A stretch of DNA of 64,000 bases. Origin: Haliotis rufescens (lineage: Eukaryota). Where the stretch lies: positions 57,350,001-57,414,000 of the forward strand of contig NW_025963890.1 in the NCBI RefSeq assembly GCF_023055435.1, written 5' to 3'. The notes beneath the pieces are model-generated. The model was not told the DNA's origin and did not search any database. It saw only the letters and a list, made by a program, of their open reading frames with translations. Positions 1 to 64,000 of the stretch are shown here, one piece after another (position 1 is the first letter of the stretch; the number at the start of each line of letters is the position of its first letter). The translations under genes were made by a program, and so were the position numbers.

Positions 1-249
1 ATAGCTGTGATGGTTTTGTCAATGTTCCTTATTCAACACTTCATGACGTTGTTGGTGTTGCTCTGGTAACCATTTCTGGTGGATGCGGCGTTGCTTTGGT
101 AACCAATGTCAGACAACAAGATATTGCTGTTGTTAGACTGGTAGACGAAGCATGGGTATTTGTCGTGGGGTAAGCTGGTGCAGAGGCTTGGCCTGGTAGC
201 AAAAATGTATCACGTGCGTCATCGTTAACTTTACTGCTACAACTTCTTT

Positions 250-631
250 TACCACCACACCATTACTACTACTACTGCTGCCGCTGCTACTACTACTGTT
301 ACTACTGCTACCTACTACTGTGTATTGCTGTTGCTTCTACTACTACTTCTTCTTCTACTTCTACTTCTGCTACCACCATTACTACTAATACTGCTGCCGC
401 TTCTGGTAGCAAAAATGTATCACGTGCGTCATCGTTAACTTTACTGCTACAACTTCTTTTACCACCACCACCATTACGTCTACTACTGCTGCCGCTGCTA
501 ATAGTACTGTTACTACTGCTACCTACTACTATTGCTGTTGTTGCTACTACGACGACGACTACTACTACTACCACCACCACCATTACTACTACTACTGCTG
601 CCGCTGCTTCCTACGACTATTGCTTTTGTTG

Positions 632-663
<32 letters not shown>

Positions 664-762
664 GCTACTTCTACTACCACCACCACCTTTGCTACTAATT
701 ACTACTAGTGCTGCTGCTACTGTTATCTACTATTATTGCTGTTGTTGCTACTACTATTACTT

Positions 763-795
<33 letters not shown>

Positions 796-963
796 TTACT
801 ACTTCTACTACCACCGCCACCACCATTCCTACTACTGTTACTACTGCTACTTACTACTACTACTACTACTACTACTTCTACTACTACTACTACTACTACT
901 GTCTACTACTATTGCTGTTGTTGCTACTACTACTACTACAACTACTACTACTACTACTACTAC
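250..963. repeat. (CTA)n-type compound microsatellite in intron 3 of copy 0, including a duplicated splice-acceptor block (193-~300 vs 403-~520)
   Basis: Trinucleotide tract is directly visible. It is the reverse complement of the (GTA)n tract in intron 3 of copies 1-5. Confidence 0.95.
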
Positions 964-1190
964 CCCAGTGGGTATTCCGGTTTAGAATTATAGGTACCCA
1001 GCTGACTGTGCTGGTCGTAATAGATCGGGTGATCACTCTCGTTAACTTGATTATTGCTCAGCGTAATCAGACGGCGGGGATCGTTCCACACAATATCGAT
1101 CACTGTAGATTGTCTGGTCCAGACTCGATTATTTGAAGGGCGCCGTCGCATGGCTTGAAAATTTATAAATGGTGCCTGTAACAAAAAAAC
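963..1190 (+). mobile_element. Degenerate SINE-like element, family B
   Basis: Shares gatcgggtg...gattgtctggtccagactcgattattt with copies at 45588 and 57081. Confidence 0.7.
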
Positions 1191-1356
1191 ATTACCACTA
1201 CCACTGTGGGAATTTCAGTTTAAAATATCCCGGTGCGGGGGCTTTAATGTTACGTGGTAAGGCTTGTTGGTTGATAGAGTGCGCCCTTGATTCTTATGGC
1301 TGAACTGGTGAACGTTGTTTGCGCATTTGTAGGGCCTTGAGCTGGAACAAAATTAT

Positions 1357-4300
1357 ACAAACATTGCAATCTATACGCATTCACAAACATTGCAATCTAT
1401 ACGCATTCACAAACATTGCAATATATACGCATTCACAAACATTGCAATCTATACGCATTCACAAACATTGCAATCTATACGCATTCACAAACATTGCAAT
1501 ATATACGCATTCACAAACATTGCAACCTATACGCATTCACAAACATTGCAATCTATACGCATTCACAAACATTGCAATCTATACGCATTCACAAACATTG
1601 CAATATGTACGCATTCACAAACATTGCAATCTATACGCATTCACAAACATTGCCAGCGAAACGCATTCACAAACATTGCAATCTATACGCATTCACAAAC
1701 ATTGCAATCTGTACGCATTCACAAACATTGCAATCCGTACGCATTCACAAACATTGCAATATATACGCATTCACAAACATTGCAATCTAAACGCATTCAC
1801 ACACATTGCAATCTATACGCATTCACAAACATTGCAATCTACACGCATTCACAAACATTGCAATCTATACGCATTCACAAACATTGCCAGCAAAACGCAT
1901 TCACAAACATTGCAATCTATACGCATTCACAAACATTGCAATCTGTACGCATTCACAAACATTGCAATCCGTACGCATTCACAAACATTGCAATATATAC
2001 GCATTCACAAACATTGCAATCTAAACGCATTCACACACATTGCAATCTATACGCATTCACAAACATTGCAATCTACACGCATTCACAAACATTGCAATCT
2101 ATACGCATTCACAAACATTGCAATCTATACGCATTCACAAACATTGCAATCTGTACGCATTCACAAACATTGCCAGCGAAACGCATTCACAAACATTGCA
2201 ATCTACATGCATTCACAAACATTGCCAGCGAAACGCATTCACAAACATTGCAATCTATACGCATTCACAAACATTGCAATCTATACGCATTCACAAACAT
2301 TGCCAGCGAAACGCATTCACAAACATTGCAATCTGTACGCATTCACAAACATTGCAATCTGTACGCATTCACAAACATTGCCAGCGAAACGCATTCACAA
2401 ACATTGCAATCTACACGCATTCACAAACATTGCCAGCGAAACGCATTAACAAACATTGCAATCTATACGCATTCACAAACATTGCAATCTATACGCATTC
2501 ACAAACATTGCAATCTATACGCATTCACAAACATTGCCAGCGAAACGCATTCACAAACATTGCAATCAATACGCATTCACAAACATTGCAATCTATACGC
2601 ATTCACAAACATTGGAATCTATACGCATTCACAAACATTGCAATCTATACGCATTCACAAACATTGCAATCTGTACGCATTCCCAAAAATTGCCAGCGAA
2701 ACGCATTCACAAACATTGCAATCTATACGCATTCACAAACATTGCAATCTATACGCATTCACAAACATTGCAATCTATACGCATTCACAAACATTGCCAG
2801 CGAAACGCATTCACAAACATTGCAATCTATACGCATTCACAAACATTGCAATCTGTACGCATTCACAAACATTACCAGCGAAACGCATTAACAAACATTG
2901 CAATCTATACGCATTCACAAACATTGCAATCTATACGCATTCACAAACATTGCAATCTATACGCATTCACAAACATTGCCAGCGAAACGCATTCACAAAC
3001 ATTGCAATCAATACGCATTCACAAACATTGCAATCTATACGCATTCACAAACATTGGAATCTATACGCATTCACAAACATTGCAATCTATACGCATTCAC
3101 AAACATTGCAATCTATACGCATTCACAAACATTGCAATCTGTACGCATTCACAAACATTGCAATCTATACGCATTCACAAACATTGCAATATATACGCAT
3201 TCACAAACATTGCAATCTACACGCATTCACAAACATTGCAATCTATACGCATTCACAAACATTGCAATCTGTACGCATTCACAAACATTGCAATCTATAC
3301 GCATTCACAAACATTGCGATCTAAACGCATTCACAAACATTGCAATCTATACGCATTCACAAACATTGCAATCTATACGCATTCACAAACATTGCAATCT
3401 ATACGCATTCACAAACATTGCAATCTGTACGCATTCACAAACATTGCCAGCGAAACGCATTCACAAACATTGCAATCTATACGCATTCACAAACATTGCA
3501 ATCTATACGCATTCACAAACATTGCCAGTGAAACGCATTCACAAACATTGCAATCTATACGCATTCACAAACATTGCAATCTATACGCATTCACAAACAT
3601 TGCCAGCGAAACGCATTCACAAACATTGCAATCTATACGCATTCACAAACATTGCAATCTATACGCATTCACAAACATTGCCAGCGAAACGCATTCACAA
3701 ACATTGCAATCTGTACGCATTCACAAACATTGTAATCTATACGCATTCACAAACATTGCAATCTAAACGCATTCACAAACATTGCAATCTATACGCATTT
3801 ACAAACATTGCAATCTATACGCATTCACAAACATTGCAATCTATACGCATTCACAAACATTGCAATCTATACGCATTTACAAACATTGCAATCTATACGC
3901 ATTCACAAACATTGCAATCTATATGCATTCACAAACATTGCAATCTGTACGCATTCACAAACATTGCCAGCGAAACGCATTCACAAACATTGCAATCTAC
4001 ACGCATTCACAAACATTGCAATCTATACGCATTCACAAACATTGCGATCTAAACGCATTCACAAACATTGCAATCTATACGCATTCACAAACATTGCAAT
4101 CTATACGCATTTACAAACATTGCAATCTATACGCATTCACAAACATTGCAATCTGTATGCATTCACAAACATTGCAATCTGTACGCATTCACAAACATTG
4201 CCAGCGAAACGCATTCACAAACATTGCAATCTACATGCATTCACAAACATTGCCAGCGAAACGCATTCACAAACATTGCAATCTATACGCATTCACAAAC

Positions 4301-6451
4301 ATTGCAATCTATACGCATTCACAAACATTGCCAGCGAAACGCATTCACAAACATTGCAATCTGTACGCATTCACAAACATTGCAATCTGTACGCATTCAC
4401 AAACATTGCCAGCGAAACGCATTCACAAACATTGCAATCTACACGCATTCACAAACATTGCAATCTATACGCATTCACAAACATTGAATTCTATACGCAT
4501 TCACAAACATTGCAATCTATACGCATTCACAAACATTGCCAGCGAAACGCATTCACAAACATTGCAATCTATACGCATTCACAAACATTGCAATCTGTAC
4601 GCATTCACAAACATTGCAATCTATACGCATTCACAAACATTGCAATCTATACGCATTCACAAACATTGCAATCTATACGCATTCACAAACATTGCGATCT
4701 AAACGCATTCACAAACATTGCAATCTATACGCATTCACAAACATTGCAATCTATACGCATTCACAAACATTGCAATCTATACGCATTCACAAACATTGCA
4801 ATCTGTACGCATTCACAAACATTGCCAGCGAAACGCATTCACAAACATTGCAATCTATACGCATTCACAAACATTGCAATCTATACGCATTCACAAACAT
4901 TGCCAGTGAAACGCATTCACAAACATTGCAATCTATACGCATTCACAAACATTGCAATCTATACGCATTCACAAACATTGCCAGCGAAACGCATTCACAA
5001 ACATTGCAATCTATACGCATTCACAAACATTGCAATCTATACGCATTCACAAACATTGCCAGCGAAACGCATTCACAAACATTGCAATCTGTACGCATTC
5101 ACAAACATTGTAATCTATACGCATTCACAAACATTGCAATCTAAACGCATTCACAAACATTGCAATCTATACGCATTTACAAACATTGCAATCTATACGC
5201 ATTCACAAACATTGCAATTTATACGCATTCACAAACATTGCAATCTATACGCATTTACAAACATTGCAATCTATACGCATTCACAAACATTGCAATCTAT
5301 ATGCATTCACAAACATTGCAATCTGTACGCATTCACAAACATTGCCAGCGAAACGCATTCACAAACATTGCAATCTACACGCATTCACAAACATTGCAAT
5401 CTATACGCATTCACAAACATTGCGATCTAAACGCATTCACAAACATTGCAATCTATACGCATTCACAAACATTGCAATCTATACGCATTTACAAACATTG
5501 CAATCTATACGCATTCACAAACATTGCAATCTATACGCATTCACAAACATTGCAATCTATACGCATTCACAAACATTGCCAGCGAAACGCATTCACAAAC
5601 ATTGCAATCTATACACATTCACAAACATTGCAATCTGTACGCATTCACAAACATTACCAGCGAAACGCATTAACAAACATTGCAATCTATACGCATTCAC
5701 AAACATTGCAATCTATACGCATTCACAAACATTGCAATCTATACGCATTCACAAACATTGCCAGCGAAACGCATTCACAAACATTGCCAGCGAAACGCAT
5801 TCACAAACATTGCAATCTATACGCATTCACAAACATTGCAATCTGTACGCATTCACAAACATTGCAATCTATATGCATTCACAAACATTGCAATCTGTAC
5901 GCATTCACAAACATTGCAATCTATACGCATTCACAAACATTGCAATCTATACGCATTCACAAACATTGCAATCTATACGCATTCACAAACATTGCAATCT
6001 ACACGCATTCACAAACATTGCAATCTATACGCATTCACAAACATTGCCAGCGAAAGCATTCACAAACATTGCAATCTATACGCATTCACAAACATTGCAA
6101 TCTATACGCATTCACAAACATTGCAATCTGTACGCATTCACAAACATTGCAATCTATACGCATTCACAAACATTGCAATCTAAACGCATTCACAAACATT
6201 GCAATCTATATGCATTCACAAACATTGCAATCTACACGCATTCACAAACATTGCAATCTATACGCATTCACAAACATTGCCAGCGAAACGCATTCACAAA
6301 CATTGCAATCTATACGCATTCACAAACATTGCAATCTATACGCATTCACAAACATTGCAATCTATACGCATTCACAAACATTGCAATCTGTACGCATTCA
6401 CAAACATTGCCAGCGAAACGCATTCACAAACATTGCAATCTATACGCATTC
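1357..6451. repeat. 26-bp satellite, ~196 copies (acaaacattgcaatctatacgcattc; variant ...ccagcgaaacgcattc)
   Basis: Uninterrupted tandem array with higher-order duplications of 234, 442 and 1378 bp (9, 17 and 53 units). Confidence 0.98.
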
Positions 6452-6738
6452 TTTCTTTTCTCTTTGCAAATATGCGTTATCTGATCAGATTTGGCAACAC
6501 CAATTAGACCATCGTTATGCATTCTAGTATATTTTTCCATTGAAAATTTGTCATGGATTAGTGACATATATTTTGCCCGATACAAGTTCATAGTGAATGT
6601 TCACCGCACTAACCGTATGCTACAAGGCACAGAGAGCTACACAGAGACATATGACTTTCATTTCTATCTGTAAAATGTACAGTTTTACACTAGCATACCT
6701 CAGTATACAGTGAAGTAATCACGTAAATTTCTGAAAAT

Positions 6739-8878
6739 TGGATTGCCTAAAACTCGGGCCAAGAAAAGTCGGGCCGGGCCCGGCCAGCGGGTAATACTAA
6801 AAATGGATTGCAGAATAATAAAACGAAACGTGCATGTCTAGGCATATCTCAAATGTCCAGAAACGTATAGTTTTGCTCATTTAAGTTTGAATCAAAATGC
6901 ATCTTCAGCAATGTAATAAACTGATAATTATAGCTACATACCGAGAGTTCATACCGAAAAGTCAGTGTCTTGGCTGTGTCTTTACTTTGATGAGAAGGTT
7001 TCTCACCGACCTTAGCGTGCAGGGGTGTGTTGTCCTGGGCAGGAATTCGAAATGACAGTGTTTTGACTACTCTTCTTTCATTAAGTAACGTGTTTGGCAT
7101 CCCTAATTAACCTTTACTAATTCGTGTTAAACCAACACAGGATGTTTTCTGCAAGTGGATATTCGCGAATGGCATAGGACTGAAACGACACGTGTTAATA
7201 ACTGTCAAAGCACTTCTAAAATTACAACACATACTTTACATATAGATCTAAAGACTAATATCATATCTACCTATATAACACTTTAGTGTCTCATATTGCA
7301 GTAGCAAACGCGGTGCTCAAAAGTGAAGCCCTTTTCCCTCTACATTCTCTCTATCAGAAGTGTTTGGCTTGTGTTGGGTCCGACTTGAGAATGTGGAGGG
7401 AAAAGGGCTTCACTTTGAGACCCTTGTTTTCTTTAAGTACAGCGATCTGAGACACTATAAAGTGGTATTTAGGTAGATATAACACTAGTCTATAGATGTG
7501 AATCCATTTGAAGATACATCTGTGAGGTTTAAGTTGATTTGGACACCCCGGGCCAAGTCCGACCCAACACAAGCAAAACACTTCTGACAGAGACTATGTT
7601 GAGAATGTAGAGGGAAAAAGGCTTCACTTTGAGCACCTTGTTTTTATTAAGTACAGCGATCTGAGACACTATAAAGTGGTATTTAGGTCGATAAAATACT
7701 AATCTAAAGATGTGAATCCATTTGATGATACATCTGCGAGGTTTAAGTTGATTTTGACAGCCCGGGCCAAGTCGGACCGAACACTTCTGACAGAGATTTT
7801 CTTAAGAAAATACAGTAAAAATGCTTCACTTTGAGCCCCTTGTTTTCTTTAAATACGATGTACCGTGACATTATAAAGTGGTATGTAGGTAGATATAACA
7901 CTACTCTATAGATGTAAACACATTTGAAGATACATCTGTATGTTTAAAGTTGATTTTGACAGCCCGGGCCAAGTCCGACCCAACACAAGCAAAACACTTC
8001 TGATAGAGACTATGTTGAGAATGTAGAGGGAAAAGGGCTTCACTTTGAGCACCTTGTGTTCTTTAAGTACAGCGATCTGAGACACTATAAAGTGGTATTT
8101 AGGTATTTAGATTTTGACAGCCCGGGCCAAGTCGGACCGAACACTTCTGACAGAGATTTTCTTTAGATAATACAGTAAAAATGCTTCACTTTGAGCACCT
8201 TGTTTTCTTTGAATACGATGTACCGTGACATTATAAAGTGGTATATAGGTAGATATAACACTAATCTATAGATGTAAACACATTTGAAGATACATCTGTA
8301 TGTTTAAAGTTGATACTATAAAGTGGTATTTAGGTAGATATAATGCTAATCTATAGATGTGAATCCATTTGATGATACATCTGTGAGGTTTAAGTTGATT
8401 TTGACAGCCCGGGCCAAGTCGGACCGAACACTTGCGTGACTGTTGAGAGTATAGGGAGAAGAGGTCTACTTTAACCAATGTGTCTGCTTTACATACGACG
8501 ATCAGTGACATTATAAAGTGGTATTTACTTATATATAGAACGTTCCTATAAATATAAACGCTATGCTCAGAGATGGAAATTTGTATCACGATAACTAGAA
8601 GTATTTGATACGTTTCAAATCATATTTCGTTTAACGATTGCTCTTTTACATGTTACAAAGATCAGCGACGCTCACACACTGCTCCACTTTCTGGTTTTCA
8701 AGCGATTTAATCCGAATTACTTATTTATGGTGCACTTTTTTGTTTTGTGATTGTTCATTTATGTCATGTGTGTATGTTGCATCAATTATATGTAGGTATG
8801 ATCGCCGATAATGAAGTAATTGGCCAGTAACACTTTGGCCCGTCTTGGCCCGGCCCGGCCCGACTTTTAGGCAATGCC
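6739..8878. mobile_element. Non-autonomous TIR DNA transposon, Mutator-like (9-bp TSD)
   Basis: TIRs tggattgcctaaaactcgggcc / revcomp ggcattgcctaaaagtcgggcc. Direct repeat tctgaaaat at 6730-6738 and 8879-8887. Internal ~180-200 bp tandem units, no transposase ORF. Confidence 0.75.
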
Positions 8879-9291
8879 TCTGAAAATGTTTTCAATATGC
8901 TAATGATATGTACATACACAAAACATGAATGTTTGCTCATTATACAAATTAACGCACTGTTAATACATTTTAATGCCCTGAAATGTCTTGAGTGAGTGAG
9001 TGAGTGAGTGAATTCAGTGGTTTGGCTTTAACAGTTTGAACTATCGAGATTACACTGTACATATAAGGGGAAAGGTCACTGACAGTCAAGAACGAAGTGA
9101 TTCAGACTTTGACACATTGATGAAATCCACCAACTCGGTATCGTGATGACAAACAAGATAGGTTATTATGAGGGATAATAATCGTGTTGCATTCAAACCA
9201 ACAATCCTCAGATTCTGTCACGCCTAAGGTACGCAACTCTACACGCTTCTGCGCGCATATACATATAACAATCTATTTAATCAAAATGTCT

Positions 9292-9454
9292 GAGTGAGTG
9301 AGTACGGTTTTACGCCGCTTTTAGCAATATTCCAGCAATATCACGGCGGGAGACACCAGAATGGCCTTCACACATTGTACCCATGTCGGGAATCGAACCA
9401 GGGTCTTCGGCGTGACGACCGAACGCTTTAACCATTGAAATACCCGACCGACCG
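9292..9454 (-). mobile_element. tRNA-derived SINE, family A
   Basis: A/B box-like head, (TCAC)n tail, TSD caaaatgtct (9282-9291, 9455-9464). The paralogous site at ~16620 is empty. Confidence 0.9.
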
Positions 9455-10859
9455 CAAAATGTCTTAACATACTTTCAACATAAACGTATGTACATTTAGG
9501 TAAAAGTGACTGAACATGGAAGTTTTTATCAATATCACAGCTGATTTTAGAAAATCCATAGTAATAAATTCTTTTGGTTTATGAAATTTTCAAGCATTTT
9601 GTGTTCGATATGAATGATTATATTACCACTCAGAATAATAGAAGGTGCTGATTCGAACAAAATAGCATTAGTTTTATGTTCAGAAATAGATACACGTCAG
9701 TATAAATAGTCTGTTTTTTGTTAGACTCTTATTAAACCTTAGAAAGTCTATTTGGAGTTTTGGACCTGTCTCGATTATCCGACGAAAAAGATACAATTAT
9801 CGTATAGGGCAGACTAGCGGTGAAAAGCATAGAATGGATCGTAGAATAGACTAGAAGTCACAAGGTGTTTCCGTAGTTATGACTTTGAATATACATCTGA
9901 ACAAGGTATTATGTGTCATACAATATAAAAGACATCTTACATATTACGTACTTGTTTAAAAACATTAAAAGTTTGTTTGAACATATATTGCTACAAAATA
10001 ACCTAAAACAGTATGGACTTCCAACACTTAGCCATTAAAATAACATGTTCACTGCAGTTGCTTATAGCGTAACACGAAAAACATTTCACAAACACAATGG
10101 CCTTTTTGTACACATCAATAAATGATTTGAGACTTGCAAACAACCGTCAACAAAGGATAAGATTCCGATGGTATTCTAAATCCCCAAAACTACTACATTC
10201 ATTAAAGCAAGAATGATGTTTCAGAACATCAGATTTCCTGTTTATCAACTTAAAGGGACAAACTTAAATGACATATCAATCATCTATCATTACACTCGTG
10301 TCATCCTTGTAGTATTACAAATCGGCTTGAACGGTTCACTGACACACTTATAGTGTATTACATGATGTCTGTTTCACGCATAAGTAATACGGTCATAGAT
10401 CATGTGTGTAAGAATATACACGTTATTGCTGATAATATGTTTATTGCAGTTGCTTAAAGCGCAACACAACAAAAGAACAGTTAACAAACACAATGGCTTT
10501 ATTTTACAAATAAATAAATACTTTACAATGATAGTCCTTTTATTTAAGACTCAAGGGAAAGCTTCCAATGATATTCTACATCCCCTCAATTACTACAGTC
10601 ATGGTAGGTCGAATCCCACAAACATATTAATTAGGAACATCTGAGTATTTGTTAAACAATTAAAGGTAATCGCGACATGAATAGTACATGTATATCAATC
10701 ATCGATCATAGCACTCGTGTCAGCCTTGTATTATTACAAAACAGCGTGAAGCGCCGACTGACACCTTATAGTGTATTACATGTGATCCATTTGACTCATA
10801 GGTACTGCCATCTTAGACAAGTTGTGTTTGACTTATTGCTGATTCCGTAACGTATGGTT

Positions 10860-10947
10860 TATAAACTGCAGCTGAGCTAGTGATAGTATCATTGGCTTCA
10901 TTAGTTCCAGTAGCACTCTAGTTCGGTACAGGGACAATCCAAGCCAG
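10860..10947 (+). promoter_or_regulatory. TATA box, Inr and non-coding exon 1 of copy 1
   Basis: TATAAA 10860-10865, TCATT Inr with A at 10891 (+31), donor CAG|GTAAAT after 10947. Conserved in copies 2-5. Confidence 0.75.
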
Positions 10948-11146
10948 GTAAATTCTTTGGTTTTATCAGCCCTGATGATACATACGTATTTATACATTGG
11001 CTAGTTTTACTGAAATATCGGAATGCAAGACTGTTGTTACTGATATAGCTGTGTTACATTCATGAACATGAAATAACTGCGATTAATATTGTTTGAGAAT
11101 GCATGTTAAGAATTCTGAACTATACAAAGTATATTTTTCAGACAAA

Positions 11147-12066
11147 ATGAAGATCATATGCCTTTGCATAGCTCTCTTTGGCGCTGCAGCCAATGGTAAG
11201 TAAATACTCGCGTATACATATATACATTACAAATATTAACTACATATCTTTATCTGTGCGAATTAATCAACTGCATAATTATATATAAGTACAGTTTGTG
11301 TTGCGAGTACAGTTCATGAATATTCTCAAAGATAAGACACTGTGCACAATTCTATTGAAATATCATAACTCTAATTATTCTTTTCCAGCTCAAAGTACTA
11401 CACATGCTTATAACAACGTCAACCAGTTTAGTTTCCCTCCAATGAACAGCCATCACAGTCAAGGCAACACTGTATCCACGGCCTATGGTTACCATGGTAA
11501 CAGTATGTCCACCAACAACGGTAACCAAGGTAATTCAGTTTCCAAAGACAACGGTTATAAAGACAACAAGTGATAGTGGCAGTTGTAGTGGTAGTAATAG
11601 TAGTAGTAGCAGTAGCAGTTAAACGATATAAGGAAAGTAATATAAGTATAAGTAAACGATAACTCACATGAAACATCTTTTGCTACCAGCTCAAGCACCT
11701 GCACCAGCTTATCCCACGATGAATACCAACGCTTACCCAATGTCAAACAACTACGCCTCCCAAGCGAATGATTACAATGGTTACCAAAGCAACGTCGCGT
11801 CCACTCAAAATGGTTACCAGAGCAACACCAACAACATCAACTCTTACATGCTTCCAATGATGATGGGTATGGACCAAGGAAGGCACATGGCAACTCTCGG
11901 AATGATGATGAACTCGAGGCAGGGCAACAACATGCTCCCCTTCTACATGATGAACCAAGGGTATGAGAACATGCTGCCCATGATGGCCTTCATGAACCGC
12001 GGCACCCAGAGAGGCCAGAGGATGAACCCCTTCATGATGATGACTCTTCATGAAGCGATGAACTAA
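11147..12066 (+). CDS. Secreted Met/Asn/Gly/Gln-rich low-complexity protein, copy 1 (188 aa; 141 aa if exon 3 is skipped)
   Basis: join(11147..11195,11389..11529,11690..12066). GT-AG phase-1 introns; signal peptide MKIICLCIALFGAAANA|Q; AATAAA at 12219. Confidence 0.85.
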
Positions 12067-12454
12067 AGAATTGACTAAACTGTGATGAAATATTTGAGTG
12101 AACACAAGGGGTTGATTATTTATGTATGTTTATTAGATGGTATCCCGTGATGCACTCTCAAAACGTTGATATCACGAACTATTTATTGACTTATTTATGA
12201 AACAATAATAATTTATTGAATAAACTTTCTTGAATCATACATGCTATATGTTTCTTCTTTTAAACCTATATACCACACGTGACGAATTGATGATACCGTT
12301 ACGTTACATTCGTTCAAACACACTCATTCACTAAATCTAGATCATGAACAGCGGCAACGAGAGAGGCTTTGACGTGACAATACATTTACAGTGTCGCCGT
12401 ATTGATGATACTGTTCATTACGTTCATTCCACATGATTAATTCACAAAGTGGGG

Positions 12455-12770
12455 GCACAAAAAGCGACAAAACCCTTTCTATATCCAATAGAAATCTCTA
12501 CATAAAGCAGAGTCGAGTACCATTCCGACTAAATCATGAGAATGTGTTTATGAATCACTCTCAAATAGTAGTGATACCAAGTGAGCGTATCCTGCCCCAC
12601 CGGTGGCAACCGTCATAAACACATGCAAAGGTAGACAATTGTCCATATAAAAACACACGGGAACATATGGCACAAGTCAGAATAGGGAATTGCAGGGACA
12701 TCACTTTGGTCACTGATGCTTCAGATTTGAAAATGTCTTCGACATGTCTACCATAAAACGTTTTGAAAGC
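12455..12770 (-). mobile_element. Penelope-like element 3' fragment
   Basis: Minus strand encodes KAFKTFYGRHVEDIFKSEASV plus the conserved 3' region. Paralogous fragments at ~19280-19600, 26035-26345 and 35190-35480. Confidence 0.7.
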
Positions 12771-13059
12771 TTTACTTTTCAAGAACAGTGGCAACTGGAA
12801 GGGCTGCTTCAAAGTGAAGGCATTTACCATATAATTGAGACGAACCATATCAAAATAAGAAGTATGTACAGATGTGTGTACTCGTATGAGATCGATCTCT
12901 GTTTCTACGTTCTACATTATACAACGTAAACGAGTCGTTTATTTGAAATATAATTTAAGAGTAAGGAAGTACTTTTGATGGAGAAAAAACATTTCACAAT
13001 TTGAAAAGTATTCACTATTTAGATAGATAGATTGTTTCAGCATCTCACTCTGACGATGA

Positions 13060-13258
13060 GTTGATGAGGTGACATGGAATGAAGGTTATTATTTCTTATT
13101 ATATAGCTACGTGCATCCACGTTTGTGTGAGTGTGTGTGTCTGCCTGTACTAGCCATGACTTATGCTGATTTGATAGTGCTAGCCCACTGAGATGCCATG
13201 CTACAGTTAACATGAAGACCCCACTCAGACACAGTATACTGACTCCGAGGACGCGGCC
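13060..13258 (-). mobile_element. 3' fragment of SINE family D
   Basis: Matches 54000-54145 of the full copy. Also present at ~26610-26800 and 35755-35950. Confidence 0.7.
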
Positions 13259-14229
13259 TTTACCCTTAGGGGTATTGAAGAAGGTACCTTTGTTGTGTTC
13301 ATTTGAAAGGTATATGCCACTTAAATAGACTGTTTTAGCGTCTAAATCTGAGGGGTATTGCAAATCTTTACAAACATTCTAAAAGAGAATGATTGTTTTA
13401 ATGTAACTGGATGATTATTTCCCTTTCGTCATTGCAACGTAATGTTCCGGGGACCCGTTTTACAAAACAACCATAGTGCTACGACAGTATTAAGTCCCGA
13501 TACCAAGTTCTAATTTAGACTGGCACTATTAGCATCTCAGATCTTTCGATGTAATGAAACTACTGAACACACACCTTTATTGTACGTTCCGTAACCGACG
13601 CAAATATAAATTGTTAATGCAAGAAAATAAAGTACTAGCCTAGATTCTCCACAGAAATAGGTTGCATTTGGCGTAAAGGGCAAATTAGATGTGAAAGTTT
13701 TATGAATGGAGCACTGAAAATCAGTGATGACAGCAGGTATTTATGAATAGGATAGCATAACTGTCCTGCTCCACCGGTAGCACCCGCCACTCACACAATT
13801 TGCATAAAAAGTAAGTATCTATCGCCTGATGCCGCACAGCAGTACTCCTGACACGCGACGACAAACTGTAAACAGAGACCATATATGGTCTCTGCTGTAA
13901 ACAAACCAGACAATCAAGTGGTCGAGAAAATCCTGTGACACGATAGTGCATTTACTCATTTTGTTAAGACTAATAAAACCGATATGTTCATTTTTGAATT
14001 ACGTCTGCTGTGTACATGTGCAAAGATTCTGCTGCTTATAAGTAAAGAAAAACGTTGAAGAAATTAATGTATTCGTTTTGCAACACAGTGAGGGCTGTTT
14101 TGATGTCTCGGCCCAAACATTTGTTTTGTAGTTGACTCAGCATAGATAAACGCTACTGAGCTTGTGATGAAACTCGGGGACTTCAGTCCACCAGCTGACC
14201 CAGTTTAAGTAAACATAAAATGCAAGAGA

Positions 14230-14620
14230 ATTAATTACCCGCCTAGATTATCAACCGAAACAGATTCACCTGTAGACAAACAAAGATGTCCTTTGAGCAA
14301 GTTACGGCATAAAGGCTGAATGCAGCTTCAGGAAATCATCAGTTTGGAAGGTCCATAAGAAGGATTTCAAAACCTGCTTCTTCTCGCAAGTCAGCATAAG
14401 TCAGGATACATTTATCAGATTTGTCAGGATATATTAAATCAATAAAAGCGACAAAATCCTTTCCAGAGGCCATTGTGCGATTCCGTTCGCGAATTTTCCG
14501 TTACTTATGAGGAAATTAATAATGCCATGTATCTAATTAAACCCGGTAAAGCAAAGTGTTGATATGTGATAGAAATGATGAAAAATATCAAAAAAATATT
14601 ATCATGCAATGTACTCTGGT
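14230..14620 (+). mobile_element. Degenerate LINE ORF2 remnant (pre-RT region)
   Basis: Frameshifted EEINNAMYLIKPGKA...EMMKN resembles the LINE 'EEI..AI..LK.GKA.G.D.I..EMLK' motif. Repeated in each spacer, and as ...MWKVIRGISKP at ~42400-42760. Confidence 0.5.
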
Positions 14621-14679
14621 ATCAACACGACAAACTTAAGGAAAAACAAACGGGGTTGCTGTAAATAGAGTTACATCTG

Positions 14680-15450
14680 TGTTACGTTTGGGAATAGGAC
14701 ATTCAGGCAGGAAGTAGGCACTCCATGTCCGACGTTTATGCTCCCTTCCTTGCTGACCTGTTTCTTTATGCATAAGAGTCTCAATTTCTTTTCGGATTGG
14801 CAAAATCAAAACAAGGAAATTGGCCAACAAGTTTAACTTTAACTTCAGGGGTATACATCATCTGATATCGTTCTATAAATAGTCAGTGAAAAGTCAATAT
14901 TTAGATCTATGCATGAAGATCCAGAGTAACAAAACTATACACGAGACTTTATGACAAGAGGGATGCTTTCAACTTTCCCTTTTTGTCGAGCAATATTCCA
15001 GCAGCTCCAGCTTTTAGTGTCAACTTTGGTGTACTTTTGAGGTTCAATCGAGCATACTTTTCCACGAAGATTTCAAAGAGCGCCATACGACTCTTGCTGA
15101 GAGTTGTTTGATCTGGGTTACAGCAGTCAAGGCCTTAGAAAAGCTTTCAAAACGTTTTATGGTAGACATGTGGAAGACATTTCCAATCTGACGCATCAGT
15201 GAAAAAAAATGATGTCCGACCCAATTTTCTGTTTTGACTTTTACCATAATGTCCCCGTGTTTGACAGTTGACTTGCCTTTGCTTGTGTTTGTGACGCGTT
15301 TTCGCGAGCACATGGTATAATCACTATTTGATAGTGATTCATCGACACATTCTCATGATGTAGAACCTGAGATTCATTTGTATACAATGACTTTAAGACC
15401 ATATCGTTCAGTATTTATACGCGTATGCCCATTACGGAACAATGAAAATT
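14680..15450 (+). mobile_element. Degenerate Penelope-like reverse transcriptase remnant
   Basis: Fragments VTFGNRTFRQEVGTP, APFLADLFLYA, KFNFNFR, YLDL, LYDKRDAFNFPFLSSNIPAAPAF and KAFKTFYGRH appear in order, matching the PLE RT core/thumb. Many stops and frameshifts. Confidence 0.75.
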
Positions 15451-16297
15451 GAAAATGAATATCTCCGTTTATCCCTTCTATTATGACAAAAACAATACCT
15501 CTCATCTTTTATATTTTTCTAAAACACTTAAAATGAAACTCTTCCTCGCAAATGAAATAAAGTTTGCATATATACCATGTCTACAGGAAGCACATTATAA
15601 CGATAGGCGCAACGATAATACAAGTATTATATTGTACATAATTTGAAATTATGTATATGGTCCGGTGGCCTAGAATACAATATGCTTCTAGACTATTTCT
15701 CGATCAAGTTTACTAAATAATATGATACTCCTACGATACAGGCTACAGAATATATAACATATATGTGAATTCCCTCAATAAATTACAGACACGATGTTGT
15801 ATATTATATAAAACACCTCATAAACTGCACCACGTGACAAAGAGGCCCCCATGTCACCTACTGTCAATGTGCCCATCACTCCCTCTTGTTGTGTTGTAAT
15901 ACAACATTACAGGGATACCTAGACGCATTCGCGGCATGCTACCTGAGTCTTATGTTCTTTTGATTCATATTGAATACAATCATGTGGACATCCGTCGTTC
16001 CTCTGAAGCTGTTATGGTATATCTAACTTACCAGTGAGATTACACAGAACGCGTTGTTCGTAGTATGTTTAAAACAGCATTGATTTCGTTAGAACGATTT
16101 ACGAATATTTTTTAGAAGACAAACATTTTGATTTACAAATATAAATAAATCTGTAAACTATGAGCATTGAGTTATATTATATACACTTATTATTTATGTG
16201 TGGTAGATAGTTTCTGATAGTATTTAGGATCCATAAACACATGTGACTTATTTTGTTATATCAGTATCAGAACCTATCAAGTATCTAAAAGTATTTC

Positions 16298-16466
16298 GGG
16301 GCGGTCGGGAAGCCTAGTGGTTAAAGCGTTCGCTCGTCACGCCGAAGACCTGGGTTCGATTCCCAATATGGGTACAATGTGTGAAGCCCATTTCTGGTGT
16401 CCCCGGCCGTGATATTGCTGGAATATTGCTAAAAGCGGCGTAAAAATCTAACTCACCCATTCACTC
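16298..16466 (+). mobile_element. tRNA(Asp)-like SINE, family A (duplicated with the tandem unit)
   Basis: gcctagtggtt A box, cgtcacg anticodon-like loop, ggttcgattccc B box, TCAC tail. Confidence 0.9.
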
Positions 16467-17663
16467 TGAACGTGTTGGTGAGGAGAAATGGGATTTAACC
16501 TCTCTGTTCAAGATTATTTTACTTTAAAAGCACATACAATCCATTGAATAGTGGTCTAAAGTAGGTATCCAGGTTCAAGGTGATGCATATTTTATGCATA
16601 TAACAATCTATTTAATGAAAATGTCTGAACATAATTTCAACAATTCATATTCATGTACATTTCGGAAAAGGTGAATGAAGGAGTGAGTTTGGTTTGTTGA
16701 CGCTTTTAACAATATAGCAGCAATATCACAGTTGATTTTAAAACATTAACATTTTAAAATTTCTTTTGGTTAAAGAATTGTACAAGATGTAAACAGCATT
16801 GTCAATAATTTTGTATTCGATTTGAAGGAATATATTAGCACTCAAACTATTTAAAGATTCCATCAGTTTTATGTTCAGAAATATATACCCGTCTTTATAA
16901 GTAGTCTGTTTTAAGTTTTATTAAACCTTAGAAAGCCTATGTGGGTCCATTTTTTTCGAACAAGAATCCTTGGACGTTAAAGGCAAACTAGCACTAAAAA
17001 GTATATGAAGGGATATCTGAAAATCAGTGAAGCCATCAAGTGTTTGCGAACTTATGGCTTTAGGTAAATATCTGAATATGAAATTAGTTATGTGTCATAT
17101 CACATTAAAGACAACTCATATATTATGTACTTGTTTAAAAACATTTAAAGTTTTAAATATGTTTCTACAATATAGCCTGAAACAGTATGTACTTCGAATC
17201 CTCATCCATAAGAATAACATGTTTATTGCAGTTGCTTATAGCGTAACACAACAAAAGAACAGTTTACAAACACAATGGCTTTATTTTACAATTAAAAAAA
17301 TACTTCACAATGATAGACCTTTTATTTAAGACTTGCAAACAACCGTCAACGAACTTAAGTGAAAGCTTCAAATGATATTCTTAATCCCCCAAATTACTAC
17401 AATCATGGTAGGTCGAATCTCACAAACATATTAATTAGGAACATCTGAGTTTTTGTTAAACAATTAAAGGTAATCGCGACATGAGTAGTACATGTATATC
17501 AATCATCCATCATAGCACTCGTGTCAGCCTTGTATTATTACAAAACAGCGTGAAGCGCCGACTGACACCTTGTAATGTATTACATGTGATCCATTTGACT
17601 CATAGTTAATACCATCTTAGACACGTTGTGTTTGACTTATTGCTGATTCCGTAACGTATGGTT

Positions 17664-17751
17664 TATAAACTGCAGCTGAGCTGGTGATAGAATCATTGGC
17701 TTCATTAGTTACAGTAGCACTCTAGTTCGGTACAGGGACAATCCAAGCCAG
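17664..17751 (+). promoter_or_regulatory. TATA/Inr/non-coding exon 1 of copy 2
   Basis: TATAAA 17664, TCATT A at 17695, donor after 17751. Confidence 0.75.
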
Positions 17752-17951
17752 GTAAATTCTTTGGTTTTATCAGCCCTGATGATACATACATATTTATACA
17801 TTGGCTAGTTTTACTGAAATACCGGAATGCAAGACTGTTGTTACTGATATAGCTGTGTTGCATTCAGGAACATGAAATAAATGCAATTAATATTGTTTTG
17901 AGAATGCATGTTAAGAATTCTGAACTATACAAAGTATATTTTTCAGACAAA

Positions 17952-18883
17952 ATGAAGATCATATGCCTTTGCATAGCTCTCTTTGGCGCTGCAGCCAATG
18001 GTAAGTAAATACTCGCGTATACATATATACATTACAAATATTAACTACATATCTTTATCTGTGCGAATTAATCAACTGCATAATTATATATAAGTACAGT
18101 TTGTGTTGCGAGTACAGTTCATGAATATTCTCAAAGATAAGACACTGTGCACAATTCTATTGCAATATCATAACTCTCATCATTCTTTTCCAGCTCAAAG
18201 TACTGCACATGCTTATAACAACGTCAACCAGTTTAGTTTCCCTCCAATGAACAGCCATCACAGTCAAGGCAACACTGTATCCACGGCCTATGGTTACCAT
18301 GGTAACAGTATGTCCACCAACAACGGTAACCAAGGTAATTTTGTTTCCAAAGACAACGGTTACAAAGACAACAAGTGACAGTGGTAGTTGTAGTGGTAGT
18401 AATAGTAGTAGTAATGATAGTAGTAGCAGTAGCAGTTAAACGATATAAGGAAAGTAATATTAGCATAAGTAAACGATAACTCACATGAAACATCATTTGC
18501 TTGCAGCTCAAGCACCTGCACCAGCTTATCCCACGATGAATACCAACGCTTACCCAATGTCAAACAACTACGCCTACCAAGCGAATGATTACAATGGTTA
18601 CCAAAGCAACGTCGCATCCACTCAAAATGGTTACCAGAGCAACACCAACAACGTCAACTCTTACATGCTTCCAATGATGATGGGTATGGACCAAGAAAGT
18701 CACATGGCAACTCTCGGAATGATGATGAACTCGAGGCAGGGCAACAACATGCTCCCCTTCTACATGATGAACCAAGGGTATGAGAACATGCTGCCCATGA
18801 TGGCCTTCATGAACCGCGGGAACCAGAGAGGCCAGAGGATGAACCCCTTCATGATGATGACTCTTCATGAAGCGATGAACTAA
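17952..18883 (+). CDS. Secreted Met-rich protein, copy 2 (188 aa)
   Basis: join(17952..18000,18194..18334,18507..18883). Open frame, canonical splice sites, AATAAA 19036. Confidence 0.85.
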
Positions 18884-19399
18884 AGAATTGACTAAACTGT
18901 GGTGTAATATTTGAGTGAATGCGAGAGGTTGAATATTTATGTATGTTGGTTAGATGGTATCCCGTGATGCACTCTCAAAGCGTTGATATCACGAACTATT
19001 TATTGACTAATTTATGAAACAATAATAATTTATTGAATAAACTTTCTTGAATCATACATGCTATATGTTTCTTCTTTTAAACCTACATACCACACGTGAA
19101 GAATTGATGATACCGTTACGTTACATTCGTTCAAACACACTCATTCACTTAATCGGGATCATGAACAACGGCAACAAGAGAGCCTTCCGCATTAACGTGA
19201 CAATACATTTACAGTGTCGCCGTATTGATGATACTGTTCATTACGTTCATTCCTTATGATTAATTCACAAAGTGGGGGCACATAAAGCGACAAAACCCTT
19301 TCCATATCCAAACGAAATCTTTACATAAAGCAGAGTCGAGAACCATTCCGACTAAATCATGAGCATGTGTTTTTGAATCACTCTCAAATAGTAATGATA

Positions 19400-19484
19400 C
19401 CGTTCAACAAAGCGATCTTAGCTATGTTTAAGTATGGGAGTTACGATCATCTTACCGCTGAGATCGCTTTGTGGAACCGGGCCC
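19400..19484. mobile_element. Tiny Harbinger-like MITE
   Basis: Inverted ends ccgttcaacaaagcgatcttagc / gctgagatcgctttgtggaaccgggccc. The paralogous site is empty (gataccaggtgagcg at ~35297). Confidence 0.6.
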
Positions 19485-20519
19485 AGGTGAGCGTATCCTG
19501 CCCCACCGGTGGCAACCGTCACAAACACATGCAAAGGTAAGTCAATTGTTCATATAAAAACACACGGGAACATATGGCACAAGTCAAAATAGGGAATAGT
19601 AATGACAGCAGGTATTGGTGAATAGGATAGCATGACTGTCCTGCTCCACCGGTAGCATCCGCCACTCACACAATTTGCATAAAAAGTAAGTATCTATCGC
19701 CTGATGCCGCACAGCAGTACTCCTGACACGCGACGGCAAACTGTAAACAAACCAGACAATCAAGTGGTCGAGAAAATCCTGTGACACGATAGTGCATTTA
19801 CTCATTTTGTTGAGACTAATAAAAACGGCATGTTCATTTTTGAATTACGTCTGCTGTGTACAAGTGCAAAGATTCTGCTGCTTATGAGTAAAGAAAAACG
19901 TTGAAGAAATTAATGGAATCGTTTTGCAACACAGTGGGGACTGTTTTGATGTCTCGGCCCAAACATTTGTTTTGTAGTTGACTCAGCATAGATAAACGCT
20001 ACTGAGCTTGTGATGAAACTCGGGGACTTCAGTCCACCAGCTGACCCAGTTTAAGTAAACATTAAATGCAAGAAAATTAATTACCCGCCTAGATTCTCAA
20101 CCGAAACAAATTCACCTGAAGACAAACAAAGGTGTCCTTTGAGGAAGTTACGGCATAAAGGCTGAATGCAGCTGCAGAAAACATCAGTTCGGAAGGTCAA
20201 AAGAAGGATTTAAAAAAAACTTCTTCTTCTGGCAAGTCAGCATAAGTCAGGATACATTGTATAAGAATTGTCAAGATATATTAAAGAAACAAAAGCGACA
20301 AAACCCTTTCCAGAGTCCATTGTGCGATTCCGTTCGCGAATTTTCCGTTACTTAAGAGGAAATTAATAATGCCATGGATCTAATTAAAACGGGTAAAGCA
20401 AAGTGTTGATATGTGATAGAAATGTTAAAAATATCAAAAAAATATTATCATGCAATGTACTCTGGTATCAACACGACAAACTTAAGGAAAAACAAACGGG
20501 GTTGCTGTAAATAGAGTTA

Positions 20520-21330
20520 CATCTGTGTTACGTTTGGGAATAGGACATTCAGGCAAGAAGTAGGCACTCCATGTCCTTCGTTTATGCTCCCCTCCTTGCT
20601 GACCTGTTTCTTTATGCATAAGAGTCACAATTTCTTCTCGGATTGGCAAAATCAAAACAAGGAAATTGGCCAACAAGTTTAATTATAACTTCAGGGGTAT
20701 CCATCATCTGATATCGTTCTATAAATAGTCAGTGAAAGGTCAATATTTAGATCTATGCATAAAGATCCAGAGTAACAAAATCTATACACGAGGCTGTGTG
20801 ACAAGAGGGATGCTTTCAACTTTCCCTTTTTGTCGAGCAATATTCCGGCAGCTCCAGCTTTTAGTGTCTACTTTGGTGTACTTTTGAGGTTCAATCGAGC
20901 ATACTTTTCCACGAAGATTTCAAAGAGCGCCATACGACTCTTGCTGAGAGTTGTTTGATCTGGGTTACAACAGTCAAGGCCTTAGAAAAGCTTTCAAAAC
21001 GTTTTATGGTAGACATGTGGAAGATATTTTCCAATTTGACGCATCAGTGAAAAAAATGATGTCCGACCCAATTTTCTGTTTTGACTTTTACCATAATGTC
21101 CCCGTGTTTGACAGTTGACTTGCCTTTGCTTGTGTTTGTGACGCGTGCCACCGGTGGGTCAGAATACGCTCACGTTTTCGCGAGCACATGGTATCATCAC
21201 TATTTGATAGTGATTCATCGACACATTCTCATGATGTAGTACCTGAGATTCATTTGTATACAATGACTTTCAGACCATATCGTTCAGTATTTATACGCGT
21301 ATGCCCATTACGGAACAATGAAAATTGAAA
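20520..21330 (+). mobile_element. Penelope-like RT remnant (unit copy)
   Basis: Near-identical to 14680-15450. Confidence 0.75.
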
Positions 21331-22173
21331 ATGAATATCTCCGTTTATCCCTTCTATTATGACAAAAACAATACCTCTCATCTTTTATATTTTTCTAAAA
21401 CACTTAAAATGAAACTCTTCCTCACAAATGAAATAAAGTTTGCATATATACCATGTCTACAGGAAGCACATTATAACGATAGGCGCAACGATAATACAAG
21501 TATTATATTGTACATAATTTGAAATTATGTATATGGTCCGGTGGCCTAGAATACAATATGTTTCTAGACTATTTCTCGATCAAGTTTACTAAATAATATG
21601 ATACTCCTACGATACAGGCTACAGAATATATAACATATATGTGAATTCCCTCAATAAATTACAGACACGATGTTGTATATTATATAAAACACCTCATAAA
21701 CTGCACCACGTGACAAAGAGGCCCCCATGTCACCTACTGTCAATGTGTCAATCACTCCCTCTTGTTGTGTTGTAATACAACATTACAGGGATACCTAGAC
21801 GCATTCGCGGCATGCTACCTGAGTCTTATGTTCTTTTGATTCATATTGAATACAATCATGTGGACATCCGTCGTTCCTCTGAAGCTGTTATGGTATATCT
21901 AACTTACCAGTGAGATTACACAGAACGCGTTGTTCGTAGTATGTTTAAAACAGCATTGATTTCGTTAGAACGATTTACGAATATTTTTTAGAAGACAAAC
22001 ATTTTTATTTACAAATATAAATAAATCTGTAAACTATGAGCATTGAGTTATATTATATACACTTATTATTTATGTGTGGTATATAGTTTCTGATAGTATT
22101 TAGGATCCATAAACACATGTGACTTATTTTGTTATATCAGTATCAGAACCTATCAAGTATCTAAAAGTATTTC

Positions 22174-22342
22174 GGGGCGGTCGGGAAGCCTAGTGGTTAA
22201 AGCGTTCGCTCGTCACGCCGAAGACCTGGGTTCGATTCCCAATATGGGTACAATGTGTGAAGCCCATTTCTGGTGTCCCCGGCCGTGATATTGCTGGAAT
22301 ATTGCTAAAAGCGGCGTAAAAATCTAACTCACCCATTCACTC
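22174..22342 (+). mobile_element. SINE family A (unit copy)
   Basis: Same element and flanks as 16298-16466. Confidence 0.9.
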
Positions 22343-23540
22343 TGAACGTGTTGGTGAGGAGAAATGGGATTTAACCTCTCTGTTCAAGATTATTTTACTT
22401 TTAAAGCACATACAATCCATTGAATAGTGGTCTAAAGTGGGTATCCAGGCTCAAGGTGATGCAAATTTTATGCATATAACAATCTATTTAATGAAAATGT
22501 CTGAACATAGTTTCAACAATTCATATTCATGTACATTTCGGAAAAGGTGAATGAAGGAGTGAGTTTGGTTTGTTGACGCTTTTAACAATATAGCAGCAAT
22601 ATCACAGTTGATTTTAAAACATTAACATTTTAAAATTTCTTTTGGTTAAAGAATTGTACAAGATGTAAACAGCATTGTCAATAATTTTGTATTCGATTTG
22701 AAGGAATATATTAGCACTCAAACTATTTAAAGATTCCATCAGTTTTATGTTCGGAAATATATACCCGTCTTTATAAGTAGTCTGTTTTAAGTTTTATTAA
22801 ACCTTAGAAAGCCTATGTGGGTCCATTTTTTTCGAACCAGAATCCTTGGGCGTTAAAGGCAAACTAGCGCTAAAAAGTATATGAAGGGATATCTGAAAAT
22901 CAGTGAAGTCATCAAGTGTTTGGGAACTTATGGCTTTAGGTATATATCTGAATATGAAATTAGTTATGTGTCATATCACATTAAAGACAACTCATATATC
23001 ATGTACTTGTTTAAAAACATTTAAAGTTTTAAATATGTTTCTACAATATAGCCTGAAACAGTATGTACTTCGAATCCTCATCCATAAGAATAACATGTTT
23101 ATTGCAGTTGCTTATAGCGTAACACAACAAAAGAACAGTTTACAAACACAATGGCTTTATTTTACAATTAAAAAAATACTTCACAATGATAGACCTTTTA
23201 TTTAAGACTTGCAAACAACCGTCAACGAACTTAAGGGAAAGCTTCAAATGATATTCTTAATCCCCTAAATAACTACAATCATGGTAGGTCGAATCTCACA
23301 AACATATTAATTAGGAACATCTGAGTTTTTTGTTAAACAATTAAAGGTAATCACGACATGAGTAGTACATGTATATCAATCATCCATCATAGCACTCGTG
23401 TCAGCCTTGTATTATTACAAAACAGCGTGAAGCGCCGACTGACACCTTGTAATGTATTACATGTGATCCATTTGACACATAGTTAATACCATCTTAGACA
23501 AGTTGTGTTTGACTTATTGCTGATTCCGTAACGTATGGTT

Positions 23541-23628
23541 TATAAACTGCAGCTGAGCTAGTGATAGTATCATTGGCTTCATTAGTTACAGTAGCACTCT
23601 AGTTCGGTACAGGGACAATCCAAGCCAG
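23541..23628 (+). promoter_or_regulatory. TATA/Inr/non-coding exon 1 of copy 3
   Basis: TATAAA 23541, Inr A 23572, donor after 23628. Confidence 0.75.
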
Positions 23629-23958
23629 GTAAATTCTTTGGTTTTATCAGCTATGATGATACATACATATTTATAAATTGGCTAGTTTTACTGACATTTG
23701 GGAATGTTAGACTATTACTTCTTATAAGGCTGTGTTGTATTCATGAACGTAAAACTATTACAATTAATACAGTTTTGAGAATGCATGTTAAGTGTGACGA
23801 TCAATCAATACAAATTTTTGAGAAGTGCCGTGTATTTAACTTGAACGTTCATTTGCGTCTTCCAGCATCTTAGTACAAAGCAGTACCAAAACTTTTACAG
23901 ACAATTTTATGACAGTAAATCAGAATTCTAAAATTTACAAAGTATATTTTCAGACAAA

Positions 23959-25100
23959 ATGAAGATCATATGCCTCTGTATTGCTCTCTTGGGCGCTGCA
24001 GCCAATGGTAAGTAAATAAGCGTGGATACATCTATGCATTACAAATATTACCTATATATCTTTATCTGTGCGAATTAATCAATTGCACAATATGTACTCA
24101 CCGCCAAAAGAAACGCAAATTCCATACATGTTGGTTAATACATGAAGACTTACTCATATTTAAGAGATAGTAGATTGGTTCGATCCACAAAGGAACATAC
24201 TGTTATGTTATGTGAACCGATGCTTATGAACGCATAACATGTGACCTCATAGAAACATGTCTCGAGAAGCACCATTTGTCTCGTGCAGGATTAGCGTGTA
24301 AAGTTTGGAAATCACGTGCAGCATATCTTGAAAGCAGTGAAGACACTCTGTGGTAACACTTGACTGATTGTTAGTTTAACATTAATTGGTGTACATTCTT
24401 AACGAACATACTTCTCTATATGTTTCTTTCGTTCGTGTTTCTTTTAGCGTAGAGTATATACACTTATAGTTTGTTTTGCGAATACAGTTCATGAATATTC
24501 TCAAAGATAAGACACTGTGCACAGTTCTGTTGCAATAGAATAACTCTCATCATTCTTTTCCAGCTCAAAGTACTGCACATGCTTATAACAACGTCAACCA
24601 ATTTAGTTTCCCTCCAACGAACAGCCATCACAGTCAAGGCAACCCTGTTTCCATGGCATATGGTTACCATGGTAACAGTTTATCCACCAACAACGGTAAC
24701 CAAGGTAATTCAGTTTACAATAACACAGCAGTTGTCAAGGCAGCTAGTGATAGTTGTAGTAGTTGTAGTTGTTGTAGTGGTAGCGGGAATGGTTGTTGTT
24801 GTTGTTTGTTATTTAACGCCGCACTCAACAATATTCCAGCTATATGTCGGAGGTCTGTAAATAATCTATTCTGGATCAGACAAACCAGTGATTGACACCA
24901 TGAGCATCGATCTACGCAAATGGGATACGATGACATGCATCAATCGAGTCAGCGAGTCTGAACACCCGATCCCGTTAGTCGCCTATTTCGACAAGCAGTG
25001 TCGCCTCTTACGGCAAGGGTTGCTGAAGACCTATTCTAACCCGGATTTTCACGTGTCAGTGGTAGAAGATGTAGTAGTAGAAGTAGTAACAGTAGTAGTA

Positions 25101-25154
<54 letters not shown>

Positions 25155-25635
25155 TCAGTAGTAGTAGTAACAGCAGCAGCAGCAGTAACAGTAGCAGATA
25201 AACGATATAAGTAAAGTAATATCCGTATACGTAAACGATAAACATTTTTTGCTACCAGCTCAAGCACCTGCACCAGCCTACCCCACGACGAACACCAACG
25301 CTTACCCAATGTCAAACAACTACGCCTACCAAGCGAATGGTTACAATGGTTACCAAAGCAACGCCGCGCCCGCTACAACTGGTTACCAGAGCAACACCAA
25401 CAACATCAACTCTTACATGCTTCCAATGATGATGGGTATGGATCAAGGAAGTCACATGGCAACTCTCGGAATGATGATGAACTCCAAACAAGGCAACAGC
25501 ATGCTCCCCTTCTACATGATGAACCAAGGGTATGAGAACATGCTGCCCATGATGGCCTTCATGAACCGCGGCAACCAGAGAGGCCAGAGGATGAACCCCT
25601 TCATGATGATGACTCTTCATGAAGCGATGAACTAA
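23959..25635 (+). CDS. Secreted Met-rich protein, copy 3 (188 aa)
   Basis: join(23959..24007,24564..24704,25259..25635). Open frame; introns enlarged by a MITE and a SINE. Confidence 0.85.
24097..24454. mobile_element. Tc1/mariner-type MITE in intron 2 of copy 3
   Basis: TIR ctcaccgccaaaagaaac / gtttcttttagcgtagag, TA TSD. Absent in copies 1, 2 and 5. Confidence 0.8.
24792..25055 (-). mobile_element. SINE-like element family B in intron 3 of copy 3
   Basis: (AAC)n tail; full body homologous to 57081-57327. Confidence 0.85.
25060..25197. repeat. (GTA)n microsatellite
   Basis: Direct observation. Confidence 0.95.
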
Positions 25636-28379
25636 AGAATTGACTAAACTGTGGTGTAATATTTGAGTGAATACAAGGGGTTTATTATTTATGTATGTTT
25701 GTTAGATGGTATCCCATGATGCACTCTCAAAACGTTTATATCACGAACTATTTATTGACTTATTTATGAAACAATAATAATTTAATAAATAAATTTTCTT
25801 GAATCATACATGCTATATGTTTGTTGTTTTAAACCTATATACCACACGTGACGAATTGATGATACCGTTACGTTACATTCGTTCAAACACACTCATTCAC
25901 TAAATCTAGATCATGAACAGCGGCAACAAGAGAGGCTTCCGCATTGACGTGACAATACATTTACAGTGTCGCCGTATTGATGATTTTGTCATTACGTTCA
26001 TTCCCCATGTTTAATTCACAAAGTGGAGGCACAAAAAGCGATAAAACCCTTTTCATATCCAATAGAAATCTCTGCATAAAGCAGAGTTGAGTACCATTCC
26101 GGCTAAAACATGAGCATGTGTTTATGCATCACTCTCAAATTGTAATGATACCAGGGGAGCGTATCCTGCCCCACCGGTGGCACCCGTCACAAACACATGC
26201 AAAGTTAAGTCAATTGTCCATATAACAACACACGGGAACATATGGCACGAGTCAAAATAGGGAATTGCAGGGACATCATTTTGGTCACTGATGCTTCAGA
26301 TTTGAAAATGTCTTCCACATGTCTACCATAAAACGTTTTGAAAGCTTTACTTTTCAAGCACAGTGGCAACTAGAAGGGCTGAGCATTTACGATATGAATG
26401 AGACAAACTATATAAAAATAGGAAGTATTTACAGATGTGTATACTCGTACGAGATCGATATCTGTTTCTACTATCTGCATTATACAATGTAAACGAGTCG
26501 TTTAATTAGAAATACATATTAAGAGTAGGAAAGTACTTTTGATGAAGTCATTTGAAAAGTATTCACTACTTAGACAGATAGATTGTTTCAGCATCTTACC
26601 CTGACGGCGAGTTGATGAGGTGACATGGGATGAAGGTTATTATTTCTTATTAAATAGCTACGTGCATCCACGTTTGTGTGAGTGTGTGTGTCTGCCTGTA
26701 CTAGCCAGGACTAATGCTGATTTGATAGTGCTAGCCCACTGAGATGCCATGCTACAGTTAACATGAAGACCCCACTCAGACACAGTATAATGAGGACGCG
26801 GTCTTTACCCTTAGGGGTATTGAAGAAGGTACCTTTGTTGTGTTCATTTGAAAGGTATATGCCACTTAAATAGACTGCTTCAGCATCTAATCCTGAGGGT
26901 ATTGCAAATGTTTACAAACATTCTAAAAGGAAGTGATTGTTTTAAAGTAACTGGATGATTATTTCCCTTTCGTCATTGCAACGTAATGTTCCGGGGATCT
27001 GTTTCACAAAGCAACCATAGCGCTACGACAGTATTAAGTCCCGATACCAAGTTCTAATTTAGACTGGCACTATTAGCATCTCAGATCTTTCGATGTAATG
27101 AAACTACTGAACACACACCTTTATTGTAGGTTCCGTAACTAACGCAAATATAAATTGTTAATTCGAGATAATAAAGGATTAGCCTAGATTCTCCACAGAA
27201 AAAGATTTTATTTGGCGTAAAGGGCAAATTAGATGTAAAAGGTATTTGAACGGACCACTGAAAATCAGTGATGACAGCAGGTATCGGTGAATAGGATAAC
27301 ATGACTGTCCTGCCCTACCGGTAGCATCCGCCACTCACACAATCTGCATAAAAAGTAAGTATCTATCGCCTGATGCCCCACAGCAGTACTCCTGACACGC
27401 GACGTCAAACTGTAAACAAACCAGACAATCAAGTGGTCGAGAAAATCCTGTGACACGATAGAACATTTACTCATTTTGTTGAGACTAATAAAACCGACAT
27501 GTTCATTTTTGAATTACGTCTGCTGTGTACAAGTGCAAAGATTCTGCAGCTTATGAGTAAAGAAAAACGTTAAAGAAATTAATGTATTCGTTTTGCAACA
27601 CAGTGGGGGCTGTTTTGATGTCTCGGCCCAAACATTTGTTTTGTAGTTGACTCAGCATAGATAAACGCTACTGAGCTTGTGATGAAACTCGGGGACTTCA
27701 GTCCACCAGCTGACCCAGTTTAAGTAAACATAAAATGCAAGAGAATTAATTACCCGCCTAGATTATCAACCGAAACAGATTCACCTGTAGACAAACAAAG
27801 ATGTCCTTTGAGGAAGTTACGGCATATAGGCTGAATGCAGCTGCAGAAAACATCAGTTCGGAAGGTCAAAAGAAGGATTTAAAAAAACTTCTTCTTCTCG
27901 CAAGTCAGCATAAGTCAGGATACATTGTATAAGAATTGTCAAGATATATTAAAGAAACAAAAGCGACAAAACCCTTTCCAGAGTCCATTGTGCGATTCCG
28001 TTCGCGAATTTTCCGTTACTTAAGAGGAAATTAATAATGCCATGGATCTAATTAAAACCGGTAAAGCAAAGTGTTGATATGTGATAGAAATGTTGAAAAA
28101 TATAAACAAAATATTATCATGCAATTACTCTGGTATCAACACGACAAACTTAAGGAAAAACAAACGGGGTTGCTGTAAATAGAGTTACATCTGTGTTACG
28201 TTTGGGAATAGGACATTCAGGCAAAAAGCAGGCACTCCTTGTCCGTCGTTTATGCCTCCTCCTTGCTGACCTGTTTCTTTATGCATAAGAGTCTTTATTT
28301 CGCATTGGCAAGATCAAAACAAGGAAATTGGCCAATAAGTTTAACTTTAACTTCAGGGGTATCCATCATCTGATATCGT

Positions 28380-29780
28380 GATGAAGATGCAGGTGGTAAG
28401 ATACTAAATCCTTACGTCACACGTGTGTCGTACAAGGTTGACCTTGTTTTATTCGTTTTGATTGGATAACCGTGACCTCTGTCACACCGGGACTACTTTT
28501 TTCATTCATACAAATTCTCGAGACATCATTCATTTTGCGATTACAAGGCAGAACTGAAGAAATTCATGAGAACGAGAGATATTTACAAACACTTTATTAA
28601 ACCAAACAAGATAAGTAGCACGCTTCTACAGACATTACATACAACCGAGCTAGATCTATAAATCGATTTACAATGTACGACTACCGATCAATAGAGCGAG
28701 GGTCCCCTTGAACGTGACGCACCCGACCACTTTCGCAACTTTCAATTTGATTTAACATAAAAGGATAAGCGTGGTGAAATCTGTTTAAACTATCTGGACA
28801 GATATCGAGACTTACTTGGGATGATCCGGTTGTGCCATCGGTGTCCCCTTTGAAGCGTATTTTGTGGCGCTGTTTCGGGAGGTGTTGTTCATGAAAGAAC
28901 GTACACGACCGCACGACCAGATCACTTAAAGTTAACAGTTCCGATACAAATCATTCGAAAACTCCGTGGAAGTGTGCCTGTCTTCTGATTTTGTGGCCTC
29001 AAACATCCCAAATGTGAACAAACATTCCCTATCTCTAGCGTGAAACGCTGTGAGTGGATCGCGGTTGTCTTTTCTTATTCCGATGGCGACCTTGCCCTTC
29101 GATCGTTCGAAGCAGTCACTGACATGCAAGCAGATTTGAGTTTGTTGATTTTCACGTCTTCAGTATAGGGTGGTACAGTTAACATGAATGTCTTTGGCGA
29201 ACAGTCTGATTTCCCTCTTCCAAAATGGTACGGACATGATATAAATTCAGCTGATAGATCAAGGAAACCGAACCATTTTGATTGCACAGCCGGGACCCCG
29301 GCAGTGCGAGCGACCGACTGTTGGTCGGATATTCAAAGCGCGGCGCTAATGTGACATTTCAAATTTTCTTATCGGTATCCTGCGTACTAACAATATGGCG
29401 CTTGAGTTACCATAAGTTGAAGAATTTCTTCCAAAAGGATCTTGAGCGTCCGTGCTGGTTTGTTTGCAAACAGAACAGCAGGCGCATGTTGTTAATGCGT
29501 ATGCATAAACATGTCAACAATGCCCATATTTGGTCATATATAAATATTCATACCGGTTTCAGTTTGGTCTGTCAACGAACGAAAGTTGTTATGTATTTAC
29601 ACTTAAATATATTTTTAACGTGGGTAATAAATAAAATACCACACTCATTCTCGTTAGATACCATTTCTACGAAACTCGTGAACTTTCTATGGTCTCTGAC
29701 CTCGCTTTCGCGCTGTCAGATACCATAGAAAGTCCACTCGTTTCGTAAAAATGGTATCTGACGAGAATGAGTGTAGTATT
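28380..29780. mobile_element. 1.4-kb insertion ending in a 66-bp-arm hairpin (possibly Crypton-like, non-autonomous)
   Basis: Interrupts the PLE remnant at tgatatcgt|tctataaatag, which is intact in the other units. Arms 29635-29700 and 29715-29780. No clear TSD. Confidence 0.6.
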
Positions 29781-31221
29781 CTCTATATAAATAGTCAGTG
29801 AAAAGTCAATATTTAGATCTATGCATGAAGATCCAGAGTAACAAAATCTATCACGAGACTGTATGACAAGAGGGATGCTTTCAACTTTCCCTTTTTGTCG
29901 AGCAATATTCCAGCAGCTCCAGCTTTTAGTGTCAACTTTGGTGTACTTTTGAGGTTCAATCGAGCATACTTTTTCCACGAAGATTTCAAAGAGCGACATA
30001 CGACTCTTGCTGAGAGTTGTTTGATCTGGGTTACAACAGTCAAGGCCTTAGAAAAGCTTTCAAAACGTTTTATGGTAGACATGTGGAAGACATTTTCCAA
30101 TTTGACGCATCAGTGAAAAAAATGATGTCCGACCCAATTTTCTGTTTTGACTTTTACCATAATGTCCCCGTGTTTGACAGTTGACTTGCCTTTGCTTGTG
30201 TTTGTGACGCGTGCCACCGGTGGGTCAGAATACGCTCACGTTTTCGCGAGCACATGGTATCATCACCATGATGTAGAACCTGAGATTCATTTGTATACAA
30301 TGACTTTCAGACCATATCGTTCAGTATTTATACGTGTATGCCAATTACGGAACAATGAAAATTGAAAATGAATATCTTCATTCGTCCCTTCTATTATGAC
30401 CAAAACAATACCTCTCATCTTTTACATTTGTCTGAAACACTAAAAATGAAACTCTTCCTCACATATGAATTAAAGTTTGCATATATACCATGTCTACAGG
30501 AAGCACATTATAACGATAGGCGCAAGGATAATACAAGTATTATATTGTACATATTTTGCACTTATGTATATGGTCCGGTGGCCTAGAATACAATATGCTT
30601 CTAGACTATTTCTTCATCAAGTTTACTAAATAAGATGATACTCCTACGATACAGGCTACAGAATATATACCATATATGCGATTTCCTTCAATAAATTAGA
30701 GACACCACTTTGTATATTATATAAACCACCTCATAAACTGCATCACGTGACAAAGAGGCCACATGTCACCTACTGTCAATGTGCCAATCACTCCCTCTTG
30801 TCGTGTTGTAATACAATATACCATTACAGGGATACCTAGACGCATTCGTAGCATGTTACCTGAGTCTTATGTTCTTTGGATTCATATTGAATACAATTTA
30901 TGTTGACATCCGTCGTTCTTCTGAAGCTGTTGTGGTATACCTAACTTACCAGTCAGATAACACAGCTCGCGTTGTTCGTAGTATGTTAAAAACAGCATTG
31001 ATTTCGTAAGAACGCTTTACGAATATTTTTTAGAACACCAACATTTTTATTTACAAATATAAATAAATCTGTAAACTATGACCATTGAGTTATTTTATAT
31101 ACACTTCTTCTTCATATGTGGTAGATACTTTCTGATAGTATTAGTGATCCATAATTAAAAGGACATGTGACTGATTTTGTTATGTCAGTCTCAGAACCTA
31201 TCATATATCTAAAAGTATTTC

Positions 31222-31385
31222 GGGGATGGTCGGGTAGCCTAGTGGTTAAAGCGTTCGCCAGTCACGCCGAAGACCCGGCTTCGATTCCCGACATGGGTAC
31301 AATGTTTGAAGCCCATTTCTGGTGTCCCCCGCCGTGATTTTGCTGGAATATTGCTAAAAGCGGTGTCAAAATCATTCACTCACTC
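31222..31385 (+). mobile_element. SINE family A (unit copy)
   Basis: Same site as 16298, more diverged. Confidence 0.9.
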
Positions 31386-32542
31386 TGAACGTGTTGGTGA
31401 GGAGAAATGGGATTTAACCTCACAGTTCAAGATTATTTCACTTATAAAGCACACACAATCCATTAAAAATGGTCTAAAGTGGGTATCCAGGTTCAACTTG
31501 TTGCACATTTTATGCATATAACAATCTATTCAATGAAAATGTCTGAACATAGTTTCAATTGCAACAATTTATATTGATGTACATTTCGGAAAAGGTGAGT
31601 GAGTGAGTATGGCTTTTAACACTATAGCAGCAATATCACAGTGGATTTTAGAACATTAGAATTGTACAAGATGTCAGCAACATTGTCAATAATTTTGTAT
31701 TCAATTTGAAGGAATATATTAGAACTCAAACTATTAAAAGATTCCATTAGTTTTATGTTCTGAAATATATAGCCGTCTTTATAAGTAGTCTGTTTTAAGT
31801 TTTATTAAATCTTAGAAAGCCTATTTGGGTCCATTTTTTCGAACAAGAATCCTTTTGGCGTAGAAGGCAAACTAGGCAAAGTATATGAAGGGATATCTGA
31901 AAATCAGGGAAGTCACTAAGTGTTTGCGAACTTATGGCTTTGAGCATATATCTGAATGTGAAATTAATTATGTCTCATATCATATTGAAGACAACTCATA
32001 TATTTTGTACTTGTTGACAAACATTTAAAGTTTAAATATGTTTCTACAATATAGCCTGAAACAGTATGTACTTCGAATACTCATCCATAAGAATAACATG
32101 TTTATTGCAGTTGCTTAAAGTGTAACACGACAAAAGAACAGTTTACAAACACAATGGCTTTATTTTACAAATTAATAAATACTTTACACTGAGAGTCATT
32201 TTATTTAAGACTTGCAAACAACCGTCAACGAACTTAAGGGAAAGCTTCAAATGATATTCTTAATCCCCTAAATTACTACAGTCATGGTAGGTCGAATCCC
32301 ACAAACATATTAATTAGGAACATCTGAGTTTTTGTTAAACAATTAAAGGTAATCGCGACATGAGTAGTACATGTATATCAATCATCCATCATGGCACTCG
32401 TGTCAGCCTTGTATTATTACAAAACAGCGTGAAGCGCCGACTGACACCTTGTAATGTATTACATGTGGTCCTATTGACTCATAGGTACTGCCATCTTAGA
32501 CAAGTTGTGTTTGACTTATTGCTGATTCCGTAACGTATGGTT

Positions 32543-32629
32543 TATAAACTGCAACTAAGCTAGTGGAACATCATTGGCTTCATCAGTTACAAGATCACTC
32601 CAGTTCGGTACAGGGACAATCCAAGCCAG
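32543..32629 (+). promoter_or_regulatory. TATA/Inr/non-coding exon 1 of copy 4
   Basis: TATAAA 32543, Inr A 32573, donor after 32629. Confidence 0.75.
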
Positions 32630-32960
32630 GTAAATTCTTTAGTTTTATCAGCTATGATGATACATACATATTTATAAATTGGCTAGTTTTACTGACGTTT
32701 GGGAATGTCAGATTATTACTTCTGATAAGGCTGTGTTGTATTCATGAACGTAAAACTGTTACAATTAATATAGTTTTGAGAATGCATGTTAAGTGTGAAG
32801 ATCAGTCAATACAAATGTTTGAGAAGTGCAAATTATTTAACTCGAACCTTCATTTGCATCTTCCAGCATCTTAGTACAAAGCAGTACCAAAACTTTTACA
32901 GACAATTTTATGACAGTAAATCAGAATTCTAAAATTTACAAAGTATATTTTTCAGACAAA

Positions 32961-34247
32961 ATGAAGATCATATGCCTCTGTATTGCTCTCTTAGGCGCTG
33001 CAGCCAATGGTAAGTAAATACGCGTGGATACATTTATGCATTACAAATATTACCTATATATCTTTATCTGTGCGAATTAATCAATTGCATAGTATGTACT
33101 CACCACCCAAAGAAACGCGAATGCCATACATGTTGGTTAATACATGAAGACTTACTCATATTTAAGAGATAGTAGATTGGTTCGATCCACAAAGGAACAT
33201 ACTGTTATGTTATGTGAACCGATGCTCATGAACACATAACATGTGACGTCATAGAAACATGTCTCGAGATGCACCATTTGTCTCGTGCAGGATTAGTGTG
33301 TAAAGTTTGGAAATCACGTGCAGCATATCTTGAAAGCAATGAAGACACTCTGTGGTAGCACTTGACTGATTGTAAGTTTAACATTAATTGGTGTACATTC
33401 TTAACGAACATACTTCTCTATATGTTTCTTTGGTTCGTGTTTCTTTTAGCGGTGAGTATATACACGTATAATTTGTGTTGCGAATACAATTCATGAATAT
33501 TCTCAAAGATAAGACACTGTGCACAGTTTTGTTGCAATATCATAACTCTCATCATTCTTTACCAGCTCAAAGTACTGCACATGCTTATAACAACGTCAAC
33601 CAGTTTAGTTTCCTTCCAACGAACAGCCATCACAGTCAAAGCAACACTGTTTCCACGGCATTTGGTTACCATGGTAACAGTTTATCCACCAACAACGGTA
33701 ACCAAGGTAATTCAGTTTACAATAACAAAGCAGTTGTCAAGGCAGCTAGTGATAGTTGTAGTAGTTGTAGTTGTGGTAGTGGTAGAGGGAGTGGTTGTTG
33801 TTGTTTGTTATTTAACGCCGCACTCAACAATATTCCAGCTATATGTCGGCGGTCTGTAAATAATCGATTCTGGACCAGACAAAACAGTGATTGACACCAT
33901 GAGCATAGATCTACGAAAATGGGATACGATGACATGCATCAATCGAGTCAGCGAGTCTGAACACCCGATCCCGTTAGTCGCCTCTTTCGACAAGCATAGT
34001 CGCCTCTTACGGCAAGGGTTGCTGAAGACCTATTCTAACCCGAATTTTCACGTGTCAGTGGCAGTAGATGAAGTAGTAGTAGTGAGTGAGTGAGTATGGT
34101 TTTACGCCGCTTTTAGCAATATTCCAGCAATATCACGGCGGGGGACACCAGAAATGGGCTTCACACATTGTACCCATGTCGGGAATCGAACCCGGGTCTT
34201 CGGCGTGACGAGCCAACGCTTTAACCACTAGGCTACCCGACCGCCCC

Positions 34248-34286
<39 letters not shown>

Positions 34287-34769
34287 TGTTGTAGTAGTAG
34301 AAGTAGTAGCAGCAGCAGTAACAGTAGCAGATAAACGATATAAGGAAAGTAATATTAGTATAAGTAAACGATAAACATTTTTTTGCTACCAGCTCAAGCA
34401 CCTGCACCCGCCTACCCAACGACGAATACCAACGCTTACCCAATGTCAAACAACTACGCCTACCAAGCAAATGGTTACAATGGTTACCAAAGGAACGCCG
34501 CGTCCGCTACAACTGGTTACCAGAGCAACACAAACAACATCAACTCTTTCATGCTTCCAATGATGATGGGTATGGACCAAGGAAGTCACATGGCAACTCT
34601 CGGAATGATGATGAACTCGAGACAGGGCAACAGCATGCTCCCCTTTTACATGATGAACCAAGGGTATGAGAACATGCTGCCCATGATGGCCTTCATGAAC
34701 CGCGGGAACCAGAGAGGCCAGAGGATGAACCCCTTCATGATGATGACTCTTCATGAAGCGATGAACTGA
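32961..34769 (+). CDS. Secreted Met-rich protein, copy 4 (188 aa)
   Basis: join(32961..33009,33566..33706,34393..34769). Open frame, TGA stop, AATAAA 34938. Confidence 0.85.
33099..33456. mobile_element. Tc1/mariner-type MITE in intron 2 of copy 4
   Basis: Same insertion as 24097-24454; TA TSD. Confidence 0.8.
33794..34052 (-). mobile_element. SINE-like family B in intron 3 of copy 4
   Basis: Same insertion as 24792-25055. Confidence 0.85.
34082..34247 (-). mobile_element. Young SINE family A inserted in the (GTA)n tract of copy 4
   Basis: Full length, near consensus; absent from copy 3. Confidence 0.92.
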
Positions 34770-37294
34770 GGAACATTGACTAAACTGTTGTGAAATATTT
34801 GAGTGAATACAAGGAGTTGATTATTTATTAATGTATGTTTGTTAGATGGTATCCCATGATGGTATCCCATGCACTCTCAAAACGTTGATGTATCAAAATA
34901 TTTATTGACTTATTTATGAAACAATAATAATTTATTGAATAAACTTATTTGAATCATACATGCTATATGTTTGTTGTTTTTAACCTACATACCACTCGTG
35001 ATGAATTGATGATACCGTTACGTTACATTCGTTCACACACACTCATTCACTAAATCTAGATCATAAACAGCGGCAACAAGAGAGGCTTCCGCATTGACGT
35101 GACAATACATTTACAGTGTCGCCGTATTGATGACACTGTTCATACGTTCATTCCTTATGATTAATTCACAAAATGGAAGCACAAAAAGCGACAAAACCCT
35201 TTCCATATCCAACAGAAATCTCTACATAAAGCAGAGTCGAGTAACATTCCTACTAAATCATGAGCATGTGTTTATGAATCACTCTCAAATTATAATGATA
35301 CCAGGTGAGCGTATCCGTCACAAACACATGCAAAGTTAAGTCAATTGTTCATCTAAAAACACACGGTCACATATGGCACAAGTCAGAATAGGGAATTGCA
35401 GGGACATCATTTCGGTCACTGATGCTTCAGATTTGAAAATGTCTTCAATATGTCTACCATAAAACGTTTTGAAAGCTTTACTTTTCAAGAACAGTGGCAA
35501 CTGGAAGGGCTGCTTCAAAGTGAAGGCATTTACCATATAATTGAGACGAACCATATCAAAATAAGAAGTATTTACAGATGTGTTTACTCGTAAGAGATCG
35601 ATCTCTGTTTGTACATTCTGCATTATACAATGTAAAGGAGTCATTTATTTGAAGTATAATTTAAGAGTAAGGAAGTACTTTTGATAAAGTCAATAGAAGA
35701 GTATTCACTTCTTCGACAGATAGATTGTTTCAGCATCTTACCCTGACGATGAGTTGATGAGGTGACATGGGATGAAGGTTATTATTTCTTATTATATAGC
35801 TACGTGCATCCACGTTTGTGCGATTATGTGTGTCTGCTTGTACTAGCCCGGACTAATGCTGTTTGATAGTGTTAACACACTGAGATACCATGCCACAGTT
35901 TACATGAAGACCACACTCAGACACAGTATACTGACTCCGAGGACGCGGCCTTTACCCTTAGGGGTATTGAAGAAGGTACCTTTGTTGTGTTTATTTGAAA
36001 GGTATATGCCACTTAAATAGACTGCTTCAGCATCTTAACCAGAGGGGTATGTTTACAAACATTATAAAAGGAAATGATTGTTTTAAAGTAACTGGATGAT
36101 TATTTACCTTTCGTCATTGCAAAGCAACCATAGCGCTACGACATTAGTAAGTCCCGATACCAAGTTCTAATTTAGACTGGAACTATTAGCATCTCAGATC
36201 TTTCGATGTAATGAAACTACTGAACACACGCCTTTATTGTTCGTTCCGTAACAGACGCAAATATAAATTGTTAATGCAAGAGAATAAAGTACTAGCCTAG
36301 ATTCTCCACAGAAATAGATTCTAATTGGCGTAAAGGGCAAATTAGATGTGAAAGTTATATGAATGGAGCACTGAAAATCAGTGATGACAGCAGGTATTGG
36401 TGAATAGGTTAGCATGACTGTCCTGCTCTACTGGTAGCACCCGCCACTCACACAATTTGCATAAAAAGTAAGTATCTATCGCCTGTTGCCGCACAGTAGT
36501 ACTCCTGACACGCGACGGCAAACTGTAAACAAAGCAGACAATCAAGTGGTCGAGAAAATAGTGCATTTACTCATTTTGTGGAGACTAATAAAACCGACAT
36601 GTTCATTTTTGAATTACGTCTGCTGTGTACAAGTGCAAATATTCTGCTGCTTATGAGTAAAGAAAAACGTTGAAGAAATTAATGGATTCGTTTTCGCAAC
36701 ACAGTGGGGGCTGTTTTGATGTCTCGGCCCAAACATTTGATTTGTAGCTGACTCAGGATTGATAAATGCTACTAGCTTGTGATGAAACTCGGGGACTTCA
36801 GTCCACCAGCAGACCCAGTTTAAGTAAACATAAAATGCAAGAGAATTAATTACCCGCCTAGATTATCCCACGAAACAGATTCACCTGTAGACAAACAAAG
36901 GTGTCCTTTGAGGAAGTTACTGCATATAGGCTGAATGCAGCTGCAGGAAATCATCAGTTTGGAGTCAAAAGAAGGATTTCAAAACCTGCTTCTTCTGGCA
37001 AGTCAGCATAAGTCAGGATACATTGTATAAGAATTGTCAAGATATATTAAAGAAACAAAAGCGACAAAACCCTTTCCAGAGTCCATTGTGCGATTCCGTT
37101 CGCGATTTTTCCGTTACTTATTAATTCAATTAATAATGCCGTGTATCTAATTAAACCCGGTAAAGCAAAGTGTTGATATGTGATAGAAATGTTGAAAAAT
37201 ATCCAAAAAATATTATCATGCAATGTACTCAGGTATCAACACGACAAACTTAAGGAAAAACAAACGGGGTTGCTGTAAATAGAGTTACATCTGT

Positions 37295-38040
37295 GTTACG
37301 TTTGGGAATAGGACATTCAGGCAGGAAGTAGGCACTCCATGTCCGTCGTTTATGCTCCCATCCTTGCTGACCTGTTTCTTTATGCATACGAGTCTCAATT
37401 TCTTTTCGGATTGGCAAAATCAAAACAAGGAAATTGGCCAACAAGTTTAATTATAACTTCAGGGGTATCCATCATCTGATGTCGTTCTATAAATAGTCAG
37501 TGAAAAGTCAATATTTAGATCTATGCATAAAGATCCAGAGTAACAAAATCTATACACGAGACTGTGTGACAAGAGGGATGCTTTCAACTTTCCCTTTTTG
37601 TCGAGCAATATTCCAGCAGCTCCAGCTTTTAGTGTCTACTTTGGTGTACTTTTGAGGTTCAATCGAGCATACCTTTTCCACGAAGATTTCAAAGAGCGCC
37701 ATACGACTCTTGCTGAGAGTTGTTTGATCTGGGTTACAACAGTCAAGGCCTTAGAAAAGCTTTCAAAACGTTTTATGGTAGACATGTGGAAGATATTTTC
37801 CAATTTGACGCATCAGTGAAAAAAATGATGTCCGACCCAATTTTCTGTTTTGACTTTTGCCACCGGTGGGTCAGAATACGCTCACGTTTTCGCGAGCACA
37901 TGGTATCATCACTATTTGATAGTGATTCATCGACACATTCTCATGATGAAGAACCTGAGATTCATTTGTATACAATGACTTTCAGACCATATCGTTCAGT
38001 ATTTATACGTGTATGCCCATTACGGAACAATGAAAATTGA
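37295..38040 (+). mobile_element. Penelope-like RT remnant (unit copy)
   Basis: SSNIPAAPAFSVYF... and FDLGYNSQGLRKAFKTFYGRHVEDIFQFDASVKKMMSD. Confidence 0.75.
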
Positions 38041-38885
38041 AAATGAATATCTCCGTTTATCCCTTCTATTATGACAAAAACAATACCTCTCATCTTTTAT
38101 ATTTTTCTAAAGCACTTAAAATGAAACTCTTCCTCACAAATGAAATAAAGTTTGCATATATACCATGTCTACAGGATGCACATTATAACGATAGGCGCAA
38201 GGATAATACAAGTATTATATTGTACATATTTTGCACTTATGTATATGGTCCGGTGGCCTAGAATACAATATGCTTCTAGACTATTTCTCGATCAAGTTTA
38301 CTAAATAAGATGATACTCCTACGATACAGGCTACAGAATATATAACATATATGTGAATTCCCTCAATAAATTACAGACACGATGTTGTATATTATATAAA
38401 ACACCTCATAAACTGCACCACGTGACAAAGAGGCCCCCATGTCACCTACTGTCAATGTGCCAATCACTCCCTCTTGTTGTGTTGTAATACAACATTACAG
38501 GGATACCTAGACGCATTCGTGGCATGCTACCTGAGTCTTATGTTCTTTTGATTCATATTGAATACAATCATGTGGACATCCGTCGTTCCTCTGAAGCTGT
38601 TGTGGTATATCTAACTTACCAGTGAGATTACACAGAACGCGTTGTGCGTAGTATGTTTAAAACAGCATTGATTTCGTTAGAACGATTTACGAATATTTTT
38701 TAGAAGACAAACATTTTTATTTACAAATATAAATAAATCTGTAAACTATGAGCATTGAGTTATATTATATACACTTATTATTTATGTGTGGTAGATAGTT
38801 TCTGATAGTATTTAGGATCCATAAATAAATGTGACTTATTTTGTTATATCAGTATCAGAACCTATCAAGTATCTAAAAGTATTTC

Positions 38886-39054
38886 GGGGCGGTCGGGTAG
38901 CCTAGTGGTTAAAGCGTTCGCTCGTCCAGCCGAATACCTGGGTTCGATTCCCAATATGGGTACAATGTGTGAAGCCCATTTCTGGTGTCCCCGGCCGTGA
39001 TATTGCTGGAATATTACTAAAAGCGGCGTAAAAATCTAACTCACCCATTCACTC
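38886..39054 (+). mobile_element. SINE family A (unit copy)
   Basis: Same site as 16298. Confidence 0.9.
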
Positions 39055-40220
39055 TGAACGTGTTGGTGAGGAGAAATGGGATTTAACCTCTCTGTTCAAG
39101 ATTATTTTACTTTTAAAGCACATACAATCCATTGAATAGTGGTCTAAAGTGGGTATCCAGGCTCAAGGTGATGAAAAATTTCTGAACTTAGTTTCAACAA
39201 TTCATATTCATGTACATTTCGGAAAAGGTGAATGAGTGAGTGAGTTTGGTTTGTTGACGCTTTTAACAATATAGCAGCAATATCACAGTTGATTTTAGAA
39301 CATTAACATTTTAAAATTTCTTTTGGTTAAAGAATTGTACAAGATGTAAACAGCATTGTCAATAATTTTGTATTCGATTTGAAGGAATATATTAGCACTC
39401 AAACTATTTAAAGATTCCATCAGTTTTATGTTCAGAAATAAATACCCGTCTTTATAAGTAGTCTGTTTTAAGTTTTATTAAACCTTAGAAAGCCTATTTG
39501 GGTCCATTTTTTTCGAACCAGAATCCTTGGGCGTTAAAGGCAAACTAGCACTAAAAAGTATATGAAGGGATATCTGAAAATCAGTGAAGTCATCAAGTGT
39601 TTGCGAACTTATGGCTTTAGGTATATATCTGAATATGAAAATAGTTATGTGTCATATCACATTAAAGACAACTCATATATTATGTACTTGTTTAAAAACA
39701 TTTAAAGTTTTAAATATGTTTCTACAATATAGCCTGAAACAGTATGTACTTCGAATCCTCATCCATAAGAATAACATGTTTATTGCAGTTGCTTATAGCG
39801 TAACACAACAAAAGAACAGTTTACAAACACAATGGCTTTATTTTACAAATAAAAAAATACTTCACAATGATAGACCTTTTATTTAAGACTTGCAAACAAC
39901 CGTCAACGAACTTAAGGGAAAGCTTCAAATGATATTCTTAATCCCCTAAATTACTACAATCATGGTAGGTCGAATCTCACAAACATATTAATTAGGAACA
40001 TCTGAGTTTTTGTTAAACAATTAAAGGTAATCGCGACATGAGTAGTACATGTATATCAATCACCCATCATAGCACTCGTGTCAGCCTTGTATTATTACAA
40101 AACAGCGTGAAGCGCCGACTGACACCTTATAGTGTATTACATGTGGTCCCTTTGACTCATAGTTAATACCATCTTAGACAAGTTGTGTTTGACTTATTGC
40201 TGTTTCCGTAACGTATGGTT

Positions 40221-40308
40221 TATAAACTGCAGCTGAGCTGGTGATAGAATCATTGGCTTTATTAGTTCCAGTAGCACTCTAGTTCGGTACAGTGATAATC
40301 CAAGCCAG
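40221..40308 (+). promoter_or_regulatory. TATA/Inr/non-coding exon 1 of copy 5
   Basis: TATAAA 40221, Inr A 40252, donor after 40308. Confidence 0.75.
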
Positions 40309-40507
40309 GTAAATTCTTTGGTTTTATCAGCTATGACGATACATACATATTTATACATTGGCTAGTTTTACTGAAATATCGGAATGAAAGACTGTTGTTA
40401 CTGATATAGCTGTGTTGCATTCATGAACATGAAATAAATGCAATTAATATTGTTTGAGAATGCATGTTAAGAATTCTGAACTATACAAAGTATATTTTTC
40501 AGACAAA

Positions 40508-41439
40508 ATGAAGATCATATGCCTTTGCATAGCTCTCTTTGGCGCTGCAGCCAATGGTAAGTAAATACTCGCGTATACATATATACATTACAAATATTAA
40601 CTACATATCTTTATCTGTGCGAATTAATCAACTGCATAATTATATATAAGTACAGTTTGTGTTGCGAGTACAGTTCATGAATATTCTCAAAGATGAGACA
40701 CTGTGCACAATTCTATTGCAATATCATAACTCTCATCATTCTTTTCCAGCTCAAAGTACTGCACATGCTTATAACAACGTCAACCAGTTTAGTTTCCCTC
40801 CAATGAACAGCCATCACAGTCAAGGCAACACTGTATCCACGGCATATGGTTACCATGGTAACAGTATGTCCACCAACAACGGTAACCAAGGTAATTCTGT
40901 TTCCAAAGACTACGGTTACAAAGACAACAAGTGACAGTGGTAGTTGTAGTGGTAGTAATAGTAGTAGTAATGGTAGTAGTAGCAGTAGCAGTTAAACGAT
41001 ATAAGGAACGTAATATTAGCATAAGTAAACGATAACTCACATGAAACATCATTTGCTTGCAGCTCAAGCACCTGCACCAGCTTACCCCACGACGAATACC
41101 AACGCTTACCAAATGTCAAACAACTACGCCTACCAAGTGAATGATTACAATGGTTACCAAAGCAACGCCGCGCCCGCTACAACTGGTTACCAGAGCAACA
41201 CAAACAACATCAACTCTTACATGCTTCCTATGATGATGGGTATGGATCAAGGAAGTCACATGGCAACTCTCGGAATGATGATGAACTCCAAACAAGGCAA
41301 CAACATGCTCCCCTTCTACATGATGAACCAAGGGTATGAGAACATGCTACCCATGATCGCCTTCATGAACCGCGGGAACCAGAGAGGCCAGAGGATGAAC
41401 CCCTTCATGATGATGACTCTTCATGAAGCGATGAACTAA
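40508..41439 (+). CDS. Secreted Met-rich protein, copy 5 (188 aa)
   Basis: join(40508..40556,40750..40890,41063..41439). Open frame, AATAAA 41591. Confidence 0.85.
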
Positions 41440-41847
41440 AGAATTGACTAAACTGTGGTGTCATATTTGAGTGAATGCTAGAGGTTGATTATTTATGTAT
41501 GTTTGTTAGATGGTATCCCATGATGCACTCTCAAAACGTTGATGTCATGATTATTTATTGACTTATTTATGAAACAATAATAATTTATTGAATAAAATCT
41601 CTTCAATCATACATGATTATGCGGTTGTTGTTTTAAACCTATATACAACATGTGCACTTTCGGCGAATTGATGATACCGTTACATTACATTCGTCCTCAC
41701 ACACTAATTGGTGTCATGACCAGCGGCAACCAGAGAGGCTTCTGCATTAACGTGACAATACATTAACAGTGTCGCGGTATTGATGATAGTGTTCATACGT
41801 TCATTCCCAATTCACAATGTGAAGGTATTTACCATATAATTGAGACA

Positions 41848-42010
41848 GTGAGTGAGTGAGCTGGGTTTAACGCCGCTTTTAACAGTATACCCATTATATC
41901 ACGGCGTGTCAGCTTAATGTCGGGGGAAAGCCCGAGGTAATGCAGGTCTCAGACGTTTACCACTTCGGTGAAACCCACGAGCACGGGTATGGTGCTGACA
42001 AACCTAGAAC
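41848..42010 (-). mobile_element. SINE family C, 3' part
   Basis: Homologous to 57560-57722. Confidence 0.85.
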
Positions 42011-42011
42011 C

Positions 42012-42167
42012 TCGGGTAGCCTAGTGGTTAAAGCGTTCGGTCGTCACGCCGAAGACCCGGGTTCGATTCCCGACATGGGTACAATGTGTGAAGCCCATTT
42101 CAGGTGTCCCCGCCGTGATATTGCTTGAATATTGCTAAAAGCGGCGTAAAACCATACTCATTCACTC
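42012..42167 (+). mobile_element. SINE family A abutting SINE C
   Basis: A/B boxes and TCAC tail. Confidence 0.9.
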
Positions 42168-43144
42168 TAAATCTGAGGGACACTGCAATCGTTTGCAAAC
42201 ATTGCGTTGTCTTTACCCTGCACAAGGAAACGAGTGTTGTATGTGATTGTATCATAATGTCCCTTTCGTCATCATAATGTACCGTTCAGGGACCCGTTCC
42301 ACAAAGCATCAACACGACAGTACGTAGTAACTCCTAATAACATCTTCTAATTTCAACTGGGAGTATTAGTATCTCAGAGCTAGTGATGGAATTACATAAC
42401 CAACGTAAAAGAATACGAAGACAAGCAAAGGTGGTCGTTGAGGACGTTACGGTATATGCGCTGAATGCTCCTACAGATACATCATCAATGTGGAAGGTCA
42501 TTAGAGGTATTTCAAAACCTGCGTCTACTGGTATGTCAACATACGTCAGCATACATGGCATAAGAATAGATTCAATAAATAAAAGCAACAAAACCCTTCC
42601 CGTATTCATAAAATATATCTGCTAAAATTGTCCATTGTTCGTGTCTGTTCTTGACGCTTGCGTTACCATGAGGAAATTTATAATGCCATTCATCTAAACA
42701 AAAACGGTAAAGCAGCAAGTGTTGATATGTGATCGAAATGTTAAAAATTCCAGAAAACGTTGTCATGCCATGTACTCTTGTATCAACACGACAAAAATAA
42801 GGAAAATCAAACGGGGTTGCCATAGATATAGTTTCATCTTTATATTCAAAGGTTCGGGACAATTTGTCAAAAATGAAAGCAAATATCATCTGAAGTTTAC
42901 TGAGAAGAGGGAAATGCCAGACTTCAAAAAAATATATAATGTTAATGCCAAAACATATTCAGTCTCGATTAACTGCCGACAGGTATTCCATTGGACTCTA
43001 AAGGCAAAATAGTGGTTTAGATTATATGAATGGATCACCGCAAATGTTAAAACCTTTGCAGTAATGACACCAGATGTTCGTGAAAAGGAGCAACGCATTC
43101 TTCCCTATCGGTAGCACCCGCCACTCACACATTTTGCAAACCAT

Positions 43145-44140
43145 CTGTGTTACGTTTGGGGATGGGACATTCAGGACATGGGCGCCCCCTTGGTGGTGTG
43201 TTTCTTTAGGCATACGAGTCTGAATCTTTTTTTGGATCGTCAAAATGAAAACAAGGAAATTTGGCCAACAAGTTTAACTTTAGCTTCAGGTGTATCCATT
43301 ATCTGATATCGTTATATGACGGTCAAATAGTTAATACCCTTCCACTGATAAATCCACCTAATTTAGAAATAAGAAATAAGAAGACTGAAACCTCTTATCC
43401 GTTACATGTTCAGATCAATACATAAAGATTCAGGGTGTCATAAACTATACACAAGACTGTATGACAAGGGGAATGGTTTCGACTGTCCAATAGTCAAATG
43501 TCCCTTCATGTCGAGCAATATTCCAGCAGCTCTAGCCTTATGGCGTCCACTTTAGGGTACTTTTGAGCTGCAATCGAGCATACTCTTTGCCTTTGCAATG
43601 TGTTTGTGATGGGTGCCATCGATGGGGCAGGATACGCACACCTTTTCGCGAATAACTGGCTACATCAATAGTAGATAGTGATTCATGAACACTTGCTAAT
43701 GAAGTAGAACCACCGAATTATTTGTTTACATTAACTTTAAGACAATATCATTCAGTATTTATTACATGTCTGCCCATTATGTAACAATGGAATTGAAAAT
43801 GTACATTATTTTGTCATATTATATTCCGTGTGTAATGATTTACACAAGACTGTATGGCAAGAGGAAAGATTTCGACTGTCTAATTTCCCTTTATGTCTAG
43901 CAATATTCCAGCAGCTCTTGCCTTCTACGTGTCTACTAAGACATGCGTTTGCATGTTGACTTGCCTTTGCATGTGTTTGTGATGGGTGCCACCGGTGGGG
44001 CATCACTATTTGATAGTGATTCATAAACACATACTCATGATGTAGAACCTGATCAATATTTATACCAGTATACAGTAACTTTAAGAAAGTATCATTCAGT
44101 ATTTATTACGTGTATGTTCATGATGAAACAATGGATTTAC
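43145..44140 (+). mobile_element. Diverged Penelope-like RT remnants (two partial copies)
   Basis: LYDKGNGFDCPIVKCPFMSSNIPAA-type motif at ~43455-43535, repeated at ~43845-43920. Confidence 0.65.
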
Positions 44141-44432
44141 AAATGAATATAAATTTGTTTCAGTTTGCCACTTGTATAATCTTTTTATCCGCTTAAACAC
44201 TGAAAAGGAAACTCTTCCTCGGCAATTAAACAAACTTTGATTACATACCATTTCTACAGGAAGTGCACTGATACAATAGACGCAAGCTCAATGTTAAATG
44301 GTACTTTGCACTGATGCACTGATGCTATATCTTACATCCTTCTTTTATCAAATACTTCAAAAGCATATCGTAATTTGTATACCTGAGAAAATAAGCTCTG
44401 AAATTACCCAAGGTAATTAATGGTTTATCATC

Positions 44433-45317
44433 GTATTGAATTGTAGAGACTAAGTAGTAAAGTATTGAATTGTCTAGACGAGGTGGTAAGATATTGAATT
44501 GAATAGACTAAGTGGTAAGGTATTGAATTGTATAGACTAAGTAGTAAAGTATTGAATTGTCTAGACGAAGTTGTAAGGTATTGAATGGTATAGACTAAGT
44601 GGTATGGTATTGAATTGTATAGACTAAGTTGTATGGTATTAAATCGTACAGACAAAATGGTATGGTATTGAATTGTATAGACTAAGTGGTAAAGTATTGA
44701 ATTGTATCGACTAAGTGGTATGGTATTGAATTGTATAGACTAAGTTGTATGGTATTGAATTGTATAGACTAAGTGGTAAAGTATTGAATTGTACAGACAA
44801 ATTGGTAAGGTATTGCATTATATAGACTAAGTGGTAAAGTATTGAATTGTATAGACTAAGTAGTAAAGTATTGAATTGTCTAGACGAAGTGGTAAAGTAT
44901 TGCATTATATAGACTAAGTGGTAAGGTATTGAATTGTATAGACTAAGTAGTAAAGTATTGAATTGTCTAGACGAAGTGGTAAAGTATTGCATTATATAGA
45001 CTAAGTGGTAAGGTATTGAATTGTATAGACTAAGTAGTAAAGTATTGAATTGTATAGACTAAGTGGTAAAGTATTGAATTGTACAGACAAAGTGCTAAGG
45101 TATTGCATTATATAGACTAAGTGATAAAGTATTGAATTGTATAGACTAAGTAGTAAGGTCTTGAATTATATAGACTAAGTGGTAAGGTATTGCATTATAT
45201 AGACTAAGCGGTAAAGTATTGAATTGTATAGACTAAGTTGTAAGGTATTGAATTATATAGACTATGTGGTAAGGTATTGCATTATATAGACAAAGTGGTA
45301 AGGTATTGAATTATATA
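44433..45317. repeat. 29-bp minisatellite, ~30 copies (agactaagtggtaaggtattgaattgtat)
   Basis: Direct observation. Confidence 0.95.
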
Positions 45318-45587
45318 AGATATTGAACGTTCAACAACAAACAAACATGTCAGAATTCCTTCCTTGTATATTGACATGTTGTTTTTTTCCTTCCAATAGA
45401 AAGGAAAACTGCGTTTATGTGAGGGGTTCATTCGGTATGTCGCAGACATGACTTATTTGCACTTATTGCACTTCTTTATATATTGTTCGTTATTTAACAA
45501 AACAGACAAAATTGGTATTGTTATAGTTTAACAAAACGTTTAAACAATTAACATAACACGGTTGTCCCGGTGGAGCATCCTTCAGTA

Positions 45588-45868
45588 AACCCATGCTTGC
45601 CGTAAAAGGTGACTTTGCTTGTCGTAAAAGGTGACTTTGCTTGTCGTAAAAGGTGCCTTTGCTTGTCGTAAAAGGCGACTATCGGGATCGGGTGGTCAGG
45701 CTCGCTGACTTGGTTGATGCATATCATCGATCCCAATTGCGTGGATCGATGCTCATGATGTCGATCACTGGATTGTCTGGTCCAGACTCGATTATTTACA
45801 GACCGCCGTCATATAGCTGGAATAGTGCTGAGTGCGGCGTTAAACAACAAACAAACAAACAAACAAAA
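45588..45868 (+). mobile_element. SINE-like family B, 5'-truncated
   Basis: (AAAC)n tail, flanking direct repeat catccttcagta (45576-45587, 45869-45880), internal 22-bp triplication. Confidence 0.85.
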
Positions 45869-46134
45869 CATCCTTCAGTAGCCTGGCCTTGTCACAGAAA
45901 TAGGGATCTGTCCAACACTGATGCAGGACAAGTCACATAACCAACACCCGCTCTATTAACATGAAGAAGCTTTGTGTCAGGAAACGCCTGAGGGAAGAAT
46001 GTATATGTCCAACCTAATGCAACACGTTGCTTTATTAGTGAGTGAATTAGGTAATTATGACATTCTAGATGTATTACTTCATCTCGGACACGAAGAAACT
46101 GGAATGATCTGAAGAGTGATGTGATATGAAGTGG

Positions 46135-46197
46135 TATATATACCACATACTCTGTCCCAGACAACACTCATTGCCAGCATCTTCTTGCATCTTGAAG
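46135..46197 (+). promoter_or_regulatory. Candidate TATA/Inr/non-coding exon 1 of copy 6
   Basis: TATATATA 46135-46142, TCATT at 46168, donor GAAG|GTAACT after 46197. Same layout as copies 1-5 but no sequence similarity. Confidence 0.45.
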
Positions 46198-46459
46198 GTA
46201 ACTTTGTGGGTCCAGGTTGCTTTACGTGTGTGCATCTTATCTTAATGCGTTTGTTTTGTTAGCATGTTGACACTTATAGAATTTAATATTTACTTTAGTT
46301 TACATAGTGTGTTAATTCTTCACTGTATTTACATTCTAAATAGTTGAAGCTTTACCATACATTCTTATATTCATAGTATTTACTGAACCTCTACCAATAC
46401 GATGTGCAATAGGATACGGGAATTTGTATATATTCTATTTTGGTGTTTACATGTCGGAA

Positions 46460-46880
46460 CATTCTCTTTCTGCCAAGATTTTAAAGAGCGTCATACGACT
46501 CTTGCTCTGAAGTTGTTTGATCAAGGTTCCAACATTCAAGGCCTCTGTAGAGCTTTCAAAAAGTTTTATGGTAGACATTTAGAGGACATTACCAAATTTG
46601 ACGCATCAGTGAGAAAAATCATTTCCGTTGCAATTCCCTATTCGGACTTGTACCATATGTTCCCATGTTGTTTTTTCAGGTGAACAATTGACTTGCCTTT
46701 GCAAGTGTTTGTGACGGGTGCCACCGGTGGGTCAGGATACGCTCACCTTTTCGCGAACACCTGGTATCATCACTATTTGATTCATAAACACATGCTCATG
46801 ATATAGTCTGAATTGTACAATCGACTCTGCTTTATGCAGAGATTTCTTTTGGATATGAAAAGGGTTTTGTCGCTTTATTT
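46460..46880 (+). mobile_element. Penelope-like 3' fragment upstream of copy 6 exon 2
   Basis: QDFKERHTTLALKLFDQGSNIQGLCRAFKKFYGRHLEDITKFDASV. Confidence 0.75.
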
Positions 46881-46941
46881 AAATTATGTACTATTTACTG
46901 TAATGTATTTATTCTTTACTTACAGACGAAATAACATAAAC

Positions 46942-48300
46942 ATGAAGGTTTTCTTTCTGTGTGTGGTGGCTGTCGTGTTCGGTGTCGTCGCTCGAGGTGA
47001 GTTGATCTTCCTATGGTGATTGAGTTGAACATAAAGCCTGATCAGTTCTATGTATTTGATAGTGATTCATATACAGATGCTTATTATATAGTTGGAATCG
47101 TACACTGGACTGTGAGTTTTGCAGAGATTTCTTATGATCATGGAAAGGGCTGTGTCTCTTTTATTATACAGTAAACTACGGTTATAACGAACTCAAAGGG
47201 ACCACTAATTTTAGTTTGTTATAATCGTAGTTCGTTATAAGCATATATAACATATATACCGCAAATGGCCGGGGGAAAAAAACCAGTTCGTTATCTCCGT
47301 CTGTTCGTTAGAAGCGTGTTCGTTATAAACGTAGTTTACTGTAATTACAAATATTTTTATAAAAAGAAATTGTCGATTTTATTCAGACATAATTATCGCT
47401 TGGCTGAAATCCAACAGCTACAGGCAACTTTTTGCTAATAGGCGTTACTGATTAAATACTTTATTAAAGTGTTTTCAAAATTATTTAGCAAAATATTCAA
47501 TTAGTAAGAGATGGTGATTTGTGAGGTATGGTTTCTGTTTAACAGCGCAGTCCCCTGCAACTAATGCCACAACTGTCGATGCTCAGACAAGTGCTACAGT
47601 CCCACAAGGAAACCCTTCAACAAATATCCACGTCCCACAAGGAAACCCTTCAACAAATACCCACGTCCCACAAGGAAACCCTTCAACAAACATCCACGTC
47701 CCACAAGGAAACCCTTCAACAAACATCCCAAACTATCATATGATGAACACCCAAGGATACCCCACGACAAACCCACACGCCCCATATGGATTCCCCGTGA
47801 TGAACACCCAAGGATACCCCACGACAAACCGACGCGCCCCATATGGATTCCCCGTGATGAACACTCAAGGGTACTCCATGGCAAACACCCAAGGATATCA
47901 AATGGCGAATACCCAAGGATACCCAATGACGAACAACCAAGGCTATCAAATGACGGAAAACCCGGTCTATCCAATGACCATCGGCAATAGCATGCCTACT
48001 AATAATGGTTACCACGGCAACATCTTGCCCGCCAACAACCATTACCAAACCTTAGGGAACACCAACAACGTCAACTCTTACATGCTTCCAATGATGATGG
48101 GTATGGATCAAGGAAGTCACATGGCAACTCTCGGAATGATGATGAACTCGAGGCAGGGCAACAGCATTCTCCCCTTCTACATGATGAACCAAGGGTATGA
48201 GAACATGCTTCCCATGATGGCCTTCATGAACCGCGGGAACCAGAGAGGCCAGAGGATGAACCCCTTCATGATGATGACCCTTCATGAAGCGATGAACTAA
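46942..48300 (+). CDS. Secreted Met-rich protein, copy 6 (269 aa) with expanded Pro/Gln/Asn/Thr repeats
   Basis: join(46942..46996,47546..48300). Signal peptide MKVFFLCVVAVVFGVVARA|Q, donor CGAG|GTGAGT, acceptor ttaacag|CG, AATAAA 48439. Confidence 0.88.
47169..47341. mobile_element. Tigger/pogo-like MITE in the intron of copy 6
   Basis: TIR cagtaaactacggttataacgaac / gttcgttataaacgtagtttactg, TA TSD. Confidence 0.85.
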
Positions 48301-48802
48301 AGAATTGACTAAATATTTGAGTGAACACAAGAGGTTGATTATTTGTGTATGTTTGTTGGATGGTATCCCACGATGCACGTCCAAAACCATTATATCATGA
48401 CTATTTATTGAATAATTTATAACAATAATAATTTATTGAATAAAATTTCTTTAATCATACATGCTATTGAGTTTGTTGTTTCAAATCTACATGCCAACTT
48501 TAACACCATGTAGAATATTATGTTTTCCTGTTGGTCAGGACTACATTTAAAAATATATGTACACATTTTTATACGATAATATATTTATTTATTAAACAGA
48601 TTTTTATTTTATTTTTAAAACTGTTAACTATTTATGTTCACTTTGGATAAGCATCATTATTCACTGGTTTGAATTTAACATGGTATTCATAACAAGATAT
48701 ATGTCTTCACGTACATGTAGATGGATCTACCTGAGTTCATAAATTCATCACTTTCAACATATCACGCATGAAGAGTTTTCACCTTTTTATATAAACAATA
48801 TG

Positions 48803-48975
48803 CAGTAAACTACGGTTATAACGAACTCAAAGGGATCAGTAATTTTAGTTCGTAATAACCGTAGTTCGTTATAAGCATATATGCAGCATAATTATATACA
48901 GTAAATGGCCGGGACAAAAAACAAGTTCGTTATATATGCGTCAGTTCGTTATGAGCGTGTTCGTAATAAACGTAG
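48803..48975. mobile_element. Tigger/pogo-like MITE (one end eroded)
   Basis: Same family as 47169-47341. Confidence 0.8.
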
Positions 48976-50149
48976 ATGTCCTGATCATACACTATCATAC
49001 ACTTTCCCGCCAGTGTTGAAGGGAATTATTAACACATCAATAACAACAGTGTTAAAATTTATATGAAGGCGAAAGTGTAAAGTGCAAAATATTAATTATA
49101 TAATATTTAGTATGCATTATTTGAATATTAGAAACATAGTGTTGACGAAGACATATCTGCGCTTCAGTAGGAGTAACTGCGTTATTTCTGCATTACAAGA
49201 GCCCACTCGACTTGTCACTCGACCCCACTCGGCATATTCCGGTATTTACGGAGCAAACATAGTTCGGGTAACAATGGCGTAGTGATATTACATGTAGTCA
49301 CAGATTTTCCGGCGCTTATATAAATTAGGTATACGATAATTTGATGACAAAAGCAACCAGAAACAAGTTATACAGTTAACAAGCTATACAATTAAATAGT
49401 TATAGAAGGTGCACGACTACGGCCAAATGGTGTTGTATCCATGTATTGTCACGTGAATGAAACTAGTTACAAAATGGCGTCTTGTCAGTGTTGTCCGAGA
49501 TGAGCCGAAGGCGACGTTATGTGAAGGATGTCTGGTCGAGGCTGTGTTACCTTAGCCTGGGGCAATGTAATACAAATGACCATCCATCACCTGTTATACC
49601 CGAATGAGTGAATTAGGTTTAAGCCCTGTTTATTTACTGTTCACAACACTAAATGTATTGGTAAGGCTATATTATGTCGAAAAGGCTGATTTTGCGGTTT
49701 GTGTGTGTGTGTGGAGTGGGGGTGGGGGCGGGGGGTGGGGTGGGGGGTGGGGAAAGGGGGTAGGGGTGGAGGGGGGGGGGGGGGGGGGTTTGCTCATTCT
49801 TGATTTTGACATTTTAGTGAAAGAGCCAGTAGTATTTTTGATTTTTATTAACCACTAAAACACCGTAAGCTGTCCCTGGGAATGCGTCGTCTACAACGTG
49901 AAGACCACCTACTGGCTTTTGGCATGCTTCTGACTGATAGTGGGAGGTTTCCAATACATGCAATGTGTCTCAGCCTGTGATTTGCCGATTTGGAACATGT
50001 TTCTGCAGAATATAAAATGTTGATGATCGACCCTGCACAGGGGGCCTTAATCAGGATTAAGTCCAGGATCGATTAATCAGAAACCAAGCTTTACGAAATC
50101 GGGCCCAAACAGTCAATCAGATCTCTGTTCACTTGCGCAAGGACACCAG

Positions 50150-50880
50150 TGTTCAACTTACTGACCAGAAATCGACTTCATACAGCGAATCTGCATGCTC
50201 GGCGACCACGTGTTGGATCACAGTTAAAAAAATTACACATTCTAGCCAGACACCGGTGGTATTATGAGCGTAGAAACTGGGACAATCGCCGGTGATCTCG
50301 AGTAATGGACTTTCTGGGTAGGCGTGGACGTGTCTGGGGCGTCCTAATGATCGTTAATGTTACAGATTTGTGGGTGGGTCGGTAATGTGGGGCGGGATCA
50401 CTGGGACTGCTAGAAAACAACTGCCAGGAAGGCATGGAGTGAGTAAGTGAGTGAGTGAGTGTGGTTTTACGCCGCTTTTAGCAATATTCAAGCAATATTA
50501 CGGCGGGGGACACCAGAAATGGGCTTCACAAATTGTAACCATGTCGAGAATCGAACCCAGGTCTTCGACGTGACGAGCGAACGCTTTAACCACTAGGCTA
50601 CCCGACCGCCCCAGGAAGGCATGGAAGGGTCGCTGGACAGTACCACCTAGATAAAATATTGGCGCCAATTGTCCACGTTTTGTCTTTCAAGAATATAACG
50701 CTTGTGTCCACCGTGCTGACTAAATTACAATGGCCAGCCATGATGCTTGACCTTACCCCCACAGAGAACGTTTGTACGCCGACGTCAACGTCCAACGACT
50801 AGACATGTCTCCCTCAAATTGTCATTTGGAGATTGATTCGGACTATGCCATGCCATATAAACGAATGTTTGACCAATTGT
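50150..50880 (+). mobile_element. Degenerate Tc1/mariner transposase remnant interrupted by a SINE
   Basis: Ordered motifs RNRLHTANLHARRP, GGSVM-WGGI, VFQEYNACVHRA and LQWPAMMLDLTPTENV (cf. FQQDNARPH / WPARSPDLNPIENVW). Confidence 0.7.
50439..50612 (-). mobile_element. SINE family A
   Basis: Full length; TSD aggaaggcatgga (50426-50438, 50613-50625). Confidence 0.92.
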
Positions 50881-51164
50881 GGGGGCATAACCCATTGGTC
50901 AGGTCATCTATAAAGCACCTTTTTCACTTCGCATTCCTGTCGCTTTTCTTGGTTGTTTGCACCCAAACACCGCCAACATGTTCTGTTGATTGTCATGTCA
51001 CACACAGTCATTACTTTTGCCTATCCATCCACAACTATCTGTGTATTTCTCTAATCATCTGTTATTTTTCGCATATCCCCTACTTTCCTTGCAGAGTATA
51101 TATGAGGCACGAAAGGTTTCACTGGGGATTCGATGTTTAGAAATGCTAAGCGCCTTTTAGTACC

Positions 51165-51420
51165 CAGTCGTTTCTTGGCGCCGCAATTAGCTGTGCAGAG
51201 TTGCGTCCGTTGGGCACGCCAGAAACCTATGATTGTGGGTTCGAATCCCGGTTCGCCCCTGTTTGTAGGTTTGTCAACACCATACCCGTGCTCGTGGGTT
51301 TCATTAAAGTGGTAAACGACCTGCATCACTTCGGGCTTTCCTCCCACATCAAGCTGAGACGCTGGATATAACTGGACTACTGTTAAAAGCAGGGTTAAAC
51401 CCAACTCACTCACTCACTCA
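51165..51420 (+). mobile_element. SINE family C
   Basis: ggttcgaatccc B box, TCAC tail. Confidence 0.85.
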
Positions 51421-51575
51421 TTGATAGGAACTTGCAGATTGAGGTTGGTCCGGTAACCTATATGACTATCCCAAAATCGGTAAATTCTAGGCCACAAAAT
51501 CATTATATGAATATTAAATAAACATTTATAGAAAGTGTTCCAGCACTTTATTGCTCGTCGTAAGTGACGACCTAA

Positions 51576-51683
51576 TGTTTGTTTGTTTGTTTGCCTTTTT
51601 AACGCCGCGCTCAGCGACATTCCAGCTATATGACGGCGATCTGTAAATAATCGAGTCTGACCAGACAATCCAGTGATTGACAT
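51576..51683 (-). mobile_element. SINE-like family B 3' fragment
   Basis: (AAAC)n tail and 3' body. Confidence 0.8.
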
Positions 51684-52200
51684 TAAGTTCGCATGGAAAA
51701 TGTTTGTTTGGATAGTATGGACAGATCAGTATGATAGACATTTAATGCCTTTGTATGAATAGCAAATATGTGAATGCATATGGCGTTTAATCACTCCAGG
51801 AGGACAAGCCCGTTTCAATAGGACGTGGGCGTAATAGTAGATTTAGGACGTGTTTCCAGGCATGTCGTAGGTCTTTGTGCTAAGCATAGGGCATTTTGGT
51901 GTCCATGGAATTCTTTATCAGCTATGGCATCTATAGCAGATACGGAACTTATCATGGGTAGGACTTTGTAGGTAAAGGCCGTTTAGCTCTCCCTGATGGT
52001 TTGAGAACCTTTACGCGAACACCTGGTGTCATCACTATTTGATAGCGATTGATAAACACATGGTCATGATATAGTCGGATTCGTACAATCGACTCTGCTT
52101 CATGCAGAAATTTCTATTGGATATGGAAAGGGTTTTGTCGCTTTATTTCCCACCTTCAACGCAATTCTTTCTCTCTTTCTGCTTCTGTGCTCATTATCAA

Positions 52201-52892
52201 ATAATATCCCCATCACTAGATGGCTGTAATATGATATCCCCATCACTATATGGCTGTAATATGATATCCCCATCACTATATGGCTGTAATATGATATACC
52301 CATCACTATATGGCTGCAATATGATATCCCCATCACTATATGGCTGCAATATGATATCCCCATCACTATATGGCTGCAATATGATATCCCCATCACTATA
52401 TGGCTGTAATATGATATCTCCATCACTATATGGCTGCAATATGATATCCCCATCACTATATGGCTGCAATATGATATCCCCATCACTATATGGCTGCAAT
52501 ATGATATCCCCATCACTATATGGCTGTAATATGATATCTCCATCACTATATGGCTGCAATATGATATCCCCATCACTATATGGCTGCAATATGATATCCC
52601 CATCACTATATGGCTGCAATATGATATCCCCATCACTATATGGCTGCAATATGATATCCCCATCACTATATGGCTGCAATATGATATCCCCATCACTATA
52701 TGGCTGCAATATGATATCCCCATCACTATATGGCTGCAATATGATATCCCCATCACTATATGGCTGTAATATGATATCTCCATCACTATATGGCTGCAAT
52801 ATGATATCCCCATCACTATATGGCTGCAATATGATATCCCCATCACTATATGGCTGCAATATGATATCCCCATCACTATATGGCTGCAATAT
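52201..52892. repeat. 30-bp minisatellite, ~23 copies (atgatatccccatcactatatggctgcaat)
   Basis: Direct observation; very homogeneous. Confidence 0.97.
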
Positions 52893-53273
52893 TGCCGATG
52901 CGATGTGAAAATTTACATAGTAATGTATTCGCAGCCTACAATTTCGGGATTTCCTCCCACATCAAGCAGACGCGGCTTGATATAGCTGGAATACTCATTT
53001 CATAACATCGATATTTACATACGTTTCTTAATAACCTTTCATCGTTTGAAGACAGAAGCGTTCAAAATATATACATATTTTGATAATGACAATAGAGAGT
53101 AGACAGATATAGGTGTTTATGTTCTTATAGGAATTACATATTAAAGTAAAATGGGGTTCACCCTCTATCCCTTGATTACAAAGAGGACACATACGTTAAC
53201 TTAAATAAACCCCAACTACCTCCCTTCGTTAGCCTTCAAGCTTAAACTTTCTTCACCATAAACCTCTTTTTAG

Positions 53274-53747
53274 TGCCTCAAAGTGAGATTGACCAATCAG
53301 AGAGCAGAACTACTGACCCCACATGAGCCCGTATACCGTCAGTAAAAATCCAAGATGGATGATACTGACCTAATATGAGCCCGTTTTCCGTCAGTAAAAA
53401 TCCAAGAAAGTTGATACTGACTTAATATGAGCCCGAATACCGTCAGTAAAAATCCAAGATAGTTGATACTGACCTAATATGAGATCGTATACCGTCAGTA
53501 AAAAGCCAAGATGGTTAATACTGATCTGATATTTTACTGACGGTATACGGGCTCATGTGGGGTTAGTAGTTCTGCTCTCTGATTGGTCAATCTCACTTTG
53601 AGGCATAATGATATTAGTTATGGTGTCTTTAGTTGCCGTATACGGTGTCATATTAGGTTAGCAGAAAAATATACGCCTCGCCCAATATTTTTTTGTTTGC
53701 TAACCTTATATGACACGGTATACGGCAACTAAAGACGCCATAACTAA
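53274..53747. mobile_element. Double-hairpin non-autonomous element
   Basis: ~72-bp inverted repeats (53274.. / ..53605) enclose ~59-bp tandem repeats; a second hairpin follows at 53614-53747. Confidence 0.65.
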
Positions 53748-53937
53748 CAACATATACCCTTCCTGTGTTAAAAAGTAAAAATGAAAAAAATGGTACAAAT
53801 TAGGTATAAATGTAGCATCTTCCTCAGTGATTTCTATGACGTATCGGAAATTAAATCTGTGTTCAACCAATTTATCAAATACAATATGCTCTATCATTTT
53901 CACAAACATTGAAGCACCTACACACCACGAAGCTCTG

Positions 53938-54304
53938 AAGGTGAGGTGAGGTGAGTTGAGGTGAAATTGGGATTAACGTCGCGTCCAAGATTATTGCACT
54001 CATATAGCGACGTGCATGCAAGTGTGTGTGTGTGTGGCTGCTTGTACTAATCCGGACTGATGCCGATTTATAGTGCTAGCCCACTGAGATACCATGCCGC
54101 AGTTTAACATGAACACCCCACTCAGACACAGTATATTGACTCCGAGCCGACCAGTCCTTGTTTTAGACACCTTAATGCCGAGCGCCAGACAGGGTAACAA
54201 CAAGTACCATCTTTTAACGTCTTTTGGTATGACGCGGCCGGGGATCGAACCCGGACCTTCCGCTCTTCGGGCGGACGCTCTACCAATAGACCACGGAGGC
54301 GGTC
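53938..54304 (-). mobile_element. Full-length tRNA-derived SINE, family D (MetaSINE-like central domain)
   Basis: Minus strand: tggtctattggtagagcg A box, ggttcgatccc B box, gtcataccaaaagacgttaaaagatggtac...ctggcgctcggcattaagg core, (CTCAC)n tail. Confidence 0.8.
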
Positions 54305-54624
54305 CAAAGCACTGCAGACAATTATGAAGAGCACAGAAGAATACCAAGAACTTCCCATACACACAAGTTCACATTATTACCACCTTGATAGATATGTGAA
54401 ATAAATCAGCCCGCCTTTAGTGTAATGATCTAAGTGAGAGCTGACCTTATGGACGTCGGGCTTTACAGTGTAACGTTAGCAGCGCATTAGACCATTAACA
54501 AGTAACAAGTCAGGGCATCGAGGTCACACGAGAGAAATACACCTGATTGATTTATTTAGATGAACTTGAGTTCAATGCAAGTGTTTATCTACATGTATAT
54601 ATTGGTGTTTACTTGGGTTTTTGT

Positions 54625-54840
54625 GACACGCGACAAAACCCTTTCCATAAACATAAGAACTCTCTGGTAATAGCTGAGTCCAATGTGATTCCGAGCATAC
54701 CATGAGCATGTGTTTTTGAATCACTATCAAATAGTGATGATACCAGGTGTTCGCAAAAAGGTGAGCGTATCCTGGCGCCCGTCACAAACACGTACAAAGG
54801 CAAGTCAATTGTTCACCTGAAAAAAACATTGGAACATATG
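54625..54840 (-). mobile_element. Penelope-like 3' end fragment
   Basis: Homologous to 12455-12670. Confidence 0.65.
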
Positions 54841-55185
54841 ATGTAAAAAACAGTTTTTGTTCTCCCAGATCAAGCTGATAGAACTGACCGATTGTAACGT
54901 TTTACACACACATGTATATGTGTCGAAAACTGGGAAAACGCAATGACGATTTCTAACGTTAACGTTTGTAATAATAGAAATAATGATTTTACCCTCTCTG
55001 AAGCTTTATGTGCATTAAGTTGTGTTGATAGCCGGTAAACATACCGATATTATCAATGCTTTGCATTATTGTAGTTTGCTCCGATTGCAACGACCTTACG
55101 TTAATATGTTGTGAAATATGAAAAATACGCTTTCATCGTGTTACAGTTTATATTATATAGTTTGCATAGTTGTTGTATTTGTCTA

Positions 55186-56156
55186 CACTCAACCCCGGGT
55201 ATAACGATCACCTCAATATCAGATGGTAATCCACATAACTCAACCCTGGGTATAACGAACACCTCAATGTCAGATCGTAATCCACATAACTCAACTCCGG
55301 GTATAACGAACACCTCAATATCAGATCGTAATCCACATAACTCAACTCCGGGTATAACGAACACCTCAATATCCGATCGTAATCCACATAACTAAACCCT
55401 GGGTATAACGAACACCTCAATATCCGATCGTAATCCACATAACTCAACCCTGGGTATAACGAACACCTCAATATCAGATCGTAATCCACATAACTCAACC
55501 CTGGGTATAACGAACGCCTCAATATCAGATCGTAATCCACATAACTCAACCCTGGGTATAACGAACACCTCAATATCAGATCGTAATCCACATAACTCAA
55601 CCCTGGGTATTACGAACGCCTCAATATCAGATCGTAATCCACATAACTCAACCCTGGGTATAACGAACACCTCAATATCAGATCGTAATCCACATAACAC
55701 AACCCCGGGTGTAACGAACACCTCAATATCAGATCGTAATCCACATAACTCAACCCCGGGTATAACGAACACCTCAATATCCGATAGTAATCCACATAAC
55801 TCAACTCCGGGTATAACGAACACCTCAATATCCGATAGTAATCCACATAACTCAACTCCGGGTATAACGAACACCTCAATATCAGATCGTAATCCACATA
55901 ACTCAACTCCGGGTATAACGAACACCTCAATATCCGATCGTAATCCACATAACTCAACCCTGGGTATAACGAACACCTCAATATCAGATCGTAATCCACA
56001 TAACTCAACCCCGGGTATAACGAACACCTCAATATCCGATCGTAATCCACATAACTCAACCCTGGGTATAACGAACACCTCAATATCAGATCGTAATCCA
56101 CATAACTCAACCCCGGGTGTAACGAACACCTCAATATCAGATCGTAATCCACATAA
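55186..56156. repeat. 51-bp minisatellite, ~19 copies
   Basis: Unit aactcaaccctgggtataacgaacacctcaatatcagatcgtaatccacat. Confidence 0.97.
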
Positions 56157-56745
56157 ATGATATTAGTCGTGTACATGTGACCGTGATAGTCATGTTACTG
56201 TGTTGATCCCATGAACACATGATATTTCAGACCCGATGGTGTTTCTTTGTCTGTCAGCGCCGTTATCAAATGTTCGAATGTGACATGTCACATTTTAAAT
56301 GCATTACAGAGTGTTCATATTCACATAAACTGCGGGGCATAGGAAAGCATACACCCATATGTGATGGTGCGTTAATATGAAACAAACAAGAAATGGTTAG
56401 TAGATGATGATGTATTTGATACGGGTATCATAGTTGTGTTTTGGATCGCAAGTTTCCAGCGTTTCGGCTGCTGTTTTCAGACTAGTAACGTTTTGATAAG
56501 GTTTTTTTTGGTCACATCCAATTTTCAAGTATTTATTTTATTTTACCCGGCAGTTTGCGTATTAATTCTACTATTACTAACTCATACGTCGTACACTTGT
56601 TCGTGGTTTCTCCAAAGTGGTAAACGTCTAAGATCTGTGTCAATGTAGCTCTCATACACGCCATTTGAATTACTACACAAAACGGCGTAAAACCTTAATC
56701 CAATATGTGTCAGATGTGGTTCCTCACATGCTCTCATTGATAGGA

Positions 56746-56996
56746 GGGGGCACGAGTGACCAAGTCGTCTAAGTCGCCGCACTTCGTGCTGAGTTGCGTC
56801 CCTTGGGCACGCCAGAAACCTATGATTGTGGGTTCGCCCCGATTATGTTTCTAGGTTTGTCAACACCATACCCGTGTTCGTGGGTTTCACCGAAGTGGTA
56901 AACGCCTGAGACCTGCATCACTTCGGGCTTTCCTCCCACATTAAGCTGAGACGCCGTGATATAACGGGAATACTGTTAAAAGCGGCGTCAAACCAA
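56746..56996 (+). mobile_element. SINE family C
   Basis: Homologous to 57446-57722. Confidence 0.85.
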
Positions 56997-57080
56997 CAAA
57001 ATCATTATATGAAAATTAAATAAACGTTCGTAGAAACTGCTCCAGCACTTTATTGCTCTTCGTAAGTAGTGACGACCTAA

Positions 57081-57327
57081 TGTTTGTTTGTTTGTTTGTC
57101 TTTTTAACGCCGCGCTCAGCAATATTCCAGGTATATGGCGGCGATCTGTAAATAATCGATTCTGAACAGACAATCAACTGATTGTCATTATGAACATCGT
57201 TCCACAAAACTGGGATACGATGATATGCTTCAACCAAGTGAACGAGCGTGACCACCCGATCGCGTTAGTCGCTTCCTACGACAAACACGGTTTGCTGAAG
57301 ATCAATCTTTACCCGGATCTTCACGGG
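57081..57327 (-). mobile_element. SINE-like family B, full length
   Basis: 5' cccgtgaagatccggg, (AAAC)n tail. Confidence 0.85.
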
Positions 57328-57445
57328 TGGCGCACTAACAGATGGATGATCAGCTTCAGTGACTTGGTTGATTGTATGTCATTGTACTTAACGACGCAAT
57401 GGAATCTTGCTCATAGTATCATTCACTGGTTTGTAAAGCCTACGT

Positions 57446-57722
57446 GGGGCACGGGTGGCCCAGTCGTCTAAGGCGGCGCGACTCGCTGTGCACAGTTGAG
57501 TCCCTTTGGCACGCCAGGAACCTATAATTGTGGGTTCGAATCCCAGTTCGACCCTATTATGTTTCTAGGTTTGTCAGCACCATACCCGTGCTCGTGGGTT
57601 TCACCGAAGTGGTAAACGTCTGAGACCTGCATCACCTCGGGCTTTCCTCCCACATTAAGCTGAGACGCCGTGATATAACGGGAATACTGTTTAAAAGCGG
57701 GGTTAAACCTAACTCACTCACT
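57446..57722 (+). mobile_element. SINE family C, full length (tRNA-Leu-like head)
   Basis: ggtggcccagtcgtctaaggcg A box, ggttcgaatccc B box, imperfect TSD tgtaaagcctacg / tgtaaaacctatg. Confidence 0.88.
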
Positions 57723-59035
57723 GTAAAACCTATGATGGTTAGTTATCACAGATACATATAGATTGATTCTTCTGGAGACACTTATTCATTTGCAGCATGT
57801 ACATCCATTTAAACAATCGTGTAAAAATAAACGATAAACGAAATAAAATGTTTATATTTAAGAGCCAGTTTTGAAGATTTCTTCTCATATTCCATAAACA
57901 AAACAAGACATCAACATCAAATCACTTAATCGCTCAATATTAAATCATACCCCGACTGTTATAACCAGCAAAGGTCTAACGTTGATGTGTCCTGTGCCAA
58001 CAGCGAAAGGTAATACCATGTTACAAAGAAATTATGAAAACAGAAATAAGAAGAACTCTTTGACCCGATAATGTTTGGAAGCCATTGTAACGCTGTTTAA
58101 CCCAGTCGCCAAGCGTAACAGATGAATGTGTAACCACCGGCCATGTTACGTCACACTGGCCTATGGTCTGGTTTGTATGAAGTAATGAGGCTGGTCATGA
58201 GACCAAGTCCGGCTCATCTCTGTGATGTATGATCGTAGCCTCCCCAGTCACACACATATATATAAATTCAAGAATTTACCTGGTTCATATGATAGAACCG
58301 CTCGGAATACAACAGTGTTGACGTTTAGTATTGGTAAGTCTACCTTTTGATAACATTATTTTTACGATTATATATATATATTTATACAACAGTGTTGACG
58401 TTTAGTATTGGTAAGTCTACCTTTTGATAAAATTATTTTTACGATTTTATATATATATATCTAGTACATGAATGTTTCAAGTTTATTTGTTCTGGGTGAC
58501 AATGTTTTTTGTAGAGAATGACATCAATAATTAATAAATCTTACTTTTCATAATAATAGTACTCAAACAGTTGTAAAATTCAGGGTTCACTTTTGATAAA
58601 TATGATCATTCAAAATGACAAATTGATGTAAATATTTTAAAATCTGGATAATTGTATATTAATTTTATTCTTATCAATTTCTAACCATTTGGATAATTTT
58701 AATTATTCTGCAACCAGTTCTTCATCATTCTTTATCTTCAAGACTAACATAAAAGTGAAACGTATTTAGTCCCTTCTTCATTACTGCTATAAGCTCAGTT
58801 TTCCGGTAACAAAACTAGGCTGCATTTCCAAACAAACACATACTTTTGTGTGTGCGTGTGTGAGTGACGGTAGGGCAGATCATGGTTTACCTTTTCTCGA
58901 ACATCTGGTTACATCACTGATTTCCATTGATCCTTTCATAGAATTTTCACCACCATTTCGCACTTTCCACCCACTGGAAGCGAGGCTGGTAATACTCCAG
59001 CGTTGACGCTATATATTTACAGGATTATGTGAACA

Positions 59036-59250
59036 GAGTGAGTGGGTTGGGTTAACCGTCGCTTTTAACAGCATTCCAGTTATATCACGGCGTGTCAGCT
59101 TGATGTGGGAGGAAAGCCCGAAGTGATGCAAATCTAAAACCCACGAGCACGGATATGGTGCTGACAAACCAAGAACCATAGTCAGGGCGACCAAGGATTC
59201 GAACCCACAATCATAGGTTTCTGGTGTGCCAAAGGGACGCAACTCTGCAA
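59036..59250 (-). mobile_element. SINE family C, degenerate
   Basis: Homology to family C. Confidence 0.8.
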
Positions 59251-59385
59251 ACCCGTGCCATCTATGTGAACATAGATTAATTATATCAATTCATGAAATA
59301 TACATATACAATAACGTGTATTTGATCTGTATTGTGTGTGAGTTCAATATACTGTTACAATTGACATGCTTGTAATGATGTGGGA

Positions 59386-59598
59386 GTGAGTTGGGTTTAA
59401 CAGTATTCCAGTCATATCACGGCGTGTCAGCTTAATGTGGGAGGAAAGCCCCAAGAGATACAGGTCTTAGGCGTTTACCACTTCGGTGAAACCCACGAAC
59501 ACGGGTATGGTGCTGACAAACCTAGAAACATAATCGGGGCGAACCGGGATTCGAACCCACAATTGCGGCGCCTTAGACGACTGGGCCACCCGTGCCCC
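59386..59598 (-). mobile_element. SINE family C, short-head variant
   Basis: TSD taatgatgtggga / taatgctgtggga. Confidence 0.88.
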
Positions 59599-59858
59599 TA
59601 ATGCTGTGGGATCTAGGATTAGGGATCTGAGAGGACGCGAGGCGGATACTGACAACAGGAAGCTGAGAGTACATAGGTGTCATTTACGGTACAAAACGAG
59701 GGGCAAAGTGTAGAGTAGAAACATGAGTGTAACAACAATGTCTGATACTGGAAAATTCAGAATTCAAGTCTACATTTAGTTTCATTGTCAGAACTACTCA
59801 ATATTGTTATCTACTTTTTCCTAATTAGAGAACATTTATTTCAGAATAAGCAACAACA

Positions 59859-62074
59859 ATGAAGTACTTGATGATCTGTTTCGCAATGTCTGCATCCACA
59901 CTAGTGCACGGTAAGTGAGTGAGTGAGTTTGATTTTTCGCCGCTGTTAGCAACATTCCAGCAATATCACGGCGGTGGACACCAGAAATGGGCTTCACATT
60001 GTAGCCATGTCGGGAATCGAACCCGGGTCTTCAGCGTGACGAGCGAACGCTTTAACCACTAGGCTACCCGACCGCCCCACAGGGTTAGTGAATTTGTGCA
60101 CAGTAAATGGCACAATTCGATAACCACAGTGTCAATCTCAGGATCACTTATTGCTTTCTTTCATGTATGTCATACTCAACTGTTTGTAATAATCAGTTAG
60201 GCATTTCTGTAGCACCTAAATACCGAGAGCTGTCCAGAAAGAGCTTGCTCGTATGTTTTTTAAGAGGAATGTGTACAGTTCAGCTTCCAAAATTTGTGAT
60301 GTCGATTCTGTTACGGAGATGAGCTGAAGCTTGATCAATACCTCAGAAGCAGCTTTTGAAGAAGCGCTTTACAGATAAATAGATAATCTTTATATACTCG
60401 GTTATTCGAATATATATTATACGGGTATATGAATAAACAACAAATCTAGCACACAGAGTAAGCTTTGGCTATATTTACATTTGATGTAAACCCGATACAT
60501 TGTCAGAGTGAACGTATGTACATCTCAAGTCAATGGTGTTTGTTTTGGTCTATCTCTAGAACACACGCGCATGGACGTCGCTAAATAAGTGCAATAATCT
60601 TGGACGCGACGTTAAACCCAATTTCGCCTCATTTATCTCTAGACCTGTGTGACATTACTTGTCATGATAACTTCCAGCCCAAAGTTATAATAACACAAAA
60701 TGACACAACCCTTTCCATATCATCATGTGTTATGATTCACTACCAACAAGTGATGATACCAGGTCTTCGCGAAAAGGTGAGCGTATCCTGACCCACCGGT
60801 GGCACCCGTCACAAACACATGCAAAGGCAAGTCAATTGTTCACCTGAAAAAAACACGGGAACATATGGTACAAGTCAAAATAGGGAATTGGATGGGACAT
60901 CATTTTGGTCACTGATGCGTCAAATTTGGAAATGTCTATCATAAATTGTCTATCATAAAATGTTTCGAAAGCTCTCCTGGGGCCCTGAAAACCACATTCA
61001 CTCTAGCGCGAGTAAACTACAATACAGTAGAGTGTGCTTAACAAGTCAGATGCCAATACACCACATCTGCATAATTTAGAGTATATACTGTCTTGCAAAG
61101 AGAACTGAAAACGAGGAGCAAGAAGACGATGGTCAGTGATGCACTCTCGGATACAAGGGTGGTCTTCACTGACAGTGAAAGTAGAATACATAGACATGGT
61201 GACGACCAGAAAGACTCATCCTCCTAAACGATATAATAACGAAGTTTCATTGTATGTAGTTTTCGCACATTTTTTTCCAAATGCTTTCCAGATGAGTGTA
61301 TTATTTTAATGCAGAATTTTTTTATTTTTCTTATTATTTTTTTAAAAAATTTTTATTTATTTTTTTTAATTTATTTTTTAAATTAATGCAGAAATAGTGT
61401 AATGTGCTCAGCCCCATATTAAGATAACATGTATCTGATCAACAGTTGTCTGATCTACAGAGTGCTTTAGATTTCGATAGAGTAGATTCATTTCTATAAT
61501 TCAATGAACTTTCTTTGATTCAGGTCAATATTCCACCGGTAACGATCTATATTCAGGAGGACGCACCTCTTATGGAAATGGCTTCAACAAACAATACTAT
61601 GTCCAAAACCAAACACCTGGCACCAAGGATGTGGTACCTCACTTGATTCATCGAAGCCAACCTGTAGCCATCCCGGTCCCGAAAACCCAGTTTAACACCA
61701 TGTTCAACACACATGGTTACCTAGGCAACACCAACAGAAATACAAACGGTTACTACAGACACATCAACGGAAATGGTTATAATGACAACGTCCGCGTGAA
61801 CGAACTGAGCATCCAGATGTCCAGAAACAAAGGTTACCATAGCAACTCGGCTATGCTCCCATTACTGTTTGGGGTCGAACATGGATCCGAACAGATGGCA
61901 GCCCTGGGACTGATGATGAACTCAAGACAGGGCAACAACATGCTCCCCTTCTACATGATGAACCAAGGGTATGAGAACATGCTTCCCATGATGGCCTTCA
62001 TGAACCGCGGGAACCAGAGAGGCCAGAGGATGAACCCCTTCATGATGATGACTCTTCATGAAGCGATGAACTAA
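59859..62074 (+). CDS. Secreted Met-rich protein, copy 7 (200 aa), most divergent N-terminus
   Basis: join(59859..59910,61524..62074). Signal peptide MKYLMICFAMSASTLVHG|Q, donor CACG|GTAAGT, acceptor ttgattcag|GT CAA TAT TCC..., in frame with the ORF at 61631. Confidence 0.82.
59914..60078 (-). mobile_element. SINE family A inserted at the exon-2 donor of copy 7
   Basis: The tail (gtgagtgagt) begins within the GTAAGT donor. Confidence 0.9.
60700..60975 (-). mobile_element. Penelope-like 3' fragment in the intron of copy 7
   Basis: Homologous to 12455-12770. Confidence 0.7.
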
Positions 62075-62140
62075 AGAATTGACTAAACTGTGGCGTAATA
62101 TTTAAGTGAATGCGAGAGGTTGATTATTTATGTATGTTTG

Positions 62141-62233
62141 CTGCCCATGATGGCCTTCATTAACCGGGGCACCCAGAGAGGCCAGAGGGTGAACCCCTTG
62201 ATGATGATGACTCTGCATGAAGCGATGAACTAG
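62141..62233 (+). pseudogene. Orphan duplicate of the last 30 codons of the family (LPMMAFINRGTQRGQRVNPLMMMTLHEAMN*)
   Basis: Lies 67 nt after the copy 7 stop, is more diverged, and is followed by a unique 3' UTR. Confidence 0.9.
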
Positions 62234-63298
62234 GGGGAGAAGGAACATTTACCAAGGATTACGTATGCACCAGTTGAACATTCAACACGCACACGATAAT
62301 TATTTATAATGATTATGTATTAATTGATAGGTAATTGATTGAAATAATGAAACAGTAAATATCCATCCGATTAATATAATCGGGTTTCGTTTCGTAAAGT
62401 ACATCCAGGGTGTCTTTAAGCTAAACTCGTTTTTTTCATTCCAGATAACAAACAACAGTGAATATTGCTCGTGAATTGTCAGCGTTGGTTGGTTAAAAGT
62501 ACTTTATGGAAGAACGTATACATCACTCTTGACCGACTATTGAACATCGCATTAAATAGGTTAAGTGAACCCTTGATTTAAAAACTATCGCTTTAGATTT
62601 CGGCAAATAGAAAAAAAACCAGCAGTAATTATTTATCACGTTGTGTTTGTTAATTTATTGCATCCAAATATGCGTTAGTAACTATGAGTATGAATAGGTA
62701 CACAAGAAAAGCTGATCAAGGCCATGTATCTTCGTGTTTTATTCATGCCATCATTCATTGTCTGTATCGTGCGTTGTTCCCCCGACTGTCTTGTGTGTGA
62801 CACCGCTCATTAATATGCTAGACGTGTATCAGCCTTTGGTGTCTACCGAAGTAAAACATTAGGTAATGATTTGACCCTTGAGTTCATCACGCCAGCATTA
62901 CACATCGCTTCCATCAACGTAAAGACATGATGCATGATTCACATAGCTGTTGTCCGCTTGTAATTGATTGGGGCGTGGATTCTGTGGGCATGTAATGTTT
63001 CTATTTCGGATGGATGGGTTTATTTTGAATATACTTAGCATGTGTATTAATTCCAGGTATGGCCATGTCACTTTAAATTAACGACGTTTAAATTCTCACT
63101 TAATCCTATGTCTGTTGTTTGTCTGTCCAAACCATCTGATAGTGATTTTGATGGCTTCTTATAAATCCAATTACCTTGTCCATAGTTTCGTGCATTAGGA
63201 ATATAAACTAAAGGTGTTATTCTGCGTCAGTCTACACGTCTAACACTCAGAAGCATGACACAGAAAATGAATAAATGAGACTTTCACATTTGACGAGA

Positions 63299-63391
63299 GT
63301 ACAATGTGTGAAGCCCATTTCTGGTGTCCCCCGCCGTGATATTGCTGGAATGTTGCTAAAAGCGGCGTAAAACCATACTCACTCACTCACT
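63299..63391 (+). mobile_element. 5'-truncated SINE family A
   Basis: TCAC tail, TSD catttgacgaga / catctgacgaga. Confidence 0.85.
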
Positions 63392-63449
63392 CATCTGACG
63401 AGAATTCGCACCACATGTTGCTCAGTACTAGTTTTTGTTTTATCTAATA

Positions 63450-63617
63450 CAGTAAAGTACGGTTATAACGAACTCAAAGGGACTACTAATTTTATAACCG
63501 TAGTTCGTTATAAGCATATATACAGCATAACTACAGCAAATAGTCGGGACTAAAAAAGTATGTTCGTTATATCCGTCAGTTCGTTATAAGCGTGTTCGTT
63601 ATAGCCGTAGTTTATTG
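63450..63617. mobile_element. Tigger/pogo-like MITE
   Basis: Same family as 47169-47341; TA TSD. Confidence 0.82.
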
Positions 63618-64000
63618 TAGTTCTTATTTTCCATTCGGCAATTTTCAACTTTTCACCTTCATTGTACACATCAACGGCGATTATGTTTATTTGTGTATCT
63701 GTTATATCGTTTATGTTGACATAAACCTATCGAATGTTTTAACATGGTATATATTCAAATGTGAATCTATTTATTTATTTATAATGTATTTATAAATGAA
63801 GTCAGAATTAAGGAATTCAATGTTCCGTTCAATTATTTTTGATAATAAAATCATTTGTAAGTATTATACACAACGTCATTTTCTTTTTACTCTTACCATG
63901 CTGTTTGTATGCTGAACATTTGAGCGTATTCATACCACTTTGGGTACAATCATACCATTGTATGTTAATGTGTACCATCGTGCGAAATCTCATACTGGGA

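Follow-up and report, generated by a model that had tools for sequence, protein, structure and literature searches.

A tandem gene array in Haliotis rufescens encoding predicted secreted proteins with divergent front ends and a near-invariant methionine-rich tail

The window analyzed here, a 64,000-nt stretch of the Haliotis rufescens genome (contig C112, 57.35-57.41 Mb), contains seven intact genes arranged head-to-tail on the + strand; the mollusc source is the one anticipated by the original prediction, which had been made from the DNA letters. The genes and their features, with positions counted from the first nucleotide of the window, are the following:

10860-12240, + strand: copy 1, LOC124143678, 188 aa, product identical to P0001
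10860-10865, + strand: TATA element of copy 1
up to 10947, + strand: 5' non-coding exon of copy 1, ending at this position
11142-11195, + strand: exon of copy 1 with the ATG at 11147, from spliced contigs
11389-11529, + strand: cassette exon of copy 1, from spliced contigs
11690-12066, + strand: last exon of copy 1 including the stop codon, from spliced contigs
12219, + strand: poly(A) signal AATAAA of copy 1
17664-19041, + strand: copy 2, LOC124143684 isoform X2, coding exons 17952-18000, 18194-18334 and 18507-18883, identical to P0024
17664-17751, + strand: TATA element and exon-1 homolog of copy 2, the latter 96.6% identical
23541-25789, + strand: copy 3, LOC124143694, coding exons 23959-24007, 24564-24704 and 25259-25635, identical to P0018
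32543-34943, + strand: copy 4, LOC124143702, coding exons 32961-33009, 33566-33706 and 34393-34769, identical to P0028
40221-41596, + strand: copy 5, LOC125382106, coding exons 40508-40556, 40750-40890 and 41063-41439, identical to P0022
46942-48444, + strand: copy 6, 269 aa, coding exons 46942-46996 and 47546-48300
47599-47728 and 47741-47886, + strand: tandem units of 33 bp and 57 bp, respectively, in the front end of copy 6
59859-62074, + strand: copy 7, 200 aa, predicted signal exon 59859-59910, intron of 1613 nt, last exon 61524-62074
61910-62140, + strand: array-type patch within copy 7, comprising the last ~55 codons, the stop codon and ~65 nt of 3' UTR
62141-62233, + strand: stranded older end of copy 7, comprising the last 30 codons of the tail and a stop codon, downstream of the stop in use

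All seven genes follow the plan that had been proposed for them, namely, a short signal exon, a phase-1 intron and a mature chain starting with Gln, and each of the seven models has an open frame and GT..AG introns. The signal exon, which measures 49 nt in copies 1-5, 55 nt in copy 6 and 52 nt in copy 7, ends in phase 1 at a GT donor in every copy, and the exon after this intron opens with Ala-Gln or Gly-Gln, the 'AQ' opening being common to the paralogs located upstream of the window and on contig C2. The Met-rich sequence quoted in the original prediction as a near-invariant tail closes all seven last-exon ORFs, with 0-3 substitutions, and a 24-nt core of the tail occurs seven times on the + strand versus zero occurrences expected from shuffles. 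The proposed gene structure needed one amendment: copy 1 RNA is spliced as suggested, but copies 1-5, with three coding exons (49 + 141 + 377 nt) plus a 5' non-coding exon, have one phase-1 intron beyond those described. In copy 3, the introns are enlarged to 556 nt (intron 1) and 554 nt (intron 2). The spliced products of copies 1-5 are identical to RefSeq proteins annotated as "uncharacterized"; for copies 6 and 7, protein searches recovered no identical database entry. The searches used single exons and, for the joined forms of copies 1-5, the database proteins to which these correspond. The intergenic ORFs of the window had no match in Pfam, and the flanking DNA, inspected in 10-kb pieces, contained no informative ORFs.

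At least three of the seven genes are transcribed. The three introns of copy 1 were all observed as GT..AG joints in spliced contigs from up to three runs (the first intron in X1 only, the second in X1 and X2, and the third in X1, X2 and X4), an X1 contig from H. rufescens contains the exact copy 6 sequence at position 48028, and an X2 contig from another species contains the exact copy 7 last-exon sequence at position 61865. A short paralog encoded upstream of the window is likewise present in X1. Over the last exon, contig word depth reaches thousands in X1 and X2, although depth of this kind gauges expression poorly. Within one H. rufescens study, the family sequence was present in run X1 and absent from two sister runs, and expression therefore appears to be tissue- or stage-specific.

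All seven N termini begin with M-K, followed by a hydrophobic core of 11-13 residues and small residues at positions -3 and -1 (A-x-A or V-x-G), in line with the signal peptide-like N termini noted originally. From these features, the seven products are predicted to carry cleavable signal peptides and, hence, to be secreted. The mature chains start with Gln and contain neither Cys nor Trp in any of the seven copies, again as anticipated, and consist of 14-18% Asn, 10-15% Met and 7-10% Gly overall. The front end, with 28-30% Asn+Gln and 9-10% Tyr, is also rich in Ser, Thr and Gly and includes almost no Lys. The 11-aa repeat unit that had been reported is real in copy 6, where it corresponds to a 33-bp repeat with 3.9 copies and 96% matches. 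A mucin-like assignment (PF16058) was considered and rejected: the front end of copy 6 reached 21.4 bits, below the Pfam gathering threshold of 28.7, and the other copies produced no match.

The tail spans ~75 aa, of which about 28% are Met (21-28% across copies 1-7), with several His residues nearby. It consists of four or five short Met-rich hydrophobic blocks separated by Gly/Asn/Gln/Arg spacers, and most blocks open with a Pro motif of the form M-L/N-P-aromatic or Met, which occurs four times, a count reached by none of 5000 shuffles. This block layout is common to four subfamilies, and 23 columns of the tail are invariant across three of them. No recognizable folded domain had been seen in the mature chains, and we found none: a Pfam search with the last exons yielded nothing above threshold, and AlphaFold, run on the entire protein (mean pLDDT 45) and on the isolated tail (mean pLDDT 50), predicted no more than three short helices. 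The proteins may thus be intrinsically disordered, although low AlphaFold confidence derived from a shallow alignment is no proof of disorder.

Given this composition, the proteins might act as soluble scavengers in haemolymph, mucus or the fluid of the gut, where their Met thioethers would take up oxidants or bind soft metals such as Cu(I). Metal is bound in this manner by the Met-rich periplasmic proteins of bacteria and by Met motifs in copper transporters, and a tail that is 28% Met, with nearby His, no Cys and a predicted disordered state with helical propensity would suit such a role. However, M-x-x-M spacings arise from composition alone at this Met content, neither Pfam nor a profile search of 1.84 billion proteins revealed a metal-binding relative, and the Tyr/Asn-rich arms are left unexplained, so that we consider scavenging to be quite unlikely.

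Further members of the family lie upstream of the window and on contig C2. A profile search identified 16 intact tails on the contig that harbors the window and three on C2; the family therefore forms two clusters that together comprise at least 19 genes. The tail profile (A1) matched the seven window genes with E values of 5e-35 to 5e-33, and its comparison with 1.84 billion proteins retrieved Haliotis proteins and two unnamed fragments (P0004 and P0006) only, with no full-length match to a characterized family. Members were found in three species, H. rufescens, H. cracherodii and H. asinina, and word-indexed protein searches produced only Haliotis entries among the matches listed. The ESM Atlas yielded no usable match, a literature search with the tail motifs and LOC identifiers found no paper, and every database member is labelled "uncharacterized." The RefSeq Haliotis models, that is, the five LOCs and their homologs in H. 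cracherodii and H. asinina, belong to the same family and are computed models only, without a name, domain or publication. The original prediction had likewise failed to recognize the family by name, and these searches indicate that it is an unnamed family apparently restricted to abalone.

The two halves of the proteins evolve differently, as had been proposed. The front ends of copies 1-5, copy 6 and copy 7 align with one another at chance level only (40-65% in MAFFT alignments), whereas copies 1-6 share 95-98% DNA identity in the tail. Purifying selection acts on the tail, with a pN/pS ratio of 0.14 versus 0.48 in the front end. This ratio, the splicing and the intact frames led us to reject the idea that the genes are pseudogenes or annotation artefacts. 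In addition to selection, gene conversion has spread the tail, as shown by copy 6 and by the patch in copy 7. The tail and 3' UTR of copy 6 are of the copy 1-5 type (96-97% and 84-88% identical, respectively), whereas its 5' half cannot be aligned with those copies. In copy 7, near-identity to copies 1-6 extends up to position 62139, with divergence before about 61910 in the alignment. The older end stranded downstream of this patch still gave a match (L016, E 7.8e-10), and the sequence directly after 62233 corresponds to a 3' UTR that, in an X2 contig, follows a tail without interruption. The front end, in turn, appears to change through gain and loss of repeats, the cassette exon and relaxed constraint; for instance, the H. 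cracherodii ortholog of copy 6 (P0030) shares the signal peptide and has 220 aa versus 269 aa in H. rufescens.

This pattern bears on two further explanations. The proteins could be sulfur- and nitrogen-rich stores, for instance in eggs, larvae or the digestive gland. Met-rich storage proteins of seeds, which likewise enter the secretory pathway and come from tandem gene arrays, would be the analogy. The high Asn and Met content, tandem amplification, and the presence of transcripts in X1 and not in the two other runs would all fit, but storage leaves the 23 invariant columns, the low pN/pS of the tail and the ordered block pattern unexplained, and this possibility strikes us as very unlikely. 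A rapidly diversifying tandem family of small secreted proteins would also be compatible with signalling or antimicrobial peptides released from precursors. Yet, copies 1-7 lack dibasic processing sites, for which reason we rejected neuropeptide precursors, and have no Cys framework, and what is conserved is a long hydrophobic-polar repeat rather than a short peptide, making a peptide precursor extremely improbable.

Abalone shell proteins offer a further comparison within the genus. The shell of H. asinina yielded Met- and Gln-rich secreted proteins (PMC2989941). These proteins, ML6A10 among them, are likewise small, secreted and Met-rich, but their Met content (7-11%) is far below the 28% of the tail. 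ML6A10 has a Met-rich C terminus ending in MM, with weak colinear similarity to the tail that is not significant: its H. rufescens ortholog (L038) is colinear with the subfamily A tail at 27% identity (BLASTP E 0.055) and scores 6.0 bits against the tail HMM, a value reached by 26 of 2000 shuffles, and hhalign of ML6A10 against the tail gave no match (probability 0.2). The ML6A10-type locus lies elsewhere (C2, 34.8 Mb) and, unlike the window family, encodes proven shell components. No family motif was present in the files searched of the in-depth H. laevigata shell proteome, some of them truncated, or among 14 H. asinina shell proteins, a search of the proteome supplements that covered exact strings only, in other species, and in material from which the periostracum had been removed. 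We regard it as unlikely that the window genes encode calcified (nacre or prismatic) shell matrix proteins, distant relatives of ML6A10 acting on CaCO3 deposition.

Abductin and MRNP34, of bivalve ligament and nacre, respectively, are Gly/Met-rich, secreted, repetitive, Cys-poor material proteins, and the G-M-x-N-P-M-G-G-M repeats of the three C2 paralogs resemble them as they are generally described, although no homolog of the family was found outside Haliotis among 1.84 billion proteins. Abductin consists of Gly-dominated decapeptide repeats with Met and Phe, whereas, measured against that general description, the window proteins contain only 7-10% Gly and no decapeptide repeats. Abalone have no hinge ligament. 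Prion-like phase-separating domains share the Asn/Gln/Tyr/Ser/Gly-rich composition of the front end, and the tail, with its apparent sticker-spacer layout, has no confident fold; the best-studied of these domains are mostly intracellular, in contrast to the window proteins, which are predicted to be secreted.

Taken together, we favor, with a probability of roughly 0.5, the reading that the seven genes are paralogs encoding abalone-restricted secreted, disordered, self-associating material proteins. Secretion, self-association and a material role are what we infer. The self-assembly or anchoring tail, and the shell, periostracum, mucus or egg-coat product, suggested in the original prediction are likewise putative. 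Following removal of the signal peptide, the N-terminal Gln would probably cyclize to pyroglutamate, and the tail would serve as a sticker-and-spacer self-association module gathering the chains into a condensed extracellular phase, in which the Tyr-rich arms could then interact or undergo cross-linking. Candidates for such a bulk secreted material include mucus, an adhesive, and organic layers of the shell such as the periostracum. A bolder proposal, which we consider rather unlikely, is that the tail represents a new type of extracellular domain for self-assembly, in which Met oxidation to the sulfoxide or Cu(I) binding toggles solubility; such a switch would trigger condensation or hardening of the secreted material outside the cell, with the interchangeable Tyr/Asn-rich arms tuning its properties.

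Molluscs build secreted materials from fast-evolving, lineage-specific, low-complexity proteins, a pattern that this family fits unusually clearly. A previously undescribed domain with 28% Met is held constant by both selection and gene conversion while the front ends swap, expand and contract. The array thereby represents a clean case of concerted evolution limited to one exon segment, with the conversion patch in copy 7 caught in the act. Should an assembly role of the tail be borne out, the domain would offer protein materials a new and compact module and represent a natural instance of Met-based control of extracellular condensation.

The 24-nt core of the Met-rich tail occurs seven times in the window (contig C112, 57,350,001-57,414,000, of the 1.33-Gb source assembly, G000), always on the + strand, where shuffled sequences are expected to contain none. 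Seven open reading frames carry the Met-rich terminus, in agreement with the original prediction of seven genes sharing one C-terminal end.

Coding and repetitive features of the window
12066, 18883, 25635, 34769, 41439, 48300 and 62074, + strand: ends of the open reading frames carrying the Met-rich terminus
193-963: direct repeat with a 210-bp unit (1.9 copies), plus ~149 units of (TAC)n
1357-6451: 26-bp satellite (196 copies, 91% matches), which gives long spurious open reading frames in several frames
44433-45317, 52204-52892 and 55187-56156: three intergenic minisatellites (periods 29, 30 and 51 bp, 19-30 copies each)
12561-12848 (- strand), 35336-35644 (- strand), 37720-38040 (+ strand) and 46402-46683 (+ strand): repeated intergenic open reading frame fragment with a common '...KAFKTFYGRH.EDIF...' stretch; it likely belongs to a dispersed repeat and had no match in Pfam

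Signal exons were located by searching for short ATG-initiated exons that end in phase 1 and encode hydrophobic peptides, and all seven models are open, with GT..AG introns. The predicted plan of a 49-55 nt signal exon followed by a phase-1 intron held (copies 1-5 have 49 nt, copy 6 has 55 nt and copy 7, as predicted from sequence, has 52 nt), but it had missed a second phase-1 intron of copies 1-5, owing to which their signal and last exons are separated by a symmetric 141-nt cassette exon. A 5' non-coding exon lies downstream of the TATA box at 10860. The encoded protein measures 188 aa in each of copies 1-5, 200 aa in copy 7 and 269 aa in copy 6; once spliced, copies 1-5 yield exactly the RefSeq proteins P0001, P0024, P0018, P0028 and P0022, and the last exon of copy 1 is 100% identical to a 188-aa protein of Haliotis rufescens labelled merely 'uncharacterized protein LOC124143678'.

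Transcription was examined in sequencing runs X1 (H. rufescens), X2 (another species) and X4, which represent three studies and three organism labels. RNA contigs cross the copy 1 exon joints 10947/11142 (X1 only), 11195/11389 (X1 and X2) and 11529/11690 (X1, X2 and X4), each over a GT..AG intron, in line with the splicing that the original prediction proposed. The unaligned ends of spliced contigs match other paralogues exactly; copy 6 sequence (48028) and an upstream short paralogue are present in X1 contigs, and copy 7 sequence (61865) in an X2 contig. Last-exon word depth, a poor guide to expression level, reaches thousands in X1 and X2. A further run, X9, covers the copy 1 introns and is evidently DNA. 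RefSeq isoform X1 of LOC124143684 (P0019; 18103-18334, 196 aa), which starts inside intron 1 and has no signal peptide, is probably a retained-intron annotation artefact.

As had been claimed, the mature chains of the spliced models open with Gln and contain neither Cys nor Trp. Each has 0-1 Lys, except that of copy 7, with 4; Asn+Gln account for 22-30% and Tyr for 7-10% of the front ends, and Met makes up 27-28% of the tail (21% in copy 7). In the tail, Gly/Asn/Gln/Arg spacers alternate with Met-rich hydrophobic blocks, four of which start with a hydrophobic-x-Pro-hydrophobic motif, a count reached by none of 5000 shuffles, and 23 columns are invariant across three subfamilies. The proposed lack of a recognisable folded domain is consistent with a Pfam search without a matching family and with AlphaFold, which gave no evidence of a globular fold for the whole protein or the tail alone (mean pLDDT 45 and 50, respectively; three short helices only).

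Searching the genome with a profile built from the tail recovered 16 intact tails at 57.279-57.412 Mb of C112, every one of them on the + strand, one fragment on the same contig, and three tails on a second contig, C2, near 9.15-9.19 Mb. Its members fall into four subfamilies with unrelated front ends and a common tail plan: besides the window type there are an upstream type with seven copies, a single Asn-rich gene and a Gly/Met/Pro-rich type on C2. The C2 paralogues (L033, L034 and L035; 9.149-9.194 Mb) carry G-M-x-N-P-M-G-G-M repeats in their Gly/Met/Pro-rich front ends, end in an extended form of the tail, and have a homologue in H. asinina, P0005. Among 1.84 billion representative proteins, HMMER matched the tail profile to five clusters, three of them of 'uncharacterized' proteins belonging to H. 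rufescens, H. cracherodii or H. asinina, the other two consisting of short unnamed fragments; the named matches are confined to Haliotis, with none from a characterised family. Neither the family motifs nor the gene identifiers occur in the collection of papers searched.

Among copies 1-5, synonymous divergence is similar in the two regions, but pN/pS is 0.48 for the mature front end and 0.14 for the tail; the tail is thus constrained, far more strongly than the arms. Copy 6 is 96-97% identical to copies 1-5 in tail DNA and 84-88% in the 3' UTR, whereas no alignment with theirs is possible for the promoter, signal exon, intron or front end, a pattern that fits the contrast already noted between N-termini and tail and suggests that gene conversion or recombination has acted on the tail. 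Copy 7 shows this process directly: it is divergent up to ~61910, then near-identical to the array type to 62139, a patch that takes in the stop codon plus 65 nt of 3' UTR, and at 62141 the final 30 codons of an older tail reappear. In X2, a tail is joined directly to the UTR that in copy 7 sits behind this stranded piece. Past the conversion patch, AATAAA is absent for ~1.2 kb downstream of the copy 7 stop (62075-63270). The copy 6 orthologue of H. cracherodii has fewer repeat units (220 aa versus 269 aa), and the 188-aa paralogues cluster by species with weak support (57/92; 88% of bootstrap trees). Intron 2 of copies 1-5 (11530-11689 in copy 1) contains a GTA/GTT-type microsatellite and measures 160-172 nt, but in copies 3 and 4 it has expanded to 554-686 nt. 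When exon 2 is read past its donor, the Gly-Asn-Ser-type repeat runs on for another 14 codons, so the cassette exon looks carved from a longer coding repeat.

A role specifically in the shell matrix is a weaker reading than a general material role. The tail resembles the nacre protein ML6A10 of H. rufescens only suggestively (BLASTP E 0.055; HMM score reached by 26 of 2000 shuffles), hhalign of the tail family against ML6A10 gave no match, and none of the family motifs was found in the files supplementing the shell proteomes of H. laevigata and H. asinina. Periostracum was removed in both studies, so a periostracal or mucus protein would have been missed; this reasons from absence and does not amount to evidence for such a location. 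The H. rufescens orthologue of H. asinina ML6A10 (L038), located with a degenerate pattern (1 mismatch), lies on C2 at 34.82 Mb (34819233), whereas the window family occupies C112 at 57.279-57.412 Mb and C2 at 9.15-9.19 Mb. The proteins may alternatively serve for storage or as metal or oxidant scavengers. Given the signal-like leaders, tandem amplification, Tyr/Asn/Gln-rich low-complexity arms and conserved sticker-spacer tail, the best reading, to which we assign a probability of roughly one half, is that this Haliotis family consists of secreted, self-associating material proteins.
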